A DNA stretch of 64,000 nucleotides from Clostridia bacterium. GTDB taxonomy: Bacteria; Bacillota; Clostridia; Oscillospirales; CAG-272. Positions 1-64,000 of the stretch are shown piece by piece (positions within the stretch are counted from its first letter, which is position 1; each line of letters begins with the position of its first letter). The DNA is taken from positions 8,489 to 72,488 of the forward strand of contig JAFTQL010000041.1 of NCBI GenBank assembly GCA_017462795.1. Reading direction: 5' to 3'. The notes under the pieces were generated by a model. That model ran no database searches. It saw only the letters and a list, made by a program, of their open reading frames with translations, and was not told the DNA's origin. Made by a program: the position numbers and the translations under genes.

Positions 1-479
1 AGGAGGCGAGAGCGGATGAACCTCTATTTGAGAGATTTTACATAGAAGAGTTTGACAATGTACAGCCATCCTGCGGTTATAATCCCAAAGCGGCTGAGGC
101 GGTGGAGCAGATAAAGACCATGGGCTACCGTGTGGCTCTCGCCACAAATCCGCTGTTTCCGTCCATTGCTACCGAAAAGCGTATAAGATGGGCGGGGCTC
201 ACCCCCGATACCTTTGAGCTGTTCACATCCTATGAGAACTCAAGATATTGCAAGCCCAATCCTGAGTATTACAAGGATGTTATTGCTTCACTGGGAGTAA
301 GCGCCGAGGAATGTCTGATGGTAGGCAACGACGTGGGTGAGGACATGATAGCAGAGAGGCTCGGCATGAAGGTATTTCTTCTGACCGACTGCATGATAAA
401 CAAAAACGGAGAGGACATATCAAAGTATCCCCACGGTAGCTTTGACGAGCTGTTGACCTTCGTCAGAGAACAACTGTAA
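1..479 (+). CDS. HAD-superfamily hydrolase, C-terminal part (5' end outside window)
   Basis: The frame is open from the window edge to the TAA at 477-479. Segments ALATNPLFP and MVGNDVGEDM resemble the distal HAD motifs. Confidence 0.7.
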   Translation, partial: EARADEPLFERFYIEEFDNVQPSCGYNPKAAEAVEQIKTMGYRVALATNPLFPSIATEKRIRWAGLTPDTFELFTSYENSRYCKPNPEYYKDVIASLGVSAEECLMVGNDVGEDMIAERLGMKVFLLTDCMINKNGEDISKYPHGSFDELLTFVREQL

Positions 480-543
480 AAAAGCTTATAATCTGATTGC
501 AAAAAATTTATTTATGTAATTTTACTAAAACCGCAAAAAACAC

Positions 544-572
544 TTGACAATGTGATCGAAATGTGGTAATAT
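544..572 (+). promoter_or_regulatory. sigma-A-like promoter for the acyltransferase/GT8 operon
   Basis: TTGACA (544-549), a 17-nt spacer, then TAATAT (567-572) preceded by TG (extended -10). Confidence 0.5.
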
Positions 573-623
573 AGTATTGCAAACTATCTTGAATGGTAAC
601 TGAGAAAGGAGACCGATCGGGTT

Positions 624-1409
624 ATGGATAAGCGTAAGGTGATCTATTACGAGGATGAGCTGAATGACGAGTTCTCGCTGGCTCAGATCACGCCTATCGT
701 CATAGACAAAAATTATGTCTACGACTATGGAACGGCATGGAAACGGTTTACGCGCTTTTTCTGGTACCGTCTGGTGGCTACACCTATCGCTTTTGTGTAT
801 GCCAAGGTCGTTTTTCATCACAGGATAGTTGGTAAAAAGCTGCTTCGCGATCATAAGCAAACGGGCTATTTTATATATGGTAACCATACTCAGGACATCG
901 GAGACGCGGTCATCCCCAATCTTTTGCATATCGCCAAGGAATCGTATGTGATCGTTCATCCCAACAATGTTTCCATTCCCGTCATCGGTAAGATAGTGCC
1001 TTCCCTTGGGGGAATACCTCTGCCTGACGATATGGACGCTTATCGCAACTTTCTCAAGGTTATAGATAAGCGAATAGGGGAAGGGGCAAAGATAGTTATA
1101 TATCCCGAGGCGCACATATGGCCGTTTTATACAGGCATACGCCCATTTCCCGACACCTCATTTCACTATCCCATAAAGTGTGGTGTTCCCGCCTTTTGCT
1201 TTACCAATACCTATCAGAAGAGACGGTGGTCGAAAAAACCGAGGATAGTCACTTATATAGATGGTCCCTTTTATCCGGACGAGTCTGTTCCGCCAAGAAA
1301 GCGCAAGGGCGAGCTCCGTGACAGGATATATGCCTGTATGTGCGAGCGCGCCAGGATGTCCGAGGTGGAGTGGATAAAATACATCAAAAAGGAAAAGGAC
1401 AATGGTTAA
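624..1409 (+). CDS. lysophospholipid/glycerol-phosphate acyltransferase-like protein (PlsC/LPLAT superfamily)
   Basis: YGNHTQDIGD block and IVIYPEAHIWP block follow the LPLAT layout. Same block order as the C-terminal half of the 2235-4019 product. Confidence 0.6.
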   Translation: MDKRKVIYYEDELNDEFSLAQITPIVIDKNYVYDYGTAWKRFTRFFWYRLVATPIAFVYAKVVFHHRIVGKKLLRDHKQTGYFIYGNHTQDIGDAVIPNLLHIAKESYVIVHPNNVSIPVIGKIVPSLGGIPLPDDMDAYRNFLKVIDKRIGEGAKIVIYPEAHIWPFYTGIRPFPDTSFHYPIKCGVPAFCFTNTYQKRRWSKKPRIVTYIDGPFYPDESVPPRKRKGELRDRIYACMCERARMSEVEWIKYIKKEKDNG

Positions 1410-2238
1410 TATATTATTTTGCGGAAACGACAAGGTGTTTGACGGTATGCTCACCTGCGCGCTGTCCATACTTAAAAGAACGCAGTCGCAAGAGCCCTTC
1501 GCATTTTACGTTTTCACTATGGACGTGTCCCATATAAAGGATACCTACGTTCCCGTTACCGACGCGCAGACGGAGTTCTTTGAGAACATTATAAAGCAGT
1601 ATAATCACGGAAATACTGTGAAGAAGGTAGACGTGACGGATATATATATGTCGGAGTTCGGAGGTTGTCCCAATGAGGGCGCCTATTGCTCTCCATATAC
1701 GCTCATCCGCCTGTTTGCCGACAAGATAGAGGGGCTGCCCGACAAGCTTCTTTATCTTGATGTGGATATAATGTTCAATCGTGACGTACACCTGCTTTAT
1801 GATACCGACATTGAGGGATATGAGTACGCGGCGGCAAGGGATCATTACGGGAAGTACCTCATTCGTCCCGATTATGTCAACGCGGGAGTGCTGCTGTTCA
1901 ACCTGCGCCACATGAAGGAGACCGGACTTCTCGCCAAGGCGAGGGAGCTTATCAAGACCAAAAAGCTGTTGTTTGCCGACCAGAGCGCCATTATCCGCTC
2001 CACCACCAAAAAGAAGATGCTTCCACAGCGCTTCAATGACCAGAAGTTTTTGCACAAGCATACCGTGGTAAGGCATTTTTCAAAGCGGCTTTTCTGGTTG
2101 CCCTATCCCCACACCGACAACATAAAGCAGTGGCAGGTCAGTCGTGTCCATAAGGTGTTCAGATATTATCAGTTTGATGATATTCTGTACGAGTACATTT
2201 ATTTGAAAGAGAAATTTAACAGAGAGGTGAAACAATGA
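1402..2238 (+). CDS. glycosyltransferase family 8
   Basis: LYLDVDIMF (DxD) and NAGVLLFNL motifs. The start overlaps the upstream stop by 8 nt. Confidence 0.8.
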   Translation: MVNILFCGNDKVFDGMLTCALSILKRTQSQEPFAFYVFTMDVSHIKDTYVPVTDAQTEFFENIIKQYNHGNTVKKVDVTDIYMSEFGGCPNEGAYCSPYTLIRLFADKIEGLPDKLLYLDVDIMFNRDVHLLYDTDIEGYEYAAARDHYGKYLIRPDYVNAGVLLFNLRHMKETGLLAKARELIKTKKLLFADQSAIIRSTTKKKMLPQRFNDQKFLHKHTVVRHFSKRLFWLPYPHTDNIKQWQVSRVHKVFRYYQFDDILYEYIYLKEKFNREVKQ

Positions 2239-4019
2239 CAGATCAGATAATCCCGGTATTTTACGCTTGCGACGACAATTTTGTAAAGTACACCATCGTG
2301 TCCATGCATTCCATGATACAGAATGCGTCCAAGGAATACAAATATCACGTATATATATTGCACACGGGTATCTCCGAGGGCATGATGCAAAAGGTGTATG
2401 AGCTTGCCAACGATAATTTTGAGATATCCTTTGAGGACGTTACATCCTACCTTCGTTCCATTGCCGACAAGCTTCCCATAAGAGATTATTATTCAAAGAC
2501 TACCTATTACCGTCTGTTTATTGCCGAGATGTTTCCGGAGTACGATAAGGCTATATACATTGACAGCGATACGGTGGTGCAGGGAGACATGAGCGAGCTG
2601 TACAATACCGATATCAAGGACGCGTATCTTGGCGCGTGCCACGAGCAGGCAATGGTACAGGTGGACGAATACGGCACGTACGCGGAGAAGGTCGTCGGAA
2701 TCTCCAGATACAATTTCTTTAATGCGGGTATGCTGCTTATTAACTGTCATCAGTTCCGCATTCGCTTTATTCTTGATAAATTCATTCAGTATCTGCATAT
2801 CTATAATTTTGTGGTCACGCAGGATGAGGACTATCTCAATCTTATCTGTAAGGATCATGTTTATTGGTTGGATCAGCGCTGGAATACCGAGATATTCGGG
2901 GATATTCCTTATCCCATATCCGAGGCAAAGGTGCTTCACTATATTATGACAAGCAAGCCATGGCATTACGAGGATTGCAGACACGGAGATGTGTTCTGGA
3001 AGTATGCTGAGGAAACATCTGTTTATGATGAGATACTTGATGTGCTGAACGCCTATACCGACGAGGAGAGGGAGAGAGACCGCGTTTCCTGCGACAATCT
3101 TCTCGCGCTTGCCGTAAAGGAGACAAACAGAGAGGATAATTTCCTCAATCAGATGAATAAGGCGAAGAGATCCAAGGACAGAGTCGCTATACTGCAAAAG
3201 ATAGAGGAATACGAAAGAACGGGCAGATTTGACGAGGACGTGGAGGACGATCCCCCCGCCAGAGTGCTTATGCCCGAGGATATCGACTACCTCAAGAAGT
3301 CTGTTGCGGATAAGCTCAAGACCAGATTTGCCTTTATGATAGCCAGAAAGTTTGTTGATAATCTTATTGCCGAAAAAAAGCTTATCATAAAGGAGATAAA
3401 GGGAATAGAGAACTTCAGAAATCTCAACAGCGGAGCTATTATCACCTGCAATCACTTCAATGCCTTTGACAGCTTTGCCATACAGCTTGCCTATGAGGCG
3501 GCGGAGCAACCCGACAGAATATTTTACAGGGTCATAAGAGAGGGCAACTACACATCCTTCCCCGGCTTTTACGGATTTCTGATGAGACATTGCTACACTC
3601 TTCCTCTGTCATCTAACCTCAAGACGCTGAGCAAGTTTACCGAGGCGACGGGACAGCTGCTGAGAGAGGGCAATTTTGTGCTTGTGTATCCCGAGCAGAG
3701 CATGTGGTGGAATTACCGCAAGCCCAAGCCTCTGAAGACGGGAGCGTATATCTTTGCCGCCAAGAATAACGTGCCTGTTTTGCCGTGTTTTATTACCATG
3801 CAGGATTCGGATATTACAGGTGAGGACGGATTTGCGGTGCAGGAATACACCATACACATCGGCGAGCCTATCTATCCCCGCGAGGATCTGAAATACAGAC
3901 AGAATATAACCTACATGCTTGAGGAAAACGCCAGAGTGTGGAAGGAAATATACGAAAGCGAATATCATATTCCGTTGACGTATACCACGGTCACACCCGA
4001 TAACAATGAGGTTGTATAA
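2235..4019 (+). CDS. bifunctional GT8 glycosyltransferase / LPLAT-type acyltransferase fusion protein
   Basis: N-terminal half has IYIDSDTVV (DxD), NAGMLLIN and HYIMTSKPW. C-terminal half has CNHFNAFD (HX4D) and LVYPEQSMWW. ATGA overlap with the upstream gene. Confidence 0.8.
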   Translation: MTDQIIPVFYACDDNFVKYTIVSMHSMIQNASKEYKYHVYILHTGISEGMMQKVYELANDNFEISFEDVTSYLRSIADKLPIRDYYSKTTYYRLFIAEMFPEYDKAIYIDSDTVVQGDMSELYNTDIKDAYLGACHEQAMVQVDEYGTYAEKVVGISRYNFFNAGMLLINCHQFRIRFILDKFIQYLHIYNFVVTQDEDYLNLICKDHVYWLDQRWNTEIFGDIPYPISEAKVLHYIMTSKPWHYEDCRHGDVFWKYAEETSVYDEILDVLNAYTDEERERDRVSCDNLLALAVKETNREDNFLNQMNKAKRSKDRVAILQKIEEYERTGRFDEDVEDDPPARVLMPEDIDYLKKSVADKLKTRFAFMIARKFVDNLIAEKKLIIKEIKGIENFRNLNSGAIITCNHFNAFDSFAIQLAYEAAEQPDRIFYRVIREGNYTSFPGFYGFLMRHCYTLPLSSNLKTLSKFTEATGQLLREGNFVLVYPEQSMWWNYRKPKPLKTGAYIFAAKNNVPVLPCFITMQDSDITGEDGFAVQEYTIHIGEPIYPREDLKYRQNITYMLEENARVWKEIYESEYHIPLTYTTVTPDNNEVV

Positions 4020-4040
4020 GATATCTTAAAATCATATAAC

Positions 4041-4075
4041 GCAAAAGCACGAGAGTTATGCTCTCGTGCTTTTGC
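4041..4075. terminator. bidirectional terminator hairpin between convergent genes
   Basis: Perfect 15-bp stem gcaaaagcacgagag / ctctcgtgcttttgc with a 5-nt loop. Confidence 0.6.
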
Positions 4076-4155
4076 GTTGACCGTGTTAATTATTATTTTC
4101 TTCTTTTTGCAAGCCGCTATGGATATTGATACGGCAAACAAATATATAATATGTC

Positions 4156-4794
4156 TCAATTTAATAATATTTGCTTCAATTTTATTGCAACATCTTTTCC
4201 CAAATACTCAAACGCCTGTTTTGTGAGATGGCAATAATCGGAATAACATTCACTGCCAAATTCCCGTACTGTTGCATTCAAATCGCTTACAATAATGTTT
4301 TCATTTTTTGCAACATTAACAGCGATCTCATTGTATTTGTCGATCTCCGCATTATATCGTGGATTGACACCGACGACACCGTTTGGATTCATTGGCGTTG
4401 TAGTGGCAAAAACAATTTCCGCATTACAAAAATATTGTCTGAGCAGATAGATTATCATTTTTATATTTTTGGCGTATTCGTTCTCGCTCGTAAGAGCAAG
4501 CTCATATCCATTCCAGTGTGCCACATCCCAGTGTCCGCAATTGAACTGTACAATATCAACTCTGTCGGGACGGTCAAACGTATTCGCCCATGTTCTCATA
4601 GATGTTATTACGTTTTGAGTACTTTCACAATTACTCTTGGGATAAAATACCTCGGCAATGTCCGCAAGCTCCTCAGCTACTGTGGCACAGTATCCCTGTC
4701 GTATAGAATCACCTATCAAAAAAATATTTCTCTTGCTGTCACTACACCTGAATACTATCTTAGAATCACCGTTTTCTATCCATTTTGTTGCCAT
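4156..4794 (-). CDS. SGNH/GDSL-family hydrolase
   Basis: FLIGDSIRQGY (block I), CGHWD and DYCHLT (block V). Start set at the ATG at 4794, preceded by GGAGG, rather than the GTG at 4821. Confidence 0.75.
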   Translation of the reverse strand: MATKWIENGDSKIVFRCSDSKRNIFLIGDSIRQGYCATVAEELADIAEVFYPKSNCESTQNVITSMRTWANTFDRPDRVDIVQFNCGHWDVAHWNGYELALTSENEYAKNIKMIIYLLRQYFCNAEIVFATTTPMNPNGVVGVNPRYNAEIDKYNEIAVNVAKNENIIVSDLNATVREFGSECYSDYCHLTKQAFEYLGKDVAIKLKQILLN

Positions 4795-4856
4795 TTTATC
4801 CTCCAAATCATCTGTGTCCACTGCTCAACCATGACGGTTGGGCAGTGGACAAGTTG

Positions 4857-6473
4857 TTATACGGGTACCGAACCCATGTGTATTATATTAACGGTTGAGA
4901 ATAGCTGCGCTCTGTTTATGTTTGTGCTTTCTTGCTCTTTTCTGTACGGCAGCAGCTCCTCCTCAAGCTCCTCGATCCGGTCTATCCTTCCGTTTACATA
5001 GTCAAGTATTCTTCTTCGACAGGAATCGGTGCGACGGATAAGCGCGCCTATGCGGTGATCCTGAACGTCAAAGCCATGGGGCTTGTTGTCCGCAAACCAC
5101 TGCTTTTCAAAGGCTTTGCCATACACATCTATCAGCTTTGAAGCCTTTACATATTCATTTCTTGCAAGTCGTTCAAGCTCTGCCTTGTCCCCCGCCTCAT
5201 ACGCCTTACGGGTACGGAGTCCAAGCTCGTATTTGATGGCAAGCACATCACAAAGCTTTGCGGCGGTGTCGAATACATAGCCGTATTTACGGCTCTTTTT
5301 TGCTGTGGCGTGAAGCTCGGCGGAATAAGCTATATATTTTTGTCCCGCACCCTCTTTTACGGTGTAGTCAAGGAAATCGTTGAAGTAATCGGAGTAGAGC
5401 ATATACTTTGACGGGTTGCGCGGTCTGCCCTCATAGGGGACGACGTCGTTGGGACAGTCGATATTCATAAACTCATCAAAATCAATGCCAACAAGTCTCT
5501 TGAAGCCTGCTTTTATTTTCTCTGCGTCTGTCACACCCTTTGCGTACTGAGCAATATAGTAAAGCGACGGTAGCTGAGAGAAATGTGAGCATTCCGCGCC
5601 GTCGTCTCCCCACATGGTCATGAACACATTTCTGATACCGTGCTTCTTGCAGGCATCAAGCGCGGGAAGCATGGACTCAATTGTAAAGCGGTTGAACGGT
5701 ATCATGCCGTACCAGCTCCACGAGCCGCCCGCAAACCATGTTTTGTCGGACAATTGCTTGTGGTTTTCTATCATATCGCTGTATGCTTTCTCCGTCGTCT
5801 TATAATAATCCCAATAAACGGGGATGATGTCCTTGCGGAAGCTGTCGACCACCTCTTGTGGAATTTCGCGTTTGGGTATTGCATACTTGCCGTTGTTCCA
5901 TGGCCTGAAATACATATCCGACCACAGCATGACCTCATAGCCGTATTTTTTTGCTGTTTCGCATACGCGGTCAAGGTGCCGTCTCATTATATCATTCACC
6001 GTCTCGTAGCCGTGAATGTCAAGGTGCTTTCCGCGTCCGAGCATGTGCGCTTCATCCATACCGATGTGTATTTTACGGGAGACAAAGCACTCCGAAAGCG
6101 TTGCAAACATACGGTCTATAAGCTCGTAGGTACGCTCGTCATCGGTAAGCAGGATATCATCGCAGTCTCTGGGGAATTTGCCCCAACGGAATATAGCGTT
6201 AAGATGTGCCAACGTCTGTATACACGGAATGACCGTTAATCCGAGACTTGCCGCAAAGGCATCTATCTCCTTCATTTCAGCCTTGGAATAGCGACCTCTC
6301 ATATAGCCGAAATAGGGCTCTCCGTCAACCTCATAGGTGTCCTCTGTGTAAAGCATAACGCAGTTGTAGCCCATCTTTTTCAGAAGCGGTAAAAAGCGTT
6401 TAAGTCCGTCAAGGCTCATAACGGCGTTTCTCGACATATCTATCATTACACCGAAGGTGTCAAAATTTTTCAT
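4857..6473 (-). CDS. glycoside hydrolase family 20 (beta-N-acetylhexosaminidase-like), cytoplasmic
   Basis: IHIGMDEAH (HxGxDE catalytic motif) and a TIM-barrel N-terminal pattern GVMIDMSRN. No signal peptide. Confidence 0.8.
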   Translation of the reverse strand: MKNFDTFGVMIDMSRNAVMSLDGLKRFLPLLKKMGYNCVMLYTEDTYEVDGEPYFGYMRGRYSKAEMKEIDAFAASLGLTVIPCIQTLAHLNAIFRWGKFPRDCDDILLTDDERTYELIDRMFATLSECFVSRKIHIGMDEAHMLGRGKHLDIHGYETVNDIMRRHLDRVCETAKKYGYEVMLWSDMYFRPWNNGKYAIPKREIPQEVVDSFRKDIIPVYWDYYKTTEKAYSDMIENHKQLSDKTWFAGGSWSWYGMIPFNRFTIESMLPALDACKKHGIRNVFMTMWGDDGAECSHFSQLPSLYYIAQYAKGVTDAEKIKAGFKRLVGIDFDEFMNIDCPNDVVPYEGRPRNPSKYMLYSDYFNDFLDYTVKEGAGQKYIAYSAELHATAKKSRKYGYVFDTAAKLCDVLAIKYELGLRTRKAYEAGDKAELERLARNEYVKASKLIDVYGKAFEKQWFADNKPHGFDVQDHRIGALIRRTDSCRRRILDYVNGRIDRIEELEEELLPYRKEQESTNINRAQLFSTVNIIHMGSVPV

Positions 6474-6519
6474 TTGATTTTATTCCTTTCTGCCGTGCTG
6501 TATGGCACAATACGATTGT

Positions 6520-6548
6520 ATTATAACATAATTTCCGTTGTCTGTAAA
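6520..6548 (-). promoter_or_regulatory. sigma-A-like promoter for the GH20 gene
   Basis: On the minus strand: TTTACA, 17 nt, then TG-n-TATAAT. Confidence 0.45.
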
Positions 6549-6591
6549 TATTTTGAAAACAAATTTTGAAACGCAATGTCTTGCTTTTCTC

Positions 6592-8370
6592 TCAAGTGCT
6601 TTGCTTTTCAGACAGCCAATCCTGTAAGGAATCACATCCGCTTGTTCCGACGGTGTACGGCACTACCAAGCGGACGACCCGACCGCCTGCTCCCGCAATG
6701 AACACTTCTTTTGCAAGATTAACCACACATTTATTGTAGGGGGCATCTTTAATGACCTCATAAGCGGTAGTTGCGCATGGCCACAGCACCACATCCGCCG
6801 ACGCATATTCATATACCCTAATAACATTAACATTGGTATCTCTTCCGACAGAGAACCCGTGATGCGCGACCTGTACTATGTCGCTCTTGAGATAGTCACC
6901 GTAAGTATTTGCGAGGACCTCGCACACATAATCGGTGGCATCAGCAAGCATCAAAAACTTTTGACCTCCCAATTCTATATTGAGACACGTAGATGTGGTA
7001 TTTCCTATTGTTAATATCTGCGGCGCGTAGTTTTCGGTGGTAAAAAGCACCTCAAACATCAGGTCGCCGAAGAAATATTTTTGACCCGCGTGAGCCTTTA
7101 TTATGCGTACTCCGTCAAATTTTTTAGCTTGGGCAAGAAGCACATTGCCCGAATCGACATCGCCGGCTTGCAAATTTCCGTCATATCGCGCGGTATCGCT
7201 GGGGAAATTGGCAATAAAGTGCTTCAGCGTCACCTTGTCGGCATATGTGTCCGCAAACACATAGAATGAACCCCAATGGTCAGAATGAGCGTGTGTGATC
7301 ACCCATGCGTCAATAACTATATTGTCAGGATCGGGAGCATATTTTTTCATATAATCATAAATGGCTTTCGCTGTATTCGCGTTCTTATAGCCGCCATCAA
7401 TTATTGTGAATCCCCCTTCAGACGACTGAATTACAAGAGACAGACCTCCTGAATCTCTGGTTTCCTTTGGAGGGTAGGCGAGTCCAAGTATTGAAATGCT
7501 TGGCTCGACAAGCTTCTGACATTCCTCGGTAGGCTCAAGCGTAGGAAGTGTGGAGAGCGGCTCTATGTTTACTTTCACGGTGTTTTCGTATGCGGTATAT
7601 GACGCGTTTACGATGTATTTATCGTTTATATATGTCGCAAATTTGTTTTCCTTTATCTGATTGTCGGTGTAAAACTCAAAGCCCGAGCTTTCAAGCTTGG
7701 AAAGGTAGGAGGTATATGACTCCGCGGTAGTGTCTGATACCACCAGCATATAGTTGTCGTTACCGTTATCATATACACAGTCTTTTTTTCCACCGTCATA
7801 CGTGGGAAGCGCGTTTACAGATTGGACTCCCGTTCCCGTGAGATTTATATCCGCGGAAACGGCAAAGCTTCCTTCTGTTCCGTTTGAAAGCAGCTCCATT
7901 CCAAATGCGGTTATAGCATCGGCAAGCGCGTCAGAGCTGAGCGCGTTTATTACCAGCTTATTATTTACAAATTTTACGATATAATCTCCGTATCCGATCC
8001 CCTCAAGAGCCGTTGCGGATTCTTCGCGTGAGGTAACTCCCACAAGTATCTCTACGGTATCGCCGTTGTTGTTTGCGGACTGCTTATCGGTAGAGATCTT
8101 AGGGGTAGCTCCTGTTGCCGAAGCGAAAAGGTTGGACAGATTGTTTACAAGATCCTTAACTGTTGCCGTTGCTGTTGAGCTTCTGACTATCTTACACTTA
8201 GCAACACCGTCGCTTACAAGCGATATGCTGCCTGAGGTAACGGGTATCTCATCTGTTGTGATCTGATTGGTTTCATTATCACCTGTATCATTGACGCACG
8301 ATGCGAGAGAAGAAATGAGTATAAGAAGCACCAGCGTAAATGCTATGGCTTTATTTAATAAATGTTTCAT
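6592..8370 (-). CDS. lipoprotein with C-terminal metallo-beta-lactamase-fold domain (locus A copy)
   Basis: Lipobox LASC after a hydrophobic N-terminus. VITHAHSDHWG (HxHxDH). AAGGTGG RBS. Paralogous to 23789-25849. Confidence 0.75.
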   Translation of the reverse strand: MKHLLNKAIAFTLVLLILISSLASCVNDTGDNETNQITTDEIPVTSGSISLVSDGVAKCKIVRSSTATATVKDLVNNLSNLFASATGATPKISTDKQSANNNGDTVEILVGVTSREESATALEGIGYGDYIVKFVNNKLVINALSSDALADAITAFGMELLSNGTEGSFAVSADINLTGTGVQSVNALPTYDGGKKDCVYDNGNDNYMLVVSDTTAESYTSYLSKLESSGFEFYTDNQIKENKFATYINDKYIVNASYTAYENTVKVNIEPLSTLPTLEPTEECQKLVEPSISILGLAYPPKETRDSGGLSLVIQSSEGGFTIIDGGYKNANTAKAIYDYMKKYAPDPDNIVIDAWVITHAHSDHWGSFYVFADTYADKVTLKHFIANFPSDTARYDGNLQAGDVDSGNVLLAQAKKFDGVRIIKAHAGQKYFFGDLMFEVLFTTENYAPQILTIGNTTSTCLNIELGGQKFLMLADATDYVCEVLANTYGDYLKSDIVQVAHHGFSVGRDTNVNVIRVYEYASADVVLWPCATTAYEVIKDAPYNKCVVNLAKEVFIAGAGGRVVRLVVPYTVGTSGCDSLQDWLSEKQST

Positions 8371-8404
8371 AATACCACCTTATTCTTATTTTGTATTTTA
8401 TGTA

Positions 8405-9334
8405 TTACATACACCGATCGGAAGCTATCTCGCTTCTGAAATGACAGCCGATATCATAAATCAGCTTTAACCATGGCTCAAGCATTTTTCTGTCGATAAC
8501 CTTAAGTGTTGTCTGCATAAACGTCTCAAAGCAGATATCACCCGAATATCCCACTTTGCGTAGCTCCTCGCAAAAGCTGCTCCACGCGACAGTACCCGTA
8601 TACGGAGCCTTATGCTGATCGGTAAGCCCCGCATTGTCATGAACGTGCAAGACCTTGATCCTTTTACCTAAAACGGGGATATAATTTCTTAAGTCAATAC
8701 GGAGAAGATTGAGATGACCCGTATCAAGACACAAGCCAAAGCATTCCTTTCCCGCAATGGAATTGTAGGTATCTATCATGTCTGCCGCTTCATGAGGGTC
8801 TGAGCAAACGCCCAATGCGATACCGCCCATTGACGCAAACAGATTTTCAAGGCACACGGTAACATCGGTCCCGAGCAACGTGGGGATAAGGCTTGTGTAG
8901 AGCTTATCGTTAAGTTCTCTTATAGATTCCTTTGTGTTGAACTCATCGTTTTTCTCAAGAGAAATGCCGTGAATAACAAGATATTTGCACCCGACCTGAT
9001 GGCAAAACAGGATATTCTTTTTGTATATCTCTATCATGCGGTCAAGCACCCACGGCTTGTCGGGAACGTAAGCGGGGAAGGGAGCGTGCGCCTGACCGAT
9101 GCTCAGCCCGTTTTTTCTTATTTGTGCAAGCTCATCCTCAAATGCGGCAAATATTTCCTCAATGCTCCGATCGTAGAAATTTCCGTCAAGCTCGCCCTTT
9201 CTTATAATAGCGCCGGAAAGACGATTGTTGAGATTCCAGTCAATAGCCTCAAAGCCTGCCTCGGCAAAAAGCCTGTATGTCTCGGCATATCCTATCTCGT
9301 CTGCTGTTCGTCCTGTTTGTATTCCTATTTTCAT
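8405..9334 (-). CDS. sugar phosphate isomerase/epimerase (xylose isomerase-like TIM barrel)
   Basis: FEAIDWN, VIHG, CLEN and LDTGH..HVHDN blocks typical of the AP-endonuclease-2/xylose-isomerase-like fold. The ATG at 9334 has a GGAG upstream. An alternative GTG at 9346 abuts the upstream stop. Confidence 0.75.
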   Translation of the reverse strand: MKIGIQTGRTADEIGYAETYRLFAEAGFEAIDWNLNNRLSGAIIRKGELDGNFYDRSIEEIFAAFEDELAQIRKNGLSIGQAHAPFPAYVPDKPWVLDRMIEIYKKNILFCHQVGCKYLVIHGISLEKNDEFNTKESIRELNDKLYTSLIPTLLGTDVTVCLENLFASMGGIALGVCSDPHEAADMIDTYNSIAGKECFGLCLDTGHLNLLRIDLRNYIPVLGKRIKVLHVHDNAGLTDQHKAPYTGTVAWSSFCEELRKVGYSGDICFETFMQTTLKVIDRKMLEPWLKLIYDIGCHFRSEIASDRCM

Positions 9335-9346
9335 ACTTTTCTCCAC

Positions 9347-10597
9347 TTAATGAATTTGCGCTCCGCCCGCTACAAGTTTTTTTTGAACTGCGGATACATC
9401 CAAGGTGTGAGCAGTCTTGCCGCTATGTATAGCCTCAGCCGCCGCAACTCCCGCGGCTTCTCCGAGACAGGTGCAGATAGGCATTATGCGTACCGCGGAA
9501 TGCGCCTCGTGGGTAGCCGACAAGCATCTTCCCGCGACAAGCATGTTGTCAAGCTCCTTTGGCAGCAAGCTGCGGTAGGGTACTCTGTAATATTCACCGG
9601 GTTTGAAGCGATAAATATACGTTCCCGTACCCTCGGGGTTGTGTATATCAATGTCGTATTTGCCAAGAGCAACCGAATCCTCAAAATCTACACAGTTTAT
9701 AAGCTCGTCTGCCGTCAGCGTGTGAACTCCCCTGAGCTTGCGGCTCTCTCTGACACCTATCTCCGATGCTATGGATATAATGGTGCTGTTTTCAAACGCC
9801 TCGGAATTTGTACGCAGGAAATTATACATTTCAATAACCTGACTGCGCGCCTCCAGCTCCGCTTTGGAAAGCGCCGCGGAATCCGTCGGATCCATTTTTA
9901 TTACGCGAGTGGTATTAAAATGAAGTATACCTTCTCCGAGATTTCCGAATATAAGTATATTCTCTCTGGGATTTTTTATTTTACCCTCTGCCTGATACTG
10001 TTTATATAGCTCCTGGAGTCGCGGCTTATCCGCTTTATATTTTTTCAGATCTACATTTGATAATTTAAAGCAGGTGGTCATAGGCTGACAGAGGTTGTCG
10101 CTCTCGCGCCCAAGCTGAAAGTCACAGCCCGCGAATACCATGAGATCTCCGTCACCGCTCGCGTCTATGAAAAAGTCGGCGCTTATCTCAACAGTGCCAG
10201 ATTTCTGAGCCAGGCGGACTGCCTTTATTCTTCGTCCCTCGGTAACAGCTCCTATGAGCTGTGTGTGAAACAGGATCTCAACGCCTGCCTCTAAAAGCAT
10301 TTGATCTAACATTATTTTAAATATCTCAGGCTGCCAGCCGCGCTCGGATACACCGCCAAGCTCCTCGTGCCTTCTGCACATTTCGGCAAATATTCCGGCA
10401 CTCAATACTCTCTTTGAGCCGTCGGTGTCGGTAAGCGTGTAGCTCATAAAGGGATAAACAGAGCAATTGGACATAGCTCCGCCAAGACAGCCCGCGCGTT
10501 CAACGAGAAGCACACGCAAGCCCTCTCTTGCCGCTGCAACGGCCGCTGCAACGCCCGACAAGCCTCCGCCGACAACCAAAAGATCATAATTCTGCAT
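9347..10597 (-). CDS. FAD-dependent oxidoreductase (locus A copy)
   Basis: N-terminal DLLVVGGGLSGVAAAVAAAREG Rossmann fingerprint. No signal peptide. Paralogous to 20644-21924. Confidence 0.8.
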   Translation of the reverse strand: MQNYDLLVVGGGLSGVAAAVAAAREGLRVLLVERAGCLGGAMSNCSVYPFMSYTLTDTDGSKRVLSAGIFAEMCRRHEELGGVSERGWQPEIFKIMLDQMLLEAGVEILFHTQLIGAVTEGRRIKAVRLAQKSGTVEISADFFIDASGDGDLMVFAGCDFQLGRESDNLCQPMTTCFKLSNVDLKKYKADKPRLQELYKQYQAEGKIKNPRENILIFGNLGEGILHFNTTRVIKMDPTDSAALSKAELEARSQVIEMYNFLRTNSEAFENSTIISIASEIGVRESRKLRGVHTLTADELINCVDFEDSVALGKYDIDIHNPEGTGTYIYRFKPGEYYRVPYRSLLPKELDNMLVAGRCLSATHEAHSAVRIMPICTCLGEAAGVAAAEAIHSGKTAHTLDVSAVQKKLVAGGAQIH

Positions 10598-10623
10598 ATT
10601 TGTATTACCTCACAATTTCTTTT

Positions 10624-10676
10624 AAAAAAAGGCAACGCAGCATTTTACGGAACACTCCCGAATATACCGCATTGCC
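10624..10676 (-). terminator. intrinsic terminator/attenuator downstream of the micro-ORF
   Basis: On the minus strand: GGCAATGCGG ... CTGCGTTGCC (10 bp including 2 G-U pairs) followed by TTTTTTT. Confidence 0.5.
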
Positions 10677-10701
10677 CTATTTTAATTATAAATATCTGTT
10701 A

Positions 10702-10839
10702 TCAGAGCGACAAGGGATCAAGCCTTATTATTCCGTCGGGAAGCTCTTCTCCCTCATAAGCGCCTGCCACTGACATCGTGATAACATCAAGTGCTTCAAG
10801 CACCAATACATTTGCGGTTGCTTTTTCATATTTTTTCAT
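10702..10839 (-). CDS. 45-aa acidic micro-protein (unannotated, locus A copy)
   Basis: ATG at 10839, TGA at 10702-10704, AAGAGG 7 nt upstream. Translation: MKKYEKATANVLVLEALDVITMSVAGAYEGEELPDGIIRLDPLSL. Resembles the 23643-23771 product. Confidence 0.5.
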   Translation of the reverse strand: MKKYEKATANVLVLEALDVITMSVAGAYEGEELPDGIIRLDPLSL

Positions 10840-10850
10840 ATTTATACCTC

Positions 10851-11201
10851 TTATTTCGGTTCTACGAGAGGACCATAGCCAAGGGTTGCATTTGCCGCCT
10901 CTTTTTTCAAATCTCCTGTTTTGGAGTCATCGGGTTGAACAGGGGCGGGATCAGTGTCACTGTCTGAAGGCTCGTCCGTTTCGTTGCTTGTTTCCGTGTT
11001 GGATTCTTCGTTATCATCGGTAGTTGTTATTGTGCTATCACCATCGGAGGTCGTTATTGTGTTATCACCATCGGAGGTCGTTATTACGCTGTCGCTGTCG
11101 GTCTCACTGTCGGAGGGAGCGTTTTTATTACATGCCGCTATTGCCAGCGCAAAACACAAAACGATGGAAACGATTATAAATAGCTTAAATGATCTTTTCA
11201 T
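10851..11201 (-). CDS. small Asp/Thr/Ser-rich lipoprotein with 9-aa tandem repeats
   Basis: Lipobox IAAC. Repeats ITTSDGDNT / ITTSDGDST / ITTTDDNEE. ATGA overlap with the upstream GLUG gene. Confidence 0.65.
   Translation of the reverse strand: MKRSFKLFIIVSIVLCFALAIAACNKNAPSDSETDSDSVITTSDGDNTITTSDGDSTITTTDDNEESNTETSNETDEPSDSDTDPAPVQPDDSKTGDLKKEAANATLGYGPLVEPK
11015..11095. repeat. 27-nt tandem repeat, three copies, in frame within the lipoprotein gene
   Basis: atcggtagttgttattgtgctatcacc / atcggaggtcgttattgtgttatcacc / atcggaggtcgttattacgctgtcgct. Confidence 0.8.
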
Positions 11202-13033
11202 GCGGCATCACCGTTATAGTCAAAGGTAAATCTGGAAATTTTATCATACGCTACCGCATTGTCTTTCACCAGATAGGGAATTACGTCTATGGTAATATCC
11301 GTAGCCGCCTCTGTTTTGGTAGCGCTCTTGTAGCCCTGGATCTCAGCGACGTAAAGATATTTTCCTCCAAGGGTCTCGGCGCTCACATCAAGTCCGTCAG
11401 CCTTAACGGATGTGTAGACAGTATCGGTCTCTCCCGAAACGCTCTTTACCACGGTATTTCCTTCTGCATCCTTATAGGTGAGGAATACAACAAATCCGAG
11501 CTTGTCACCGCTTTGTACCGTTGCTTCGTCAACCGCGGAAACAAGTCTTATGTCCATGCCGTCAGCTTCGCTGTACTTGGTCTGCGCGCGGTTTGCGGCT
11601 ACATTATATATATCCTCTGTCATAGCATTGCCACTCATATCGTAGTAACCTTCGCCGGACATGCAAAGACGTGCTTCTCTTCGTGCATCATAGGAAAACA
11701 GAGGCTGACCCTTGCTGTCGTTTACCGAAGCCTTGTTAATAACAATATTCAGTGATGTTCCATAAAGAGAAAGACTTGTTTTTGCGTTTTTAGTGGGTGC
11801 CAAATATCCTATCAAGGCATCTGCGGTATCGTTAGTAGCGCCTGAATCAACCGAAGTCAGTTCAGCGTTTATCTCACAGTTAACAACAGCAACTGTGTAT
11901 GAAAAATAGTAAAACTGACCGATAATTCCTCCGATTATACGCCCGGAGGATATTGCTCCTGTATAATCACAGTTGTTTAAGGTTTGTACCTTCGCAGTGT
12001 TGTTGGTCTCATTTACGAATCCCATAAAGCCACCGGCAACTGCATTTGTTACGCTTAAATTCAATGTTGCACTACAATCCTCAAAAGTATAATCACTATC
12101 CATGGCTCCGACAAAACCGCCGGAAAATATAGCCTTTACAGCCGATTTATCACTGTTGCCGCTTATTGCACCGGATATCTCACAGCCTTTTGCGTTTATT
12201 GCGGCGGTGGAATATCCGACCAATCCGGCAGTGTAAGAATTCTTTGCGGGGTTACCGTCATAGGCTACAGTGGCTTCAAAATTTGTAAGCTTGAAGTTTT
12301 CAATATTAAGAGTACCTACCGTTGTGCCCTTTACGTTCTGGAATACAGCGCCTGCAACTCCGTTAAGAGCTGTTACTTTCGTACCAGCTTTATTTATGGT
12401 TGCCTTAAAGCCGTTTACGGTAATGTTCTTTACCGTTGCTACTGTTTCAGAAATGTTATATCCGATAACGCCGCCAATCATACTTGCATCCGTAGAGGTA
12501 GTGGTAGCGGTAAGTGTATTTACAGTAATATCCTGAACAGTTGTATCCGTAGCGTATGCGGAAACTGCACCCATATAAATTGCCGCCGACTGCTCCTGAG
12601 CAGTGCTGAGCGTTACCTTATCCAAGGTGAGATTTTTAACTGTCGCGCCGTTACACTTAGCAAACAGACCCATGTAGGTTGCCTCGGTGGATACGGTAAG
12701 ATTGGAAACAGTTTTTCCGTTTCCGTCAAATGTTCCGTCAAAGGAATATTCGCCGTTAAGGCCGCCAACGGGTGTCCAAGTTACGCCTGCCATATCAACA
12801 GACGCGCCGAGTGTTACGGTTTTGCCGTCAAAGCTGTCCTGTGCAATGTCAGTTGCCGTTCCGCTGACAATCGCCGAAAAGCCAAGCAGATCGCCTGCGT
12901 CATTGAGTGTGAAGCTCTGTGAGGTCGTGTCATACCAGGAATAATCAGCCGCAGTTTCCGCAGCGTATATTGTGGGGACAAGCACGAAAATCATTGCAAA
13001 CGCGATCAGTGCCGAAAATAATCTTTTTTTCAT
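11198..13033 (-). CDS. secreted GLUG-motif beta-helix repeat protein (locus A copy)
   Basis: Signal peptide ending IYA-AE. FDGTFDGNGKTVSNL entry motif. Repeated GG(V/F/I)(I/V/M)G segments. C-terminal domain shared with the 21983-23626 product. Confidence 0.7.
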   Translation of the reverse strand: MKKRLFSALIAFAMIFVLVPTIYAAETAADYSWYDTTSQSFTLNDAGDLLGFSAIVSGTATDIAQDSFDGKTVTLGASVDMAGVTWTPVGGLNGEYSFDGTFDGNGKTVSNLTVSTEATYMGLFAKCNGATVKNLTLDKVTLSTAQEQSAAIYMGAVSAYATDTTVQDITVNTLTATTTSTDASMIGGVIGYNISETVATVKNITVNGFKATINKAGTKVTALNGVAGAVFQNVKGTTVGTLNIENFKLTNFEATVAYDGNPAKNSYTAGLVGYSTAAINAKGCEISGAISGNSDKSAVKAIFSGGFVGAMDSDYTFEDCSATLNLSVTNAVAGGFMGFVNETNNTAKVQTLNNCDYTGAISSGRIIGGIIGQFYYFSYTVAVVNCEINAELTSVDSGATNDTADALIGYLAPTKNAKTSLSLYGTSLNIVINKASVNDSKGQPLFSYDARREARLCMSGEGYYDMSGNAMTEDIYNVAANRAQTKYSEADGMDIRLVSAVDEATVQSGDKLGFVVFLTYKDAEGNTVVKSVSGETDTVYTSVKADGLDVSAETLGGKYLYVAEIQGYKSATKTEAATDITIDVIPYLVKDNAVAYDKISRFTFDYNGDAA

Positions 13034-13054
13034 TATAATATACCTCTTATAAAT

Positions 13055-14515
13055 TTAGTCTAATGCTGCGTATTGTGAATAGATTCCGTCAAGTATGCCG
13101 TTCATCGACGGAGCAAACTTTGCGAAATGGGATGCCGCGTCAGTGCCGCCATATGTATGCATGCAGAACATCTCCGTCTGATACTTATTTACAGTATAGT
13201 TGTGAGCGTATGTAACGTCCAGCATTATGCTCCTGTTAATAAGGTCGATGATCTCCATGTTTTCGGGAACCTGAACGTATTTTGTTTTCAAGGTATCCTC
13301 ATAGTACTCGGGTACAACATTGAGATAGCTCAGACAACCGTGCGCGTTGATTATATCAACGACCATATCGGCGTCGGAGGTGATCGGAATTACAAACATA
13401 CCTGCCGATGTTCCCATCTGAACGTAGTAATCGGTCTGTTCCTCATTATATTTGGGTTGAGGAAGTATAACGTAATCATCGCACAGGGTAGCAAGAGTTT
13501 CCGCGGTCTCAATTGTTTCATTAAGTATGATCGCGCGGTCAGCGGCAAAGATAGACGTTAAAGGAGAGATGTCGTTTGCCTTAAGGATATATGTGTCCTT
13601 GGGGTTGGTAACCAGTGTCTTGAATTTATCGACCGCGTCATAGTAACGCTGAGTCGCACCTTTATACACAAGCTTTCCTTCGCTTGATCTGTCTATCAGA
13701 TTAAGATCGAACGCGGTCTGGAATCCTCTCATGGTAACGTCCGATGATATAAAGCCATAGAAATCGACTTCAGTCATCTGTTCATCGCTGTTTATGTCCT
13801 CACCCTGTTCTCTTGTCAGCTTAAGGAAGTTTTCGAGTGTCCATTTGCCGCTGAGAACAAGCTCGACTGGATCGGTAAGCTTTCGCTGCTCAATAAGCGC
13901 CGTATTTGCGTACATAACGTATGTTCCCTTGTATACGGATAACATTGATGAACCGGTAACAGCATATAGCCTATCCGCTATCTGAAGGTTATTGTAAATA
14001 TCCGCCGACCACCAGGGGTTGCTGAAATCCATGCCCTCAAGAGAACCGTAATTGTAGAACTGACCTTCAATGGTCAGAGGCATTATAATTGATGTCATTC
14101 CGTTTACGAGCTGATATGCATCATCTTCTGCCATTATACTGTCACGAACAAGCGAAATAAACGTAGACTTGTTGGTCCAGTTGCCGGGTTCAGCCATATA
14201 GACAAGGTCAACGCCATAGGTGCTCTCAATTTGTATGTCGCGCTTATAGACCGCATCGTTGATCTTATCTCCGGTCAAGCCCTCCGCAAATTCATACGAT
14301 TGTTCCTTGGGCTGTAGAATAGTGAATGTGGCTCCGCCGTAGTTGTTTTTTGGAAGCTCTGCCCACCAATCGGTTCCATCAGCATCCGTGGAGACTGTAT
14401 TATTGTTGGAAGTATCCACGGGTGGAGTGTCGTCATTTGAACAAGCTACCAGTGTTCCCAGCAGAGTTAAGCAAGCAAGTCCTCCGCATAGGAATCTTGT
14501 GATTTTTTTGCGCAT
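13055..14515 (-). CDS. extracellular solute-binding-protein-like lipoprotein (orphan, locus A copy)
   Basis: Start set at the ATG at 14515, with GGAGG 8 nt upstream. Lipobox LVAC. About 490 aa, SBP family-1-like. Paralogous to 28388-29857. Confidence 0.75.
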   Translation of the reverse strand: MRKKITRFLCGGLACLTLLGTLVACSNDDTPPVDTSNNNTVSTDADGTDWWAELPKNNYGGATFTILQPKEQSYEFAEGLTGDKINDAVYKRDIQIESTYGVDLVYMAEPGNWTNKSTFISLVRDSIMAEDDAYQLVNGMTSIIMPLTIEGQFYNYGSLEGMDFSNPWWSADIYNNLQIADRLYAVTGSSMLSVYKGTYVMYANTALIEQRKLTDPVELVLSGKWTLENFLKLTREQGEDINSDEQMTEVDFYGFISSDVTMRGFQTAFDLNLIDRSSEGKLVYKGATQRYYDAVDKFKTLVTNPKDTYILKANDISPLTSIFAADRAIILNETIETAETLATLCDDYVILPQPKYNEEQTDYYVQMGTSAGMFVIPITSDADMVVDIINAHGCLSYLNVVPEYYEDTLKTKYVQVPENMEIIDLINRSIMLDVTYAHNYTVNKYQTEMFCMHTYGGTDAASHFAKFAPSMNGILDGIYSQYAALD

Positions 14516-14737
14516 AATTTTTTCCTCCATTAATAAATTTATTGCGGCAATTTGTGAAGATTGATGAATAAATCGCTTTTCTTCACACAAATATTATCGC
14601 ACATATTCCAAGCGATTTATATATAAAAAATTAGCATATTTTTGTAAAAATCGAGCATAATTGATATGGTGTTATTGATTTATCATCTGCTATGTGTTAT
14701 AATTACAGCACAAATTCGAGTGAAGGGGGATAAATAA

Positions 14738-15604
14738 TTGAAGTTTAACCAGATATGCCCAAAGGTGTTGTCAATTATGCAATTTAACAAAAAATTTAAC
14801 ACAAAGTCTATTGTGCATCATAAAATCTCCTATAGCTACAGGATAATTGTTCCTCAAAGGGGAACTCTCACATTTCACGCAGACGGACAGCGCTATTTGT
14901 GCGAGCCCGGAAATATTATTTATATTCCCGCGAAGAAAGAATATTGCACGGAATTTACAACTCCGCATTTCACATCACTGAATATTGACTTTGATATGCT
15001 CAATGACCGAGATCCCACAACAACTAATTTAAAAAGATATTTTGTTTTGATAAATAAGGAGAAAAAGGACGAATATTTGTCAACAATAGTGGACTTTGAG
15101 GATTTTCCCATATTCAATGAATGTATTGTGGTAAGCAATTTTCCAAATGCTATCGAACGCGCGCAAAAGATTTATGACATTCAAAAGAAATCCACCGCCT
15201 TCACACCTATTGAGCTTAATCTCCACATCACTGAATTGTTAATAGATATAGCCAAGTATCTGACCAGCGAAAAGAAAACATCACACGCGATCATTGCGGA
15301 ACGAGTGCTTGAGTATATTAAGGCGCACACCACCGAAAAGCTTACGGCGCAAATGATAAGCAGTGCCTTTTCATATCATCCTACATCTCTTAATCGCATC
15401 GTGCGTGAATTTTACGGTTATTCATTACACCAACTCATAATCAGAGAAAAAATAAATGTTGCCATACAGCTTCTGTCCGAAAACGACATGAGCGTTACCG
15501 ATATTGCGTACCATCTATCCTTTTATGACAGCGCCCATTTTTCCAAAACCTTCTATGAAATTGCAGGCTGTCTCCCTTCGGATATCCGTAAAAACCATAA
15601 ATAA
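14738..15604 (+). CDS. AraC-family transcriptional regulator (locus A)
   Basis: C-terminal double HTH with the ...SVTDIAYHLSFYDSAHFSKTF... signature. Divergent from the SBP gene. TTG start with AAGGGGGA upstream (alternative ATG at 14777). Confidence 0.85.
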   Translation: MKFNQICPKVLSIMQFNKKFNTKSIVHHKISYSYRIIVPQRGTLTFHADGQRYLCEPGNIIYIPAKKEYCTEFTTPHFTSLNIDFDMLNDRDPTTTNLKRYFVLINKEKKDEYLSTIVDFEDFPIFNECIVVSNFPNAIERAQKIYDIQKKSTAFTPIELNLHITELLIDIAKYLTSEKKTSHAIIAERVLEYIKAHTTEKLTAQMISSAFSYHPTSLNRIVREFYGYSLHQLIIREKINVAIQLLSENDMSVTDIAYHLSFYDSAHFSKTFYEIAGCLPSDIRKNHK

Positions 15605-15711
15605 CGGTATTGCGCTCAATGATCGGTGTTGTAGTCTTTGGATTTAAAGCGACATAAAGGGCTGACGTTGTGTCAGCCCTTTATGTATTGGACGGTGATG
15701 CCAAATCTGTT

Positions 15712-16446
15712 TTATAATAAATTACATTTCATTTTCAGTTGCTTCCACTCAATATCAAATACCACGTAGTCTACCTCATTCAGCGTTGTAAGTGAATAAA
15801 AAGCTGAGGTGTTGAACTTATCGCTGTCACACAAAAACGCACTGTGTCTTGTATATTGCAGCATGAGTGATCGCAAATAGTTTTCTTCCGCGGTATAGTC
15901 GGAGATAGTTCCGTTTATGTCCACGCATTGTGATGAAAAGAACATGATATCAGGGCGCAGTGAGGATACCTCACGGTATGCTTCCTCACCCGACAGCACG
16001 GGAGAGCCATTGACTGATCTACCGCCAATACAATGTGTATTGATACCGCGTTCAATTGCCCTGAGTGCGGTTAGCATATTATTTGTGAATAATGTTATAT
16101 CGCGATGTTCGGCAATATACGGTAAGAGAAAGCTTGATGTGCTTGATCCGTCCAGCATGACAATTTGTCCGTCTGCTAAGAGCGAGGACGCTTTTTTGGC
16201 GATCTTTTTCTTTCCGACAATGTTTTTGGTCATTCTGCTATTGAGGGAAAGTACTCTGTCTACCGCTTCCACTGAGGAGACCCCACCATGTGTACGCCGT
16301 ACTAAGCCTTGGCTCTGTAATTTCGTAAGGTCGCGACGAATACTGGATTCCGAAATGAACATAGCTTGTGAAAGCGATCTTACGGTCATAAAGGAATCCT
16401 TTTTTAATAGATCCAAAATATCCTTTTGTCTTTTTGATATGCTCAT
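15712..16446 (-). CDS. DeoR/GlpR-family transcriptional regulator
   Basis: N-terminal HTH KRQKDILDLLKKDSFMTVRSLSQAMFISESSIRRDL plus a DeoR C-terminal sensor domain. The ATG at 16446 is preceded by AAGGAG. Confidence 0.85.
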   Translation of the reverse strand: MSISKRQKDILDLLKKDSFMTVRSLSQAMFISESSIRRDLTKLQSQGLVRRTHGGVSSVEAVDRVLSLNSRMTKNIVGKKKIAKKASSLLADGQIVMLDGSSTSSFLLPYIAEHRDITLFTNNMLTALRAIERGINTHCIGGRSVNGSPVLSGEEAYREVSSLRPDIMFFSSQCVDINGTISDYTAEENYLRSLMLQYTRHSAFLCDSDKFNTSAFYSLTTLNEVDYVVFDIEWKQLKMKCNLL

Positions 16447-16587
16447 TTCGTTCTCCTTGTTGCTCATATTGTGTAAAAATTTGCGCATTTACCTATTGTA
16501 TCGCCACTGATTGCGCAAAAACGATCATGGTGATATAATTATAGCATAAGGAAATAAATCTGTCAACAACATGGAGGGAGTTTTTTA

Positions 16588-17286
16588 ATGTTAGAGGAAT
16601 TAAAAGAAATCGTTCTTCAGGCAAATCTGCAATTGGTCAAGCAAGGCTTGGTTACGCTTACATGGGGAAATGTATCTGAGATCGATCGTGCAAGCGGCGC
16701 CATCGTTATCAAGCCGTCTGGGATACCATACGACAAAATGAAAGCTGATGATATGGTAGTGGTGGATCTTGAGGGAAATCGGTTGGAAGGAAAGTGGAAT
16801 CCCTCCTCGGATCTTCCCACGCATATAGAGCTTTATCGTGCGTTTGGGAACATTGGTGGAGTGGTACATACACATTCTCGTTGGGCAACTGTTTTTGCGC
16901 AATGCGGATGTGATATTCCGGCGTTAGGAACAACACATGCCGATACATTCTACGGTAAAGTTCCTTGTACACGTCCAATGACCCCTGCCGAAATTGAGGG
17001 GGAATATGAAGTCGAAACAGGACGTGTTATCGTGGAGACCTTGGCTAACAGATCCGCGGTCGAAATTCCTGCGGCGTTAGTATATTCGCACGGTCCGTTT
17101 ACATGGGGAAGAAATGCTAAAGATGCGGTTGAAAACGCAATTATTCTTGAGGAGGTCGCTATGATGGCATGGCATACGCAAATGATGGCACCTGATATGA
17201 CTTTGCAACAGGAGCTGGCTGACAAACACTATTTCCGCAAGCATGGCGCTACGGCTTATTACGGACAAAAGGAGATTAAAAAATGA
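16588..17286 (+). CDS. araD: L-ribulose-5-phosphate 4-epimerase (class II aldolase fold)
   Basis: Collinear with E. coli AraD as I recall it: [45 protein letters not shown]. Confidence 0.85.
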
Positions 17287-18530
17287 TTATAGAAGCAAAA
17301 AAATACGCCGGAAAATGCACATGCGGCGAAGATCATTCACTGTACACGGAGCTTTGTGTGGTTGAAGCGGGCTGCTTGAACAAAATTGATGAGTATTTGA
17401 GACAGTATGGTCTTACCGGTTATTGCACCGCTGTCTACGATTCCAACACTTACGATGCGGATGGATTGGTCCGCCCAAATGTCGATTGCGAGTTGATCCT
17501 TGATCCTATCGGTCTTCACGCAAATGAGTATGGTGTTGGTCTGCTGTGGAATCAGATTCCTGACAATACAGAGCTTTTGATTGCGATTGGTTCAGGCACG
17601 ATTCACGATATCACTCGGTACTGCGCCTATAAAAAAGGAATTCCTTTCGTGTCATGTCCCACCGCCGCAAGTGTAGACGGCTTTTGTTCATCCGTAGCGG
17701 CGATGACATGGGAAGGGGCAAAAAAGACTTTAACGGCTGTAGCGCCTAAAATTGTATTGGCAGATTTAAACGTGATTTCGCAAGCTCCTATGTATCTTGC
17801 GAAATCCGGCTTTGGCGATATGATTGGAAAGTATATTGCTCTTGCGGATTGGAAAATAGCGAACATTATGACAGGAGAGTTTTTCTGTGATCGCATTCAC
17901 GGCATGATGATGGAAGCAACGAACGCTGTTAAGGAAAGCTCTATAGGAATTGCCCAAGGAGATGTTGCGTCATATGAAAAATTGACTTACGGACTGCTTA
18001 TGTCGGGATTGGCTATGCAGATGCTTGGCAATTCGCGTCCCGCGTCGGGAGCAGAGCATCATATATCGCATTTGATCGAAATGGCACCTGAAGGCATTGG
18101 TGTTTCCTCGGATGCGTTGCATGGTGAAAAGGTGGGAGTTGCCACACTCTTGGCTTGTGCCGAGTATCACCGCCTTGCATTGGTTGAAAATATCAAATGG
18201 AGCGATTATCCGGATATTACCGACGAGTATTTGATGAATACCTTTGGAAACCGTCTTTACAAGCAATTGGCTGCCGAAAACGAAAATGATGCGGCGATGG
18301 GGATCACCGGCGAACAGATTGAAAAACATTGGGAAAAGATATGCCGGGTTGTTGAAGCAATTCCCTCAACCGAAGAGCTTTCGGAGCTGTACGGCAAGAT
18401 CGGTGTGAAGTCCGGGCTTACGGATATTGATGTGGATGAGGACAAGGCAGAGCTCTTGTTGGAGGCCTCTCCATGTGTGCGCAACCGTCTGACGCTGATG
18501 CGTTTGCGTCGAGCTTGGAGGTGCGAATGA
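17283..18530 (+). CDS. araM: sn-glycerol-1-phosphate dehydrogenase-like (AraM/EgsA family, Fe-ADH/DHQS superfamily)
   Basis: [36 protein letters not shown] and GAEHHISH blocks resemble B. subtilis AraM. ATGA overlap with araD. Confidence 0.6.
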
Positions 18531-19321
18531 TGAAGGGAAATAAAGTTATTCTTGCGGCGCATCGCGGAGACCGCCTTTACCATCCGGAGAATACAGTGCC
18601 TGCGTTTGTTGCTTCGCTTGAGATCGGGGTTGACATGATCGAGACGGACATTCATATGACAAGTGACGGTGAATTGATAATCATGCACGATCGCAGTGCC
18701 ATGCGTACAGCAGGCGTGGATCGTAATGTTGATGAAATGACTGCAGAGGAAATAAAAAAACTGGATGTAGGTTATCTTTTTTCGGAACAGTTCAGAGGGA
18801 CCCGAGTGCCTACGGTAAAGGAATTTTTGGATTTGATCAAGGATACCGATTTGCTTGTCAATTGGGAGTTGAAGGATTACCCACATATAGTTGGAGCGGC
18901 TCATGCTTTTTCGGCGGCGGACCGTCTTATCGATCTGATAGAGCAGTATGAGATGCAGGATCGCTCGATGGTTAATTCATTCAGCTTAAAGGTTTTAGAG
19001 CATATCTACAAAAAGCGAGGACACCGTTTCCCGATCCACGGTCAAGGCATTTACAAGTGTCCGCGTACAAAGGATACATGCGAAACACCGCTTGAGGAAT
19101 TATTTGATTGGTGTTGTCTGTATCCCGAGGAGCAAGGATGCTCTCCTGTAGATTATGAAGAAAATTTTGATTATTGTGTCAAGAACGGAATTATTCCTTG
19201 CGTATGTATTCCCGATACATTGGAGGCATATCGTAAGGCAATAGATTACGGCTGTAAGATGTTTACCAGTAATAATATTTATGAAGCCGACCGTATTTTG
19301 AGAAAGCTTGGTGTGCGCTGA
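18527..19321 (+). CDS. glycerophosphodiester phosphodiesterase (GDPD family)
   Basis: AHRGD, ENT, IETDIHMTSDGELIIMHD motifs. Start ATG at 18527 overlaps the upstream stop. Confidence 0.8.
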   Translation: MMKGNKVILAAHRGDRLYHPENTVPAFVASLEIGVDMIETDIHMTSDGELIIMHDRSAMRTAGVDRNVDEMTAEEIKKLDVGYLFSEQFRGTRVPTVKEFLDLIKDTDLLVNWELKDYPHIVGAAHAFSAADRLIDLIEQYEMQDRSMVNSFSLKVLEHIYKKRGHRFPIHGQGIYKCPRTKDTCETPLEELFDWCCLYPEEQGCSPVDYEENFDYCVKNGIIPCVCIPDTLEAYRKAIDYGCKMFTSNNIYEADRILRKLGVR

Positions 19322-19430
19322 AGCTATTGATCAAGACAAATGGCAATGCGTAATATGAGTACATGCAGGATTTTAGTTTACGATATGTGTTGATATCATT
19401 GCCAAAGGAATAAGGTGTCCAAAGTAACGC

Positions 19431-19482
19431 AAAGCACTTATGACAAACGATTTTATTCGTTATCATAAGTGCTTTTTCTTTT
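19431..19482 (+). terminator. rho-independent terminator after the GDPD gene
   Basis: aaagcacttatga ... tcataagtgcttt (13-bp stem) followed by a T-rich run. Confidence 0.6.
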
Positions 19483-19568
19483 AAAATTTTCATGGGGATT
19501 ACCCTGATCATTATACAATAAAAAATCAAAGGCGACAGCATGCTATTTGCGATTTTGTGTTTAATATG

Positions 19569-20465
19569 CTATTTTACCTTGTCGAACAGTCCGTAGGTGC
19601 GGGTTATGGGTGTGCAATAGGCAAAGGTGTCCTTGTGAGCGGCGATTATCTTCTCGAAATCAGTGCGCTGACGGGGATTGACCACGCAGATAAGGACGGC
19701 GCGTCTTTGCCCCGAGTACATGCCGTGAGCATCAAGTCTTGTACAGCCGTGCTTCAGCTCCCGCATTATCTGCTCCGCTACCTCGTCGGGCTCGGATGTG
19801 ACGATCTCGAATTTCAGCGCGGAGCTTGCGCCCTTGAGAAGCGTGTCGCTGATAAATCCGCTCATAAGTGAGCAGATCACGCTGATGGCAACGGGAAAAT
19901 ATTCTCTGCCGTAAACAAAGTACGACATGACCGCAACGCCCGCGTTTATTGTGAACAGCACCCACACCGTGTTGAAGGCGGGGCGCTTGTGGTTTATCAG
20001 CGCCGCCAGAATGTCCGTACCGCCCGTAGAGCCTCCCATGAGTACGGTAAAGGTGTACGCGAGACCGTTGAACACACCTATGCCGATAGCAAGCACAAAG
20101 TAGCTTTCCGAGGTCTCGGCATGATATTCCCATCGGTAAAGATCAAATGCCGCCATGATGTTCTGAAATACCACGCAGAGTCCCGAGAAAAAGAGAACAT
20201 AAAGAAAATTTTTCAGAGAATAGCGGCGGTCAAGCACGAAAAAGGCGATGACGATCATGGGGATATTCACTATAAGAAAGGTATAGCCCGCGCTGACACC
20301 GAGAATGTGCTGTATCATGGTGGTAAATCCGTGTATTCCCGCGGGAGCGAAATCATTGGGATAAACGAATATCACCGACACAAACGCGTCTGCCGCGGCT
20401 ATGAGACTTATAAAAATATAAGTCATCCATGAAAATCGATTCAGTAATTTAAATATGATACTCAT
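19569..20465 (-). CDS. YitT-family membrane protein (C-terminal DUF2179-like domain)
   Basis: Multiple TM helices with GGTD in the loop, and a soluble C-terminal domain. Start ambiguous (20465 or 20525). Confidence 0.65.
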   Translation of the reverse strand: MSIIFKLLNRFSWMTYIFISLIAAADAFVSVIFVYPNDFAPAGIHGFTTMIQHILGVSAGYTFLIVNIPMIVIAFFVLDRRYSLKNFLYVLFFSGLCVVFQNIMAAFDLYRWEYHAETSESYFVLAIGIGVFNGLAYTFTVLMGGSTGGTDILAALINHKRPAFNTVWVLFTINAGVAVMSYFVYGREYFPVAISVICSLMSGFISDTLLKGASSALKFEIVTSEPDEVAEQIMRELKHGCTRLDAHGMYSGQRRAVLICVVNPRQRTDFEKIIAAHKDTFAYCTPITRTYGLFDKVK

Positions 20466-20643
20466 ACTGTTATTATTTCCCGTAAATTGCTTTTGATTAT
20501 AGGGAAAAACAGGGATTATAAACAAAAAAGGTTAAAAAATAAACATAAAAGCGTTAAATAGGTTTAAATATAAATAGCGGTAAAAGCCGGTTTGTTATAT
20601 AATGTATACAGAACAACGGAAATACAACGGAGAATTATAACTT

Positions 20644-21924
20644 ATGGACAAAAAAACGGTAAAATTCACTCCTCTCGTCATTGATGAGGATTTTGATGTA
20701 GTTGTTGTCGGAGGAGGTCTGGCGGGAGTCATGGCGTCGATATCCGCGGCGAGAGACGGAAGTAAGGTCATACTTATCGAGAAGCACGGATGTCTTGGCG
20801 GAATGGCGACGGCGGGACTTGTCTATCCCTTTATGAGAGATAGGGAATACGTCTCGGAAAATCCCGTTAACGCGGGACTCTATCTTGCAATGCAGGAGGA
20901 GATATACGCTATCGGCGGAAGTGAAGCGCCTCACTCCAGACATTATAAGGAAGAATTTATGAAGATAGCGCTTGACCGCATGGTGAGACGATACGGCATC
21001 AAGGTGCTGTTCCACGCAAAGCTTACAGACGTGGATATCACCGACGGCAAGGTCATGTCGGTCAAGGTGGCGACAGTATCGGGAAATATCAGCGTAAAGG
21101 GAAAGGTGTTCATTGACGCCACGGGAAATGCCGACCTTTGCGCGTTCGCGGGTCTGCCTTATCAGCTTGGGCGGGAGCAGGACTCCCTTTGCCAGCCCAT
21201 GACGCTCTGTTTTCGTCTTGGAAACGTGGACTGGAGCAGATATAACCGAGCCGAGGCAAACAAGCTGTACGCGCTGTGGAAGGAGCAGGGCAAGATACAG
21301 AATCCCAGAGAGGACATCCTTGTTTTCAAATATCCTGTCGGTAACATAATGCACATGAACACCACGCGTGTCGTTGGACTTGATCCCACCAATGTCGAGG
21401 ATGTTACATCGGCTGAGATAATGCTCCGCGAGCAGATGCTTGAGATGTACAATTTTATGCGGGAGAACATATCGGGACTTGAAAACTGCGAGCTGCTCAG
21501 CTCCGCGGCAGAGGCGGGGATCAGAGAGAGCCGCAGGATAGTGGGACTCACTCAGATAACGGCTGACGATATTCTCAATGTTACAAAGTTCCAGGACAGT
21601 ATTGCCAGAGGCGCTTATGAGATCGATATCCATTCGCCCGACGGCGCGGGAACCTTCCACGCGAGAATACCCGACAACGAGTATTACACCATTCCTTACA
21701 GATCCATGATCCCTGAGCATTCCGAAAATATAATAGCGGCGGGACGCTCTATCAGCACCACACACGAGGCGCTTGCGTCTGTGAGAATAATGCCCATCAC
21801 ATCGTGTATGGGAGAAGCTGCGGGAATTGCGGCATCCATGGCGGTAAAGACGGGCAAGGCTTGCCGCGATATAGACACAGACGCGCTCCGCGGCGAGATC
21901 ACAGCCTATGGCGGATTGGTGTGA
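20644..21924 (+). CDS. FAD-dependent oxidoreductase (locus B copy)
   Basis: DVVVVGGGLAGVMASISAARDG. C-terminal GRSISTTHEALASVRIMPITSCMGEAAG matches the locus A copy. Confidence 0.8.
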   Translation: MDKKTVKFTPLVIDEDFDVVVVGGGLAGVMASISAARDGSKVILIEKHGCLGGMATAGLVYPFMRDREYVSENPVNAGLYLAMQEEIYAIGGSEAPHSRHYKEEFMKIALDRMVRRYGIKVLFHAKLTDVDITDGKVMSVKVATVSGNISVKGKVFIDATGNADLCAFAGLPYQLGREQDSLCQPMTLCFRLGNVDWSRYNRAEANKLYALWKEQGKIQNPREDILVFKYPVGNIMHMNTTRVVGLDPTNVEDVTSAEIMLREQMLEMYNFMRENISGLENCELLSSAAEAGIRESRRIVGLTQITADDILNVTKFQDSIARGAYEIDIHSPDGAGTFHARIPDNEYYTIPYRSMIPEHSENIIAAGRSISTTHEALASVRIMPITSCMGEAAGIAASMAVKTGKACRDIDTDALRGEITAYGGLV

Positions 21925-21982
21925 CGTAATTAATATTGTAGGTATATAAAGAATATATATCAAAAAATTCAGGAGGTTTTTT

Positions 21983-23626
21983 ATGAAAAAAGCACTATCT
22001 TATCTTTTGGCGACTATCATGATCATCTCGGCCTTCGCAGTCATGCCTGCCACTGCGGCGGGTACAGCTCCCACAGCACCTGATAAAGAGGTGGTTGTCG
22101 GATATGACACGGGCAAGGTCCTTGAAGTAAGCGGACTTAAAGAGAAGGTGACCGCAACCACCCCCGGTACAACACCCATTCCTACTGTAATGGACTATTC
22201 CTTTACTTGCACGGAAGGCGGGAAATATACTATCAGCTCTCCCGAACAGCTTGGTATGTTCAGCAGAATGAGCAGAGTAACATCGAGTGATGGCAAGCAG
22301 AAGTGGACTTTTGAGGGCTGTACAGTTTATATCACTTGTGATATAGATATGTCCAAGCTTGAGGATAAAGGCGACGGAACATATTCTTATAACTTTTCGG
22401 GAATAGGAGAAGGCAACGGCTCGTCAGCAAAGCAGCTGTTCTTTGCGGGAACATTTGACGGTCAGGGCTATGTCATTGATAACTGGGAGATAGCCAACAG
22501 TTATCAGGGCTGCGGTTTCTTTAACTGTGTTGTGGATGCTACAATTAAGAATGTAGTTCTCGGCTCGGGTAATAAGGTTACCGCAAGCAATAATCAGATC
22601 GGTGGTCTTGTTGGATATGCACGTAAATCGAATACGGCATATGGTGTATCTATTGAGAATTGTCTTGTAATGTCAACTGTCGTAACAAACGGTAACAAAA
22701 ACCAGATGGGCGGTATCATAGGCGCTATGGCAGGGCCTGTAGATATCACCAACGTAACATTCGGCGGAAGCATAACGGGTGATAACCGTGTCGGCGGTAT
22801 AGTCGGAGCGGCAGGTCAGGTCACTACACTTACAAATTGCCTGATGAGCGGTACTGTTGTGGCAAATAATGCTTCTTCCACGTCATCGGATAAATTAACC
22901 ATAGGCGCGGGCGCTATTATAGGCTATCTGAATAATTCGGCGACCGTAAATAACTGTGTAAATGCGGGTACTGTAACATCCGCTAACGTGTCGGGTGTTA
23001 TTGCGGGAAGCATAAATGAATCGTCTGCCGCCAAGCTCACGGTAAACAGCGCCGTAAACTACAGCACATCGGTGACAGCCGCTTACGGTAAGCTCGGCGC
23101 AAACGCAACAGCCAATATAAGCGGATATACCGATCTTTCCACGGCTGACATCGGAAACGCCATCCGTGTAAATCCCGATCTTCCCATGGGACTTCGTTAT
23201 ACATCTGTTATTACCAAGGCGCAGATAGATGCGGCTAAGGCGCTTTCCAAGGACGGCACTGTCTCCTTCGGTACTATCATAGCTCCCAAGGATTACTTTG
23301 GCACAAACGAGGCATATACCGCCACAAACGCGGGTACATATCTGGATATTCCGGCGACCTCTATAGGCATGACCGAGAACGCTGACGGCAGTGTTACGCT
23401 CAAGGCGGCAATAACCGAGATCAAGGACGGCAATCTCAAGAGAGACTTCGTATTTGTTCCTTATATCTCTTATGAGGATGCCGACGGCAATACGGTATAC
23501 AGCTACGTATACACAACGGGCATCAAGAGCGCGAGAGCCGTTGCGGATCTGGCGCTTGCCGATACATCCGCAAGCTATTCCGACACCACGATCGCCCTTA
23601 TCAAGGAAAGATACGTTAAAGACTGA
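21983..23626 (+). CDS. secreted GLUG-motif beta-helix repeat protein (locus B copy 1)
   Basis: Signal peptide (..ATA-AG). FAGTFDGQGYVIDNW. IGGLVGY, MGGIIGA and VGGIVGA repeats. AGGAGG RBS. Confidence 0.7.
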   Translation: MKKALSYLLATIMIISAFAVMPATAAGTAPTAPDKEVVVGYDTGKVLEVSGLKEKVTATTPGTTPIPTVMDYSFTCTEGGKYTISSPEQLGMFSRMSRVTSSDGKQKWTFEGCTVYITCDIDMSKLEDKGDGTYSYNFSGIGEGNGSSAKQLFFAGTFDGQGYVIDNWEIANSYQGCGFFNCVVDATIKNVVLGSGNKVTASNNQIGGLVGYARKSNTAYGVSIENCLVMSTVVTNGNKNQMGGIIGAMAGPVDITNVTFGGSITGDNRVGGIVGAAGQVTTLTNCLMSGTVVANNASSTSSDKLTIGAGAIIGYLNNSATVNNCVNAGTVTSANVSGVIAGSINESSAAKLTVNSAVNYSTSVTAAYGKLGANATANISGYTDLSTADIGNAIRVNPDLPMGLRYTSVITKAQIDAAKALSKDGTVSFGTIIAPKDYFGTNEAYTATNAGTYLDIPATSIGMTENADGSVTLKAAITEIKDGNLKRDFVFVPYISYEDADGNTVYSYVYTTGIKSARAVADLALADTSASYSDTTIALIKERYVKD

Positions 23627-23642
23627 AAAGGAGGCAGAAAAA

Positions 23643-23771
23643 ATGAAGAAATTATATTCAACACCCGAATTTAAGGTTATATGTCTCAACACCGAGGACA
23701 TCATGTCGGCAAGCAGTACGCTTGAAGAGGATGATATCGGAGCGGATATCTTTGACGCTCTTTCTATCTGA
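23643..23771 (+). CDS. 42-aa acidic micro-protein (unannotated as such, locus B copy)
   Basis: AAGGAGG 8 nt upstream of the ATG at 23643. Translation: MKKLYSTPEFKVICLNTEDIMSASSTLEEDDIGADIFDALSI. It is the 3' part of track ORF 23454-23771, which otherwise overlaps the GLUG gene. Confidence 0.55.
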   Translation: MKKLYSTPEFKVICLNTEDIMSASSTLEEDDIGADIFDALSI

Positions 23772-23788
23772 TCCCCAAAGGTGAATAT

Positions 23789-25849
23789 ATGAAAACAGCG
23801 AAAAGCAGAATACTTAAATGCTTGTCCATTTTGCTGTGTGTTCTCATGATCGCTTCTCTCATCACCGCCTGCGGGGGTGATGAGAGTGGGGAGAACACCG
23901 GGAGCGGTGACAGCGGAACGGTAAGCGGTGAGCGTACAGTCGCCGTCATTATCCCCGCAAGCGCGTCGGACATAATAAATTCCGTGGCGGGCAAGGTAAA
24001 GACGCTTTGTGAGGACGCGGGATACACGGTGACTATGTATAATGAGTCCCAAACGGTAGCTAACGAGAGCTATCGCGTATATGTGGGTAACGTAAATACG
24101 GAGACATCGATCGCTCATCTTTCTGAGCTTGGCTCTTGCGGTTATGGGGTAAAGGCTGACAGAACGGGGGTATATCTGTCAGCCACCGCCGAGACACTTC
24201 TTGACCTCGCTTACGATATGCTTGAAAAGCAGGGGCTGCCCGCCGATTCTCTTACGGAGACGGTTAAGAGCGAAAACGCGGTATTCAGCGAATTTACTTA
24301 CATTATAAAGGATGCGGCAATGAGCATGACTGTCAGCGGAGATACATCTGTCAGCGGCATCTCGGGCGCGCTCAAGGAGCTTACCATGGGGCTGGCGGCA
24401 ACGCTGAAAAAGACTGTCACGTCGGAGAACGGTAACAACGGCGATCTCGTGCTCATGTCCACAAGCGCGGCAGTGGTAAAGGGAATAACCGACGACGCGA
24501 GATATAATGCCTACGGTATGTCCGTAAAGGACGGAAAAATATATATCTACGCAAACGATCAGGCGGGCTACAGCGCGGCAGTGACACGTTTCCTTGCCAT
24601 TGTCAAGGACATATCGGATTACAAGGACAGTCGCGCGTTGTTCTATCCTACGGAGCTAAGACTGTTGGAGGAAATAAACTCTGCAATACCTGCTTTACCG
24701 TTATATCCCGGTTCCACGGTGTATGATGAGGCTGTTGCGGAATCCTATACTATAAGCGCCGAGTCATCGGGCAAGCAGGCGTTTTACGATTACTGTACGG
24801 CTCTTGAGAATGACGGCTACAGGCTTGCCGAAGACCGAGCAAGAGACTGTACATACGAAAACAGTCCCTACACCTTTAAGAATATATATCGTACCTACAT
24901 AAACAGCCGATATATGGTGCATATGTACTTTATCGACTACACCAAGACGGTGAAGATAATAGGCGCTCCCATTTCGGAGTATGAGGCCGCGCAGCAATTG
25001 GTTGCAACCGAGGGGGACGGTGATACTGTATTCTCCATGCTGAAGATCAGCGGCGGACTCTGCATGGCTATAAAGCTTTCGGACGGCAGATTTATTGTCA
25101 TCGACAGCGGTAACTGGAGTCTGTCCGATACAAGGGCGGCTGATATAGTCAAGCTCCACGACTTCCTCGCGGAGAATTCTCCTGACGGCAAGATACACAT
25201 AGCCGCATGGATATTCACTCATGTTCATGTGGATCACGTAAATGCCGCATGGAAGTTTGAGGACATGTACGGTGATGAGGTTATCATAGAGCGTTATATG
25301 CACAACTTTGTTGACTATGACTTTCTGCTATCCGTTCCCGATACAGACCTTAGCAAGGCGACATATGATATAGTCTATCCCCGAACGCTTGAGATGCTTT
25401 CGAGATACGATAATGTTATTATGCACACAGGACAGGTCTACAATATCGGAAATATCACCATCGACGTTTTGTATACACATGAGGACTTCTATCCTCAGCC
25501 GTTGAAGATAGTAAATAACTCCTCAACCGTAATGCAGATAACGGTCGAGGGCAATACCTTCCTTATCGCGGGCGACCTTGAGGAGGACGGACAGCAGGTG
25601 GCGGTAAGCATGAATGGATACGCGTTAGCGTCCGATTTCGTTCAGATGACACACCACAGCTATAACGGACTTCTTGAATATTACAAATACGCGTCAAGCA
25701 AGGAGTATACTGTGGTACTGCTTCCCAACGATAATATGAAGCAGCCTACGTCTACCGTCGCCTGCAATCAGTGGCTGTTGAGCAAGGCAAATGAGTTTTA
25801 CAGCACATATACGGGGCATCATCATTTCACCATGCCACACGTAAAGTGA
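23789..25849 (+). CDS. lipoprotein with C-terminal metallo-beta-lactamase-fold domain (locus B copy)
   Basis: Lipobox ITAC. WIFTHVHVDHVNA (HxHxDH). Later QMTHHSYNG. Confidence 0.75.
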   Translation: MKTAKSRILKCLSILLCVLMIASLITACGGDESGENTGSGDSGTVSGERTVAVIIPASASDIINSVAGKVKTLCEDAGYTVTMYNESQTVANESYRVYVGNVNTETSIAHLSELGSCGYGVKADRTGVYLSATAETLLDLAYDMLEKQGLPADSLTETVKSENAVFSEFTYIIKDAAMSMTVSGDTSVSGISGALKELTMGLAATLKKTVTSENGNNGDLVLMSTSAAVVKGITDDARYNAYGMSVKDGKIYIYANDQAGYSAAVTRFLAIVKDISDYKDSRALFYPTELRLLEEINSAIPALPLYPGSTVYDEAVAESYTISAESSGKQAFYDYCTALENDGYRLAEDRARDCTYENSPYTFKNIYRTYINSRYMVHMYFIDYTKTVKIIGAPISEYEAAQQLVATEGDGDTVFSMLKISGGLCMAIKLSDGRFIVIDSGNWSLSDTRAADIVKLHDFLAENSPDGKIHIAAWIFTHVHVDHVNAAWKFEDMYGDEVIIERYMHNFVDYDFLLSVPDTDLSKATYDIVYPRTLEMLSRYDNVIMHTGQVYNIGNITIDVLYTHEDFYPQPLKIVNNSSTVMQITVEGNTFLIAGDLEEDGQQVAVSMNGYALASDFVQMTHHSYNGLLEYYKYASSKEYTVVLLPNDNMKQPTSTVACNQWLLSKANEFYSTYTGHHHFTMPHVK

Positions 25850-25901
25850 ATCTCGCCGCAAGAGGCGTTGATCAAATAAAACACACAGAAAGGATTTTAT
25901 C

Positions 25902-27338
25902 ATGAAAAAGTTTATTTCCCTTATTACTGTACTTACACTGTTGGCAGCAGCCATTGCGCTTACGCTCTCCGCGTTCGCGGGACCCGAGAACATTGTGGGA
26001 TACAGCGCTCAGCGTGTTGAGAAGAAGGATCTGACAAATGTGACCGACATCATGGATTACGCCACCAAGTCCAATGAGACCGAATACAAGATATCGGATA
26101 TTGACGGTTGGCACGAGCTTGAGTATTGGGTAAACGACCAGAACAAGACCTTCAAGGGCGTTACCGTATATCTTGCTGACAATATCTATCCCGAGACTAA
26201 CGAGATAATTTACGGTCTTGGTAAGACGACCTCAAAACCCACCACTCACTATTATTTCGCGGGTACGTTTGACGGACAGGGCTATACTATTGAAAATGTT
26301 ACCGTTCAGATGAGAACTACCTCAAACGGCGGTGGTATCATCGGATTTGTAAAGGGTGCTACCGTAAAGAACCTTATCGTTGGCGAGAATGTTAAAATGA
26401 ACTTCAAGAATTCGCAGTCCGCGGCAATAGTCGGCCGTGTAGACGACGCCGATCCCGTGGTCATCGACAACTGCTGGAACAAAGCAAGCGTTACTTTTGA
26501 TTCTACCATGAACGGAGGTATCGTCGGTTGTACCACAAACGCTGACGGTAATGTCACTGTTTCCAACTGTACAAACTCCGGTAAGATAACCTCTCAGGAA
26601 AGAGTGGGCGGTATCGTTGGACGTTCCGCTTCCAACATAACCATCAAGAACTGTCTCAACACGGGCGAGGTTATCGCCACCGATGTCAAGACGGTAGAGC
26701 AGTGGAAGGAAAGTAACAATCAGACTACATCCGCAGGTGAAACAGTGGCGCGAAAGATGGGTGTTGCCGGTATCCTTGCGGAGACCACAAAGAGTGCGGC
26801 GGAGACTGTAGTTGAGGGTTGTATCAACACAGGTAAGATCACAGGTAGCAAGGTGATTGCGGGAATCGTAGGCTTCAACCCTGTTGGCGGCGGCGCAACG
26901 GTTAAGAATTGCGCGAACTACGGTGTTCTCAATCTTCTCCAGACAAGCGGATACAAGGGACAGATCATCGGACATTCCAATGAACCGGCCAATATTCAGT
27001 CCGACAACTCCATGCTTGAGGGTCAGACATGGACACCCGCAGAGACCGATCCTCCCGCCGATCCCATTCAGCCCAACAGACCCGAGGCGGATACTGATCC
27101 CATAACTCCCGATACCGATCCTGTCGTTCCGGACACTGATCCTGTTCCCGAGGATACCAAGGGATCGGATAACAGCAACGGTACATCTGCGTCCGACAAC
27201 GCGGGCAGTGAAGAGGAGACAACAGGCTCTGATGACGGAGGATGTGGCTCCGCTCTCGCAGGCTCCGCTCTTGCGATAGTAGGTGTCATTTCCCTCGCGA
27301 CAGTTCTTCTGAAGAGAAGAAAAGACGAAATTAACTGA
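25902..27338 (+). CDS. GLUG-motif beta-helix protein with Pro/Asp-rich stalk and C-terminal membrane-anchor/sorting-like tail (locus B copy 2)
   Basis: Signal peptide. FAGTFDGQGYTIENV. GGIIGF, GGIVGC, GGIVGR and AGIVGF repeats. Tail is GGCGSALAGSALAIVGVISLATVLLKRRKDEIN. Confidence 0.7.
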   Translation: MKKFISLITVLTLLAAAIALTLSAFAGPENIVGYSAQRVEKKDLTNVTDIMDYATKSNETEYKISDIDGWHELEYWVNDQNKTFKGVTVYLADNIYPETNEIIYGLGKTTSKPTTHYYFAGTFDGQGYTIENVTVQMRTTSNGGGIIGFVKGATVKNLIVGENVKMNFKNSQSAAIVGRVDDADPVVIDNCWNKASVTFDSTMNGGIVGCTTNADGNVTVSNCTNSGKITSQERVGGIVGRSASNITIKNCLNTGEVIATDVKTVEQWKESNNQTTSAGETVARKMGVAGILAETTKSAAETVVEGCINTGKITGSKVIAGIVGFNPVGGGATVKNCANYGVLNLLQTSGYKGQIIGHSNEPANIQSDNSMLEGQTWTPAETDPPADPIQPNRPEADTDPITPDTDPVVPDTDPVPEDTKGSDNSNGTSASDNAGSEEETTGSDDGGCGSALAGSALAIVGVISLATVLLKRRKDEIN

Positions 27339-27349
27339 ATCAAAACCAA

Positions 27350-27384
27350 AATATCCTTACGGAGCGAAGCTCCGTAAGGATATT
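27350..27384. terminator. bidirectional terminator hairpin between convergent genes
   Basis: Perfect 16-bp stem aatatccttacggagc / gctccgtaaggatatt with a 3-nt loop. Confidence 0.65.
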
Positions 27385-27387
27385 GGA

Positions 27388-28245
27388 TCAAGAATATTTT
27401 CTTCTGTATTCGGTCGGCGAGATGCCGTATTTCTGCCTGAACTTCTGTGAGAAGTGGGAGGAATTATTGAAGGACAGAGCAAAGGCAATGTCCGTTATGC
27501 TGTAGTCTGTGCCGCAGATGAGATTTTCCGCCGCCTCAAGCTTGGTATCAAGAATAAAGCGGTGCAGGGAAACGCCGGTTGCTTTTTTCATTATCCTCGA
27601 TATATAGTTGGGATGATAGGAAAAGGTCCGCGCGATGGATGCGGCATCTATATTGGCATTTACGTTTTTGTGGATGTAGTCGATGATCTTCTGGGCGACA
27701 TTTGAATGATCACAGCCTGCTTGCGGATTGCTCTCTCGGGCAATGCACAAGAGCATCTGATGGATGTATACGTTGATGAACTCATCGCAAAGAGGATTCA
27801 TCTGCTCTATCTCGCGCAGTATTTTGCGGCAGATATGAAATGCCGCCTCTGAAACGATGTGCTGCGGAGAGTTGAAAACAGGATGATCGGTGAAGACATA
27901 CTTATCAATTATCTTGTATTGCGTGAACAGATATGGCTGGATCAGTGCCTGGGTGTCAAAATCCGCATTCTGACGCGTCATATCAAAAAATATATTGAAA
28001 ATGTAGATCTCATCGGTGAGATGCTCGGAGGAGTATTTGACACCGGGCGGAAGAAAGACTATGCTTCCCGCATTGCAATCAAAGCATGTTGAGTCTACGG
28101 TGACCTTGCACGAACCGTTTATGACACATATAAATCTGTAGGTCTGAGCAAATTTGTTGTACGTAGCCTTGTTCTTCTTAGTGTTCAGCCACGGAAAATA
28201 GTTAAAAACGCGAGGAGAAATGTGATTGATATCAAGGGTATTCAT
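27388..28245 (-). CDS. AraC-family transcriptional regulator (locus B)
   Basis: C-terminal HTH ...SITDIAFALSFNNSSHFSQKFRQKYGISPTEYR. Divergent from the SBP gene at 28388. Confidence 0.85.
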   Translation of the reverse strand: MNTLDINHISPRVFNYFPWLNTKKNKATYNKFAQTYRFICVINGSCKVTVDSTCFDCNAGSIVFLPPGVKYSSEHLTDEIYIFNIFFDMTRQNADFDTQALIQPYLFTQYKIIDKYVFTDHPVFNSPQHIVSEAAFHICRKILREIEQMNPLCDEFINVYIHQMLLCIARESNPQAGCDHSNVAQKIIDYIHKNVNANIDAASIARTFSYHPNYISRIMKKATGVSLHRFILDTKLEAAENLICGTDYSITDIAFALSFNNSSHFSQKFRQKYGISPTEYRRKYS

Positions 28246-28387
28246 TACGTGCCTCCTATGCTTGGTTTTACTTATATTAGTTTATCACAAAAGCGAAAAA
28301 TTATCAATCCCATAATTGTAATTTGGTTAAAAATACAACAAACAAAAAATGATATGGATAAAACACAACAACACGAAAGGAAAGTTT

Positions 28388-29857
28388 ATGAAAATAACGG
28401 TAAGAATACTTTCATTGCTCCTGTCGCTGCTCGTGCTTGCGGGAGTACTCATATCCTGCGGTGAGGATGACGGTGACTCCAAGGATACGGGCAATTCCGT
28501 ATCTACGGGCGACCTGACAGCTGAGCTTGACGTTGGCAGAGAGGACAACGGCGGAAAGGATATAAGAATACTGTACAATAAAAATACCGCGACTTACGAT
28601 GTTTTCAAAGAACTCAGCACAGACAGTGTAGGCTCGGCAATGTTCAGCCGCGACATGACGGTTGAGGATCATCTGGGCATAAATCTTGATTATTACATTG
28701 AGGATGGTTCATGGAACCAGAGGCAGGAGTTTAACCAGAAGATACAGGCAAGCGCGCAGGCAGGGGCTGAATACGATTATGACATAGTGTTCGCCCATCC
28801 CTCTTGCTCGCTTGTAAACAACGCGTCCATGAACTGCTTTAAGAACATGTACGATTATTCCGACATCATTTCATTTGACAAGGTCTGGTGGCTTACGGGC
28901 ATGGACGATTACGCTATCAACAATACTCTGTTCTGCGTATTCGGCGATGCCACTCTCAGTACCTACAACCAGATGGCGGTGGTATATTTCAATCAGCAGA
29001 TACTTGCTAACGAGGGACTTACCTCTCCCTATGAATTGGTCAGAAATAACCAGTGGACATATGAGAGATTGTTCGCTGACGCGCTGAAGATCAGCGGCGA
29101 CCTTGACGGTGACGGACAGATAAGCTATCTGACGGATATAGTCGGATATGTTCAGGCGTCTACTCCCGCGCGCGGATGGCTGTCATCCCTTGAGCTTGAC
29201 CTTGTGCAGAAGAACTCCGACGGAACACTTACCGTTGGTGAATCTGCTCCGGAAAAGCTCATTGATGTGTACGATAAGCTTTACGCATTCTTTTCCAACA
29301 ACAATAATATTGTAAGCGGCAGCGGAGATGAGCTTCAAGCCACCTTTACCGACGGCAGATGCCTTTATCTGCTGAGCACTCTTGCCGATATAGATTACTT
29401 CTCCTTCGGAGCTATGGAGGATGACTGGGGAATAATTCCCATGCCAAAGTACAGCACCGAGCAAAATGACTATATCACACCCGTGGGTACGTCCGTGGCT
29501 ATGATGGCTATCATGAACAATGTGTCTGATGGCGAGCTTTGCGCAAAGGTGCTTGAGTGCATGTCGTATTTTGCCAATAAGATGGTCGTTGACGAATACT
29601 ATGTAAAGACACTCGGCGAGCGCCGCGCGAGGGACGAGAATGTGGCGGGAATGCTTGACATTATCCGCAAAGGCTCAAAGCTTACCTTTGTAGCCGTATA
29701 TCAGGATTCATTTACCACACCCATATACAATCTTCTCCAGATGGACGAGAAGTGGAGAAACGAGAAGGTGGGGGCAAGTGTTGCTTCTTATTGGAGGAGC
29801 AATTACAGAAGCTGGCGCGGAAATCTTACCGAGCTTCAGCAGCTTGGCAAGGGTTAA
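28388..29857 (+). CDS. extracellular solute-binding-protein-like lipoprotein (orphan, locus B copy)
   Basis: Start set at the ATG at 28388 (MKITVRILS...). Lipobox LISC. Paralogous to 13055-14515. Confidence 0.75.
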   Translation: MKITVRILSLLLSLLVLAGVLISCGEDDGDSKDTGNSVSTGDLTAELDVGREDNGGKDIRILYNKNTATYDVFKELSTDSVGSAMFSRDMTVEDHLGINLDYYIEDGSWNQRQEFNQKIQASAQAGAEYDYDIVFAHPSCSLVNNASMNCFKNMYDYSDIISFDKVWWLTGMDDYAINNTLFCVFGDATLSTYNQMAVVYFNQQILANEGLTSPYELVRNNQWTYERLFADALKISGDLDGDGQISYLTDIVGYVQASTPARGWLSSLELDLVQKNSDGTLTVGESAPEKLIDVYDKLYAFFSNNNNIVSGSGDELQATFTDGRCLYLLSTLADIDYFSFGAMEDDWGIIPMPKYSTEQNDYITPVGTSVAMMAIMNNVSDGELCAKVLECMSYFANKMVVDEYYVKTLGERRARDENVAGMLDIIRKGSKLTFVAVYQDSFTTPIYNLLQMDEKWRNEKVGASVASYWRSNYRSWRGNLTELQQLGKG

Positions 29858-29895
29858 GCGCATTAAAAAACAGCTCGTTTACAGGTAAAATAATA

Positions 29896-29927
29896 ACATG
29901 GGGCTGTTACGTCTGTGACAGCCCCAT
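29896..29927 (+). terminator. stem-loop between the SBP and PHP genes (weak terminator or processing/stability element)
   Basis: Perfect 11-bp stem catggggctgt / acagccccatg. No clear T-run follows. Confidence 0.35.
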
Positions 29928-29961
29928 GTCTGTCAGATGCAATTAATAAAGGAGAAAAACA

Positions 29962-32904
29962 ATGAAATGCTATTTTGGAGAAGTTCATTCACATACCACA
30001 GAGTCCGACGGTAAGGGAGGCTCGCCGAGAGACGCTTATGTGTACGCGAGAGACATTGGTAAAGCCGATTATTTCGCTGTTACCGACCACAATACCCATC
30101 TCAGGGAAGAAAACTATATCCCGCTTGTGCGCTCTCTTTCCGATGAATTCAGTGAGGACGGACGCTATGCCGCGCTTTATGGATATGAGATGAGCTATGA
30201 TGCCGCCTCGGGCTTTTACGGACACCTCAATATACTGGGGTCGCATAACATTGAGGGTACGGATGTCAAGCTGAGAGATTGGTATGATATGCTCCGTCAA
30301 AGGAGAGAGGATATCATCGGTCAGTTCAACCATCCGGGCGAAAAATGGGGAGATTTCGAGGAGTTCCGATATGATGAGGACATGGCAAGGGTATTCAGGC
30401 TTATTGAGCTTCGCATAGAGGAATACGGCGTGCCCGTCATAGAGACGGAGTACGAAAGATGCCTGTCAAAGGGTTGGCATGTGGGTCCTGTGAGCAATGA
30501 GGATACTCACGGACGGGACTGGACGACCTGCCGTGAGGAAACGGGAGCGGTGTTGGCTGAGTCGCTGAGCCGTGAGGACATTGCGGACGCAATGCGAAAA
30601 AATCGGACATACGCCACAAGCGACCGCTCACTTAAAGTATTCTACCGAGCCAACGGAGAGTGGATAGGCTCAACACTGCAAAAGACAGGGCGGCTTTATA
30701 TTGAGGCGGATATGACAACGGAGAAGGAATGCGGTCTTGGTATAGTCCAGGCGGTGGGAGAGCACAATACCGTGCTTGCGCAGATCGATCTCGGCAATGA
30801 GAAGAGCTATGTCTGGCATCTTTGTATTCCCGACAGTCACAGGTACGTTTATATTCGCAGACACTGCGGTCTTGAGTATGCTGTGACCGCGCCTGTGTGG
30901 GTGGAACAGCCCGATGCCTTTGATCTGGATGTTGAATTTGGATTTGATACTTACGGCGTTCGTGTCGAGGGGAAGCTTAAGAATATCTCGGATACCGCTC
31001 TTACGGATATACGTGCTTATGCGTATGTCGGAAGCTCAAGGCTTGTGGAGGGCATTCCTCTTGATATAGGCATATGTCGGCTTTCGGCGGGAGAGACGGC
31101 GGACGTGAGCTTGTCCTTGGACTTTGATTATCTCATGAATGATGTTGTGATAGAGATATGCGCTGATATGGGCGGACTTCCCGTGAGGGTATCAAAGAAA
31201 ATGCATACCTGTCCGCTTACCGTTGATAAGATATTTCCATCCACGACGAGATATTCGGCGCAGCGCTATTACGGTCATCCCTTCTTCTGTGTTGACATAC
31301 GTAATCTTTCCCCTTTACCCGTGGATGCCTCAGCGTATACCTTCCGCTTTTATCACCACGTCGGTATTGCATATGAGGACTTTTTTATTGACAGGATTAT
31401 CGGCGGAGGGGAGACAGTGACTGTGTGGTTTCGCTCCGATCGCCTGCTTGACGAAAAAGACTTTAACCAATACTTTGACACCGACCTTGTGGAGGGCAGG
31501 GAGCTTATATCCGTTCCTGTCAGCATAAAAAGCGGAAAGGAGCTTTGCAGAAAGTTGTTGATATGCAGAGGAAATAACACCGCGCGCAGAGCGTGGATAA
31601 GATATTCAGAGCTTCAGAATACGCACATTCCCGTTGGAAGCGCTATCGGTTACTCTGCCATGCCCGGAAGCGCTACCGCAAAGGTCACAGGTATCTATGA
31701 CGATGCCGTGCCGCACGTGTGCGGTGATGATGGGAGCATACCTGCATTTAAGGATATTGCCAAGAGGCGGACGGCACTTCCGGGAAAGAACAGACAGCTT
31801 GGCAAGGTGGTCTGCTTTGCTGACGGTAAAGAGGACGAAAAAGCCCTTCTTGACGGCATAAGCAGAATTGGAGATGCGGACAGTGTGGAGCTCGTATGGG
31901 GTTCAAATGAGAATGAGCGTACCGACGCTTATATTAAAAGAGAGGGAGATCGCCTGCTTCGTGCCATCGCCGGGAGCGATGCGGATACGGTGGCTTTGTG
32001 TCTTGGCGGCAGAGATTGCGGTGTGGGACAGCATTTGTGGCTGGAGCGCAATTTTCTGTCCCTTGCCACACTGCTTGAAGGGATGTGTCTGTATATGTCG
32101 GCATTGGGCAAAAGGACGGTGCTTATCAGCCCATCAACGGGCAGAGAGTATACTGCCGACTACGCAAGATTGCAAAGAACGCTGGCAACCGTGGCTGATA
32201 CTGTAGGATGCATGACAGACGTTGACAAAAGATCACTTATTCCCGTGTCGGTCAAGGCTTCCGATATACCCGAGGATATAAAGCCCGTTGACGGTGCGCT
32301 TAAGATAGCTTGTATAGGCGACGGATATACAGGCGGCGGTGGGGGAATAACACCCTATCCCACAAATCTGCAATGTCTTTTCGGAGATCGTGCCGATGTG
32401 CGTATATTCTCTGCCGAGGGCGCTATTGCCGCTGAGGGCAGCAATCTGAATTTCAATATTTGCGCGGGAGAGATGTTGAGTGAAATGGAGCGCTTTGACC
32501 CCGACGCGGTGGTTTTGTGGCTTTGTATGACAGACCTTAAAATAAAGAACTGTCGAGAGTGGGATACCTTCAGAGAGAGGTATATGAGCGGATTCCTGAA
32601 GGTTGTTGAGAATCTCGCAAGAAAGGTAAAAAAACGGACGAGGCTTTATGTGATATCCGCTTTCCGACGTAGACCCGATGACATCCGTGTTGAGGTGGCA
32701 ATGAGAGCGGGAGACGGACTGGCGGCTACGGTAAGAGAGCTTGCGGAAAGAGTCGGAGCGGAGCACATCGATATCATGGAGGCAAGCGTTGAGAATCCGG
32801 AATTGATTGCGGTGGGTAGAAATAAAGTAAATTATCTGAGTGAAGCGGGCAGTATGTATCTCGCTCAGGCTGTATACCGTGAGATTGCCAAGCTAATGAA
32901 ATGA
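29962..32904 (+). CDS. large cytoplasmic multidomain protein: N-terminal PHP-family metallohydrolase (CehA/McbA-like) plus C-terminal SGNH-like domain(s)
   Basis: GEVHSHTTESDG, AVTDHN, QFNHPG and NEDTHG (PHP metal ligands). C-terminal IACIGDGYTGGGG follows an SGNH-like layout. AAAGGAG RBS. Confidence 0.65.
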   Translation: MKCYFGEVHSHTTESDGKGGSPRDAYVYARDIGKADYFAVTDHNTHLREENYIPLVRSLSDEFSEDGRYAALYGYEMSYDAASGFYGHLNILGSHNIEGTDVKLRDWYDMLRQRREDIIGQFNHPGEKWGDFEEFRYDEDMARVFRLIELRIEEYGVPVIETEYERCLSKGWHVGPVSNEDTHGRDWTTCREETGAVLAESLSREDIADAMRKNRTYATSDRSLKVFYRANGEWIGSTLQKTGRLYIEADMTTEKECGLGIVQAVGEHNTVLAQIDLGNEKSYVWHLCIPDSHRYVYIRRHCGLEYAVTAPVWVEQPDAFDLDVEFGFDTYGVRVEGKLKNISDTALTDIRAYAYVGSSRLVEGIPLDIGICRLSAGETADVSLSLDFDYLMNDVVIEICADMGGLPVRVSKKMHTCPLTVDKIFPSTTRYSAQRYYGHPFFCVDIRNLSPLPVDASAYTFRFYHHVGIAYEDFFIDRIIGGGETVTVWFRSDRLLDEKDFNQYFDTDLVEGRELISVPVSIKSGKELCRKLLICRGNNTARRAWIRYSELQNTHIPVGSAIGYSAMPGSATAKVTGIYDDAVPHVCGDDGSIPAFKDIAKRRTALPGKNRQLGKVVCFADGKEDEKALLDGISRIGDADSVELVWGSNENERTDAYIKREGDRLLRAIAGSDADTVALCLGGRDCGVGQHLWLERNFLSLATLLEGMCLYMSALGKRTVLISPSTGREYTADYARLQRTLATVADTVGCMTDVDKRSLIPVSVKASDIPEDIKPVDGALKIACIGDGYTGGGGGITPYPTNLQCLFGDRADVRIFSAEGAIAAEGSNLNFNICAGEMLSEMERFDPDAVVLWLCMTDLKIKNCREWDTFRERYMSGFLKVVENLARKVKKRTRLYVISAFRRRPDDIRVEVAMRAGDGLAATVRELAERVGAEHIDIMEASVENPELIAVGRNKVNYLSEAGSMYLAQAVYREIAKLMK

Positions 32905-32937
32905 TCAACAGCCAAGCCTTGCGACGGTTAGTGTCGC

Positions 32938-34911
32938 TTGAGAATAAAAATAAAATTACTCGGAGAGGAAAACGGTCTTGCTTATACCGTTAAGATATTC
33001 GTTCCCGCCGATGACTTCTGCGAGTGCTGGATAGTTGATATAAAGGATACGAGCGGAAGGCAAAGACACCTGAAGCTTCATGCCGCCCAAACATGGAGCT
33101 TTCACAATCGACTTATGCGATACGGAAAGAAAAAGCCCTGCGAGAATCTTGTGAAAACAGCCACGGACATGGGATATATCGCAGAGGCAAAGGAGTTGGG
33201 AGCTCCCTTTGATACGCTTTACGGCGGCTTTGGTATCAGCGACAAAACAAATGCGCTTACAGAGAAAAGGGTGGAAAAAAAGCTGTGTACGCATAAAAAG
33301 GATCCCGCGGTCTATAAGGATTTTGTCTATCATCCTGTTCACCTTTATTCCGATATGATATTAAATGCGGGAGAGACCGTCACACGCACTGTGATCTCTG
33401 CCGCATCCGACAGAATTGACGACGTGCTTGCATCCATGGAAAAATACGCGGACTGCGACACTGCCGGGAGAGCGTGTGACGCGACAGTGGAGCGTTATGA
33501 TCGGGAGTTTGACATAAATACCTGCACTCTTCCCGATAAAAATCTTGAGAGATTTCTCAATACATGGCTTAAGTATCAGCTTGGTCTTACTTATATTTAC
33601 AACCGAAACTCACAGACAGGCGGTTTCCGTGACGTTCTTCAGGACTGTTGGGGCGCTATGCTCATTCGTCCCGACTACTCCAAGGAAAGACTCATGGAGG
33701 CGCTGTCCCACGTATACAGTGACGGTCACAGCATGAGAGGCTATGATTCCTATGCGGGGCTTACAGATCCCGATGATTTTGTTGACTGTCCTCTATGGGC
33801 GCCCTGCTCGGTGGCGCAGTACCTTAAAGAAACGGGAGATTTCGCGTTTCTCGATATCAGTCTGCCCTATTTCGACACCGAACAGACCGAGAGCGTTGAG
33901 CGCCATCTTTGGAGGATGCTTGAGCACGCATACAACAAGCGAGGCGCTAACGGACTCGTTCTTATGCGCGATGGCGACTGGCTTGACGGACTGTCGGGCG
34001 TTGATCAGAACGGCACAGCCACATCGGCGTGGGCTACTATGCAGGCTTTTTGGGCGCAGAACATTATGGCGGAGATATATGACGCCGTAGGAGACGCGCA
34101 AAAAGCCGACATCCTCCGCCGCCGCAGTGAGGAATACAAGACAGCCGTGAGAAGCGAGGCATGGGATGGTAAATGGTATGTTTACGGATTTAAGAGTGAC
34201 GGACTGCCTATCGGATCATCAAAGTGCCGTGAGGGTAAGATATACCTTAATCCCCAGGCATGGGCGTTGCTTACGGGGATTGAGGATGACCCAGCCCGCA
34301 TCTCTTCTATCCGCCGTTCGGTCAATACCTATCTTACAACCGTATTCGGTCCACTGCTTTTGTATCCTCCTTATGTAAATGACACCACCTGCGGCAGACT
34401 CAGCGGACAGATACCCGGTACATTCGCCAATGCCGCCGTATATCTTCATGGAGGAACATTCAAGGTGTTCGGAGATATTGCCGCAGGGGAATACGACGAC
34501 GCGTATGATACTCTTATGCGCCTTCTTCCAAATCATACCGATAATTCCGACAGTCGACGCACAAGTGAGCCATGGTGTACCGGAAACGTGCATTTCGGAC
34601 CCGATAACCCTTGCTTTGGTATGAATTTGTTTACATGGTTTACTGCCACTCCCGCATGGCTAATTCACGCGGGATTCGGAAGGATACTTGGAGTTGAGGC
34701 AGAGTTCAACGGACTGCGTATACATCCCCGTGTTCCGTCCGATTGGAATGAATATTCCATGAAGAGACTTTACAGAGGCAAGACATATATCCTTAATTTC
34801 CGTCGAGCCGGGGACGGGGAAAGAGTGGGTATCTACCGAGGCAGCAGATACATAGCCGAGAACATACTTCCCATGAATAGCGACGAGGGCGTATATACGG
34901 TCATATATTAA
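32938..34911 (+). CDS. GH94-like (alpha/alpha)6-barrel glycoside phosphorylase/hydrolase homologue, N-terminally short
   Basis: GGFRDVLQDCWG and RDGDWLDG resemble the GH94 RD..QD and GDWND blocks. TTG start directly after an in-frame TAG, with no visible RBS. Confidence 0.55.
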   Translation: MRIKIKLLGEENGLAYTVKIFVPADDFCECWIVDIKDTSGRQRHLKLHAAQTWSFHNRLMRYGKKKPCENLVKTATDMGYIAEAKELGAPFDTLYGGFGISDKTNALTEKRVEKKLCTHKKDPAVYKDFVYHPVHLYSDMILNAGETVTRTVISAASDRIDDVLASMEKYADCDTAGRACDATVERYDREFDINTCTLPDKNLERFLNTWLKYQLGLTYIYNRNSQTGGFRDVLQDCWGAMLIRPDYSKERLMEALSHVYSDGHSMRGYDSYAGLTDPDDFVDCPLWAPCSVAQYLKETGDFAFLDISLPYFDTEQTESVERHLWRMLEHAYNKRGANGLVLMRDGDWLDGLSGVDQNGTATSAWATMQAFWAQNIMAEIYDAVGDAQKADILRRRSEEYKTAVRSEAWDGKWYVYGFKSDGLPIGSSKCREGKIYLNPQAWALLTGIEDDPARISSIRRSVNTYLTTVFGPLLLYPPYVNDTTCGRLSGQIPGTFANAAVYLHGGTFKVFGDIAAGEYDDAYDTLMRLLPNHTDNSDSRRTSEPWCTGNVHFGPDNPCFGMNLFTWFTATPAWLIHAGFGRILGVEAEFNGLRIHPRVPSDWNEYSMKRLYRGKTYILNFRRAGDGERVGIYRGSRYIAENILPMNSDEGVYTVIY

Positions 34912-34935
34912 ATTTTTTAAAATCATTGAAATCTA

Positions 34936-34964
34936 TTGAAAAAGTATTGTCGGTATGCTATAAT
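34936..34964 (+). promoter_or_regulatory. sigma-A-like promoter for the GH2 gene
   Basis: TTGAAA (34936-34941), 17 nt, then TG-n-TATAAT (34959-34964). Confidence 0.5.
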
Positions 34965-35013
34965 TGTATAAAATATATGTTATTTGTTTTTTAAAAAAGG
35001 TAAGGGTATTCAT

Positions 35014-37362
35014 ATGCGAGAGAAAATATTATTTGACAGTGATTGGTATTTTCACCGAGGTGATCTCAATACGGCTTATTCTTCATATAAGGGGATCGCG
35101 TATATAAGTGCCAAGACGGAAAGATATCATGTAGGTCCTGCGAGCAAGGACTATAATATATCAAAGAAATTCAATTCCGACATGGAGCATAAGCCCGAGC
35201 TTTGGGAAAGCGTACAGCTACCGCACGATTATCTTATAGGTGATATACCCGATAGCGGATGCAATGAGGCAAGGGGATTTTGTCACTATGAGAACGCATG
35301 GTATATCAAGCATTTCAGACTTGATGGAGCAGACCGCGACAGGCGTATTACCCTGTTTTTCGAGGGAGTCGCAAACCGCGCCACTGTCTATGTAAACGGC
35401 TGTCTTATGAAGCACAATTTTTGCGGATATACATCCTTTGAGGTGGATATTACAGATGTGGCGAGGTTCGGGGAGACCGAAAATGTGATTTCCGTGTATG
35501 TCAATACCGAAGAACCCGAGGGCTGGTGGTATGAGGGAGCGGGTATCTACCGCCATGTGTGGCTTTGCAAGACCGAGCTGACCTCAGTCGATCTTTGGGG
35601 AGTCTACGCCTGCCCGGTGTATGTGGGAGAGGGTAAATGGAGCGTAGACACACAGGTCACCTTGAGAAACGACAGCGTAAAGCCAAAGATACTCAAAATA
35701 AAAGGCGAGATACTTGATGCCGACGGACGCGTTGTGACTGCCTCGGAGGTGGGTGGAAGGGTGTCGCCCAAGGATACGAGAACTTTGTCTTATAAATTCA
35801 GTGTGACAGACCCGTGCTTGTGGTCTCCCGAGCGTCCTTACAGGTATACGGTCCGCACCCGCGTGTACTCCGGAGAGAGGCTTGCGGACGAGGTTTATGA
35901 CAAGATCGGCTTCCGCACGTTTTACATGGACGCGAATAAGGGGCTTTTCATAAACGGTAAGCACTATAAGATCAAGGGCGTTTGCGGACATTCTTCCTGC
36001 GGGCTTACGGGAAAGTGGATACCCGACAATCTTGAGAAGTATAAAGTCAGCAAGATAAAGGAGATGGGAGCTAACGGATACAGAACCAGTCACTATCCCC
36101 AGTCGGAGGCACTCATGGAGGCGCTGGACGAAAGCGGATTTATCGTTATGGACGAAACACGTTGGTTTGAGTCTACGGAGGAGGGCAAGGAACAGCTCGC
36201 CATGCTTGTAAAGCGTGATCGCAACCGTCCCTGTGTTTTCTTCTGGTGCGTGGGTAATGAAGAGCCTTTCCATACTTCCGAGGCGGGAAAGCGGATATTC
36301 TCAAGCCTCAAGGCATTTGTTAATAAGCTTGATCCATCGCGTCCCGTTATGACGGCGGTTACTCATGATCCGAAGAACGCTACTGTTTTTGATGACTCGG
36401 AGATAATTTCCGTAAACTATAAATGGAATCATTATGACGCATTAAGAGAAAAATATCCCGATAAGCCGTTTCTCGCGTCGGAGTGCGCCGCGGCGGGAAG
36501 CACCAGAGGATGGTATTTTCCATCGGATGCCACACGTGGTCTGCTGACGGCTTTTGATACCGACACCAACACTCAGCTTATGTGCCGCGAGAAAACATGG
36601 AGGTTTATCGCCGAAAGGGATTGGGTCATGGGCGGATATCAATGGATATCATTTGATCACAGAGGAGAGGCAGTATGGCCCCGACTCAGTTCACAAAGCG
36701 GAGCCTTTGACATGTATTTTCAGAAGAAGGACGCTTTTTATCAGAATCTTTCACACTGGACGGATATGCGGGATAAGCCTATGATCCATCTTTTGCCCCA
36801 TTGGAATTTCCGAGGCTTGGAGGGACACAGGATAAGAGTGGTGGCATATACCAATGCGCCTGAGGCGGAGCTTTTTCTTAACGGAAGGAGTCTTGGCAGG
36901 GTGTTCGTGGAGCGTTACGGTCATGGAGAGTGGCAAGTACCCTATGAGGCGGGAGAGCTGACGGCGGTGGCTTATAATGCCAATGGAGAGATGGTCGCCG
37001 CGGATAAAAAGATAACCACAGGTAATGGAAAAAGATTGGTCCTTGTTGCCGAAACGGGAAAGGTAAGCGCTGGGGATGTAGCTCTTGTGTTCTGTCATGT
37101 TGAGGACGCTGAGGGAAGAGAAGTACCCGATGCCTGTCCTTATGTGAGCTTTTCATGCTCAGGGGCGGGTAAGATCATAGCTACAGGCTCGGGTGTTACC
37201 GACCATACCTCCGCGTGTCTGCCCGAAAGAAAGATGTGGCAGGGAAGTATTACTGTCGCAGTGAAAATATTGACGGATGCCGACAGCGGTTGTACAGTTT
37301 ACGCGCAGGCAGACAGTCTTGAAAGTGCGGCAGTGGAAATAGAGTTGGAAAGTATTCGATAA
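35014..37362 (+). CDS. glycoside hydrolase family 2 (beta-galactosidase/beta-glucuronidase-like), cytoplasmic
   Basis: NGYRTSHYPQ and WCVGNEE (acid/base NE) motifs. DSDWYF N-terminal sugar-binding domain. Start set at the ATG at 35014. Confidence 0.85.
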   Translation: MREKILFDSDWYFHRGDLNTAYSSYKGIAYISAKTERYHVGPASKDYNISKKFNSDMEHKPELWESVQLPHDYLIGDIPDSGCNEARGFCHYENAWYIKHFRLDGADRDRRITLFFEGVANRATVYVNGCLMKHNFCGYTSFEVDITDVARFGETENVISVYVNTEEPEGWWYEGAGIYRHVWLCKTELTSVDLWGVYACPVYVGEGKWSVDTQVTLRNDSVKPKILKIKGEILDADGRVVTASEVGGRVSPKDTRTLSYKFSVTDPCLWSPERPYRYTVRTRVYSGERLADEVYDKIGFRTFYMDANKGLFINGKHYKIKGVCGHSSCGLTGKWIPDNLEKYKVSKIKEMGANGYRTSHYPQSEALMEALDESGFIVMDETRWFESTEEGKEQLAMLVKRDRNRPCVFFWCVGNEEPFHTSEAGKRIFSSLKAFVNKLDPSRPVMTAVTHDPKNATVFDDSEIISVNYKWNHYDALREKYPDKPFLASECAAAGSTRGWYFPSDATRGLLTAFDTDTNTQLMCREKTWRFIAERDWVMGGYQWISFDHRGEAVWPRLSSQSGAFDMYFQKKDAFYQNLSHWTDMRDKPMIHLLPHWNFRGLEGHRIRVVAYTNAPEAELFLNGRSLGRVFVERYGHGEWQVPYEAGELTAVAYNANGEMVAADKKITTGNGKRLVLVAETGKVSAGDVALVFCHVEDAEGREVPDACPYVSFSCSGAGKIIATGSGVTDHTSACLPERKMWQGSITVAVKILTDADSGCTVYAQADSLESAAVEIELESIR

Positions 37363-37390
37363 AGACTCGATAAAAGCATATGTTTATTAT

Positions 37391-37422
37391 AGCCCCGATC
37401 GGCATTTTTGCCCATCGGGGCT
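37391..37422 (+). terminator. terminator hairpin after the GH2 gene
   Basis: agccccgatcggc / gcccatcggggct (13-bp stem with one mismatch) and a T-rich loop. Confidence 0.5.
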
Positions 37423-37463
37423 GAATTAAAATCAACCGCAGAAAAAGAATTTGCTCTAATCTA

Positions 37464-37492
37464 TTGAAAAATAAGGGAATATCTGTTATAAT
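37464..37492 (+). promoter_or_regulatory. sigma-A-like promoter for the ACT/UPF0210 operon
   Basis: TTGAAA (37464-37469), 17 nt, then TG-n-TATAAT (37487-37492). Confidence 0.5.
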
Positions 37493-37542
37493 ATAGTGTA
37501 TAATTATTTATTTGCCCGTGTATGCGGGTGGGAGGTTTGATA

Positions 37543-37812
37543 ATGAAGGCAGTTGTAACCGTTGTAGGACATGACGCAAAGGGTATTATCGCCAAGGTCA
37601 GCTCTAAATGCGCTGAATTCGGCGGAAACATAGTTGAGATATCTCAGAGTGTTCTCAAGGAGTATTTTGCGATGATAATGGTGATAGAAGTGAATGACAT
37701 CACCGTTCCTTTCGCGACTCTTGTTGAGGAGCTACGTGTATTAGGTGAGGCGAACGGACTTGATATCCGCACTATGCACGAGGATGTTTTCAATTCAATG
37801 CACAGGATCTGA
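37543..37812 (+). CDS. ACT-domain protein (UPF0237 family)
   Basis: MKAVVTVVGHDAKGIIAKVS... The ATG at 37543 is preceded by GGGAGG. Conserved partner of the UPF0210 gene. Confidence 0.8.
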   Translation: MKAVVTVVGHDAKGIIAKVSSKCAEFGGNIVEISQSVLKEYFAMIMVIEVNDITVPFATLVEELRVLGEANGLDIRTMHEDVFNSMHRI

Positions 37813-37821
37813 GGAGCGGAC

Positions 37822-39180
37822 ATGATCAATACAAACGATATTCTTGAAACAATAAATATGATAAAGGATGAGAACCTGGATATACGTACCATAACCATGG
37901 GTATCTCCCTTTATGATTGCGCGGGTGACGATGTGAATGTTGTCTGCGACAGGATCTACGATAAGATCACGAAAACAGCCGAGCATCTTGTAAGCACGGG
38001 CTGTGACATTGAAAAGGAGTACGGTATTCCGATAATAAACAAGCGTGTGTCCGTAACTCCCATATCCATGGTGGGCGGCAGATTTACACCTGACGACTAT
38101 GTAAAGATGGCAAAGGCTCTTGACAGAGCGGCGCATACACTCGGTATAAACTTTATCGGCGGCTACGGCGCGCTTGTTCAGAAGGGCTTTACAAACAACG
38201 CGAGAAATCTTATCGCGTCCATCCCCGAGGCACTGTCCACCACCGAGCGCGTCTGCTCTTCGGTAAACGTGGCTTCCACAAAGGCGGGGATCAATATGGA
38301 TGCGGTTGCTCTTATGGGTAAGATAATCAAGGAGACCGCATACCTCACACGTGATAACGAGTCCATCGGCTGCGCAAAGCTTGTTGTGTTTGCCAATGTT
38401 CCCGAGGATAACCCCTTTATGGCGGGCGCGTTCCACGGCGTGGGCGAGGCTGAGACTGTTGTCAGCGTCGGTGTTTCGGGTCCCGGTGTCGTCAGCTCTG
38501 CGGTCAAGCGCGCGGGTAACTGTGACTTCAGCGCTCTCGCTGAGATCATAAAAAAGACCGCGTTCAAGATCACCCGTATGGGTCAGCTGGTTGCTACGGA
38601 GGCTTCAAGGCGTCTTGGCGTACCGTTTGGTATAGTTGACTTGTCTCTCGCCCCTACGCCCGCTGTAGGCGACTCTGTTGCCCACATCCTTGAGGGTATG
38701 GGACTTGAACGCTGCGGAGGTCACGGAACAACCGCGGCTCTTGCGCTTCTCAACGACGCGGTCAAGAAGGGCGGCGTAATGGCGTCCTCTCAGGTCGGCG
38801 GACTTTCGGGCGCGTTTATTCCTGTTTCCGAGGATGCCGGAATGATAGATGCCGTCAAGTGCGGCGCGCTCTCCATGGAAAAGCTTGAGGCAATGACGGC
38901 GGTCTGCTCCGTTGGTCTTGATATGATAGCCATCCCCGGAGATACTCCCGAGGATGTTATCTGCGGTATTATCGCGGACGAGATATCTATCGGCGTTGCA
39001 AATACCAAGACGACAGCCGTTCGTGTTATTCCCGCGTACGGTAAGGGCGTGGGAGATTCCGTGGAATTCGGCGGACTTTTAGGATATGCTCCCATAATGA
39101 GTCTGAATCCCTTCCGTTGTGAGCAGTTTATCGCCCGCGGCGGTCATATACCCGCACCCATACATTCTTTGAAGAACTGA
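37822..39180 (+). CDS. UPF0210/DUF711 (PFL-like) family protein
   Basis: [25 protein letters not shown]-terminus. About 450 aa. Sits downstream of the ACT gene. Confidence 0.85.
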
Positions 39181-39190
39181 GATGTTTTTC

Positions 39191-39227
39191 GGGAGAAGCT
39201 TTTGATAAAGGCTTCTCCCGTTTTTTT
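39191..39227 (+). terminator. rho-independent terminator
   Basis: gggagaagc / gcttctccc stem followed by TTTTTTT. Confidence 0.7.
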
Positions 39228-39271
39228 GCAAAATTTTAGGAATCCCGTAAAAGAGATTCCTAAAAATTATA

Positions 39272-39985
39272 CTAAAATTCAATTGTTTGCGCACCTTCAA
39301 GTAATCTTGCCGAGCGTGCCATAACGGTTTGAAGATGATCGCGCAAATGCTTGTCGGCGGTGGCGAATTTTTTATACAGCTTATCGTCAACACCGTGCAG
39401 ATCGCTTCCTACAGCGCATATTCTGTCGGTTTTGGCAAGCAGGTCAAGGATGGTTCTGCGTATGCCGATGTGTCCGAGAGAATCGGCGTTTATTTGCGCT
39501 AATGCTCCGATGTCAAGCATATTTTTTACGCTTTCGGGATAGCGCTTCAGATATCTGTCGATGTGCGCCAGCACTACGGTATAGCCCATCGAGATCAGCT
39601 CTTCAACCGTATCATAATGATTTTCACGGAGCTGATGCAGCGGAAGCTCAAGAAGAATGACTCTTGTACCGCGTATACACAGACTGCCGAGATCGGACAT
39701 GGAGCAGAGGTTTTCGCAAAGAAGCACTTCAGCGCCGATGCACAGCTTGGGGGATGAAGTGATCTCATAGTCCCTCAGCCTGAGTAACGCGCGCTCCACC
39801 TTTCTTGTGAAATCATTTGCGGTGCTGATATGAGGATAAAAGTGAGAGGTGGCGACCGCTATATCGGTTCCAAAGGAACGCATAAGCGACAGCTGTCTGA
39901 TACTTTCCTCCGTACTTGCGCAACCGTGATCCACACGGGAAAGAATATGGGAATGAAAATCTATGACAGGTGAACGGATAGCCAT
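39272..39985 (-). CDS. PHP-family protein-tyrosine phosphatase (CpsB/YwqE type)
   Basis: IDFHSHILSRVDHG N-terminal metal motif, then later HFYPH and LAHIDRY. Confidence 0.8.
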   Translation of the reverse strand: MAIRSPVIDFHSHILSRVDHGCASTEESIRQLSLMRSFGTDIAVATSHFYPHISTANDFTRKVERALLRLRDYEITSSPKLCIGAEVLLCENLCSMSDLGSLCIRGTRVILLELPLHQLRENHYDTVEELISMGYTVVLAHIDRYLKRYPESVKNMLDIGALAQINADSLGHIGIRRTILDLLAKTDRICAVGSDLHGVDDKLYKKFATADKHLRDHLQTVMARSARLLEGAQTIEF

Positions 39986-40029
39986 GCTGTCATCTTCCTT
40001 TCCGTATTAACAATATCAATAAGATGTGA

Positions 40030-40767
40030 TCAATCCTTGTTTGAACTGTAATAATAGCCGTAGCCGTACTTCTTGCCGTACTTACCGTAGCCCTCGCCCT
40101 TAAGGCTTGTTCCATTTACCACCATGCCCAATACCTTGGCGCCTATTTTCTCAAGCGTGGCAATAGCGGCATTTACGTGCTTTGCGTCACTCTTGTTTGC
40201 CATAGCTACGATAACATAGCCCTCAACAAGCTGTGCAACGGAAAGTGGGTCGGAGACCACACCAACGGGGGGAAGGTCGATAAACACAACATCGTATTCC
40301 TGTTTCCATTTTTCGATAAGCTCCCCAAACAGCTTGCTGTTGATAAGCTCGGAGGGATTTGGAGGGATACATCCGCTTGTCAGCAGGAACAGGGAAGGAG
40401 CGGGATTGCAGATGACCTGCTTATCGTTGTCAACAATTCCCGACAAAAGCTCACTGAGTCCTGCGTGCTTTTTCGTATATCCGAAGTTTTTGTACTGAAC
40501 GGGGCGACGCATATCAGCGTCAACAAGCAGTACTTTTTTTCCAAGCTGGGCAAAGGAGACTGCCAGATTGGATATCACCGTACTTTTGCCGACCCCCGCC
40601 TCTGCGGAGCTGACAGCGTAAACGGGACATCCGTCTCCCTTCTTAGCCGTGTACATGAGATTGGTTCTCAGCTGATTGAAGGATTCTCTTATGGCAAAGG
40701 GAGTTGTTTCATCAAGCATTCTTCTTCTTTGGCTATTTGATGATACGTTTTTTGGATTATTGCTCAT
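40030..40767 (-). CDS. BY-kinase cytoplasmic ATPase (CpsD/YwqD type)
   Basis: Walker A SAEAGVGKST, Walker A' LLVDADMRRP, Walker B VVFIDLPP. C-terminal Tyr cluster YGKYGKKYGYGYYY. Confidence 0.85.
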   Translation of the reverse strand: MSNNPKNVSSNSQRRRMLDETTPFAIRESFNQLRTNLMYTAKKGDGCPVYAVSSAEAGVGKSTVISNLAVSFAQLGKKVLLVDADMRRPVQYKNFGYTKKHAGLSELLSGIVDNDKQVICNPAPSLFLLTSGCIPPNPSELINSKLFGELIEKWKQEYDVVFIDLPPVGVVSDPLSVAQLVEGYVIVAMANKSDAKHVNAAIATLEKIGAKVLGMVVNGTSLKGEGYGKYGKKYGYGYYYSSNKD

Positions 40768-40778
40768 TTTTGAACTCC

Positions 40779-41624
40779 TTAGTTCTTTTCTGTCTGTTTT
40801 GCTTTGTTTTCGGTGTTTGCGTTATTTGCGTTGCCTACGTTCCATGTGGGTATATCGCCGATAATGGGATGCTCCACAAGTTCCTTTGCGCTTTCTTCGC
40901 TTCTGATGGTAGTGTCGAAAAGCTTACGGATAAGGAAGATAGCGTACGCTAAGCATGCGGCAAGAACGCCTCCGATAAATGTGTTCTTGAGAAGGCTGGG
41001 AGATACGTGAGTTCTTGCAAGCTCGGGAGAGCGGATAACCGTTACGCACTCAAGATCTGCCTCGGTGATAAGAACATACTTGTCAACTGTCTCACCGTTC
41101 TCGTTCTTTACCGTCTCTTTTCTGTACATATTGGAAACATAGCTGGGACGGGAGATCTCTCTTATTATTTTAGGAGCGTTTTCCTTTATGGACTCCGAAA
41201 CGTAGTAGGCTACGTTCTTGTCAGTGTGAGTAACTGTTATCTGGAAAATAGAGGACTCGGCTGATGTTTTTGCGGAGATCATTGCTCTGACATTGGAGGG
41301 AGTACAGCCTGTGTAGCCCTTGGCGGTCAGATCCTGAATTATCTGATCTATCATCCGGTCTCCGAGTATGATCTCAATATAGTCGTTGGCAAGATACTCA
41401 ACAGCGGACAGCAACGCCGAGGTGGTGTATTCCGAGGTCACACTGCTATTGATGATATAGAATTCGGTAGAAGAAGAGTACTGCTTGTCTATTGCAAATT
41501 CTGTTACAGCCGCAACCAAAAGCATAACGACAAGAGTTATTATGAGTATTTTCCACCAAGATGATTTCAGAATTTTAAATAGAAATACAAGGCTTATTTC
41601 GTTTGTCATGATAATTCCTTTCAT
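40779..41624 (-). CDS. Wzz/chain-length-determinant transmembrane modulator (CpsC/YwqC type)
   Basis: N- and C-terminal TM helices flank a periplasm-like domain. Sits directly upstream of the BY-kinase gene. Confidence 0.75.
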   Translation of the reverse strand: MKGIIMTNEISLVFLFKILKSSWWKILIITLVVMLLVAAVTEFAIDKQYSSSTEFYIINSSVTSEYTTSALLSAVEYLANDYIEIILGDRMIDQIIQDLTAKGYTGCTPSNVRAMISAKTSAESSIFQITVTHTDKNVAYYVSESIKENAPKIIREISRPSYVSNMYRKETVKNENGETVDKYVLITEADLECVTVIRSPELARTHVSPSLLKNTFIGGVLAACLAYAIFLIRKLFDTTIRSEESAKELVEHPIIGDIPTWNVGNANNANTENKAKQTEKN

Positions 41625-41741
41625 TCGGCAAGAGCCGGATTTTGTTTTTTATTTCACTTTTATAATTATAACATACATAGGCGTATTTGTCAACCGATAT
41701 TAAACAATTAATCGGTTTATCCGACGGTATACGCCATATTT

Positions 41742-42122
41742 TTAATGACAGTGGTCTGTGAAAAATCCTTCAAGGTTGACGGAGAATACACCGTCACCGT
41801 CTTTTTTGAAGCCGATCTGCAAAAGCAGAGGCTCGTCGGTTACCTCTCCGACATATGTAGCGTAATGTACGCCGCACAGGTCAATAAAGTTGAGAGCGCC
41901 TCTGCCCATTACGAACAGAGCCTCACGGTTGTAATGATCAAGCGTGGGAGCTATATCGTATATCACGCCTCCCTTATCCGTCAGCTTGAACTGGCACACA
42001 CCCGCAAGCGTGTCGTCTACGGAGGCGGCGTAAGCCAGCAGATCGGCGTTAAACTCAACTCCGCATCTTTCGCAGATCTCCTTCTGCTCATTCTTTGTCT
42101 GTATTGGTAAAACCTTCAGCAT
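41742..42122 (-). CDS. hypothetical protein
   Basis: 126-aa ORF in the same orientation as its neighbours. No motif recognised. Confidence 0.4.
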   Translation of the reverse strand: MLKVLPIQTKNEQKEICERCGVEFNADLLAYAASVDDTLAGVCQFKLTDKGGVIYDIAPTLDHYNREALFVMGRGALNFIDLCGVHYATYVGEVTDEPLLLQIGFKKDGDGVFSVNLEGFFTDHCH

Positions 42123-42128
42123 TATCCG

Positions 42129-42881
42129 TTATTTTCCTTTCTGTTGCTTTGAGTCTCCGCCGCTTCTGAGGTATTCCATCTCGGATCTTGTAAGCCGCCT
42201 CCACTTACCCGAAGGCAGCTTTCCGAGACACAGCTTACCGATGCTTATGCGGCAAAGCCTTTTTATTTTCAGCGACTGGGTATCGCACATTTTTCTTATT
42301 TGTCTGTTCCGTCCTTCAAACAGTGTCATCTCAAGGATGGTGGTATCGGGAGTGGAATGAGGGAAGGGAAGCCGCACGGTCTTCACGGGCTGTATTCTGT
42401 AGCCGTCGATCACCATGCTTTTATTGAGCGCATCAAGCTGTGTGTCGCTCACCTGACCGCGCACGCTGACACGGTATATCTTTGGTATCTCGTGCTTTGG
42501 ATGAGTGAGAATATCGGCAAGCGCGCCGTCGTTGGTCATGAGCAGGAGTCCGTCGGAGTCCATGTCAAGCCGTCCCACAGGATAAACCCTTACACCAAGA
42601 TCCTCCACAAGCATGCTCACGTTTTTCCGTCCCCGCTCATCTGACATGGTGGTGACGTAACCGCGGGGCTTGTTGAGCATTATGCAGATCTTTTCATCGC
42701 AATGGGAAATGATTATTTTTCCTCCGTATTCCACCTTGTCAACGCCGGCGTCTATCACCGTTCCCACGGTAGCTATCTCGCCGTTGACCTTCACCTTGCC
42801 CAGCCTTATTTGTTCCTCGGCGGCGCGCCGCGACATAACGCCGCAGTCGGTGAAATATTTCTGTAATCTTACTAAAGCCAT
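42129..42881 (-). CDS. rluB: rRNA pseudouridine synthase (RsuA/RluB family)
   Basis: N-terminal S4 domain (LQKYFTDCGVMSRRAAE). Catalytic GRLDMDSDGLLL motif. Confidence 0.85.
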   Translation of the reverse strand: MALVRLQKYFTDCGVMSRRAAEEQIRLGKVKVNGEIATVGTVIDAGVDKVEYGGKIIISHCDEKICIMLNKPRGYVTTMSDERGRKNVSMLVEDLGVRVYPVGRLDMDSDGLLLMTNDGALADILTHPKHEIPKIYRVSVRGQVSDTQLDALNKSMVIDGYRIQPVKTVRLPFPHSTPDTTILEMTLFEGRNRQIRKMCDTQSLKIKRLCRISIGKLCLGKLPSGKWRRLTRSEMEYLRSGGDSKQQKGK

Positions 42882-42884
42882 TTT

Positions 42885-44018
42885 TCAGTCCTTAAATATA
42901 TCTGCTATCCTTTGCAGAAAACTCTTTTTTGTTCGCTTTGCCTCCACGTCCGTCCCCGCTCTGAGCGCAGAGCTTGCCGATTGGTCGTTGAACGTGACCG
43001 TCACTCTTCCGCACAGCGTGTCTTTGGTTACTGGCGCGTAAAGAAAACGGTGAGAGGACTCCACAAGATATTCGACATCCGCTGAATTTTTAGGCATTGT
43101 GAGTATCAGCGCGGACTCATTGCGAAGCGTGACTTGCTCGTATACTCCTCCCGTTACGGGAATGCCGTACTCAAACTTACCCGCCTCTGCTATAACGCGT
43201 CTCTCGAAATTCTCATAGCCGTAGTCAAGCATGGCGGTGTGATCCCGCCAGTCATCGGGCGCGTTGAGAGTTACGCAGATAAGAGTAAGCCCACCTCGCT
43301 CGGCGGCGCTTACAAGACACCTGCCTGTTTTTTTGGTAAAGCCGGTCTTCATGCCAATAGCGCCGTCATAGCTTCGTAGCAGCTTGTTATGATTTACAGC
43401 CAGCCTGCCTCCCGCCTCTCCGTTCAAGGGAAGGGGGGCTTTATAGGTAGCGCATATCTTGCGGAGAAGATCGTTCTTGAGCACCTCTCTCGCGATGACC
43501 CCAAGGTCATAGGCGGTGGTGTAGTGATCCTCATCATACAACCCGTGCGGATTTACAAAATGTGTATCCTCAAGTCCGAGCTCTGCGGCTAAGTTGTTCA
43601 TCTCATCAGCAAATTTTCCGATACTGCCCGAGCAGAATATTGCCAGAGCTGCCGCCGCGTCGTTGGCTGAGGACAGTAGCAGACCGTACAACAGCTCCTC
43701 CACCGTCAGCCTTTCTCCCTCAAAGAGATATAGTGATGAGCCTTCGATACCCACCGCATCCTTTGATACCGTCACCGTAAGGTCGGTATCCGTCAGCCTG
43801 ACTATCGTCAGTGCCGTCATCAGCTTTGTGGTGCTTGCCATTCCCATTCTCTGCCTTGCGTTGCTTTCATAAAGAACAGCCCCGCTGTGAAAGTCCATAA
43901 GAACGGCGCTCTGAGCCGACAGTGAAAGCGGAGCGGCATGACAAAAAAGAGTAGCCGTCTGTAAAAGGATCGCTACGGTAATAAAAAACGCTGTAAAAGC
44001 TTTGGTCTTCGCTTTCAT
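42885..44018 (-). CDS. D-alanyl-D-alanine carboxypeptidase (S11, PBP5 type)
   Basis: Signal peptide. SxxK motif as ASTTKLMTA, SAN (SxN) and KTGFT (KTG). Confidence 0.85.
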   Translation of the reverse strand: MKAKTKAFTAFFITVAILLQTATLFCHAAPLSLSAQSAVLMDFHSGAVLYESNARQRMGMASTTKLMTALTIVRLTDTDLTVTVSKDAVGIEGSSLYLFEGERLTVEELLYGLLLSSANDAAAALAIFCSGSIGKFADEMNNLAAELGLEDTHFVNPHGLYDEDHYTTAYDLGVIAREVLKNDLLRKICATYKAPLPLNGEAGGRLAVNHNKLLRSYDGAIGMKTGFTKKTGRCLVSAAERGGLTLICVTLNAPDDWRDHTAMLDYGYENFERRVIAEAGKFEYGIPVTGGVYEQVTLRNESALILTMPKNSADVEYLVESSHRFLYAPVTKDTLCGRVTVTFNDQSASSALRAGTDVEAKRTKKSFLQRIADIFKD

Positions 44019-44083
44019 GATCTGCCCTCACATTATGTAATTTTTCTTCAATATACAATATATGAGAGCAGACATTATTTAAT

Positions 44084-44494
44084 TCAGATATCTTCCTTGT
44101 CCTTAGCGAACAGATCCTTGATCTTTGCTATAATATCGGGAGCGCGCTCAACAAGATCGGCGATCTGATCCACGGGATCGGGCTTGCCCTTGGTGGAAAC
44201 ATTGAGGAACTCTACATCACCGTCTGCATCCACAACAAGGAAGCCGATGGGATTTACGGTAAGTCCTGTTCCGCCGCCACCGCCGAAGTTCTGAGGACGG
44301 GGCTGAGCGTCCTTCTTGGGATTGTAATCGAATCCGCTCGCGGCAATGCCGACTGATATCTTGGATATTGGGATAATAGTCGTACCCTGAGGAGTGGTGA
44401 TAGGATCTCCCACTACCTTATTTGCGTCAAACATAGAGCGTATGTTCTCCATGGAAGAGCGGATTATCTCGGGAATTTTGTTTTCGTTTGCCAT
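44084..44494 (-). CDS. ytfJ: sporulation protein YtfJ (GerW family)
   Basis: GDPITTPQGTTIIPISKISVG followed by a GGGGGTG loop, as expected for the family. Confidence 0.8.
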   Translation of the reverse strand: MANENKIPEIIRSSMENIRSMFDANKVVGDPITTPQGTTIIPISKISVGIAASGFDYNPKKDAQPRPQNFGGGGGTGLTVNPIGFLVVDADGDVEFLNVSTKGKPDPVDQIADLVERAPDIIAKIKDLFAKDKEDI

Positions 44495-44530
44495 AACTTT
44501 TTCCTTTCTGTTTATGTGGATGTGAATTTA

Positions 44531-45205
44531 TTATTTACTTTTATTTTTTACCATGTGCTTGATTAGCTGTCCCAGCGCGGCGAAGGCAACATGGAAAACA
44601 TGCCATACGCGGAGCGCGAAGGATATTTTTATATCAGCGGAGATGCTCTCCGAAAGATAATCAACATCAATGCTTATGTCCCTTGCCTCGGGAAGATCAA
44701 AGCCCTTGATGGGCTCGAGAATGTGGAACAAATGAAGAGCCGCGTCGCAGATAGCGCCGTACGCGATAGCCGTTGTAGCCGCGTCCCCCGTGGCAACCGT
44801 TACCTTGAATCTTGCAAGGTCGATGCGCAGATGACCGAAGAATTTTTTGATCACGACAACAACGATGTCCTTGACCATGGAGATAATGTCGAGTATCTCA
44901 GATAAGCTCTTCTTTTTCTTGGGCTTTGCCTTTTCCTGTTCCTTTTCTATCTTTTTTTGCTTTTTCTTCTGTTTCTTCTTTAAAGCCTTTTTTCGCAGTC
45001 CCTCTTTTATCTTTTTTGCCTTTTTTTCACTCATGGAGAAAGGACCTTTTTTCTTGCCTTTTTTAGGAAGAATTTTTATTTTGAAGCACAGAACTCTGAC
45101 AAAAAGTCTGACTTCATCGCTGTATTCAACTGTTACCTTTGCGCGTAGAGAAAGTATGAACGCAAAGAATAGCAGTATACAACCGATGACCTTCAGCGCC
45201 GTCAT
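44531..45205 (-). CDS. DUF2953-like protein (YtfI-like) with Lys-rich linker
   Basis: N-terminal TM helix and a K-rich low-complexity segment. Conserved position upstream of ytfJ. Confidence 0.55.
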   Translation of the reverse strand: MTALKVIGCILLFFAFILSLRAKVTVEYSDEVRLFVRVLCFKIKILPKKGKKKGPFSMSEKKAKKIKEGLRKKALKKKQKKKQKKIEKEQEKAKPKKKKSLSEILDIISMVKDIVVVVIKKFFGHLRIDLARFKVTVATGDAATTAIAYGAICDAALHLFHILEPIKGFDLPEARDISIDVDYLSESISADIKISFALRVWHVFHVAFAALGQLIKHMVKNKSK

Positions 45206-45254
45206 ATTTTCCCTCCGTTTTACTTTTTTGGATTATCGGTATTTTTTATGTATT

Positions 45255-45887
45255 TTATTCGTTTTCCTCAGCCGCGGTCACTCCCGCGTCGTCGTCTGTC
45301 ATGTCGCCGTCTTCGACTATGGGAAGCTCCTCCTTGGGAGGCAGCAGCGTTTCCGTTGCGGGAAGCTCAGAGAGTGAGCTGATGCCAAACACACGGAGAA
45401 ACTTTTCCGTTGTGACATACAGCATGGGGCGTCCGGGGGCGTCCAGTCTTCCGCAGGCCTCGATAAGCCCCTTGTCTATAAGCGAGTTCATGGCATACGC
45501 GCTGTCAACGCCTCTTACCTGATCTACAAATGTTCTTGTAAGCGGCTGATTGTATGCCACTATGGCAAGCACCTCCATGGAGGAAGCGGACAGATTTCCG
45601 CCCCGACGGATGCCGAGAGCCTCTCTGATATAAGGCGCGTACTGCTCCTTTGTGCAGAATTGGCAGGTATCCTCAAAGGTGAGAAGATTTATTCCTCTTT
45701 TTGACTTTTCAGAGTTGAGATCCTTTGCCATATGCTCGATAAGCGTTTTGGTATTGCGCAGGTCGAGTCCGAGCACCTCCGCGATCTTTGTGTATTTAAC
45801 TGGATAGCCTGCGGCGTACAGTATCGCCTCTATAGCTCCCTCAATATTCTTCAGCTGATCTACCTGTGTGTTGTTTTGCTCGTTCAT
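45255..45887 (-). CDS. scpB: segregation and condensation protein B
   Basis: IEAILYAAG, LSASSMEVLAIVAYNQPLTR and GRPMLY motifs. Start at 45887 is preceded by GGGAGA (alternative at 45911). Confidence 0.85.
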   Translation of the reverse strand: MNEQNNTQVDQLKNIEGAIEAILYAAGYPVKYTKIAEVLGLDLRNTKTLIEHMAKDLNSEKSKRGINLLTFEDTCQFCTKEQYAPYIREALGIRRGGNLSASSMEVLAIVAYNQPLTRTFVDQVRGVDSAYAMNSLIDKGLIEACGRLDAPGRPMLYVTTEKFLRVFGISSLSELPATETLLPPKEELPIVEDGDMTDDDAGVTAAEENE

Positions 45888-45891
45888 GCTA

Positions 45892-46695
45892 TTATTCTCC
45901 CGTAAGGTCATTTGAGGTCATGCCGCTGATATCGTATTCGCTCTCACTGACAGTGGAGTCGTCCGTGTTGAGTATAAACCGTGTGGAGGCGCTCAGCAGT
46001 GCGTTGTCATGCTCCTCGCCGTCATCCGCCACCAATAGCTTTCGTATCTTTACAAGCTCAAGCACGCCGAGAAAGGACGCGATAAGATCGGGGAGGGTGA
46101 CCTCACCTATTATAAGATCCTCAAGTGTGGCAATGCCTCGCTTTTCAATATTTCTGAGTATGGAAACTATTTTTATCTCAACGGGTATGATGGGCTTGCT
46201 TATCATGGGCGTAAATGTGGTCGTCGCCGCCTTTTCAAGGGCGTTGTTGTATGCGATTATGCGCCTGATGGCGGCACATAGCGAGGTAACGTCCTGATCG
46301 TGGACGTAGGTCTTATCCACCGATATCTCGTCGGTGTCCTTTACCATACGTCCGCTGTAGAAGGCGTACAGAGGAGCAAGCTTTGCCGCCGCTTCCTTTG
46401 CCTGCTGATAACGGAGCAGGGCATCGGTAAGTGTGGCTCTGGGATCGTCCGCCTCTTCTTCCTCTCTGGGCAGAAGCATTCTGCTCTTGATGAGCATAAG
46501 CTCGCTTGCCATAACGATAAACTCGGAGGCAATGTCCATATCCAGCTCCTGCGCCGCCGTGATGTACTCCATGTACTGATCGCAGATGAGCGAGATGGGG
46601 ATATCGGTGATGCTGACTTTATTCTTTTGTATCAAGGTAAGCAGAAGGTCAAGAGGACCTTCAAATTGGTCAAGACGGTATGTGATTGCGTCCAT
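45892..46695 (-). CDS. scpA: segregation and condensation protein A
   Basis: FEGPLDLLLTLIQKNKVSITDIPI N-terminus. Sits directly upstream of scpB. Confidence 0.85.
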   Translation of the reverse strand: MDAITYRLDQFEGPLDLLLTLIQKNKVSITDIPISLICDQYMEYITAAQELDMDIASEFIVMASELMLIKSRMLLPREEEEADDPRATLTDALLRYQQAKEAAAKLAPLYAFYSGRMVKDTDEISVDKTYVHDQDVTSLCAAIRRIIAYNNALEKAATTTFTPMISKPIIPVEIKIVSILRNIEKRGIATLEDLIIGEVTLPDLIASFLGVLELVKIRKLLVADDGEEHDNALLSASTRFILNTDDSTVSESEYDISGMTSNDLTGE

Positions 46696-46743
46696 TTATA
46701 CCTCGCGAATAAGATTTGTAGTGTTAAAGAAGCTCAGAAAACA

Positions 46744-47451
46744 TCAGAAGACCGTTCTCAGCACAAGATCGATAAAGAAATCGGTGACAAATGCGATAGG
46801 AGTGTCCAGAAATCCCATAACAAGCACTATCATGAAAACAATATAGATGTATCTTTCATATTGCATGATCCTGAAGTATATCTTCGAGGGTAACATGGAA
46901 AGGAATATTCTCGAGCCGTCAAAGGGCGGTACGGGAATAAGATTGAACACTGCCAGTGAAACATTGAGACTGACGCCGATTATCATAAACTGAAAGAGCC
47001 AGTAAAAGCAGAGTCCCGAAAATTCCGAGGGGAGAGCCAGTGTGTACCAGAACAGCGTAAAGCTCTCGGGCTGTACAGCCTCCCATATGGCAAGCTCAGC
47101 TCGCATCAGAAGCGCGAAAACGATTGCGAGAAGTATATTTGAAAGAGGGCCTGCCAGGGCTGTGAGCGCCATGTCTCTCTTGGGTTTTTTGAAATACCGT
47201 GTGTTTATGGGAACAGGCTTTGCCCATCCGTATCCAAAGAACAGCATGCACAAAAAACCAAATGGGTCAATGTGCTTTATCGGGTTGAGGGTGAGTCTTC
47301 CCAGACTATGCGCGGTGGGATCTCCCAATTTGTATGCCACATATCCGTGGGCTGTCTCATGCACGGAGAGGGCAAGAAACACAATGGGGAGGCTCAGCAG
47401 AAACTCCATGAGAAACTGCTGTATGTTCCCCGAAAAAAGTGAACTTAACAT
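46744..47451 (-). CDS. site-2 protease family (M50) zinc metalloprotease
   Basis: HETAHG (HExxH) within a TM helix. NLIPVPPFDG second motif. Confidence 0.8.
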   Translation of the reverse strand: MLSSLFSGNIQQFLMEFLLSLPIVFLALSVHETAHGYVAYKLGDPTAHSLGRLTLNPIKHIDPFGFLCMLFFGYGWAKPVPINTRYFKKPKRDMALTALAGPLSNILLAIVFALLMRAELAIWEAVQPESFTLFWYTLALPSEFSGLCFYWLFQFMIIGVSLNVSLAVFNLIPVPPFDGSRIFLSMLPSKIYFRIMQYERYIYIVFMIVLVMGFLDTPIAFVTDFFIDLVLRTVF

Positions 47452-47488
47452 TAAATATCTCCTTATATGGTATTACCTCGGGAGACTA

Positions 47489-48790
47489 TCAGAATATGTC
47501 GTTTCGTGTGAGATCCTCATATGTCTCGCGCTTTACAACAACTTTGTCCTCTCCGTCTCTTATCATAACAACGGGGGGACGGGGAATGCGGTTGTAGTTT
47601 GACGCCATGGAGTAATTGTACGCGCCCGTGACGAGGACGGCAAGCGTGTCGCCTCTTTCCGCGTGCTGTATCTCCATGTTCTCTCCGAGAAGGTCGCCCG
47701 ACTCACAGCATCTTCCGGCAAGCGTTGCGCGGAAGTCGCGGGGAGCGTTTGCGCGGTTGGCGATAAGCGCGGTGTACTGTGACTGGTAGAGTGCGTATCT
47801 GGGATTGTCGGGCATACCGCCGTCAACTGAGATGTAATTCTTGAAGCCGGGTATCTCCTTGACTCCACCAACTGTATAAAGGGTAATTCCCGCCGCCGCC
47901 ACAAGGGAACGTCCGGGCTCAAGGATAACGCGGGGCATTCTTATGCCGTTCTTTTCGCAAAGTCCCGATACCACCTCGGCAATGTCCTTTATGCACGCGG
48001 CGTAATCTATATCTCTGTCGTACTCCGTGTATCTTACTCCAAGTCCGCCGCCGAGATTCAGCTCTCTTATCTCATATCCGCATTCGCTCTTTATCCGAGC
48101 CATAAACTCTGTCATTATCTTTGCTGCGTCCGCAAAGGGATCGATATCAAATATCTGAGAGCCGATGTGGCAGTGAAGTCCCACAAGATCCACGCCGTCA
48201 GTCGCGATAGCCTTTTTTACTATATCCATCGCCTGACCTGTAACTATAGCGTTGCCGAATTTGGAGTCTACGTTGCCTGTGACCACGGCTCTGTGGGTGT
48301 GGGGGTCAATGCCGGGGGTGATGCGGAGCAGTATCCTTTGGGTGATACCTCTACGTACAGCTTCCGCGCTTACGGCGGACAGCTCGTCGGGATTGTCTAC
48401 CACAAATGTTCCCACTCCCATATCCATTGCGTCGGAAATGTCTCTGTCGGTCTTGTTGTTACCGTGGAAATATATGCGCTCGGCGGGGAATCCTGCTTTT
48501 TTGGCAGTGTACAGCTCTCCGCCCGACACGCAGTCAATACCCATGCCCTCCTCGGCGGCAAGCTTGTAGATACCCGTAAAGCAAAGTGCCTTTGATGCAT
48601 ACAGCGGAAGCGCGTCCTCGCCAAAGCAGCGTATAGCTGCCTCGCGATAGGTGCGGCACTGCTTGCGTATTACATTCTCGTCAAGCACATAAAGAGGAGT
48701 GCCGTGCTTTTTCGCCAGCTCCACCGTGTCCGCGCCGCCTATGGTGAGATGACCCTTTTCATTTATATCAAGATGTTCGTGAAGTACCAT
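47489..48790 (-). CDS. lysA: diaminopimelate decarboxylase
   Basis: YASKA (PLP lysine region), HCHIGSQ, EPGRSLVA and CESGD motifs. Confidence 0.9.
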   Translation of the reverse strand: MVLHEHLDINEKGHLTIGGADTVELAKKHGTPLYVLDENVIRKQCRTYREAAIRCFGEDALPLYASKALCFTGIYKLAAEEGMGIDCVSGGELYTAKKAGFPAERIYFHGNNKTDRDISDAMDMGVGTFVVDNPDELSAVSAEAVRRGITQRILLRITPGIDPHTHRAVVTGNVDSKFGNAIVTGQAMDIVKKAIATDGVDLVGLHCHIGSQIFDIDPFADAAKIMTEFMARIKSECGYEIRELNLGGGLGVRYTEYDRDIDYAACIKDIAEVVSGLCEKNGIRMPRVILEPGRSLVAAAGITLYTVGGVKEIPGFKNYISVDGGMPDNPRYALYQSQYTALIANRANAPRDFRATLAGRCCESGDLLGENMEIQHAERGDTLAVLVTGAYNYSMASNYNRIPRPPVVMIRDGEDKVVVKRETYEDLTRNDIF

Positions 48791-48793
48791 TTT

Positions 48794-49456
48794 TTAATTT
48801 CCTTTTGCGTTTTTGCAGAATGATCTGTGAACACCCGTCACTGTATCTCCGAGGTGTTCGATTATATTAAGTGTTTCGGGGATAAGCCTTCCGTTCTCAT
48901 ATGTGAAAATATTTATTGAAGCGTTGTGCGTAAAGGGAATGTCGCCCGCCTGCTCGGCTGTAAGCCCAAGCGAATATGCTGACAGCGATCTTACCACCGT
49001 GGCATGGGTGGACAGAAGCAGGGTCTTACCCGGGTGCTTTTCCGCAATGGCGCATACTGCCTTTACAACTCTCTCGTATACCTCAGCCGTTGATTCTCCG
49101 CCCGTACAGCGCGATCTTGCGTAATCGTTTCGCCAGATATCAAAGTCGGCTGTGTATCTTTCCGCTATTTCATCGGTGGTTAGGGATTCCCACTCTCCGG
49201 CGAATATCTCACGCAGCTCGGTGGTGGGAATTATCTCCATCCCCAGCCGCTTTGCCGTGGGAACGGCGGTATTGTAGGCTCTTTTAAGGTCGCTTGAATA
49301 TATGAAGTCTATTTTTTCTTTTTCGCAAATATAGTCCGCCGCGAGCTCTGCCTGATGCTTGCCGATATCGGAAAGATCAAAATCGGAATGTCCCGCAAAG
49401 CGTTTCTCCGCGTTGGCAATGCTCTGACCGTGGCGGGTGATTATGAGCCGTGTCAT
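48794..49456 (-). CDS. histidine phosphatase family protein (phosphoglycerate-mutase-like)
   Basis: ITRHGQS catalytic RHG motif and a distal STHATV. Confidence 0.8.
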   Translation of the reverse strand: MTRLIITRHGQSIANAEKRFAGHSDFDLSDIGKHQAELAADYICEKEKIDFIYSSDLKRAYNTAVPTAKRLGMEIIPTTELREIFAGEWESLTTDEIAERYTADFDIWRNDYARSRCTGGESTAEVYERVVKAVCAIAEKHPGKTLLLSTHATVVRSLSAYSLGLTAEQAGDIPFTHNASINIFTYENGRLIPETLNIIEHLGDTVTGVHRSFCKNAKGN

Positions 49457-49475
49457 TGTTCAGCCTTTCTGTTGC

Positions 49476-50075
49476 TTAGAATTTTGCGTAGGCGAGAATG
49501 GTTTTCCAGAGCTCGTCTTTACCCTCGCCCTTGAGAGAGGAGAAGGGGATCACCTTTTCGCCTGCTATGAGAGGATGAGCTGCTATCGCTTCAAGATTTT
49601 TTTTGCGCTCCGTGGCATTGAGCTTGTCGGTCTTGGTCGCGACAACGACAAAGGGCAGCTCCGCCGCGCGAAGATATTCAAGCATCATCTCGTCGTCCTT
49701 GGTTGGACCTACGCGACTGTCCACAAGCTGGACTACAAGAGCGAGTCGGTCGATATTCTTATTTGATGTGAAATAGCCGTCTGTCAGTGCCGACCACTTC
49801 TTTTTGTCCTCCGGATTACGCTTTGCAAAACCGTATCCCGGGAGATCGGCGAGGTACAGCTTTTTATCAACGTCGTAGAAATTGATGGTTATGGTCTTTC
49901 CGGGAGATGAGCTGACGCGAGCCAGCGACTTTCTGCCGAGAAGCGTGTTTATCAGCGAGCTTTTGCCCACATTGGAGCGCCCCGAGAAAGCCACCTGAGG
50001 CTTGGGGTCGCCCGGTATCTGCGAGGGAACGCCCGCGCTTATTTTAAGGTTGGTGTTTTGTATGTTGATAGCCAT
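49476..50075 (-). CDS. engB: ribosome biogenesis GTP-binding protein YsxC/EngB
   Basis: GRSNVGKSSLIN (G1), DLPGYG (G3), TKTDK (G4). Conserved position downstream of lon. Confidence 0.85.
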   Translation of the reverse strand: MAINIQNTNLKISAGVPSQIPGDPKPQVAFSGRSNVGKSSLINTLLGRKSLARVSSSPGKTITINFYDVDKKLYLADLPGYGFAKRNPEDKKKWSALTDGYFTSNKNIDRLALVVQLVDSRVGPTKDDEMMLEYLRAAELPFVVVATKTDKLNATERKKNLEAIAAHPLIAGEKVIPFSSLKGEGKDELWKTILAYAKF

Positions 50076-50120
50076 GATCCTACCTGTTGCTTATACATAT
50101 TTTTAACTTTTGTCGCCGTT

Positions 50121-52562
50121 TTATCTTGCGACGGGGATCTTTGCCTTATCCGCGGGGATCTTTGCGGGAGCGATTATCTCTATTTCCGTTCTTTCCTCCG
50201 CATCTGTTTTCTTTGCTCCCGTGGTAACAGTGTTCACCACAGGGCAAAGCGCATGGGCAAGCACGTCTGTTGCCTTTTTGCAAGGAACAAATCTCAGATT
50301 CTTGCGAACGACGGTATCCACCTCGTCAAGATTTCTCTCGTTGTCTGCGGGGATGAGGACTTCCTTTACTCCCGCGGAGTATGCCGCCATGGTCTTTTCC
50401 TTAAGACCGCCGATGGCAAGCACATTGCCTCTGAGCGATACCTCACCCGTCATGGCAATGTCACGGCGGACCGCTCTGCCGGTCAGCGCGCTGACAAGAG
50501 CCGTTACCATGGTGACACCTGCCGAAGGACCGTCCTTGGGAACAGCCCCCTCGGGAAAGTGGATATGTATATCCTTCTTCTGATAAAAGTCGGTGGGTAT
50601 GCCGTAGTCGGCAGCAATTGAGCGGACGTAGCTTACAGCTATGCGGGCGGATTCCTTCATGACATCACCGAGAGATCCGGTAAGCTCTATCTTACCCGTG
50701 CCGTCAAGCACCGCTACCTCTACCCTGAGCATGTCGCCGCCTGCCGCGGTCCACGCAAGACCGTTGACCGTACCGACCTCATCCTCATCGGAGATGGAGT
50801 CGGGAAGGCGCTTGCGCGGTCCGAGATAGTCCTCAACATTCGCTGCTGTGACCTTTATCTTTCCAGACTGCTCTTCCTCAACAAGCTTTTTTGCCGCCTT
50901 ACGGCAGATGTCCGCAATAGCTCTCTCAAGGTTTCTCACTCCCGCCTCACGGGTGTAAAAGTCCGCTATCTCGGCTATCGCGTCATCAGTAATGGCTACC
51001 ATGCGCTTATTAAGCCCATGGCGCTTGAGCTGCTTGGGAATGAGATGGTTGTGAGCAATGGATATCTTTTCATTCTTTGTATATGACTTCAGCTCAATGA
51101 CCTCCATTCTGTCAAGCAGAGGACGTGGAACTGTGTCAAGCGTATTGGCGGTAGCTATGAACAGACAGCCGGACAGGTCGAAGGGGAGCTCCACAAAGTG
51201 ATCGCGGAAGGTCTTGTTCTGCTCGCCGTCAAGCACCTCAAGGAGTGCCGACGCGGGATCTCCGTGGGAGTCTCTTGTCAGCTTGTCGATCTCATCAAGG
51301 AGGATGAGCGGGTTGTTTACCTTTGCCTGTATCAGCGCGTTGATGATCCTTCCGGGCATAGCCCCGATATAAGTCTTTCTGTGACCTCTTATGTCGGCCT
51401 CATCGCGCACGCCTCCGAGGGAAACACGCACATATTTTCTGTTCATTGCTTTGGCTATGGACGCGCCCACGGATGTCTTACCGACACCGGGAGGGCCTAC
51501 AAGGCAGAGTATCTGATTTCCAAGCTGGGGATTCAGCTGCTTTACCGCAAGGTACTCAAGTATTCTTTCCTTTACCTTGTCAAGTCCGTCGTGGTCGCTG
51601 TCAAGTATCTTTTTTGCGGAAGCTATATTGACTCTGTCCTTGGTGGATACGCTCCACGGTATTTCAAGGCAGGTATCGAGGTATGATCTCGCCACGGTGG
51701 ATTCCGAAGAACCGAAGGGCGCTTTGGACATTCTCTCGTTTTCCTTGAGCAGCTTTTCTCTTACCTCGTCGGGCAGCTTTGCCGCCATTATCCTGTCAAA
51801 GTATTCGTCGGCCTCGTCGGTGTCTCCGAGCTCGTTTTTGATAACGCGTATCTGTTCGCGGAGATAATATTCCTTCTGATTCTGATTGAGATTGGAGCGG
51901 ACTCTTTTGTGTATATCCATCTCACAGGCGAGAAGACCTGATTCCTCCTCCAGAAGAGCTATGAGAAGCTCAATACGCTTTTCAGGGTCGAAACACTCCA
52001 GAATCAGCTGCTTGTCGGTGAATTTGACCAGCATGTTTGCCGCAATGAAGTCGGCGAGAAGAGCGGGAGTCTTGATGCCCGACGCTGTTGTCAGCATATC
52101 GTCGCTGACAGAGGGCAGGAAGGAGGCAAGCTTTTTTGCCTCGGATATTATGGCGCGGCAGTATGCCTGGTTACGTATCGCGTCCTCGTCGGATGCGGTG
52201 TGGGTCTTGGAGTTGACCTCGGCGAGTATGTAGTCGGCGAAGAGACGGAACTCCGTGACCGCCGCTCTGGAATAGCCCTCGGCGAGTATCCTCATGCCGC
52301 CCTCGGGAGATCTTACAGATTGCTTGATCTTGCAGACCGTACCTGTGCGGAACAGTCCGTCAGGCAGAGGATTTTCACAGTCGGGCGAGCGGTATGTGCA
52401 GACGAGTATGGGGGAGTCGGTATCAAACGCCGCCTCCGCCGCCTTTATGGCTATATCCTCGGTCAGCTCAAAGTTGATGGTCGCGCCCGGGAAAGCCACC
52501 AGTCCTCTGACGGGGATCACGGGCAGGGTGAGTTTTTTTATTTTAACTATATATTTTGACAT
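50121..52562 (-). CDS. lon: ATP-dependent Lon protease (LonA)
   Basis: LON N-terminal domain, Walker A GPPGVGKTS, and catalytic PKDGPSAGV serine motif. Confidence 0.95.
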   Translation of the reverse strand: MSKYIVKIKKLTLPVIPVRGLVAFPGATINFELTEDIAIKAAEAAFDTDSPILVCTYRSPDCENPLPDGLFRTGTVCKIKQSVRSPEGGMRILAEGYSRAAVTEFRLFADYILAEVNSKTHTASDEDAIRNQAYCRAIISEAKKLASFLPSVSDDMLTTASGIKTPALLADFIAANMLVKFTDKQLILECFDPEKRIELLIALLEEESGLLACEMDIHKRVRSNLNQNQKEYYLREQIRVIKNELGDTDEADEYFDRIMAAKLPDEVREKLLKENERMSKAPFGSSESTVARSYLDTCLEIPWSVSTKDRVNIASAKKILDSDHDGLDKVKERILEYLAVKQLNPQLGNQILCLVGPPGVGKTSVGASIAKAMNRKYVRVSLGGVRDEADIRGHRKTYIGAMPGRIINALIQAKVNNPLILLDEIDKLTRDSHGDPASALLEVLDGEQNKTFRDHFVELPFDLSGCLFIATANTLDTVPRPLLDRMEVIELKSYTKNEKISIAHNHLIPKQLKRHGLNKRMVAITDDAIAEIADFYTREAGVRNLERAIADICRKAAKKLVEEEQSGKIKVTAANVEDYLGPRKRLPDSISDEDEVGTVNGLAWTAAGGDMLRVEVAVLDGTGKIELTGSLGDVMKESARIAVSYVRSIAADYGIPTDFYQKKDIHIHFPEGAVPKDGPSAGVTMVTALVSALTGRAVRRDIAMTGEVSLRGNVLAIGGLKEKTMAAYSAGVKEVLIPADNERNLDEVDTVVRKNLRFVPCKKATDVLAHALCPVVNTVTTGAKKTDAEERTEIEIIAPAKIPADKAKIPVAR

Positions 52563-52672
52563 ATATCTTTATATCCTTTCGGGGGGTGTGCTGTGGTTGT
52601 GAGATAACCGTATTGAAGCGCGGATCCGAACACCATTGCTTATTTCTTTGCCTCAAAACAATTATTCATTAT

Positions 52673-52701
52673 ATTATAACATATATTCACGCGGATTTCC
52701 A
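52673..52701 (-). promoter_or_regulatory. candidate sigma-A-like promoter for lon
   Basis: On the minus strand: TGGAAA, 17 nt, then TG-n-TATAAT. Confidence 0.4.
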
Positions 52702-53221
52702 CACTTTTTTCAATTATTTTAAATTTTATTAAAATCCAATACATCTTGTTGCAAAAAATGGGTAGGGAAAATAAAAAAAGCACAACCGAAACCGTTTCTG
52801 CGCGCTGATATCATAAGCTTGATATTCCGCAGATACGTATGACCGTTGTGCGTGACGCTGTGGAGTTGGTGCCGCCGACAGCCTTAATATTATACCTTGA
52901 AAACCCGATTTTGTAAATATCCATTTTACACGATTTTTTGTCGAATTTTTCGTTAAAAAAGATACACAATAGAAAAAAACTCATAAAAAAACCTCTTTTT
53001 TGTCACTTTTACCTCTTGACTCCGCCTGTATGTCGTACAAATGTCGTTGACGGAGTGGCGGAGATACGTGAGAAAAATTTTTGAAGAGACATTTTTGGTT
53101 AACAGGTTAAAGTTTAGAGTTTACTTACAGTTATGGATGGGCTTCACCATATTTTGAGGGGATGGGGGCTACCGATAAATAAATTATGTAAAAACTAAAA
53201 AAAATTTTTTTAAAAAAGGGG

Positions 53222-53250
53222 TTGACATATGGAAGAAGATGTGGTAAAAT
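53222..53250 (+). promoter_or_regulatory. sigma-A promoter of the infC-rpmI-rplT operon
   Basis: TTGACA (53222-53227), 17 nt, then TG-n-TAAAAT (53245-53250). Confidence 0.6.
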
Positions 53251-53254
53251 AAAC

Positions 53255-53415
53255 AGGCAAAAAGAAGAAGAACACTCCGTTCTCACCGTATCGCAGGGCG
53301 AATACGGTATGATATTCACCAAAATCCGAGGTAAAGTGTACTGTGATCTCGGTGTTTGTCGTGCGGAGAAGTTGCTTCGCATGATTTTTTTTGCCCTTAT
53401 GGGACAAAATGGAGG
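53255..53415 (+). promoter_or_regulatory. structured 5' leader of infC, consistent with a Firmicute L20-leader-type attenuator
   Basis: Hairpin ACCGTAT...ATACGGT, followed by a terminator-like hairpin and T-run just upstream of the infC RBS. Confidence 0.45.
53362..53392 (+). terminator. leader attenuator terminator
   Basis: tgcggag / cttcgca stem (7 bp including one G-U pair), then a TTTTTTTT run at 53385-53392. Confidence 0.45.
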
Positions 53416-53425
53416 TGTATTTAGT

Positions 53426-53944
53426 ATTAGCGCAAAGGAATTAATGATCAATGAAGAGATCAAGTTTAAGGAAGTAAGAGTTGTCGGAGTTGACGGCGAG
53501 GCTGTCGGCATCATGTCATCGGACGCTGCCTTGAAGCTTGCATATGATCAGGGTTACGACTTAGTTTTGATGGCTCCCCAGGCACAGCCGCCCGTATGCC
53601 GTATCATGGACTACGGAAAGTATCGCTTTGAGAGAGACAAAAAGGAAAAGGAAGCCAAGAAGAAACAGCAGACGGTTGAACTGAAGGAGATACAGCTCTC
53701 CTGCAGGATCGATACTCACGATTTTGAGACAAAGGCACGCCACGCGGTCAAGTTCTTGGAGTCGGGAAACAAGGTCAGAGTCGTTATGCGCTTTAAAGGG
53801 CGTGAGATGAGTCACGTCTCCATCGGACAGGAAATAATGAACAAGTTCGTGGAGAGCTGCAGCGAGGTCGGCAGCGTTGACAAGAAGCCTGTACTCGACG
53901 GAAGGATCATGAGCATGGTGATCTCACCTGTCAAGCTCAAATAA
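53426..53944 (+). CDS. infC: translation initiation factor IF-3
   Basis: INEEIKFKEVRVVG...VCRIMDYGKY... Proposed ATT start at 53426, 8 nt after GGAGGTG (alternative ATG at 53444). The upstream part of track ORF 53222-53944 is leader. Confidence 0.9.
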   Translation: MSAKELMINEEIKFKEVRVVGVDGEAVGIMSSDAALKLAYDQGYDLVLMAPQAQPPVCRIMDYGKYRFERDKKEKEAKKKQQTVELKEIQLSCRIDTHDFETKARHAVKFLESGNKVRVVMRFKGREMSHVSIGQEIMNKFVESCSEVGSVDKKPVLDGRIMSMVISPVKLK

Positions 53945-54030
53945 TTCGGTTCGTAAACTGCACTGCCGACCGTGTGTCGGAGAGCAATTTTATGATATAA
54001 AATTCGATTATAAAAAAGGAGATAATAAAA

Positions 54031-54225
54031 ATGGGAAAAGTAAAGACACATAAGGCTTCTGCCAAGAGATTTTCTGTTACCGCATCAGGCAAGGTAAAGA
54101 TGGGTCACTGTCATCACAGACATAACACGGGTCTCAAGACCGCAAAGAGAAAGAGACACCTTCGTCAGGGCGCTATTCTCAGCGACGCAATGACAGCAAA
54201 CATCAGAACACTCATTCAGAAATAA
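54031..54225 (+). CDS. rpmI: 50S ribosomal protein L35
   Basis: MGKVKTHKASAKRF... 64 aa. AAGGAG RBS. Confidence 0.95.
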   Translation: MGKVKTHKASAKRFSVTASGKVKMGHCHHRHNTGLKTAKRKRHLRQGAILSDAMTANIRTLIQK

Positions 54226-54254
54226 TTAACGGATAACAGAGGAGGATAAAGAAA

Positions 54255-54608
54255 ATGGCAAGAATCAAGGGCGCAATGATGACGCGCAAGAGAAGAAATA
54301 AAGTTCTTAAGGCTGCGAAGGGTTACTGGGGCGCAAAGTCCAAGCACTTCAAGATGGCAAAGCAAGCCGTACTCAAGAGCGGTAACTATGCTTTCGCAGG
54401 AAGAAAGATGAAGAAGAGAGACTTCCGCAGACTGTGGATCGCTCGTATCTCTGCTCAGGCAAAGGTAAACGGCATGAACTACTCCACATTTATGCATGGT
54501 CTCAAGATGGCAGGTATCGATCTGAACCGCAAGATGCTTGCTGATCTGGCTGTTTCCGATAAGGAAGCATTTGCAGCGCTTGTTGAAAAGGCAAAGGCTG
54601 CTCTCTAA
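54255..54608 (+). CDS. rplT: 50S ribosomal protein L20
   Basis: [26 protein letters not shown]... 117 aa. Confidence 0.95.
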
Positions 54609-54622
54609 TCTGAGCTGATAAA

Positions 54623-54650
54623 GGGGTTGTTGCAACAGCAACAGCCTCTT
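54623..54650 (+). terminator. weak terminator hairpin after rplT
   Basis: ggttgttgc / gcaacagcc stem (one G-U pair), loop aaca, T-rich tail. Confidence 0.4.
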
Positions 54651-54688
54651 ATTTATGTATTTTCACGTATTTAAAGGAAGGAGACCGC

Positions 54689-55516
54689 ATGGAGGCATCG
54701 GAAAAAAGACAGGTAATAACATCAAGGCAAAACCCCTTTGTCAAGTCCGTGTGCGGTCTTGCCGAAAAGAAAAAGAGAACGGATAGCGGACTGTTCCGCT
54801 TTGATGGCATAAAGCTTCTCAGAGAGGCTGTCGGTTCTGATATTCACATAAAGCATGTGATATACCGCGAGGACGCTGAGAGCAGGATAGCCGACATTAT
54901 CGGTAGCATGGCTGAGCGGGCTGTGGCTGTGAGCGCCGAGGTCTTTGACAAGATCACTGAGGAAAAGTCACCCGAGGGAGTGGTCACTGTTGCGTATATG
55001 CCCGACAAGCTACATAGGCGTGTACCTTCCGAGGACATATGCAACAATGTCAGAAGAGAACAGAGAATACTTCTGGCGGAATCGATCAGAGATCCCGGAA
55101 ATCTCGGTACGGTGATGAGAAGCTGTTACGCTCTCGGTATCGATCTGCTGGTGATGTCCCGCGATTGCGCGGATATTTATAATTCCAAAACGATCAGAGC
55201 GGCTATGGGTGCTATATTCAAGCTCCCCACGGTAACGGTGGACAGCTGTGAGCTGGCGTGTGCCGTAGAGAGACTGAAGACTCAGGGAAGACGTGTATAT
55301 GCCACAGCGCTCCACAGAGACTCGCGAAAGATCGGAGACACGGAGATAGCATACGGAGACTGCTTTGTAATCGGAAATGAGGGACATGGACTTTGCGATT
55401 CCACTGTGGAGGCATGCACCCATCCTGTTATCATTCCCATGCGAGAGGGCGCGGAATCGCTGAACGCTTCAGCCGCCGCCGCTATCTGCATATGGGAAAC
55501 GATCAAAGCAAAATAA
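54689..55516 (+). CDS. TrmH/SpoU-family RNA 2'-O-methyltransferase
   Basis: DPGNLGTVMRS, IGNEGHGL and ESLNASAAAAI SpoU motifs. Confidence 0.8.
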   Translation: MEASEKRQVITSRQNPFVKSVCGLAEKKKRTDSGLFRFDGIKLLREAVGSDIHIKHVIYREDAESRIADIIGSMAERAVAVSAEVFDKITEEKSPEGVVTVAYMPDKLHRRVPSEDICNNVRREQRILLAESIRDPGNLGTVMRSCYALGIDLLVMSRDCADIYNSKTIRAAMGAIFKLPTVTVDSCELACAVERLKTQGRRVYATALHRDSRKIGDTEIAYGDCFVIGNEGHGLCDSTVEACTHPVIIPMREGAESLNASAAAAICIWETIKAK

Positions 55517-55570
55517 TTTTCCGATACAGCGGCAAGCATCATTATTAATTATCAAAAGGGGATAACCGAC

Positions 55571-56869
55571 ATGAAGGATGAAAATAATCTGTATTGGATA
55601 TGGCTGTCCGAAAAGTTCGGTATTGCTTCCAAGGACTTTCCGCGTTTCGCGGAGAAATACGACGACCCTTATGACGTTTACAGACTTGAAAACGATGAGA
55701 TAGAACAGCTTGAGGGCGTCAGTGAACGACTCAAGACAAGACTTTCCGAAAAATCTCTTGAAGGCGCGTATTCCATACTTAAATATTGCAGAAAATACGG
55801 CATTGAGATCATCGGATACAGTGACAAACGGTATCCGTCAAGGCTGAAGACCATTGAGAATCCGCCGGTACTGCTTTATTGCCTCGGTAAATTGCCAAAC
55901 ATGGACTCCCGACTTTGTATAGGTATGGTGGGAACGAGAAAAATGAGCGAATACGGAAAGCAGACTGCGTATAAAATATCCTATGAGCTTGGCGCATCGA
56001 ATGTGTGCGTGGTCAGCGGAATGGCTCTTGGTGTGGATGGAGTATGCGCATGCGGAGCTTTGGAGTCAGGCGGCGTCACCGTGGCTGTGCTGGGATGCGG
56101 TATCTCCATTACCTATCCCAAGGAGCACGCAAAGCTTATGCGCGCTATATCCAAGCAAGGGGCTGTTATTACCGAATATCCGCCCTTTGAACGACCTAAT
56201 CCCGGTAACTTTCCGAAGCGAAACCGCATAATAAGCGGTCTTTGCCAAGGCGTGCTTGTGGTGGAGGGAGCTAAGGGAAGCGGAGCGCTTATTACCGCCT
56301 CAAGAGCTATATCGCAGGGAAGAGAGCTGTTTGCACTCCCGGGTAAGATCAACGAAAGCAATTCGGAAGGTCCCAATGACCTTATAAAGAACGGTGCGAA
56401 TGTGGCGCTTTCGGCAACCGATATCATCAATCATTATGATTTTCTGTATCATGATACCATTGATTACCGCGGTCTTTCATGGGCAAGGAAAAGATCGGAG
56501 TTTGATGAGAAAATACTTAAAAAATATGGCGTCTCATCGGTCTATTACAGAGGAAGATATGTTCCTGCCGAAGAAAAACGGCAGACGGCGGAGACGGAAT
56601 TCGAGCTGTCCTCCGCGGAGCCTGCTGTGGTCGAGCCGCCGAAAAACCAACCTGTCCCCGCCAAGGCCGACCGATCGGAGGCTATCTTTGAGTCTCTTGA
56701 TGATAGTACCAAAAAGATATTCGGGCTTATTCCAGACGGCGTAATGTTTACTCCCGACGCGGTCTCAGCTCACGGAATAGACATAGGCGAGGTCATAACC
56801 GCCCTTACAATGCTTGAAATAAGCGGACTTGTGGCATCACTGCCGGGCGGACTGTACATAAAGAAATAA
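55571..56869 (+). CDS. dprA: DNA-processing protein DprA (Smf)
   Basis: VGTRKMSEYG, VVSGMALGVDG and GSGALITA Rossmann-like DprA core. Sits upstream of topA. Confidence 0.85.
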   Translation: MKDENNLYWIWLSEKFGIASKDFPRFAEKYDDPYDVYRLENDEIEQLEGVSERLKTRLSEKSLEGAYSILKYCRKYGIEIIGYSDKRYPSRLKTIENPPVLLYCLGKLPNMDSRLCIGMVGTRKMSEYGKQTAYKISYELGASNVCVVSGMALGVDGVCACGALESGGVTVAVLGCGISITYPKEHAKLMRAISKQGAVITEYPPFERPNPGNFPKRNRIISGLCQGVLVVEGAKGSGALITASRAISQGRELFALPGKINESNSEGPNDLIKNGANVALSATDIINHYDFLYHDTIDYRGLSWARKRSEFDEKILKKYGVSSVYYRGRYVPAEEKRQTAETEFELSSAEPAVVEPPKNQPVPAKADRSEAIFESLDDSTKKIFGLIPDGVMFTPDAVSAHGIDIGEVITALTMLEISGLVASLPGGLYIKK

Positions 56870-56911
56870 AAACCATACGGCATATATAGAATTCGGAAAG
56901 GAAACTGATAA

Positions 56912-59194
56912 ATGGCAAATCTTGTTATCGTGGAGTCACCCTCCAAAGCGGCAACAATAAAAGGATATCTTGGCTCAAACTATAAGGTAGTGGCATCTAA
57001 GGGACACGTCAGAGATCTTCCTAAAAGCAAGCTCGGCGTTGACGTTGAAAATAATTTTGAGCCTCACTATATAAATATAAGGGGTAAGGGAGATCTTATC
57101 AAGGAGATCAAAAAGGAAGCAAAAAACGCGAATAAAGTATTTCTCGCTACCGACCCTGACCGTGAGGGAGAGGCTATTTCTTGGCATCTCGCTACGGCAC
57201 TGGGCATTCCTGTTGAGAAAACTCTGCGCGTCAGCTTCAACGAGATCACAAAGACAGCGGTCAAGGCGGCTATCAAAGAGCCGAGAAGCATTGACATGGA
57301 TCTTGTAAACTCTCAACAAGCACGCAGGATACTCGATAGAATAGTGGGATATAAGCTGTCCCCATTCCTTTGGAAAAACGTGAGAAGCGGACTTTCCGCG
57401 GGACGCGTGCAGTCTGTCGCCACAAGGATAATCGTGGAGAGAGAAGAGGAGATAAGGGCATTTGTTCCCGTTGAGTACTGGACTATCGATGCGACACTCG
57501 CCGCCGATGGCGGTCAGGAGTTTACCGTTCGCTTTTTCGGTGACGCAAAGGGCAAAGTAAAGCTTGCTTGCGAGGCTGATGCCATGAAGGTGGTGAATGC
57601 CGTTGCAAATAAGGATTTTAATGTAAAGTCGGTCAAGAAGTCCAAAAAGAAAAAGCTTCCCGCGCCTCCCTTTACAACGTCAACCATGCAGCAGGAGGCA
57701 TCAAGAAAGCTGGGCTTCCAGTCTCAGCGTATTATGCGTATCGCTCAGGAGCTTTACGAGGGTGTCAATGTAGGTCAGGAAAACGGAGGCGTACAGGGTC
57801 TTATTACCTACATGCGTACCGATTCTCAGAGAGTTTCGGCACAGGCGCAGGCGGAAGCGAGAGAATATATCGGAAGTAAGTTCGGTGATAAATACCATCC
57901 CGAAACTCCCAGAGTCTATAAGATGAGAGCGGGCGCGCAGGACGCTCACGAAGCCATTCGCCCCTCCCGTGTTGATCTTGAGCCCGCAAGAATAAAGAAA
58001 TACGTTACCTCCGACCAGTTCAAGCTGTATAAGCTTATCTGGGAGAGATTTGTGGCGAGCCAGATGGAGTCCGCTGTCCTGTCTACTGTGACAGCCGACT
58101 TTGAATCCGCGGGATATGTTTTCAGAACCAGCGGATATACCGTTGATTTTCCCGGATACATGGCTGTTTATGAGGAGAGCGAGGATGAGACACATACCGC
58201 CGCAGACGAGGTCAGCGAGCAGAAGAACATACGTCTCCCCGACGTTCGCGAGGGACAGACGGTCGCCTTCCGTTCCACCGACCCCGCCAAGCACTTCACA
58301 GAGCCTCCCGCAAGATACAACGACGCTTCTCTTATCAAGTTCCTTGAGGAAAAGGGAATAGGACGACCCAGTACCTTTGCCACCATCATCACCACCATTA
58401 TATCAAGAAACTACGTCAAGAGAGAGGGAAAATCCCTCGTTCCCACTCCTACAGGTGAGCTTACCAACAAGCTTATGAAGGAAAGCTTCCCGGATATCGT
58501 TGATTATGCCTTCACAGCGCAGATGGAGGATAAGCTTGACAATATCGAGAACGGCGGTGTCAATATGAACGCTGTCCTCGGTGAGTTCTGGAGCGGCTTT
58601 GAAAAGGAGCTTGAGGCGGCAAATGAGAAGATGGAGAACGAGGAGCTGGAGGTTCCTGTTGAGGAGACCGATATTATCTGTGATAAGTGCGGCTCAAAAA
58701 TGATAGTCAAGAACGGACGTTACGGTAAGTTTGCCGCATGTCCCAACTACCCCACATGCAGAAATACAAAGCCGCTGGGTAAGCAGAACGAATCGGGCGA
58801 GGAGACGAGCGCCGAGGCAAGCAAGCCCATCATCGCGGACTTCAAGTGCGAAAGATGCGGCTCGGATATGGTTCAGAGATCGGGCAGATTCGGCACTTTC
58901 TTTGCGTGCAGCCGTTATCCCGAGTGTAGCTTTACAAAGCAAAAGACACGTGACATCGGCGTTCCATGTCCCAAGTGCGGCTCAAAGATAGTTATGAAGA
59001 CCGGACGTAATAAAACAGTGTTCTACAGCTGTGAAAAATATCCCGATTGCGACTTTTCATCGTGGGATCTTCCCACAAACGAAAGCTGTCCGCAGTGCGG
59101 AGAGATGCTCTACCGCAAGAAGGGACAGGCGGTGCTGGTTTGTAAAAAAACAGGCTGCGGATTCAAAAAGCCTTACGAAAATACCGAAGAATAA
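56912..59194 (+). CDS. topA: DNA topoisomerase I
   Basis: TOPRIM LVIVESPSKA, DPDREGE, active-site region ITYMRTDS, and four C-terminal Cys4 zinc ribbons. Confidence 0.95.
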   Translation: MANLVIVESPSKAATIKGYLGSNYKVVASKGHVRDLPKSKLGVDVENNFEPHYINIRGKGDLIKEIKKEAKNANKVFLATDPDREGEAISWHLATALGIPVEKTLRVSFNEITKTAVKAAIKEPRSIDMDLVNSQQARRILDRIVGYKLSPFLWKNVRSGLSAGRVQSVATRIIVEREEEIRAFVPVEYWTIDATLAADGGQEFTVRFFGDAKGKVKLACEADAMKVVNAVANKDFNVKSVKKSKKKKLPAPPFTTSTMQQEASRKLGFQSQRIMRIAQELYEGVNVGQENGGVQGLITYMRTDSQRVSAQAQAEAREYIGSKFGDKYHPETPRVYKMRAGAQDAHEAIRPSRVDLEPARIKKYVTSDQFKLYKLIWERFVASQMESAVLSTVTADFESAGYVFRTSGYTVDFPGYMAVYEESEDETHTAADEVSEQKNIRLPDVREGQTVAFRSTDPAKHFTEPPARYNDASLIKFLEEKGIGRPSTFATIITTIISRNYVKREGKSLVPTPTGELTNKLMKESFPDIVDYAFTAQMEDKLDNIENGGVNMNAVLGEFWSGFEKELEAANEKMENEELEVPVEETDIICDKCGSKMIVKNGRYGKFAACPNYPTCRNTKPLGKQNESGEETSAEASKPIIADFKCERCGSDMVQRSGRFGTFFACSRYPECSFTKQKTRDIGVPCPKCGSKIVMKTGRNKTVFYSCEKYPDCDFSSWDLPTNESCPQCGEMLYRKKGQAVLVCKKTGCGFKKPYENTEE

Positions 59195-59206
59195 AGACGG
59201 ATATTT

Positions 59207-60526
59207 ATGGATAAAACAATTAAGATATACGGCGCGGGACTTGCCGGCTGCGAGGCGGCATGGCAGGCGGCTCGCATGGGAGTTAAAGTAGAGCTTTACG
59301 AGATGAAGCCTGAAAAATATACTCCCGCCCATCACTCCCAAAGCTTTGCGGAGCTTGTTTGCTCCAATTCTCTGCGATCCGACAGTGTGACGAATGCCGT
59401 GGGTCTGCTCAAGGAGGAGCTTCGCCGCATGGGCTCGCTTATAATGGAGGCGGCTGACGCAACAAGAGTTCCCGCGGGCTCGGCGCTTGCCGTTGACAGG
59501 GATAAATTTTCCGCATATATTACCGATAAGATATGCACACATCCCAATATAACTGTTATCTCCCGTGAGATGACCGAGGTGGATGACGGTATTACCGTAG
59601 TCGCCACAGGTCCGCTCACCTCCGATAGGATGTCGGAGTATATTCAGCGGGAGCTTGTTGGAGAGGGACTGCACTTTTTCGATGCCGCCGCGCCCATTGT
59701 GGATGCGGACAGTATAAATATGGACGTTGCTTTTTTCGCGTCGCGCTATGATAAGGGCGACGCGGACTATATCAATTGTCCCATGAGCGAGGAGCAGTAT
59801 AACGCTTTCTGGGAGGCTCTCGTTACGGCGGAGGAGGCACAGCTCAAGGAATTTGACAAGCAGGAGCTCAAGGTCTTTGAGGGCTGTAAGCCCATAGAGG
59901 TCGATGCTAAGAGAGGGCGGGAAACGCTTTTGTATGGACCTCTCAAGCCCGTTGGACTTGTGGACAAGCGGGTCGGAAGGACCGCGCACGCGGTAGTTCA
60001 GCTTCGCCGTGAGAACGCGGAGGGAACTATGTACAATCTGGTGGGATTCCAGACGCATCTTACTTTTCCTGAGCAGAGGCGGGTGTTCAGAATGATCCCC
60101 GGACTTGAAAACGCCGAATTCCTTCGTTACGGTGTCATGCACAGAAATACCTATATTGAGTCTCCGGGTAAGCTGGACGTTACCTATAAGCTTATAAGCC
60201 GTCCGAATGTTTATTTTGCGGGACAGATGACGGGCGTTGAGGGTTATATTGAATCCACAGGCTCGGGCTTTGTGGCTGGGTTAAACGCCGCAAGAGGTGC
60301 GCTGGGGCTTGATCCTATCGTGTTCCCGAGGACTACGATGATAGGCGCTATGGCGAGCTATGTCGCCGTCGGCGGTGCATCCTCGTTTGAACCTATGAAA
60401 GCAAATTTCGGCATAATCGAGCCTTGGCCCGAGAGGGTGAGGGGCGGTAATATAGCCAAATACGAAAAGCTCGCGGAGAGATCTCTTGCAGAGATCGACC
60501 GCATAGCGGAGAGCTTAAAAATATAA
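59207..60526 (+). CDS. trmFO: methylenetetrahydrofolate--tRNA-(uracil-5-)-methyltransferase
   Basis: IYGAGLAGCEAAWQAA FAD fingerprint, ELVCSNSLR and AGQMTGVEGY motifs. Conserved position after topA. Confidence 0.9.
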   Translation: MDKTIKIYGAGLAGCEAAWQAARMGVKVELYEMKPEKYTPAHHSQSFAELVCSNSLRSDSVTNAVGLLKEELRRMGSLIMEAADATRVPAGSALAVDRDKFSAYITDKICTHPNITVISREMTEVDDGITVVATGPLTSDRMSEYIQRELVGEGLHFFDAAAPIVDADSINMDVAFFASRYDKGDADYINCPMSEEQYNAFWEALVTAEEAQLKEFDKQELKVFEGCKPIEVDAKRGRETLLYGPLKPVGLVDKRVGRTAHAVVQLRRENAEGTMYNLVGFQTHLTFPEQRRVFRMIPGLENAEFLRYGVMHRNTYIESPGKLDVTYKLISRPNVYFAGQMTGVEGYIESTGSGFVAGLNAARGALGLDPIVFPRTTMIGAMASYVAVGGASSFEPMKANFGIIEPWPERVRGGNIAKYEKLAERSLAEIDRIAESLKI

Positions 60527-60545
60527 AAATTATACAGGAGGAAGT

Positions 60546-61250
60546 ATGCAGAGAGCGGATATCAGTATTTTGGAAAAGAAAATTGGATATACCTTTAAGA
60601 ATAAAGAGCTTCTCAAGGAGGCGCTGACTCATTCTTCCTATGCTCATGAGCTGAAGACCAAGAAAATATACGTTGAGTGCAACGAGCGTCTGGAATTTCT
60701 CGGGGACTCGGTGCTTTCCATAGTTACAAGTGAATTTCTCTTCAAGAAGTACAGAGATCTGCCCGAGGGGGATCTGACTCATATCCGCGCGGCGCTGGTG
60801 CAGTCTCAGTCTCTGGCGTCATATGCGCGCGGAATCGGGCTTGGACAGTATCTTTATCTTGGCAACGGTGAGGAGAAAAACAGAGATCAGCAATCTATAC
60901 TTGAGGATGCCTTTGAGGCGCTTCTGGCGGCGATCTACCTTGATGCGGGTGTAGGGGGACTTGATGAGATAAGACGTTTCCTTCTGCCTATCATCAAGGA
61001 CGCGGTGGAGAAAAACAACGACTCCATTCTTCACGCCGACGCAAAGACCGAGCTTCAACAGCTGACTCAGGTAAGCGACGGAGCTACTCCCACATATACC
61101 ATTACCCGTGAGAGCGGTCCCGACCACGCTAAGGTGTTTGAGGTAGAGGTCAGACTTAATTCCAATGTCATAGGTCACGGCAAGGGAAGATCCAAGCGGG
61201 AAGCCGAGCAGAACGCCGCGAGAGAGGCGCTGAAGCTGTTCGGAGTATAA
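60546..61250 (+). CDS. rnc: ribonuclease III
   Basis: NERLEFLGDSV signature and a C-terminal dsRBD (GPDHAKVFEV...GKGRSKREAEQNAA). Confidence 0.95.
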   Translation: MQRADISILEKKIGYTFKNKELLKEALTHSSYAHELKTKKIYVECNERLEFLGDSVLSIVTSEFLFKKYRDLPEGDLTHIRAALVQSQSLASYARGIGLGQYLYLGNGEEKNRDQQSILEDAFEALLAAIYLDAGVGGLDEIRRFLLPIIKDAVEKNNDSILHADAKTELQQLTQVSDGATPTYTITRESGPDHAKVFEVEVRLNSNVIGHGKGRSKREAEQNAAREALKLFGV

Positions 61251-61269
61251 TGTTTTTTGGAGGATAATT

Positions 61270-62415
61270 ATGAATTTCAAATATTTGACCGAATATATCG
61301 ACGGACTTTATGAGACAGAGGGTATTCCGTCGTCAGATATAGTTGTATACAAGAAGGGAAAAGAGATATACAGACATACCGCGGGATATCAGAATGTGGC
61401 ATCGGGTGAACCGCTCAGACGTGACGCACTGTTCTTCGTCTATTCCGCAAGCAAGCTGATCACGGTAACAGCCGTAATGCAGCTTTTGGAGAGAGGAAAG
61501 ATACTGCTCCACGATAAGGTCTATAAATATCTTCCCGAATTCAAAGAAATGACGGTGAGAGTCAAGGACGCAAACGGAGAGGAAACGACGGTTCCCGCCA
61601 GAAAGCCAATACGCATCTGGAATCTGCTTACCATGACGTCCGGGCTGCCCTATAATATGAAGGCTCCCGAGATACTTGCGTGCATGGCGGAGCATGACGG
61701 CGCGCCCTCAACGGCGGATATAGTCAGGGCTTTTGCCAAGCGTCCTTTGAGCTTTGAGCCGGGTGAGCATTGGATGTACGGATTTTCTCACGACGTTCTC
61801 GCCCGCCTTGTTGAGGTGGTTTCGGGACAGTCCTTCGGAGAGTACGTAAAGCAAAATATTTTCGATCCGATAGGAATGAAAAATTCCTACTATCACCTTA
61901 CGGATGATCTCATTCCCCGTATGGCTACACAGTACAGATTTGATAATGAGCTTGGCAAGGCTGTTGATGTGGGTCTTAAAAACGATCACATCTTTGGACC
62001 TCGCTTTGAGAGCGGAGGAGCGGGATGCATCTCCTGCCTTGACGACTACATACTGTTTGCCGAGACATGGACGCACAAGGGAGTAGCCCCAAACGGCAAC
62101 CGCATCCTCGCGTCTCGTACCGTTGACCTTATACGCACCGACTGCCTGGACGAAAAAACACGTCCCGATTTTAACTGGGACGCTTTCGTCGGTTATGGAT
62201 ATGGCTTTGGTGTGCGCACGCTTGTCAGCAACGCAAAGGGCGGAACTATCTCAACCCCTGGGGATTTCGGATGGGGAAGTGCGACCGGCTGTTATATACA
62301 CAGCGATCCCGAGGAGGAGATATCCATAGTTTACATGCAGCACATGCTCAATAACAAAGAGCCCATAGTTCATCCCCGCCTGAGAAACCTTGTTTACTCG
62401 GCGCTGGAGTATTGA
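61270..62415 (+). CDS. serine hydrolase, beta-lactamase (class C/PBP4*-like) family
   Basis: SxxK motif as YSASKLIT and a YGF/SGG region. No signal peptide. Confidence 0.8.
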   Translation: MNFKYLTEYIDGLYETEGIPSSDIVVYKKGKEIYRHTAGYQNVASGEPLRRDALFFVYSASKLITVTAVMQLLERGKILLHDKVYKYLPEFKEMTVRVKDANGEETTVPARKPIRIWNLLTMTSGLPYNMKAPEILACMAEHDGAPSTADIVRAFAKRPLSFEPGEHWMYGFSHDVLARLVEVVSGQSFGEYVKQNIFDPIGMKNSYYHLTDDLIPRMATQYRFDNELGKAVDVGLKNDHIFGPRFESGGAGCISCLDDYILFAETWTHKGVAPNGNRILASRTVDLIRTDCLDEKTRPDFNWDAFVGYGYGFGVRTLVSNAKGGTISTPGDFGWGSATGCYIHSDPEEEISIVYMQHMLNNKEPIVHPRLRNLVYSALEY

Positions 62416-62433
62416 ATATAATATTAAATACAA

Positions 62434-62465
62434 TAAGGGACTGAGTCACATGATTCAGTCCCTTA
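62434..62465. terminator. bidirectional terminator hairpin between convergent genes
   Basis: taagggactga / tcagtccctta (11-bp perfect stem), followed by TTTT on the plus strand. Confidence 0.65.
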
Positions 62466-62473
62466 TTTTGGCT

Positions 62474-63514
62474 TCAGAATATAAAGCCGCACAGTATGAA
62501 GGCAAGGAATGCTCCGAGTACGACAAGATCAGGTATCTTCAGCTTGAAGGAGCGTCTGTAAATGATATATCCGATAGCCATGGCGATGAGATACATAATG
62601 TTCATTATGTCCGCCGTGCCTATTGAAATATAGATGCACAGACCGCAAAGGGGTATCAGCACCTTGTAGCCAAAGGGAGAGTCGGATATACCGCCTGCCT
62701 TTTCCGCTTTTTGTCTTGAAAAGGTGAAAAGATATCCCAATACGGAGGCGATGCCCGCGATCCCCCAGAAAACAAAGCTGACCGCCTCATAGTCATTGAA
62801 TCCGAGAGACTGAGGAGAGACTATTGCAATGTTTTGTACGTCGGGATCATAATAAAAATACTTTATGGTCGGAGTAATATAGCCGTTGTATTCGGAGGTG
62901 AAGACGGAAATCGGTGAATAAACAAAGTAGTTTTCGGCACTTCCCTCAATAAATGTTATGGAGGTTATCTCACCGATAGCCGTTACAATACAGAAGCCTG
63001 CTATTGCGTATATCGCCATGAATACCGCGCCGTCGGCAACCGTGTTTGCCTGAGTGAAAACAAACATAAATACAGAATACATGACAATGCATGCGAATAT
63101 CGTATAGCCGAAGAAGGGAAACATGGCAAGGAGATTAAGGTGCTCCGCGTATCCGATAAGCCTCAGTGCTGCCGTGACAAAGCAGATAGCGCTGATGACC
63201 GTTATATGGATAAGTCCGTTGATATAATGAGCCACAGCCATCTTTTGTCTGGTCACGGGAAGGAAGAACAGTGTGTCAAGATTTCTGCGGTTTTTAAAGC
63301 CGGAAAGCTCCAATATGGGAATGACTGTACACAGTATTGCCGCCAGAATGCCGAGAAAGGATATATCCGATCGGATATAAACCTCGGTGTCGCTGCGGAC
63401 GGTGTCCGGATATACAGATGTGACGGTAAGCGCAAGGGCAAGCACCGCCATGACCGCTCCGCGCAGCAGAGTGCTTTTGAAGTGATAGGTAAAATATTTC
63501 TTGAAGCTTGTCAT
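62474..63514 (-). CDS. polytopic membrane protein, probable ABC-2-type permease partner
   Basis: Multiple hydrophobic helices. 4-nt overlap with the upstream ABC ATPase gene. Confidence 0.5.
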   Translation of the reverse strand: MTSFKKYFTYHFKSTLLRGAVMAVLALALTVTSVYPDTVRSDTEVYIRSDISFLGILAAILCTVIPILELSGFKNRRNLDTLFFLPVTRQKMAVAHYINGLIHITVISAICFVTAALRLIGYAEHLNLLAMFPFFGYTIFACIVMYSVFMFVFTQANTVADGAVFMAIYAIAGFCIVTAIGEITSITFIEGSAENYFVYSPISVFTSEYNGYITPTIKYFYYDPDVQNIAIVSPQSLGFNDYEAVSFVFWGIAGIASVLGYLFTFSRQKAEKAGGISDSPFGYKVLIPLCGLCIYISIGTADIMNIMYLIAMAIGYIIYRRSFKLKIPDLVVLGAFLAFILCGFIF

Positions 63515-64000
63515 TTTTCCTTCCTCCTTGTCACCTCGTTGATAAACGCTTCCTCAAAGTCAACAGGCATCTGCTCCATAACGGTGGGGGCCAGCGCCCT
63601 GAGCCTTTCTTCAATATCATGGCCGTCGCCCTCAAATACGCCTTTGATAAACTTTCCGCTTCTTGTCATGGAGATCACAGGCAGACCGTCAAGGATATTT
63701 TCGGGTATATCATCGGCAAAGGCGAGCATGAACTTGCAGTATCGCTCCACCTTTTCGGAGATATCGCCCGAGCTGCTTACCGTCATTCTGTCAATGACTG
63801 CATACCTGTCGCAAAAGTCCTCAAGCTCCCGCAGGGAATGGCTGGATATGATCACGGTCGCACCGTCATCCTCCACCATGCGAATCAGCTCCTCCTTGAC
63901 CTTCTGCCGTGCCAGCGGGTCGAGACCGTCAAATGCCTCGTCAAGCAGAAGGTATTTCGGCCGTATGGCAATGGCAATGGCAATGTAAGCCTGACGGCGC
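63511..64000 (-). CDS. ABC transporter ATP-binding protein (5' end outside window)
   Basis: The frame is open to the window edge. Upstream of the track start it reads ...RPKYLLLDEAFDGLD (Walker B), then SSHSLRELE (H-loop). Confidence 0.8.
   Translation of the reverse strand, partial: RRQAYIAIAIAIRPKYLLLDEAFDGLDPLARQKVKEELIRMVEDDGATVIISSHSLRELEDFCDRYAVIDRMTVSSSGDISEKVERYCKFMLAFADDIPENILDGLPVISMTRSGKFIKGVFEGDGHDIEERLRALAPTVMEQMPVDFEEAFINEVTRRKEK

Follow-up and report, generated by a model that had tools for sequence, protein, structure and literature searches.

The window analyzed here, the whole 64-kb stretch of DNA, contains two loci, A (6592-14515, minus strand, with a divergent AraC gene at 14738-15604) and B (20644-29857), which we propose to be long-diverged members of a lineage-specific, AraC-controlled family resembling polysaccharide utilization loci (PULs), acting in surface polymer capture and degradation in a Gram-positive gut anaerobe; we give this interpretation an even chance of being correct. 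Both loci encode an AraC regulator, an SBP-like lipoprotein, GLUG-like secreted proteins, a peptide of 42-45 aa, a flavoprotein (PF12831), and a lipoprotein with an MBL fold. In composition the gene set is a mosaic: its sub-modules are separable, and the six parts do not constitute an obligate machine. The ORFs of the preliminary description were all located at its coordinates, and each of its sequence motifs was found in the ORF translations. The features are as follows.

Locus A and its flank:
4857..6473, minus: GH20 hexosaminidase-like enzyme without signal peptide (Pfam Glyco_H_20C_C 1.8e-56, Glyco_hydro_20 3.4e-9)
6548-6520, minus: promoter-like site of the GH20 gene (11/12 positions match)
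6592..8370, minus: MBL-fold lipoprotein (Lactamase_B 3.2e-9; lipobox LASC)
8405..9346, minus: xylose-isomerase-like TIM-barrel enzyme (AP_endonuc_2 5.6e-23), starting directly after the FAD gene stop
9347..10597, minus: PF12831 FAD-dependent oxidoreductase, cytoplasmic (FAD_oxidored 1.1e-118, full length)
10622..10685, minus: intrinsic-terminator-like hairpin followed by U7, between the peptide A and FAD genes
10702..10839, minus: micropeptide A, 45 aa, MKKYEKATANVLVLEALDVITMSVAGAYEGEELPDGIIRLDPLSL (annotated as hypothetical protein IJY08_04365)
10851..11201, minus: small acidic Thr/Asp/Ser-rich lipoprotein, 116 aa (lipobox IAAC)
11198..13033, minus: GLUG-like secreted repeat protein (signal peptide; C-terminal domain of ~160 aa)
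13055..14515, minus: SBP-like lipoprotein (lipobox LVAC), a distant CUT1 sugar-binding relative
14738..15604, plus: AraC-family regulator, divergent (HTH_18 8.7e-17, weak AraC_binding match)

Locus B and its flank:
20644..21924, plus: PF12831 FAD-dependent oxidoreductase (FAD_oxidored 1.2e-117)
21983..23626, plus: GLUG-like secreted protein 1 (GLUG1; signal peptide; the common C-terminal domain), directly 5' of peptide B
23643..23771, plus: micropeptide B, 42 aa, MKKLYSTPEFKVICLNTEDIMSASSTLEEDDIGADIFDALSI, ATG 16 nt past the GLUG1 stop
23789..25849, plus: MBL-fold lipoprotein (Lactamase_B 9.3e-7; lipobox ITAC), with an additional N-terminal domain copy
25902..27338, plus: GLUG-like protein 2 (GLUG2), with a Pro/Thr/Asp linker and a C-terminal membrane anchor (hydrophobic segment in the translation)
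27350..27384, no strand assigned: 16-base-pair hairpin between the convergent GLUG2 and AraC genes
27388..28245, minus: AraC-family regulator (HTH_18 6.3e-20, HTH_AraC 1.1e-17)
28349..29857, plus: SBP-like lipoprotein (lipobox LISC)
29962..32904, plus: 980-aa cytoplasmic protein with a C-terminal SGNH esterase domain (Lipase_GDSL_2 5.7e-8, DUF3604 7.8e-4)
32938..34911, plus: GH94-superfamily enzyme of glycan phosphorylase type (Glyco_hydro_94 1.8e-64)
34984..37362, plus: GH2 glycosidase (Glyco_hydro_2_C 1.1e-24, DUF4982, further GH2 domains)

Pairwise BLASTP alignment bears out the proposed paralogy of the A and B counterparts: the FAD proteins are 43% identical over 405 aa (359 bits), the MBL proteins 29% over 381 aa (139 bits), the SBP-like proteins 27% over 426 aa (140 bits), the AraC regulators 28.5% over 291 aa (121 bits), and the GLUG-like proteins 28-32% (45-95 bits). 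Since the counterparts are only 27-43% identical, the duplication is ancient. The gene order of A is unlike that of B. Lipoboxes are seen in the translations of the SBP-like and MBL proteins of either locus and of the 116-aa acidic protein; the last, which has no family match at threshold, is present in locus A only of the two loci, with counterparts of 74-87 aa in L005, L007, and L085. The hairpin following the peptide A gene is strong (RNA fold −32.3 kcal/mol, z −4.4, equalled by 0 of 200 shuffles), indicating that locus A comprises at least two transcription units, and the hairpin between GLUG2 and AraC in locus B is likely a bidirectional terminator.

Analysis of other genomes revealed that the gene sets recur clearly more often than in a control sample. 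Of 77 species loci, 18 have an SBP-like gene within 10 kb of the MBL gene, against none of 120 control loci (Fisher p 1e-8), co-occurrence counts here being inflated by shared ancestry because all loci are from related uncultured MAGs. The two genes form a tight pair, often with AraC, in at least 10 species (uncultured gut Clostridia): SBP-like is directly upstream of MBL, on the same strand and with a gap of ~40 nt or less, in L035, L048, L053, L054, L063, L065, L068, L070, L078, and L083 (10 species), and is also directly upstream in L002 and L085. An AraC gene of the same subfamily accompanies 9 of 18 loci with an SBP-like gene versus 2 of 59 without (p 1.3e-5). Whole multi-part sets, also duplicated within one locus, are present in L007 and L085, and the variable neighbours are genes for CAZymes or sugar enzymes (GH35, GH38-like, GH78, GH32, GH36, BNR_2, Gfo/Idh/MocA, AP_endonuc_2). 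Sub-modules also occur separately. MBL lipoproteins are mostly encoded in tandem arrays, peptide-less, of up to seven copies, and without any other part of the set, showing that there is no fixed link between this enzyme and the remaining parts; SBP-like genes elsewhere stand alone, in tandem, or with a flavoprotein only; and the GLUG/peptide pair is far more widespread, being found in 120 other loci that have no SBP-like, MBL, or FAD gene. The functional linkage earlier suggested for the six parts is thus supported as recurrence above the control sample, but not as one obligate unit.

Such separate occurrences, together with the differing gene orders and the terminator that splits locus A, would also be expected if there were no single system, but a chance union of conserved pairs (SBP-like, MBL, and AraC; GLUG and peptide; flavoprotein and TIM barrel) from lineage-expanded families that repeatedly land together. 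We consider this unlikely, given the full or near-full sets found, again in duplicate, in the distant genomes of L007, L085, and L063, the tight intergenic gaps, and the presence of peptides in MBL-anchored loci only where there is an SBP-like gene (6/18 versus 0/59 without; p 8e-5).

Neither SBP-like protein directly matches any Pfam or NCBIfam model. Their family profile matches the arabino-oligosaccharide-binding protein AbnE (6rjy, 2.1e-7), and relatives contain PF01547 and are named 'sugar transport periplasmic component'; by sequence comparison, the SBP-like lipoproteins can be placed as descendants of CUT1 sugar-binding proteins. A CUT1 permease was found neither in the window nor in 90 loci, no ABC permease lies beside the SBP-like genes seen, and there are no transporter genes in either locus, in the annotated parts of the window (to ~49 kb), or next to an SBP-like gene in the 90 loci.

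The assignment of 'GLUG beta-helix' proteins is upheld with respect to homology, as the locus A protein and GLUG2 resemble Pfam-positive GLUG proteins (3e-9 and 2.8e-12, respectively), but the Pfam Glug matches themselves are sub-threshold (E 2.6 and E 0.037) and the beta-helix derives from a low-confidence model. GLUG1 contains repeated (I/V)GG(I/L)(V/I)G...NC units; its AF2 model has a beta-helix-like strand pattern in residues 80-345 (pLDDT 70-90), with weak Foldseek matches to beta-helix adhesins and IgA1 protease. A Peptidase_M26_N match in the locus A protein (1e-4) is under the cut-off.

The micropeptide genes are preceded by Shine-Dalgarno sequences (GAGGT, 7 nt before the ATG, for A; GGAGG, 8 nt, for B), and peptide A has a leader-like N-terminus and an acidic, cysteine-free tail. 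In a search of 1.84 billion proteins with a single peptide-family profile, the matches included peptide A (P0126, E 1.9e-8) and, for peptide B, a variant differing by one residue (P0120, E 7.4e-8). The micropeptide is not specific to the module. It belongs to a very large, unnamed leader-type family (at least 2,483 clusters, sharing a RiPP-type leader), habitually located 3' of GLUG surface-protein genes; here it may act as a partner, a signal, or a regulator. The catabolic model leaves its presence unexplained, which counts against that model.

The N-terminal 25 residues of the micropeptides are common to the precursors of radical-SAM/PqqD RiPP clusters of Clostridia (sactipeptide/ranthipeptide type), for which they form the leader, as in L153 (rSAM, three precursors, PqqD 6e-13, peptidase, ABC exporter). 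It is therefore conceivable, if quite improbable, that the loci are a peptide signalling or bacteriocin-like module, in which a RiPP-type precursor would be matured by enzymes encoded elsewhere, exported, and bound by the SBP-like protein or the GLUG C-terminal domain, with AraC as output. Orphan-SBP pheromone receptors are an analogue: PrgZ/TraC of enterococcal plasmids are encoded with PrgX and small peptides, PrgZ being an Opp-type peptide binder, and there too a permease-less binding lipoprotein is encoded next to genes for a small peptide and a transcription regulator. Signalling would be in keeping with the conserved leader and hypervariable tail, the use of this leader by Cys-rich precursors in such RiPP clusters, the frequent position of the peptide gene directly 5' of the SBP-like gene (L049, L063, L068, L085), the ABC exporters and TetR of canonical GLUG/peptide loci (L178), and the lack of permeases for the SBP-like proteins. 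In contrast to both types of system, however, the 64-kb window encodes no radical SAM enzyme, PqqD, peptidase, or exporter; its peptides have cysteine-free tails and follow a GLUG surface-protein gene (cysteine is present in the tails of 1/44 GLUG-linked versus 16/20 radical SAM-adjacent members); the relatives of the SBP-like family are sugar binders, not peptide binders, and the family accompanies an AraC regulator; and glycan enzymes abound in the loci.

The locus A MBL protein comprises two N-terminal alpha/beta domains without detectable relatives, followed by a C-terminal domain that is a complete di-metal hydrolase domain of the ComEC/Pce (phosphodiesterase/nuclease) branch. The ligand residues H360/H362/D364/H365, H427, D477, and H503/H504 are invariant among 57 homologues, and the locus B protein aligns with the family, metal ligands included. 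The best Foldseek matches of the locus A model (AF2 pLDDT 92) are the ComEC MBL domain (9ic4) and Pce (2bib/1wra), with TM 0.61-0.74 normalized to the target, and profile comparison with the PDB gives ComEC (2.3e-9) and Pce (5e-7); hydrolase activity is predicted from the fold. Pce/CbpE and ComEC share with the window proteins the MBL sub-fold, the full di-metal ligand set, and an extracytoplasmic location, whereas the window proteins are lipid-anchored, not choline-binding or part of a channel, and have two N-terminal domains for which no relative could be detected, and their genes form tandem arrays. That the loci scavenge phosphodiester polymers (teichoic acids, extracellular DNA, glycerophospho-glycans) instead of neutral glycans, with the MBL lipoproteins as primary depolymerases, is the least probable reading: the nearest structures are a nuclease domain and a teichoic-acid phosphorylcholine esterase, GDPD genes recur beside MBL arrays (as in L001 and L003, with GDPD families occurring in 6 and 5 loci) and are also found in the interval separating loci A and B, and L085 has an IU_nuc_hydro gene, but identity to ComEC/Pce is just 12-16%, the accompanying enzymes are mostly glycosidases, and no phosphate-regulon or nucleoside-uptake genes were seen.

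The proposed PUL-like family is consistent with the cytoplasmic sugar-processing enzymes encoded: GH20, flavoprotein, and TIM barrel in A; flavoprotein, SGNH, GH94-like, and GH2 in B. The GDPD genes near MBL arrays and between A and B are in keeping with it as well. The PHP domain previously assigned to the 980-aa protein was not recovered, Pfam giving SGNH and weak DUF3604 only and the N-terminus being PHP-like by eye alone. Gram-positive PULs (regulator, SBP/ABC transporter, and CAZymes) likewise group several glycoside hydrolase genes with those for an AraC-type regulator and a lipoprotein derived from a sugar SBP, and form paralogous loci with differing enzyme sets; by this analogy, A and B may act on different substrates. 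In contrast to such PULs, no locus here has a permease or ATPase gene within or near it, and the loci have three additional, non-standard components: MBL-fold lipoproteins, GLUG proteins, and a micropeptide of leader type. The Sus-like sets of Bacteroidota combine SusD/E/F binding proteins and a surface enzyme with a TonB-dependent transporter. They are a functional analogue, in that a lipid-anchored binder and a lipid-anchored enzyme are repeated in many substrate-specific paralogous loci, but the present loci have no homology to them and no TonB-dependent transporter, and belong to a Gram-positive envelope. The preliminary description knew of no described system with such a composition, and no publication or curated family describing the gene set was found in the literature and family resources searched.

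In the proposed mechanism, the GLUG proteins and the SBP-like lipoprotein would keep a glycan or phosphoglycan bound to the cell surface, where the MBL lipoprotein might cut phosphodiester-linked substituents or linkages. Fragments would be imported by a transporter encoded elsewhere, a step against which the lack of transporters in the loci, in the annotated window, and beside SBP-like genes counts. The cytoplasmic glycosidases and the flavoprotein/TIM-barrel pair would complete degradation, a product of which may induce AraC. Most likely, the set, or parts of it, recurring in related gut bacteria, captures and breaks down host or dietary polymers.

The feature is real and conserved: each block encodes an AraC regulator, a lipoprotein of about 500 residues (SBP-like), one or two secreted repeat proteins (GLUG-like), a 42–45 residue ORF (the micropeptide), a flavoprotein and a lipoprotein with a Lactamase_B domain (MBL fold). 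The same component types had been proposed for both blocks in the preliminary description, and its ORFs and all the motifs quoted in it were found.

4857–15604, mainly minus strand: locus A
10702–10839, minus strand: peptide A (45 residues)
15712–19321, between loci A and B: genes for a DeoR regulator, a class II aldolase, an Fe-ADH_2 protein (glycerol-1-phosphate dehydrogenase-like) and GDPD
20644–37362: locus B
23643–23771, plus strand: peptide B (42 residues)

Pairwise alignments bore out the proposed paralogy of the components (27–43% identity, 45–359 bits).

Pairwise comparison of locus A proteins with their locus B counterparts (identity; score)
Flavoprotein (FAD): 43%; 359 bits
MBL: 29%; 139 bits
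SBP-like: 27%; 140 bits
AraC: 28.5%; 121 bits
GLUG-like: 28–32%; 45–95 bits

The relatives of locus A proteins in other genomes are much closer than their locus B partners (best non-self matches: MBL protein, 48%; SBP-like protein, 62%), which argues that the duplication is ancient and that the blocks resemble paralogous loci, not a recent tandem copy, as had been argued initially. A small acidic lipoprotein is present in locus A only.

A hairpin followed by U7 lies immediately 3′ of peptide A (−32.3 kcal/mol, z −4.4) and divides the SBP-GLUG-lipoprotein-peptide genes of locus A from FAD-TIM-MBL, where the flavoprotein gene abuts one for a xylose-isomerase-like TIM barrel; the locus A GH20 gene has its own promoter-like site. 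The FAD-GLUG1-peptide-MBL-GLUG2 run of locus B terminates at a 16-bp hairpin common to the convergent AraC gene, and the SBP-like, GH94-like and GH2 genes form a separate unit with that for a 980-residue SGNH protein, for which a PHP label was not confirmed. A YitT protein is also encoded between the loci. Elsewhere in the window, adjacent genes at 624–4019 encode an acyltransferase, a GT8 protein and an unusual GT8-acyltransferase fusion (594 residues), adjoining SGNH and GH20 genes, and those at 39272–41624 (minus strand) encode capsule/EPS chain-length proteins (a CpsB-like phosphatase, a ParA/tyrosine-kinase-like ATPase and a Wzz-domain protein). The window holds no Rfam family and no tRNA, so an RNA-element reading was set aside, as was one of anti-phage defence, for which PADLOC gave only partial, generic MBL-fold matches and none for the other parts.

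The window SBP-like proteins match no Pfam or NCBIfam model, and a profile search was required for the SBP label; it recovered a distant relation to sugar-binding proteins. A profile of 20 members matches the arabino-oligosaccharide-binding protein 6rjy (2.1e-7, over ~210 residues), PF01547 is found in two relatives, and two are named by JGI as sugar or glycerol-3-phosphate binding components; on this basis the family is placed as putative diverged CUT1-type binding lipoproteins. ABC permeases (BPD_transp_1-type) are absent from the annotated regions of the window, reaching ~49 kb, and jackhmmer searches seeded with permeases found no CUT1 permease in the whole window or beside any SBP-like gene in 90 comparison loci. 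The family is thus consistently “orphan”. Loci anchored on SBP-like genes present three contexts: a solitary gene (L088), an AraC gene with four tandem copies, BNR_2 and a PnuC-like transporter (L089), and an IclR gene with two copies and a flavoprotein (L090). The second of these (L089:4421–14157, a biogas-reactor contig), where the BNR_2 protein is sialidase-like and the transporter an NMN_transporter, also carries a TIM-barrel gene; its PnuC-like protein could serve the SBP-like family as an uptake partner of non-ABC type.

The GLUG label stands by homology and not by direct match. The window proteins do not reach the gathering score of Pfam GLUG (PF07581; E 0.037, 14.9 bits, and E 2.6, with a cut-off of 20.5 bits); repeated GG(I/L)(V/I)G...NC units are visible in them, and they are related (BLASTP 3e-9 to 3e-12) to a cluster of large secreted proteins in which members from two metagenome loci (L199 and L178) match the Pfam model at 9.4e-22 and 1e-8. 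A three-sequence structural model, poor overall (pLDDT 52), has a core with a beta-helix-like strand pattern and no significant Foldseek match. The flavoproteins match PF12831 over the full length of the model (E 1e-118 and 1e-117) and have no solved close relative, PDB entries matching only the Rossmann segment.

Conservation of the gene neighbourhood was assessed by scanning species-representative genomes with a narrowed MBL alignment, broader alignments being insufficiently conserved. The scan returned 77 MBL-anchored loci, all from gut MAGs (ruminants, humans, horse). Of these, 18 have an SBP-like gene within 10 kb of the MBL gene, and the 120 control loci have none (p 1e-8; kinship ignored, with simple gene calling and all loci from related MAGs). 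In 10 species the SBP-like gene directly precedes the MBL gene on the same strand, with a gap of ~40 nt or less. AraC proteins of the same subfamily occur in 9/18 SBP-containing loci versus 2/59 others (p 1.3e-5; kinship ignored). The flavoprotein is also encoded in four loci (L007, L054, L063 and L090), with the order SBP-MBL-x-FAD-GH78 in L054 and L063. Near-complete sets, duplicated within a locus, occur in L007 and in a human-gut contig (L085), the halves of which are arranged as follows:

L085, left half: GLUG-like (706), peptide, SBP-like, MBL, then an AraC gene pointing left
L085, right half: an AraC gene pointing right, then 593, peptide, SBP-like, MBL, 586, acidic lipoprotein, three TIM barrels

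HMM mapping of the 77 loci placed MBL genes mostly in tandem arrays of two to seven copies without other parts of the module. Co-localisation of SBP-like and MBL genes was therefore upheld and an obligate six-part set was not, the sub-modules being separable, and the “module” is better viewed as a toolkit of linked sub-modules. This separability would suit blocks assembled by chance from pairs that are each conserved on their own; the near-complete duplicated sets speak against such a chance mosaic, which we consider unlikely.

Within MBL- or SBP-containing loci, 13–14 relatives of the micropeptides were found, in every case together with an SBP-like gene (6/18 SBP-containing versus 0/59 other MBL loci; p 8e-5, kinship ignored). 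Both window peptides have strong Shine-Dalgarno sequences, and in 16 of 19 cases the peptide ATG lies 13–22 nt past the stop codon of an upstream signal-peptide protein. Most of these upstream proteins share a C-terminal domain of ~160 residues with a GASIR...P.G(I/L)RF motif, and they contain no Pfam domain. The idea of a peptide that extends the GLUG gene by read-through or frameshift was rejected, since the peptide and GLUG genes are in different frames and neither peptide lacks a Shine-Dalgarno sequence to itself; a double-glycine leader was ruled out by inspection, and an acidic “immunity” peptide for a nuclease-like MBL enzyme by the MBL tandem arrays without peptide genes. An exhaustive profile search extended the family to at least 2,483 clusters at 50% identity, nearly all of 30–60 residues, with the consensus MKKEYxxPExEIxxFExEDIITTSG followed by a variable tail. 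The family has no model in Pfam or NCBIfam. The paeninodin-type lasso precursor model (NF033524) matches only the first 11–12 leader positions (E 0.0015–0.02, 14–18 bits versus a cut-off of 27) and does not match the window peptides, and lasso enzymes were not seen.

Broad alignments of the peptides were too weakly conserved for locus collection, and a hand-made DNA pattern scan of metagenomes was used, giving 120 loci with 138 peptides. Among 100 upstream neighbours, 57 form one cluster of secreted proteins (950–1,870 residues, with GLUG, F5/8 type C and laminin-G domains) and 21 are radical SAM enzymes. One locus (L153) is a textbook RiPP cluster, with a radical SAM enzyme, three Cys-rich precursors bearing the family leader, PqqD (6e-13), a peptidase and an ABC exporter, and PqqD homologues lie 3′ of the peptide in five loci. 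In L153 (20–4758) the radical SAM gene is apparently frameshifted, the peptidase is S24-like and the precursor leader reads MEKYxKAQMEVIEFEAEDVITTSG; the precursor family matches no curated model. The window peptides belong to the same family as these precursors and share their RiPP-type leader. Tails beside radical SAM enzymes contain cysteine in 16/20 cases (median 24 residues), and those after surface proteins in 1/44 (median 12 residues); the window peptides fall in the cysteine-free, surface-protein-linked class. A tblastn search with proteins of three peptide loci (L153, L103 and L178) found no radical SAM enzyme, PqqD, peptidase or exporter in the 64-kb window.

Because the 120 peptide loci contain no match to the SBP-like or FAD HMMs and an MBL match in only two, GLUG-plus-peptide is an independent and far more widespread pair. 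GLUG-linked tails often carry an “LP” motif (NDLPPMG, NPELPFVP and LDLPEID in the metagenome loci L091–L210; EELPDG in peptide A). A canonical GLUG-plus-peptide locus (L178:1669–10444) also encodes GH114, NTP_transf_5, TetR, a 178-residue signal-peptide protein and an ABC exporter, which suggests that the peptide may be exported in loci of this type. Small acidic lipoproteins and many micropeptides have similar acidic Trp-containing ends (..GNWTKFY, ..ENWTPNL, ..DSWFAQQE, ..EEWEW; window 10851–11201 and 10702–10839, L007:9496–9732, L085:15747–16010), hinting at a common docking motif.

We hold it doubtful, if somewhat less so than a chance mosaic, that the blocks represent a distinct Gram-positive surface apparatus centred on GLUG-peptide pairs and not a variant PUL. 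The peptides would then be obligate partners of GLUG surface proteins, their RiPP-type leaders serving a non-RiPP or trans-matured role, and the pair would be wired to transporter-independent SBP-derived and MBL phosphodiesterase lipoproteins under AraC control, as a sensing, adhesion or degradation unit of a new kind. A unit for peptide signalling or of bacteriocin-like kind, whose receptor would be the orphan SBP or the C-terminal domain of GLUG, would accord with the leader family and with the exporters of L153 and L178; the window lacks that machinery, and this reading is improbable.

The MBL lipoprotein retains H360, H362, D364, H365, H427, D477 and H503/H504, the full HxHxDH motif with downstream metal ligands, invariant in 57 homologues. 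In the AF2 model (pLDDT 92), the C-terminal domain is predicted to be nearest to the MBL domain of ComEC and to Pce, a phosphorylcholine esterase of pneumococcus (Foldseek 9ic4, E 8.8e-12; 2bib, 1.8e-11; 1wra, 1.3e-10, in a list dominated by the MBL domain), in agreement with profile matches. For the two alpha/beta domains at the N-terminus, PDB sequences offer no relative; the locus B protein (23789–25849) and some relatives (P0053) carry an extra copy of the first. Homologues form only 63 clusters, all from uncultured Clostridia, and the arrays mark a striking expansion of a single surface enzyme, specific to this lineage. Arrays of six to seven paralogous genes without other module parts occur in L014, L074, L020/L021, L030 and L080, several such arrays in a conserved housekeeping context (alaS, dnaX, ybaB), and GDPD genes recur beside arrays (L001, L003, L014, L083).

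We give roughly even chances to the two blocks being substrate-specific members of an AraC-controlled, PUL-like family of surface loci. A polymer would be bound by the GLUG proteins and the SBP-derived lipoprotein, and phosphodiester-type linkages may be removed or cleaved by the MBL lipoprotein, a step suggested by its ComEC/Pce fold and recurrent GDPD neighbours. Fragments would be imported via an unlinked transporter, and degradation completed by the cytoplasmic GH20, GH2, GH94-like and SGNH enzymes with the flavoprotein/TIM-barrel pair; the substrate class and induction of the loci are likewise presumed. A dedicated phosphodiester-polymer scavenger would share the MBL step and, given these glycan enzymes, is also improbable.

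Gram-positive PULs offer the closest likeness in working: AraC-family domains (HTH_18/HTH_AraC) are found in both loci, together with GH20, GH2 and GH94-superfamily CAZyme domains. Whereas such PULs have a complete carbohydrate transport system, the window loci have only SBP-like genes and no permease. The likeness of the MBL lipoprotein to Pce/ComEC is in fold only, and radical-SAM RiPP clusters share the leader with the window peptides, but their machinery and cysteines are missing from the window. No description of the feature was found in the literature or family libraries searched, in keeping with the original claim for its composition, and literature on combinations of the peptide motif, PF12831 and GLUG yielded nothing relevant.

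The source organisms are abundant, uncultured Clostridia from ruminant and human guts, and nearly every exported part is “dark”, having no Pfam or NCBIfam name. If the proposal is correct, sugar-SBP-derived lipoproteins would form a family that needs no ABC permease of its own, MBL-fold hydrolases of the cell surface would have undergone a large expansion (up to seven tandem genes) and may attack phosphodiester-linked polymers, and a very large unnamed peptide family would tie RiPP-type leaders to GLUG surface proteins. Together, these would supply missing pieces in the picture of how polymers from the host or the diet are recognised and processed by Gram-positive gut bacteria.

Follow-up and report, generated by a model that had tools for sequence, protein, structure and literature searches.

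A small open reading frame of a Clostridia bacterium belongs to a previously uncurated clostridial peptide family encoded next to large secreted proteins

Introduction

Large surface proteins are very numerous in gut and rumen Clostridia but poorly understood, and a peptide gene placed systematically after such proteins would offer a handle on their deployment or regulation. The locus described here raises this subject on a small scale. In a 64-kb stretch of DNA from a Clostridia bacterium (hereafter the window, meaning the whole stretch analysed), a 45-codon frame, micro-ORF A, lies between a lipoprotein gene and a gene for an FAD-dependent oxidoreductase. Is it a gene and, if so, what kind of peptide does it encode and with which partners? 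The original prediction considered it an unannotated frame with its own terminator, related to a second micro-ORF of the window (micro-ORF B), and proposed a peptide precursor or a small regulator. The question has a practical side, as the genes of the family to which both frames were assigned lie at or below common ORF-size cut-offs.

Results

Micro-ORF A is a conserved coding gene

The features of locus A are the following:
10702..10839, minus strand: micro-ORF A, 45 aa, with ATG at 10839-10837 and TGA at 10704-10702, by direct reading of the sequence
10847..10852, minus strand: Shine-Dalgarno sequence AAGAGG, 7 nt before the ATG of micro-ORF A
10851..11201, minus strand: acidic repeat-containing lipoprotein, 116 aa, directly upstream of micro-ORF A, lipobox LAIAAC
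11198..13033, minus strand: secreted Glug-like protein, 611 aa, homologous to a Glug-annotated 539-aa protein of the orthologous locus L100 (33% identical)
13055..14530, minus strand: lipoprotein of about 491 aa matching no Pfam family, with which the unit begins, homologous to a 485-aa protein of L100 (57% identical)
14738..15604, plus strand: divergent AraC-family regulator, with a counterpart in the same position in L100 (47% identical)
10622..10685, minus strand: long hairpin plus U7 (intrinsic terminator or attenuator), located between micro-ORF A and the FAD-oxidoreductase gene
10685..10713, minus strand: candidate sigma-70-like promoter, TTGTCG-17-TATAAT, 10/12 matches, a consensus match only
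9347..10597, minus strand: FAD-dependent oxidoreductase (PF12831), downstream of the hairpin, with an orthologue in the same position in L100 (73% identical)

The frame on the minus strand begins and ends where it had been placed, and the AAGAGG in front of it indeed sits at the end of the lipoprotein gene, overlapping its TAA stop. This lipoprotein, which carries repeats of the type D-x-x-ITTSDGD and ends in GYGPLVEPK, follows the 611-aa Glug-like protein and is separated from micro-ORF A by 11 nt; the order of a lipoprotein and then the peptide was also found in two other loci (L027 and L042). The product of micro-ORF A, MKKYEKATANVLVLEALDVITMSVAGAYEGEELPDGIIRLDPLSL, contains 8 acidic and 4 basic residues but lacks Cys, as first described, and comprises a leader-like block at residues 1-23 (MKKYEKATANVLVLEALDVITMS) followed by a tail at residues 24-45 (VAGAYEGEELPDGIIRLDPLSL). 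It has no signal peptide, and no exporter gene was found nearby. The description of the frame as unannotated did not hold, since GenBank contains it as hypothetical protein MBQ9112795.1 (IJY08_04365, from the MAG Clostridia bacterium); micro-ORF B, by contrast, is absent from NCBI. Scans against Pfam and NCBIfam at E <= 10 gave zero matches for A, B and ten family members.

Orthologues of the peptide were recovered as P0012 (53% identical) and the P0004/P0095 group (42-44%), and all three retain the start, the stop and the frame, with one in-frame 9-nt indel. Nonsynonymous divergence was lower than synonymous divergence (pN < pS) in all orthologue pairs, although near-saturation of the synonymous sites makes dN/dS no more than indicative, and the six natural variants in the P0004 group were limited to single conservative substitutions. 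In two other species, frame, hairpin and gene order are all retained at the orthologous loci. In L100-L103 this order is the AraC gene, then the unit of lipoprotein, Glug protein, GDPD, 327-aa lipoprotein and micro-ORF, and finally the hairpin and the FAD oxidoreductase, and the 44% identity of the micro-ORF falls within the range of its neighbours (33% for the Glug protein, 47% for AraC, 57% for the first lipoprotein and 73% for the FAD oxidoreductase). An MBL protein, 47% identical, lies on the other side of AraC in the orthologous locus. The 327-aa lipoprotein ends in GYGELVSPKH, so that, judged from its sequence, the 116-aa lipoprotein of the window looks like a shortened counterpart. Since the orthologues keep frame, hairpin and neighbours, the checks of frame conservation and of neighbourhood that had been suggested gave a positive outcome for the A subfamily, and micro-ORF A is confirmed as a real, conserved, small coding gene and not a chance ORF. 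A scan of JGI metagenomes with the A-subfamily alignment returned 532 pattern matches, of which 0 were confirmed.

These data also bear on the idea that micro-ORF A is a decaying relic of a precursor gene that was once linked to a cassette of maturation-type genes (described below), translated by coupling and without a current function. A leader that has diverged from the family consensus and the absence of maturation genes within 64 kb would fit such decay. However, the frame, start, stop, Shine-Dalgarno sequence and tail motif have been kept in three species over a distance at which the neighbouring proteins are 33-73% identical, population variants show conservative changes only and pN stays below pS, and we therefore regard a relic as less likely, indeed improbable.

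Within the A subfamily the tail is conserved and not hypervariable. Its motif, (D/E)LP(D/E)G..I.(L/I)(D/N)P(L/W), resembles ..ENELPGIDPF, the commonest tail among cassette-linked members, and a pattern defined post hoc for this tail matched 10/143 distinct tails but had no match in the shuffled sets. From an alignment of 71 sequences, AlphaFold2 modelled peptide A with a mean pLDDT of 73, predicting coil for the N-terminal block and a beta-hairpin in the tail (28-32 and 38-42) around an LPDG turn. A tail conserved in this way would suit a core peptide and a folded or binding peptide equally well.

A conserved hairpin separates micro-ORF A from the FAD-oxidoreductase gene

The RNA following micro-ORF A folds into a single dominant hairpin, with a long stem at about 10678-10629 (10685-10622 including an A/U extension). 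Its minimum free energy is -34.2 kcal/mol (z = -4.4), and 0/200 shuffles folded equally well. The hairpin of the orthologue L096 folds at -26.3 (z -5.2), and the structure is conserved, with 23 shared pairs, 2 compensatory and 7 one-sided changes and 0 broken pairs. A simple terminator scan missed the structure because its apical part exceeds the length rule of the scan, and Rfam gave nothing significant at the hairpin (best match sau-5971, 20.8 bits against a cut-off of 90) and no family above its gathering score across the window. The predicted hairpin plus U-run is thus borne out at locus A by folding and shuffling. It is specific to the A-type locus; micro-ORF B has no terminator, as the next gene begins 17 nt later. 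This conserved RNA hairpin divides locus A into two expression units. It is plausible, as originally suggested, that the peptide is produced in larger amounts than the products of the downstream genes.

Such an arrangement could mean that micro-ORF A is a cis-acting leader ORF, the translation of which would control read-through of the hairpin and expression of the FAD-oxidoreductase operon, with a peptide that has no function of its own. The stop codon of micro-ORF A and of its orthologues precedes the stem of the conserved hairpin and U-run by 17-25 nt in three species, the FAD gene has no room for a promoter of its own past the hairpin because only about 25-30 nt separate the U-run from its start, and the candidate sigma-70-like promoter lies at the 3' end of micro-ORF A, just before the hairpin. 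Attenuation is nonetheless less likely, and we rate it as very improbable, considering that the amino-acid sequence is conserved across the family in many unrelated contexts, that no hairpin accompanies micro-ORF B or most of the family members, that the stop lies before the stem and not inside it, that no alternative antiterminator pairing was seen in the fold and that the frame has no regulatory codon runs.

Loci A and B are paralogous

The second micro-ORF and the gene before it are the following:
21983..23626, plus strand: secreted Glug-like protein, 547 aa, ending 16 nt before micro-ORF B
23643..23771, plus strand: micro-ORF B, a paralogous family member, 42 aa, MKKLYSTPEFKVICLNTEDIMSASSTLEEDDIGADIFDALSI, without a terminator

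The sequence AAAGGAGG sits 8 nt upstream of micro-ORF B, the product of which has no Cys in its tail and one Cys in its leader block. Similarity between the two peptides is weak yet above chance (global score 38 against -3.6 +/- 8.3 for shuffled sequences; local p ~0.003), and the shuffled-alignment test and the family profiles agree that the two micro-ORFs are related, as had been proposed. The loci themselves are paralogous AraC-flanked kits, each comprising an AraC regulator, a lipoprotein that belongs to no Pfam family (about 500 aa), secreted Glug-like protein(s) (one of 611 aa in locus A, two of 547 and 478 aa in locus B), a PF12831 FAD oxidoreductase (43% identical between the loci) and an MBL-domain lipoprotein. 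The C-terminal half of the 547-aa protein is 33% identical to the protein that precedes the family member P0005 in L006, and the 611-aa protein corresponds to the large secreted proteins found ahead of family members in other loci. Sequence searches of the PDB with the 611-aa and 547-aa proteins gave no matches, and a single-sequence AlphaFold model of the latter was unusable (pLDDT 39).

The remainder of the 64-kb window consists of housekeeping genes. Gene content and HMMs for ScmC, PqqD, S26 peptidase, NTP_transf_5 and radical SAM (rSAM) genes agree with the earlier statement that the window holds no maturase, the sole exception among the cassette-type matches being an ABC ATPase fragment at 63511-63999. 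Since the window is without cassette genes, it gives no direct sign of maturation for A and B.

Micro-ORFs A and B are divergent members of a clostridial peptide family

Word-indexed homologue searches with A or B alone retrieved only the queries themselves, and an exhaustive profile search was needed. The profile search with both peptides, which had been suggested at the outset, retrieved a family of small clostridial peptides: among 1.84 billion representative proteins the A+B profile yielded another 25 proteins at E <= 1e-3, with family members at E 1e-3 to 7e-6. In length, 22/25 were 34-77 aa, nearly all aligned from residue 1, and the other three were longer (101, 568 and 2165 aa), the 568-aa and 2165-aa proteins being treated as spurious repeat matches. 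A profile built from 21 sequences gave 78 matches of 32-81 aa. In addition, a pattern-plus-tblastn scan of one genome per species located 80 loci in Lachnospiraceae, Oscillospiraceae, Ruminococcus and related MAGs, with 2-3 loci in several genomes; this set is biased towards the FETEDVITT leader because consensus-type members were used for the scan. An independent HMM, built only from peptides of the genome loci and leaving out A, B and their close relatives, placed A at the top of the window's 659 small ORFs (15.2 bits, E 4e-4) and B next (13.0 bits), the third reaching 2.5 bits. A and B are therefore divergent members of a previously uncurated clostridial peptide family. No description of this family was found in the literature; coverage was incomplete, and the novelty of the family is provisional.

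Family products are 32-50 aa long and occur in gut and rumen Clostridia. They begin with a nearly invariant block of about 23 residues, MK(K/E)xYEx(P/A)E(M/V/I)E(I/V)(I/V)xFETEDVITTS (in short form MKKxYExPEhEhhxFETEDVITTS), in which the D and S of the block are invariant in 71 sequences. Peptide A follows the general pattern M-K-K-x-Y-x-x-(P/A)-x-h-x-h-h-x-h-x-x-x-D-(V/I)-h-x-x-S from residue 1 and keeps Y4, A7, D18, V19, I20, T21 and S23 of the family block; it deviates from the leader consensus by P7->A, E17->L and T22->M, and Ala at position 7 is common in the ENELPGIDPF subgroup. The tails comprise 7-32 residues (median 15), are 50% Gly, Asp, Glu and Pro and are poor in Lys, Arg and His. 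Their first residue is Gly in 45% of cases (Val in peptide A, after ..TMS), a (L/I/M/T)-P motif was present in 67/146 tails, and an aromatic residue fell within the last four positions in 64/146. Several loci carry 2-3 tandem copies with differing tails. An SD-like motif precedes 88/90 family ORFs, and both A and B have their own Shine-Dalgarno sequence and lie shortly after the gene of a large signal-peptide protein on the same strand.

Large secreted proteins are the constant neighbours of the family

Recurrence next to Glug, MBL or FAD-oxidoreductase genes had been proposed as a check, and it was observed in the direct orthologues of locus A. Across about 90 other family loci FAD and MBL genes were found in 0, and the FAD oxidoreductase, MBL, xylose-isomerase-like and GH20 proteins were accordingly discarded as general partners. 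The constant partner of the family is the large secreted protein encoded immediately upstream, not the FAD or MBL genes. Among copies with at least 1.5 kb of upstream sequence, 42/84 directly follow a large signal-peptide protein of one neighbour cluster (cluster 0) and 54/84 follow some protein of at least 400 aa, with a median intergenic gap of 23.5 nt. The upstream proteins are heterogeneous and multi-domain (Flg_new in 11, Flg_new_2 in 10, Glug in 8 and BspA-type LRR (LRR_5) in 4 of the 41 scanned) and share two recurrent C-terminal modules without a Pfam description; the 611-aa protein of locus A and the 547-aa and 478-aa proteins of locus B match this set weakly.

In addition, at least one of three neighbour clusters holding cassette genes lies within 8 kb of 56/109 copies. 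The typical order is a LytTR regulator, the large surface protein, the peptide and a small lipoprotein or LRR protein, and then the cassette, which Pfam and NCBIfam identified as a ScmC/HPr-kinase-like protein (~245 aa), a PqqD protein (~86 aa), a SipW-like S26 peptidase (~143 aa), an ABC exporter and a PF14907 nucleotidyltransferase (NTP_transf_5); in L024 the peptidase and the nucleotidyltransferase are naturally fused. Some loci add a radical SAM/SPASM enzyme with best matches to RiPP maturase models (TIGR04463, CefB, PapB), and the tails beside such genes contain Cys in 8/9 cases against 11/97 elsewhere (Fisher p = 2e-6). No other observation speaks as clearly for the tail being the target, in the manner of a core peptide. 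Cassette-linked and orphan copies occur in the same genome in JAFXSC, CAMHMN and JAZAUD.

The same neighbourhoods allow the peptide to be seen as an unmodified small partner of the upstream large secreted protein, perhaps as its co-translated chaperone, its inhibitor, its cap or a ligand that tethers it; the cassette found elsewhere would then be accessory. This explanation, which we hold to be a serious but clearly less probable contender, stays alive because adjacency to the large protein is the most constant feature of the family and because a few loci share end motifs. Moreover, 29 copies have a big protein but no cassette, as in the window, cassette-less pairs occur in L006, L010, L012, L014, L097 and L099, and the A-subfamily tail is conserved with a predicted beta-hairpin. 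The shared motif is a tail motif that recurs at the terminus of a neighbouring small secreted protein in L007, L027, L036 and L064, the lipoprotein of L007 ending in ..ENELPGVDPFA and the neighbour in L027 in ..AIELPFVPAK. Overall the effect is weak, with scores of at least 30 in 8/102 comparisons against 7/306 controls. Besides, the putative partner is secreted but the peptide itself carries no signal peptide, the set of upstream proteins is heterogeneous, and a simple partnership would leave unexplained both the co-occurrence of PqqD, peptidase, ABC and radical SAM genes and the link between Cys and radical SAM.

Discussion

We lean somewhat towards the interpretation that the family consists of precursor-type peptides built as leader and core, and that A and B are cassette-less orphans, A being the last cistron of an AraC-flanked unit. 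Precursor function is the part of the original prediction that the wider family backs best, through its build of block and tail, its PqqD, peptidase, ABC and radical SAM neighbours and the association of Cys with radical SAM. As a whole, that prediction was right about the coding gene and points to the favoured reading; FAD and MBL genes turned out not to be general partners, and the terminator layout is not shared by locus B. At family level a conserved leader is joined to a variable core and core residues co-vary with the maturase, as in RiPP-type systems; a PqqD/RRE protein together with a modifying enzyme was found near the peptide in other family loci and not in the window. Against the precursor reading stand the lack of cassette genes in the window, leaders of A and B that diverge at several consensus positions, a tail that is conserved in the A subfamily, and a peptide with neither a signal peptide nor an exporter nearby; across the family, moreover, a large secreted protein is adjacent (54/84) no less often than the cassette (56/109).

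As we picture it, the unit of locus A would comprise the lipoprotein, the secreted Glug-like protein, the acidic lipoprotein and the peptide, and would end at the conserved terminator-like hairpin. The N-terminal block of about 23 residues would be the recognition or leader part and the variable, acidic, Gly/Pro-rich tail the released part. In cassette-linked loci PqqD may bind the leader, the tail, or else the invariant TTS, may become modified, and the S26-type peptidase would cleave after ..ITTS, with small residues at -1 and -3, before the ABC transporter exports the product. In view of the gene linkage, the exported product would have an extracellular role alongside the surface protein encoded with it. 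Peptides A and B may be handled by machinery encoded elsewhere in the genome or may act unmodified with the neighbouring Glug-like protein.

A bolder proposal, which we consider unlikely, is that the family forms a new class of exported modified peptides, made by a gene set (HprK-like protein, PF14907 nucleotidyltransferase, PqqD, stand-alone S26 peptidase and ABC exporter) taken over from lasso-type clusters without the cyclase, and that the products work with the giant surface proteins. If this were true, the peptides could be, for example, ligands tethering, releasing or switching anchor-less adhesin-like proteins, and orphan copies such as A and B would add further ligands, each specific to its locus and served in trans. 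The end motif ELPx(I/V)(D)P(F/W) of the tails recurs in lipoproteins encoded nearby.

The present analysis turns two unexplained micro-ORFs of the window into conserved members of two paralogous AraC-flanked loci. If the precursor reading is right, it would also define a family of peptide natural products missed by current Pfam and NCBIfam models.

Comparison with known peptide systems

The closest gene content is that of Firmicutes lasso clusters of the paeninodin/pseudomycoidin type, which comprise the precursor A, a PqqD-like B1, a transglutaminase-like B2, an Asn-synthetase-like cyclase C, an ABC exporter D, an HPr-kinase-like kinase and a PF14907 nucleotidyltransferase. Accessory genes of this kind occur in rumen and Firmicutes lasso clusters (PMC7533575). 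The PqqD-type protein, the HPr-kinase-like protein, the PF14907 nucleotidyltransferase and the ABC exporter are common to these clusters and to canonical family loci, and the leaders follow comparable patterns, MKxWxxPxhEELxIxETAx|G in lasso precursors and MKKxYExPEhEhhxFETEDVITTS|G in the family, with Thr at -2 in the latter and Gly as the commonest next residue (45%). In contrast to lasso clusters, the canonical family loci inspected have a SipW-like S26 peptidase instead of the cyclase and the B2 protease, the giant upstream surface protein is a feature of the family and not of lasso clusters, and the PqqD of the cassette scores below the cut-offs of lasso PqqD models. An acidic residue occupies core position 7-9 in 104/146 family tails, a count expected from composition because the tails are 24% Asp+Glu overall. 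Since neither the window nor any of the canonical family loci inspected contains the lasso cyclase or the B2 cysteine protease, and the family HMM scored published Firmicutes lasso precursors no better than shuffles (6.3 bits for the best precursor, 11 bits for the best shuffled control), assignment to the lasso family was rejected.

The cassettes described by Haft (SynChlorMet ScmC-ScmF; HPr-rel-A; NCBIfam/TIGRFAMs) likewise combine an HprK-like P-loop protein with a small PqqD and sometimes a radical SAM/SPASM enzyme, and we know of no established product of cassettes of this type. The best matches of the family cassette were TIGR04249 ScmC (E 3e-7) and TIGR04353 PqqD_rel_X (E 3e-4), together with Pfam ScmC in precomputed annotation; it is not a member of these equivalogs because its scores fall far short of the cut-offs (for ScmC, 30 bits where 125 are required), and it differs from them in taxa, peptide family, S26 peptidase and surface-protein linkage. 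Sactipeptide and ranthipeptide systems resemble the subset of family loci with a radical SAM/SPASM enzyme and Cys-containing tails. Unlike these systems, A and B have tails without Cys and no radical SAM gene in the window, most family tails also being without Cys, and as a maturase the radical SAM enzyme of family loci scores well below every curated cut-off. Provisionally, the family is best placed among leader-core peptide systems, as a new and so far uncurated variant that stands out by being systematically coupled to genes of large surface proteins.

Leader conservation and variation of the putative biosynthetic loci

Cys-containing tails behind the usual leader were found in 8 of 9 family peptides encoded next to radical SAM/SPASM enzymes (loci L022, L031, L033, and L059) vs. 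11 of 97 encoded elsewhere (p = 2e-6), and since the leader is the same in both settings, one leader type seems to serve different maturation enzymes.

The operon of the ENELPGIDPFA-type peptides (L007-L009) is probably carried on a mobile element, since it is surrounded by integrase, relaxase, ParA, and SSB genes. Besides, an AbiEi/AbiEii toxin-antitoxin pair interrupts the cassette between ScmC and PqqD in L032 (11935-13424), and genes of the same size (197 and 300 aa) occupy the matching position in L017 (11701-13193), where they are assumed by analogy to be the same pair. In L024 (10461-12089), a natural fusion protein of 542 aa, adjoining a family peptide, joins an S24/S26-like peptidase domain to a PF14907 nucleotidyltransferase domain.

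Micro-ORF B (window 23643-23771, plus strand) was called in the ENA and Logan assemblies and is missing from the NCBI annotation, in which micro-ORF A is present; a 98% identical variant (D35E) is known. In addition, P0007 (77 aa) is a single ORF with two tandem peptide units, MRKKYIGATANVMPMQAEDIICTS... and ...RKTYSEASAEVVLSDIEDILCVS..., the first of which is similar to peptide A (YxxATANV).

Hairpin downstream of micro-ORF A

The hairpin after micro-ORF A, which in the window has a promoter-like match directly upstream of its stem, was located as follows in the window and in two orthologous A-type loci:

10622-10713, minus strand, window
7668-7750, L100
455-550, L096

The structure was kept across species, with two compensatory changes, seven one-sided changes, and no broken pairs. 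The FAD-oxidoreductase gene has no space for a promoter after the hairpin, because its start codon lies only ~25-30 nt beyond the hairpin end. The hairpin may be an intra-operon attenuator, not a plain terminator.

Secreted and surface proteins adjoining the peptide genes

Small lipoproteins or secreted proteins adjoin the peptide genes at several loci:

10851-11201, minus strand, window: 116-aa lipoprotein gene
10206-10718, L007: small secreted protein/lipoprotein with a peptide-tail motif
3946-4731, L027: the same
6425-7147, L036: the same
10077-10787, L064: the same

The 116-aa lipoprotein ends in GYGPLVEPK; the orthologous lipoprotein of L100 is 327 aa long and has GYGELVSPKH at its C-terminus, so that the window protein looks like a shortened version. 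Its repeats (DSVITTSDGD, NTITTSDGD, and STITTTDD) resemble the family motif EDVITTSG. At some loci, a short motif of the peptide tail is repeated in the adjoining small protein, at its own C-terminus or directly after the signal peptide (e.g., ..ENELPGVDPFA and ..AIELPFVPAK), and across all loci together this recurrence was only weakly above controls.

The large proteins preceding the peptides (loci L006-L094) have in common two recurrent C-terminal modules, '..SY..L.....L.N..KALY.Y..AA.AY' and 'WYxRAYLVYTDxxGxxHTVYG', neither of which is covered by Pfam. Variants of the second form the ends of the secreted Glug-like proteins B547 (window 21983-23626) and A611 (11198-13033).

AraC-flanked loci

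The features considered were:

14738-15604, window: AraC gene of locus A
5236-6063, L001: its counterpart
884-1015 and 10486-10590, L099: micro-ORFs of two surface-protein/micro-ORF pairs

In the window, a single ORF of 288 aa encodes the locus A AraC regulator. L001 belongs to a different assembly of this organism, and there the gene was called as two ORFs of 171 and 96 aa; the split call could reflect a frameshift/stop variant or a gene-calling artefact. In L099, a divergent AraC gene is flanked by the two surface-protein/micro-ORF pairs, one micro-ORF being preceded by a 2713-aa Big_5 protein, an arrangement reminiscent of loci A and B in the window, which are likewise flanked by AraC genes.

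Follow-up and report, generated by a model that had tools for sequence, protein, structure and literature searches.

In the PqqA system, the precursor is bound by PqqD. In lasso and LPP leaders, [Y/W]xxPx[L/V/I/F/A] is the crystallographically defined RRE-binding element (PMC13381572; PMC10368454), and the lasso form of the motif, YxxPxL, lies at positions −17 to −12 (PMC10368454). LPPs (linear polyphosphorylated peptides) derive from the precursor LppA (Popov et al., 2026, Nat Commun, PMC13381572). LPP precursors have a conserved N-terminus (YxxPxVLxHQxIxFETxxS), highly variable C-termini and a phosphorylated Ser at Tyr+18. Their clusters lie within polysaccharide loci and come mostly from Bacillota, the search having begun in Bacilli genomes (PMC13381572).

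The window analysed here (the whole stretch of DNA, 64 kb) carries two loci, A and B, each with a gene encoding a very small peptide (Table 1). The product of the locus B gene, peptide B (MKKLYSTPEFKVICLNTEDIMSASSTLEEDDIGADIFDALSI, 42 aa), contains the lasso leader motif Y/W-x-x-P-x-L/V/I/F/A near its N-terminus, as Y5-S-T-P8-E-F10. The gene, its family and its neighbours were characterized, and the peptide was compared with the precursors above and with the substrates of C39 peptidase exporters (PCAT).

The peptide B gene and its transcription unit

The first-pass annotation had described a 42-codon ORF preceded by AAGGAGG 8 nt upstream of the ATG at 23643 and ended by a TGA at 23769–23771, and these elements were confirmed directly in the sequence. 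The translation also gave the composition claimed (9 acidic and 3 basic residues, one Cys) and, as had been noted, contained no signal peptide or transmembrane segment, no hydrophobic segment being present. The ORF list does hide this gene, since it shows just an in-frame ORF starting at a TTG (23454–23771) that overlaps the 3′ end of the GLUG-like gene. The choice of the ATG at 23643 as start was borne out by the family, in which the matches start at the called N-terminus or no more than a few residues away from it.

Table 1. Features of loci A and B, given as window positions
Feature	Position	Strand	Basis or remark
GLUG-like protein without anchor, 611 aa	11198..13033	−	locus A, upstream of peptide A
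Repeat-rich lipoprotein, 116 aa	10851..11201	−	locus A, between the GLUG-like gene and peptide A
Peptide A, paralogous family member, 45 aa, MKKYEKATANVLVLEALDVITMSVAGAYEGEELPDGIIRLDPLSL	10702..10839	−	locus A; leave-out HMM 43–45 bits
FAD-dependent oxidoreductase (PF12831)	20644..21924	+	first gene of presumed operon; Pfam E = 1e-117
GLUG-type secreted protein, 547 aa	21983..23626	+	upstream gene; signal peptide, no membrane anchor
Shine–Dalgarno sequence AAGGAGG	23628..23634	+	8 nt before ATG, 1 nt past upstream stop codon
Peptide B gene	23643..23771	+	42 codons and TGA (23769–23771); translation
Leader-like segment, residues 1–24, MKKLYSTPEFKVICLNTEDIMSAS	23643..23714	+	conserved in family alignment
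Variable acidic tail, residues 25–42, STLEEDDIGADIFDALSI	23715..23768	+	‘B-type’ motif DD(I/V)xxD(I/V)F
MBL-fold (ComEC-like) lipoprotein, 686 aa	23789..25849	+	downstream gene; PF00753, lipobox
GLUG-like paralogue, 478 aa	25902..27338	+	last gene of presumed operon; C-terminal GGC, transmembrane helix and basic tail
Hairpin, 16-bp stem	27350..27384	.	sole strong terminator-like site in region; ends presumed unit 20644–27338

The claim that the micro-ORF is real and conserved was upheld by a family of at least 110 clusters, by the profile score, by codon evidence and by a 98%-identical copy on an independent ENA contig, in which the RBS spacer is unchanged. A comparable AAGGAG or GGAGG site was found upstream of the start in most of the Bacillota family members examined. 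Both AGC and TCN codons are used for the conserved Ser of the family and four different codons for the conserved Pro, a pattern indicating that selection acts on the amino acids. Between peptide B and its close relatives, 1 non-synonymous and 0 synonymous differences were counted, too few for a synonymous/non-synonymous comparison.

The exact sequence of peptide B was absent from the matches in a 15-billion-protein collection, which returned just the 98% variant, so the gene was apparently overlooked when the source assembly was annotated. The same result could be taken to mean that the ORF is spurious, i.e. either the end of the 23454–23771 frame or a frame that arose by chance between genes. 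This is hardly credible in view of the strong RBS, the family profile score (52–54 bits vs at most 11 for shuffles), the N-terminal match in nearly all of the 110 clusters, the codon usage and the Rfam scan, in which no RNA family was detected in the window. The spurious-ORF reading is effectively refuted by the family evidence and, judging from these sequence comparisons, peptide B is a genuine small gene.

Sixteen nucleotides separate the GLUG-type gene from the peptide B gene, and the MBL gene, whose NCBIfam ComEC matches were weak, begins 17 nt past the peptide B stop codon. Between these three genes, no terminator-like site of a strength comparable to the hairpin was detected. These short gaps and the lack of a comparably strong terminator-like site before 27350 support co-transcription, and 20644–27338 appears to be a single transcription unit. 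Elsewhere in the family, gaps to the upstream gene range from −4 to 59 nt. Such short or overlapping gaps suggest that peptide B is translationally coupled to its neighbour.

A family of small peptides with a conserved N-terminus

Relatives were collected by an exhaustive profile search of 1.84 billion proteins (cut-off E ≤ 1e-3) and clustered at 50% identity. At least 110 clusters were obtained, all of 32–97 aa and mostly of 35–60 aa. Because scores crowd against this E-value limit, the family probably comprises far more than 110 clusters. The match starts at residues 1–12 in all clusters but one, a 68-aa call in which it starts at residue 21. When the family HMM was run on 1.75 Mb of loci, comprising 47 887 small ORFs, no false positive scored E < 1.

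The family leader, of about 24 residues, has the consensus MKKxY-x-x-P-x-Φ-x-V-V-x-Φ-x-x-x-D-V-I-(T/A)-(T/A)-S. In the family alignment (A5), Y5 is invariant, M1, K2, K3 and S24 are present at ≥90% and Pro is found at Tyr+3 in ≥50% of members; Ala replaces this Pro in the A-type members (A and L002). The leader contains 14% Asp + Glu and 11% Lys + Arg. In peptide B, the corresponding positions are Tyr5, Pro8, Phe10, Asp19-Ile20-Met21 and the nearly invariant Ser24. The tail that follows (8–37 aa) is hypervariable, Cys-free and acidic, usually with an aromatic end: members compared in pairs are on average 43% identical over the leader and 24.5% over the tail and, of the 92 tails, 89 carry a net negative charge (mean net charge −4) and 71 have an aromatic residue within the last five positions. 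At the junction, Ser occupies position −1 in 88/92 members and Thr or Ala position −3 in 67/92, Gly being the commonest first tail residue (29/92). The B-type tail motif DD(I/V)xxD(I/V)F is common to P0016, P0039 and P0105 and looser in P0003 and P0017; the tail of peptide A is of another type, G(D/E)xLPxG(I/V)I..(D/E)P.

AlphaFold2 predicted residues 1–24 of peptide B as extended, without secondary structure (pLDDT 83–86), and a helix at residues 32–40 of the tail. An extended N-terminus with a fairly high pLDDT is what would be expected of a strand needing a partner.

Peptides A and B had been described as matching. At the family-profile level this was correct: an HMM built without A, B or the nearest relatives of either scored B at 52–54 bits and A at 43–45 bits, and 2000 shuffles of each never exceeded 11 bits. 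Pairwise, the match is weak. The Smith–Waterman score of A vs B (29) was equalled by 3% of shuffles (p = 0.03), and tblastn of peptide B against the window did not find peptide A. With a marginal pairwise score, the relationship rests on the family profile, by which peptides A and B are placed in one family. The predicted counterpart in locus A does lie after the small lipoprotein gene, 11 nt past 10851–11201, and NCBI annotates the exact peptide A as ‘MAG: hypothetical protein IJY08_04365 [Clostridia bacterium]’.

No model for A, B or 92 relatives was found in Pfam, NCBIfam or PHROGs, barring a partial match to a lasso_cyano motif. A PDB sequence search with the family profile returned nothing relevant, and literature searches with family sequence strings gave no relevant paper, and the supplementary material to the preprint by Sberro et al. 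gave no match either. By these searches the family is large, unannotated and previously unmodelled, and spans Bacillota and Bacteroidota. Its cultivable carriers include Phocaeicola massiliensis TSDC17.2-1.1 and an abundant gut organism whose member, P0003, is listed in 255 collection blocks. Peptide B shows its distinguishing features, i.e. the MKKxYxxPxΦ...DVIxxS start, an acidic variable tail and an HMM score well above shuffles.

Neighbours of the family genes

Both loci of the window contain a PF12831 oxidoreductase (that of locus B is 43% identical to its locus A paralogue), an MBL-fold lipoprotein, a GLUG-like protein and a family peptide. Their further gene content (AraC, an SBP-like lipoprotein, GH20, GH94, GH2, a xylose-isomerase-like TIM barrel and a GDSL protein) makes them look like glycan-utilisation loci. 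The peptide had been proposed as a component of a module shared with the GLUG, FAD oxidoreductase and MBL genes. One part of this proposal survived: coupling to a GLUG-type secreted protein without anchor recurs (loci A, B, L002, L083/L162–165 and L159/L166). The other part did not, and the peptide is not a component of an FAD-plus-MBL module. Of 80 genome loci centred on a homologue of the oxidoreductase, just 2 contained a family peptide, on which count the module idea was rejected; no MBL homologue was detected in L002, the closest relative locus; and neither MBL-fold nor PF12831-type FAD-oxidoreductase genes were found in the other called contexts (L162–166, L170, L179, L180, L183). The link to these two genes is lineage-local.

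These counts bear on the idea that the peptide is the substrate of a RiPP-like module at its own locus, with the FAD-dependent oxidoreductase and the MBL-fold hydrolase of its operon as the tailoring enzymes. The recurrence of the gene set in both window loci and the apparent single transcription unit of locus B speak for it. The 78 oxidoreductase-anchored loci of 80 without a family peptide, the contexts without MBL-fold or PF12831-type genes and the resemblance to glycan-utilisation loci make it improbable. Moreover, both MBL proteins are lipoproteins and hence located outside the cell, whereas the peptide has no export signal.

In both Bacillota and Bacteroidota, the peptide gene lies immediately next to, and mostly just downstream of, a co-oriented gene for a large exported protein of a glycan locus. 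The sole constant neighbour is a large protein bearing a signal peptide, with varied domains (GLUG beta-helix, PL4 lyase, CBM32/NPCBM, LRR). When complete, the same-strand upstream neighbours all have a signal peptide or lipobox; in the exception, L185, a recombinase lies upstream and the downstream neighbour has a signal peptide or lipobox. The same synteny is found in Gram-positive (Sec) and Bacteroidota (T9SS cargo) lineages. The tail sub-type co-varies with the C-terminal domain of the neighbour, B-type tails occurring with the domain group A6 and A-type tails with A_611/L002_578.

Other candidate partners were tried and rejected. A GLUG-like protein as universal partner was discarded because the peptide was present in just 2/80 metagenome loci among the matches listed, all of which were distant homologues of the GLUG-like protein. 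A single adjacent domain beside all peptides was dismissed on the comparison of groups A6 and A7, which are unrelated (hhalign probability 0.1%). An S24/S26-like peptidase as recurrent neighbour was suggested by an isolated 156-aa GDSMEPM ORF after the member in L191; this ORF has no Pfam match, and no homologue lies beside other members.

Genes for RRE/PqqD, lasso B/C, an SpI/SipW-like peptidase, an HprK-like kinase, YcaO or a lanthipeptide enzyme were found neither in the 64-kb window nor in more than 12 independent neighbourhoods. The sole radical SAM gene near a member encodes a glycyl-radical enzyme activase (L170), and the sole C39 exporter (PCAT) lies 8 kb away, in one lineage (P0003).

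Comparison with described precursors and readings of peptide B

The family resembles lasso precursors in its MKKxYxxPxL start, its leader-plus-core layout and its tails with Asp/Glu and bulky C-terminal residues. The lasso peptide model NF033528 was weakly matched by 10/92 members (12–15 bits vs a cutoff of 33); the five matches shown residue by residue cover positions 1–9 to 1–12 (MKKxYxxPxL), and A and B gave no match at E ≤ 1. Unlike lasso precursors, family members have no Thr at Tyr+15, the place of the lasso Thr-2, and their tails, of 8–37 aa, commonly begin with a residue other than Gly; no gene for a B1 (RRE)/B2 protease or an Asn-synthetase-like cyclase was found near the members examined. 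Lasso precursors are expected to have Thr (or Ile/Val) at −2 and, for the macrolactam ring, Gly, Ala, Ser or Cys at 1 and Asp or Glu at 7–9. If cleavage after Ser24 is assumed, position −2 is Thr in 33/92 and Ala in 30/92 members and position 1 is Gly in 29/92; in peptide B these two positions are Ala and Ser. In tails so acidic, Asp or Glu somewhere at positions 7–9 is almost automatic.

With LppA, the family shares a small precursor with a well-conserved N-terminus and variable C-terminus, the YxxPx(V/L) RRE-binding motif, an acidic residue at Tyr+14 followed by a Ser (Tyr+18 in LPP, Tyr+19 in the family), small junction residues compatible with a signal-peptidase-I-type leader peptidase, and a place in polysaccharide-related loci. 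Beyond YxxPxΦ...(D/E)...S, however, the consensus is not matched, the HQ and FET positions not being conserved in the family. The LPP core genes (SpI-like peptidase, discrete RRE, HprK-like kinase, NTP transferase and MsbA-like exporter) are absent from the window and the neighbourhoods examined. The family also differs in reaching Bacteroidota, in its loci, which degrade or use glycans rather than synthesize capsules, and in its constant neighbour, a large exported protein.

Like PqqA, the peptides are very small, have no export signal and show an aromatic-x-x-Pro-x-hydrophobic motif followed about 14–16 residues on by an acidic/Val/Thr-like cluster. The Glu and Tyr of the cofactor-precursor core of PqqA are strictly conserved, whereas the family tail is hypervariable, and genes resembling PqqE or PqqD are missing. 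Double-glycine-leader peptides of C39 PCATs have a similar layout, with a conserved leader of about 24 residues before a variable payload. In the family, by contrast, the junction is (T/A)(T/A)S with no GG, GA or GS cleavage motif, the hydrophobic register (−4, −7, −12, −15) is met just partly, the payload is acidic and not cationic, and a PCAT occurs only in the P0003 lineage context. No Sec or lipoprotein signal peptide was recognized in peptide B, residues 1–24 being charged or polar without a hydrophobic stretch.

It is very improbable that the peptide is a canonical lasso or LPP precursor whose biosynthetic genes lie outside the window. The YxxPxΦ motif, the weak NF033528 matches, the small residues at −3 and −1, Gly as commonest first tail residue, the Asp/Glu-rich tails with bulky C-terminal residues and the location of LPP clusters within polysaccharide loci (PMC13381572) point in this direction. 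Set against them are scores far under the curated cutoff, the lack of a match for B, the missing HQ and FET positions, a spacing unlike either family, the many members, A and B included, without Thr at −2 and Gly at 1, and core biosynthetic genes in none of more than 12 neighbourhoods. The presence of the family in Bacteroidota also fits poorly with LPPs, which are mostly from Bacillota, albeit in a search starting from Bacilli genomes (PMC13381572).

The explanation tentatively preferred, with somewhat less than even confidence, is that peptide B acts as a leader-plus-core substrate whose docking and processing depend on a partner encoded at another site in the genome. It is supported by the split into a conserved leader and a hypervariable tail, by the RRE-type motif with its weak NF033528 matches, by the predicted extended N-terminus and by the signs of co-transcription. 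The Tyr-x-x-Pro-x-hydrophobic ‘knobs’ of the extended leader would dock by beta-strand addition on an RRE-like (PqqD/wHTH) adaptor or processing enzyme. The junction around the nearly invariant Ser24 (small residues at −3/−1, acidic at Tyr+14, Ser at Tyr+19) is where the peptide would be cleaved and/or modified. A lineage-specific payload would be supplied by the acidic tail, whose synthesis would keep pace with that of the adjacent secreted protein through their common transcript. Several observations count against this scheme: no maturase genes lie near members and a C39 exporter is found in a single lineage; the spacing from Tyr to the junction is unlike that of lasso (Thr-2, Tyr+15) and LPP (Ser, Tyr+18) precursors; A and B match no lasso model; and the A-type members (A, L002) have Ala and not Pro at Tyr+3. 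RiPPs, in addition, seldom rely on a maturase acting in trans, and a RiPP model leaves unexplained why the gene constantly lies beside those of exported proteins.

A rather unlikely alternative is that the peptide is a cytoplasmic micro-protein serving the neighbouring exported protein or its locus. With no signal peptide or transmembrane segment, the peptide is cytoplasmic by default; all complete same-strand upstream neighbours are exported (in L185, the downstream one); the synteny holds in both Sec and T9SS settings; short or overlapping gaps suggest translational coupling; tail sub-types co-vary with the type of C-terminal domain of the neighbour; and no maturase genes are nearby. The neighbouring proteins are nevertheless otherwise unrelated, as in the hhalign comparison of the two adjacent-domain groups, and co-inheritance as a cassette can account for the co-variation of tail and neighbour. 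The peptide was present in 2/80 GLUG-like-anchored loci among the matches listed, so GLUG-like proteins are not generally in need of one, and such variation in tail length and sequence is atypical of a stoichiometric binding partner. As to possible roles, the peptide might be a pre-export targeting or holding factor, or a stoichiometric read-out feeding back on an AraC/DeoR regulator. An N-terminal strand binding a conserved cellular machine would leave the tail to need only acidity and an aromatic end. A cytoplasmic helper would be a new kind of accessory factor, common to Gram-positive and T9SS-using bacteria.

A broader proposition, of which we are more doubtful, is that the family is a previously unrecognised class of cross-phylum ‘orphan’ leader-bearing peptides, each tied to the transcript of a large exported protein that binds or degrades glycans, with either processing by a shared, trans-encoded RRE-type system or a new kind of cytoplasmic partner role. 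Each glycan locus would then emit its own sequence-specific acidic peptide, e.g. a locus-specific signal or cofactor. Were the preferred leader-plus-core reading right, gut and rumen anaerobes of two phyla would carry at least 110 clusters largely missed by gene callers and family databases, with the RiPP/pheromone-precursor hallmark (docking leader, hypervariable payload) and no local maturase. Expression of the peptides would be wired to that of secreted proteins handling polysaccharides. The Y-x-x-P recognition code would reach past the lasso and LPP pathways, and concrete candidates would be at hand for peptide signals or cofactors tied to glycan foraging. Alignment A5 would give annotators an HMM for a gene family so far missing.

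The 547-aa protein encoded upstream of peptide B has a signal peptide, a GLUG-type beta-helix and a C-terminal beta-sandwich, and gave no Pfam match. In its AlphaFold2 model, the beta-helix core reached pLDDT 75–87, the mean over the whole model being 55 (low confidence), so just this core, and hence the match to IgA1-protease-type beta-helices, is usable (best Foldseek hits 3n6z, E = 5e-4, 7uvk and 6xja). Its C-terminal domain recurs beside other family peptides, upstream in L170 and L163 and downstream in L004.

Peptide B and its gene context

Re-reading of the sequence gave the ribosome-binding site, start, stop and product of the 42-aa peptide B exactly as described in the first-pass annotation. 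The ORF list of the window (G+C ~47%) holds at this place only a longer in-frame TTG ORF, which, as had been proposed, hides the small gene. The ATG lies 16 nt past the stop of the upstream gene, which encodes the GLUG-like protein B_547, and the next lipoprotein gene begins 17 nt after the peptide B stop. Two paralogous gene sets, loci A and B, were detected by all-against-all BLAST of the large ORFs of the window; they look like glycan-utilisation loci. In NCBI, the 45-aa paralogue of locus A (peptide A) is labelled a hypothetical protein and belongs to a MAG named 'Clostridia bacterium'. The locus-B unit is closed by a hairpin that is likely a bidirectional terminator, and no terminator-like site of comparable strength was found between the locus-B genes. 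The window gave no Rfam match.

Coordinates of features in the window and of related genes in locus L002 (fetched from another genome or metagenome)
Feature	Position	Strand	Remark
Shine-Dalgarno AAGGAGG	23628-23634	+	Read from the sequence
Peptide B ORF	23643-23771	+	ATG 23643, TGA 23769-23771; translation MKKLYSTPEFKVICLNTEDIMSASSTLEEDDIGADIFDALSI
TTG ORF in frame with peptide B	23454-23771		
Peptide A ORF	10702-10839	-	
GLUG-like, B_547	21983-23626	+	Anchor-less
GLUG-like, locus A	11198-13033	-	Anchor-less
GLUG-like, locus B	25902-27338	+	With C-terminal segment
GLUG-like, L002	1725-3218; 3292-5028		
Hairpin, 16-bp stem	27350-27384		Between convergent GLUG-like (478 aa) and AraC genes
116-aa lipoprotein	10851-11201	-	Between GLUG-like gene and peptide A
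~500-aa lipoprotein	13055-14590	-	
~500-aa lipoprotein	28349-29857	+	
~500-aa lipoprotein, L002	198-1688		
980-aa GDSL protein	29962-32904	+	Between SBP-like lipoprotein gene and GH94
Capsule/EPS-type genes and two GT8 glycosyltransferases	39272-41624; 1402-4019	-; +	Flank the glycan-utilisation loci

B_547 had no Pfam or PDB sequence match. Its AlphaFold2 model (mean pLDDT 55; beta-helix core 75-87) supports the 'GLUG-type' label at fold level, because it resembles IgA1-protease-type beta-helices (3n6z, E = 5e-4; 7uvk; 6xja); a weak CBM21-like C-terminal sandwich was also predicted. The GLUG-like paralogues fall into two forms, with and without a 'GGC + hydrophobic helix + KRR/KRRK' segment at the C-terminus. 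This segment could serve as a membrane anchor or sorting signal; no NCBIfam sorting-signal model matched the anchored protein. In the window and L002, the family peptide comes after the anchor-less form only.

Several neighbouring genes were recorded. The 116-aa lipoprotein could be assigned to no family; its body is acidic and of low complexity, and it has ITTSDGD(N/S)T repeats in tandem. Lipoproteins of ~500 aa recur beside GLUG-like genes and an AraC regulator in the window, L002 and L162-165 (~501 aa); searches of Pfam, NCBIfam and PDB sequences gave no match for these proteins, which appear to be divergent solute-binding proteins (SBPs). The 980-aa protein lacks a signal peptide; its N-terminal region is weakly DUF3604-like, and a GDSL lipase/acylhydrolase domain lies at its C-terminal end. 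The capsule/EPS-type genes encode a CpsB/CapC phosphatase, a ParA-like tyrosine-kinase ATPase and Wzz.

Extent and anatomy of the peptide family

Peptides A and B had been described as matching. Their direct similarity is marginal at sequence level (Smith-Waterman score 29, reached by 3% of shuffles; A not recovered by tblastn of B against the window), but they are related through family intermediates. Loci were collected with the FAD oxidoreductase (80 genome loci) or GLUG-like proteins (80 metagenome loci, among the matches listed) as anchor, and all their small ORFs were searched with HMMs built from A and B; among the matches listed, relatives were found in L002, L004, L083 and L159 and nowhere else. 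A word-indexed search with six queries (A, B and four relatives) gave 14 proteins. Homologues elsewhere, which the first-pass annotation had proposed to look for, were then obtained in number: an 11-sequence profile, run with HMMER exhaustively against 1.84 billion cluster representatives, matched 110 proteins at E <= 1e-3. Their lengths span 32-97 aa, and nearly all match from the N-terminus; the few matches starting later, at residues 7-21, reflect upstream extensions of the called ORF. The family is genuine, since chance matches to a 50-position profile would mostly fall within long proteins, and it must exceed 110 members, since scores pile up at the threshold.

A family HMM lacking A, B and their nearest relatives gave 52-54 bits for B and 43-45 bits for A and never more than 11 bits for 2000 shuffles of each. 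The comparison is partly circular because the members were recruited by a profile containing A and B; the family consensus nevertheless rests on ~84 sequences other than A, B and close relatives. When the family HMM was applied to 47,887 small ORFs in 1.75 Mb of collected loci, nothing but true members passed E < 1. For the conserved Ser, members use AGC as well as four TCN codons; they use four codons for Pro and both Tyr codons. A GGAGG-type ribosome-binding site precedes most Bacillota members examined. The exact peptide B sequence was not returned from the protein collection; the sole copy found there is 98% identical and lies on an 853-bp ENA contig whose RBS spacer and downstream sequence are identical to locus B. 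The small gene of peptide B is real, conserved and co-oriented, and its product has a leader plus variable tail architecture and an RRE-type motif (RRE, the wHTH, PqqD-type domain that binds lasso and LPP leader peptides); a spurious ORF is scarcely credible.

The consensus reads M-K-K-x-Y-x-x-P-x-Φ-x-V-V-x-Φ-x-x-x-D-V-I-(T/A)-(T/A)-S, with Y5 invariant in the family alignment and M1, K2, K3 and S24 at >= 90%. Mean pairwise identity is 43% in the leader (residues 1-24) and 24.5% in the tail (8-37 residues, median 19.5). Tails are acidic (24% Asp+Glu, 4% Lys+Arg, 0.3% Cys; mean net charge -4; net-negative in 89/92), and 71/92 have an aromatic residue among the last five positions. Ser occupies position -1 in 88/92 members and Thr or Ala position -3 in 67/92; Gly is the commonest first tail residue (29/92). 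The tail motif DD(I/V)xxD(I/V)F is common to B, P0016, P0039 and P0105 and looser in P0003 and P0017, and G(D/E)xLPxG(I/V)I..(D/E)P is common to A, the L002 peptide and P0054. The AlphaFold2 model of B, built from a 92-sequence alignment (mean pLDDT 78.7), shows no secondary structure in the extended N-terminus (pLDDT 83-86); residues 32-40 are predicted to form a helix.

Most members are metagenome gene calls without names. P0006 and P0008 share their first 33 residues with P0003 and diverge thereafter; both resemble alleles of the P0003 gene or frameshifted assemblies of it. In the GTG-start member of L191 (MT839594.1, 'Bacteriophage sp.', unverified; VRKTFLEPELEVVRFGTEDIITTSF...), Phe replaces the otherwise invariant Tyr, and a divergent member from an isolate genome (MKENSIETYEAPKVEIIEVEVEKGFATSGGGENGNWTD) is carried by L190 (Phocaeicola massiliensis plasmid OY725995.1).

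Genomic neighbours across loci

About a dozen independent neighbourhoods were read. All complete same-strand upstream neighbours carry a signal peptide or lipobox; in L185, where a recombinase lies upstream, the downstream neighbour carries it. Neighbours are otherwise heterogeneous, and two recurrent adjacent domains were unrelated by hhalign. The C-terminal half of the L170 secreted protein matches B_547, and the L180 locus may be a prophage boundary.

Gene order around family peptides
Locus	Gene order
Window, A (-)	511-aa lipoprotein, GLUG-like 611-aa, 116-aa lipoprotein, peptide A, PF12831 FAD oxidoreductase, xylose-isomerase-like TIM barrel, MBL-fold lipoprotein, GH20; AraC regulator gene divergent
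Window, B (+)	FAD oxidoreductase, GLUG-like 547-aa, peptide B, MBL-fold lipoprotein, GLUG-like 478-aa with C-terminal membrane anchor (putative); beyond: convergent AraC, 502-aa lipoprotein, GDSL-containing 980-aa protein, GH94, GH2
L002	SBP-like lipoprotein, anchored GLUG-like, anchor-less GLUG-like, peptide (gap 11 nt)
L083, L162-165	AraC, beta-lactamase-family protein, GH4, 501-aa protein, ~500-aa GLUG-like, 848-aa GLUG-like, peptide (overlaps stop), EamA
L159, L166	1707-aa protein, 797-aa GLUG-like T9SS cargo, peptide
L170	DeoR, 578-aa secreted protein, peptide, 399-aa protein, GH, glycyl-radical enzyme, GH36-like
L179	GH123 (two genes), 945-aa protein, 932-aa protein, peptide, 898-aa protein, GH94
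L180	Secreted 595-aa protein, peptide (10001-10135), small phage-like head/tail genes to ~14200 (Phage_Gp15 match)
L183 (Bacteroidota contig)	Two peptides (6595-6723, 10001-10183) in tandem pairs, each 18-27 nt after a T9SS-CTD cargo protein (one 520-aa; other 1074-aa PL4 rhamnogalacturonan lyase)
L004	390-aa lipoprotein, peptide, 751-aa secreted protein
L185 (4509-4889)	Serine recombinase, own promoter (TTGACA-17-TATAAT-like), peptide, secreted LRR protein
L191	823-aa CBM32/NPCBM/Big_2 protein, peptide (~2518-2667), 156-aa ORF (~2750-3220)
L190	S41/PDZ C-terminal-processing-peptidase lipoprotein, peptide (5980-6096), 1089-aa lipoprotein

The first-pass annotation had taken the block of GLUG, FAD oxidoreductase and metallo-beta-lactamase (MBL) genes, present in both window loci, as the module of the peptide. 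This did not hold: a family peptide occurs in 2/80 loci anchored on the FAD oxidoreductase and, among the matches listed, in 2/80 GLUG-like-anchored loci, no MBL homologue was detected in L002, and the other called contexts beyond the window loci hold no MBL-fold or PF12831-type gene. The peptide does not generally accompany either anchor protein, and a local FAD/MBL tailoring module is very unlikely.

Possible leader recognition and candidate roles

Pfam, NCBIfam and PHROG contain no model of the family, and its sequence strings had no relevant match in the literature (8 million papers). The NCBIfam lasso peptide model NF033528 matched 10/92 members weakly (12-15 bits against a cutoff of 33). 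In the five alignments shown residue by residue, the matched part extends over residues 1-9 to 1-12 and aligns with model positions 1-12; A and B gave no match. The common piece is MKKxYxxPxL, containing [Y/W]xxPx[L/V/I/F/A]. In crystal structures, the Tyr/Trp, Pro and Leu/Val of this motif enter pockets of the RRE, and the following residues extend its beta-sheet (PMC13381572; PMC10368454).

The closest described analogue is the linear polyphosphorylated peptide (LPP) family (Popov et al. 2026; PMC13381572). LPP precursors (35-200 aa) carry YxxPxVLxHQxIxFETxxS as a conserved N-terminus, and their C-termini vary greatly; a SpI/SipW-like peptidase cuts the leader after Thr-1, an HprK-like kinase polyphosphorylates Ser3, and the clusters lie within polysaccharide loci (PMC13381572). 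The present family shares the YxxPxΦ motif, an acidic residue at Tyr+14, small residues at -3 and -1 and the leader/variable-tail logic, with the near-invariant Ser at Tyr+19 instead of +18. Unlike LPP, it lacks the HQ and FET positions, reaches Bacteroidota and sits in glycan-utilisation loci adjoining exported proteins, and no LPP or lasso core genes were seen near its members in any context read. Because of these differences and the sub-cutoff NF033528 scores, membership of either class is not supported and a canonical lasso or LPP precursor is highly improbable; a similar mode of recognition is plausible. We rate the family as leader-bearing precursor-type peptides with a Y-x-x-P recognition motif. 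That it forms a new class, orphan leader peptides hard-wired to exported glycan-locus proteins, is a real possibility, though less likely than not.

Our tentative reading, as a whole quite possible, is that an RRE-like adaptor or processing enzyme, whose gene lies elsewhere, would provide the docking site for the N-terminal strand, that cleavage and/or modification would take place at the Ser24 junction, and that the acidic tail would be a lineage-specific payload made in step with the adjacent exported protein. The scanned large ORFs of the window hold no radical SAM, YcaO, lanthipeptide, lasso, PqqD/RRE, S26-peptidase, HprK-like or C39-transporter domain. Absent maturases, like the invariant synteny across two envelope types, are better accounted for by a cytoplasmic micro-protein serving the neighbouring exported protein or its regulator; this main rival, which we consider unlikely, accounts poorly for the hypervariable tail and heterogeneous neighbours. 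The lasso/LPP, FAD/MBL and spurious-ORF explanations are less likely than RRE docking or the cytoplasmic partner, and the rest of the probability falls to other functions.

Two neighbours deserve separate mention. The 156-aa ORF of L191 contains a GDSMEPM motif reminiscent of S24/S26 peptidases; it had no Pfam match, and no homologue adjoins other family members. PDZ proteases recognise C-terminal residues, and the PDZ protease neighbour in L190 may be set beside the usual aromatic ending of the family tails.
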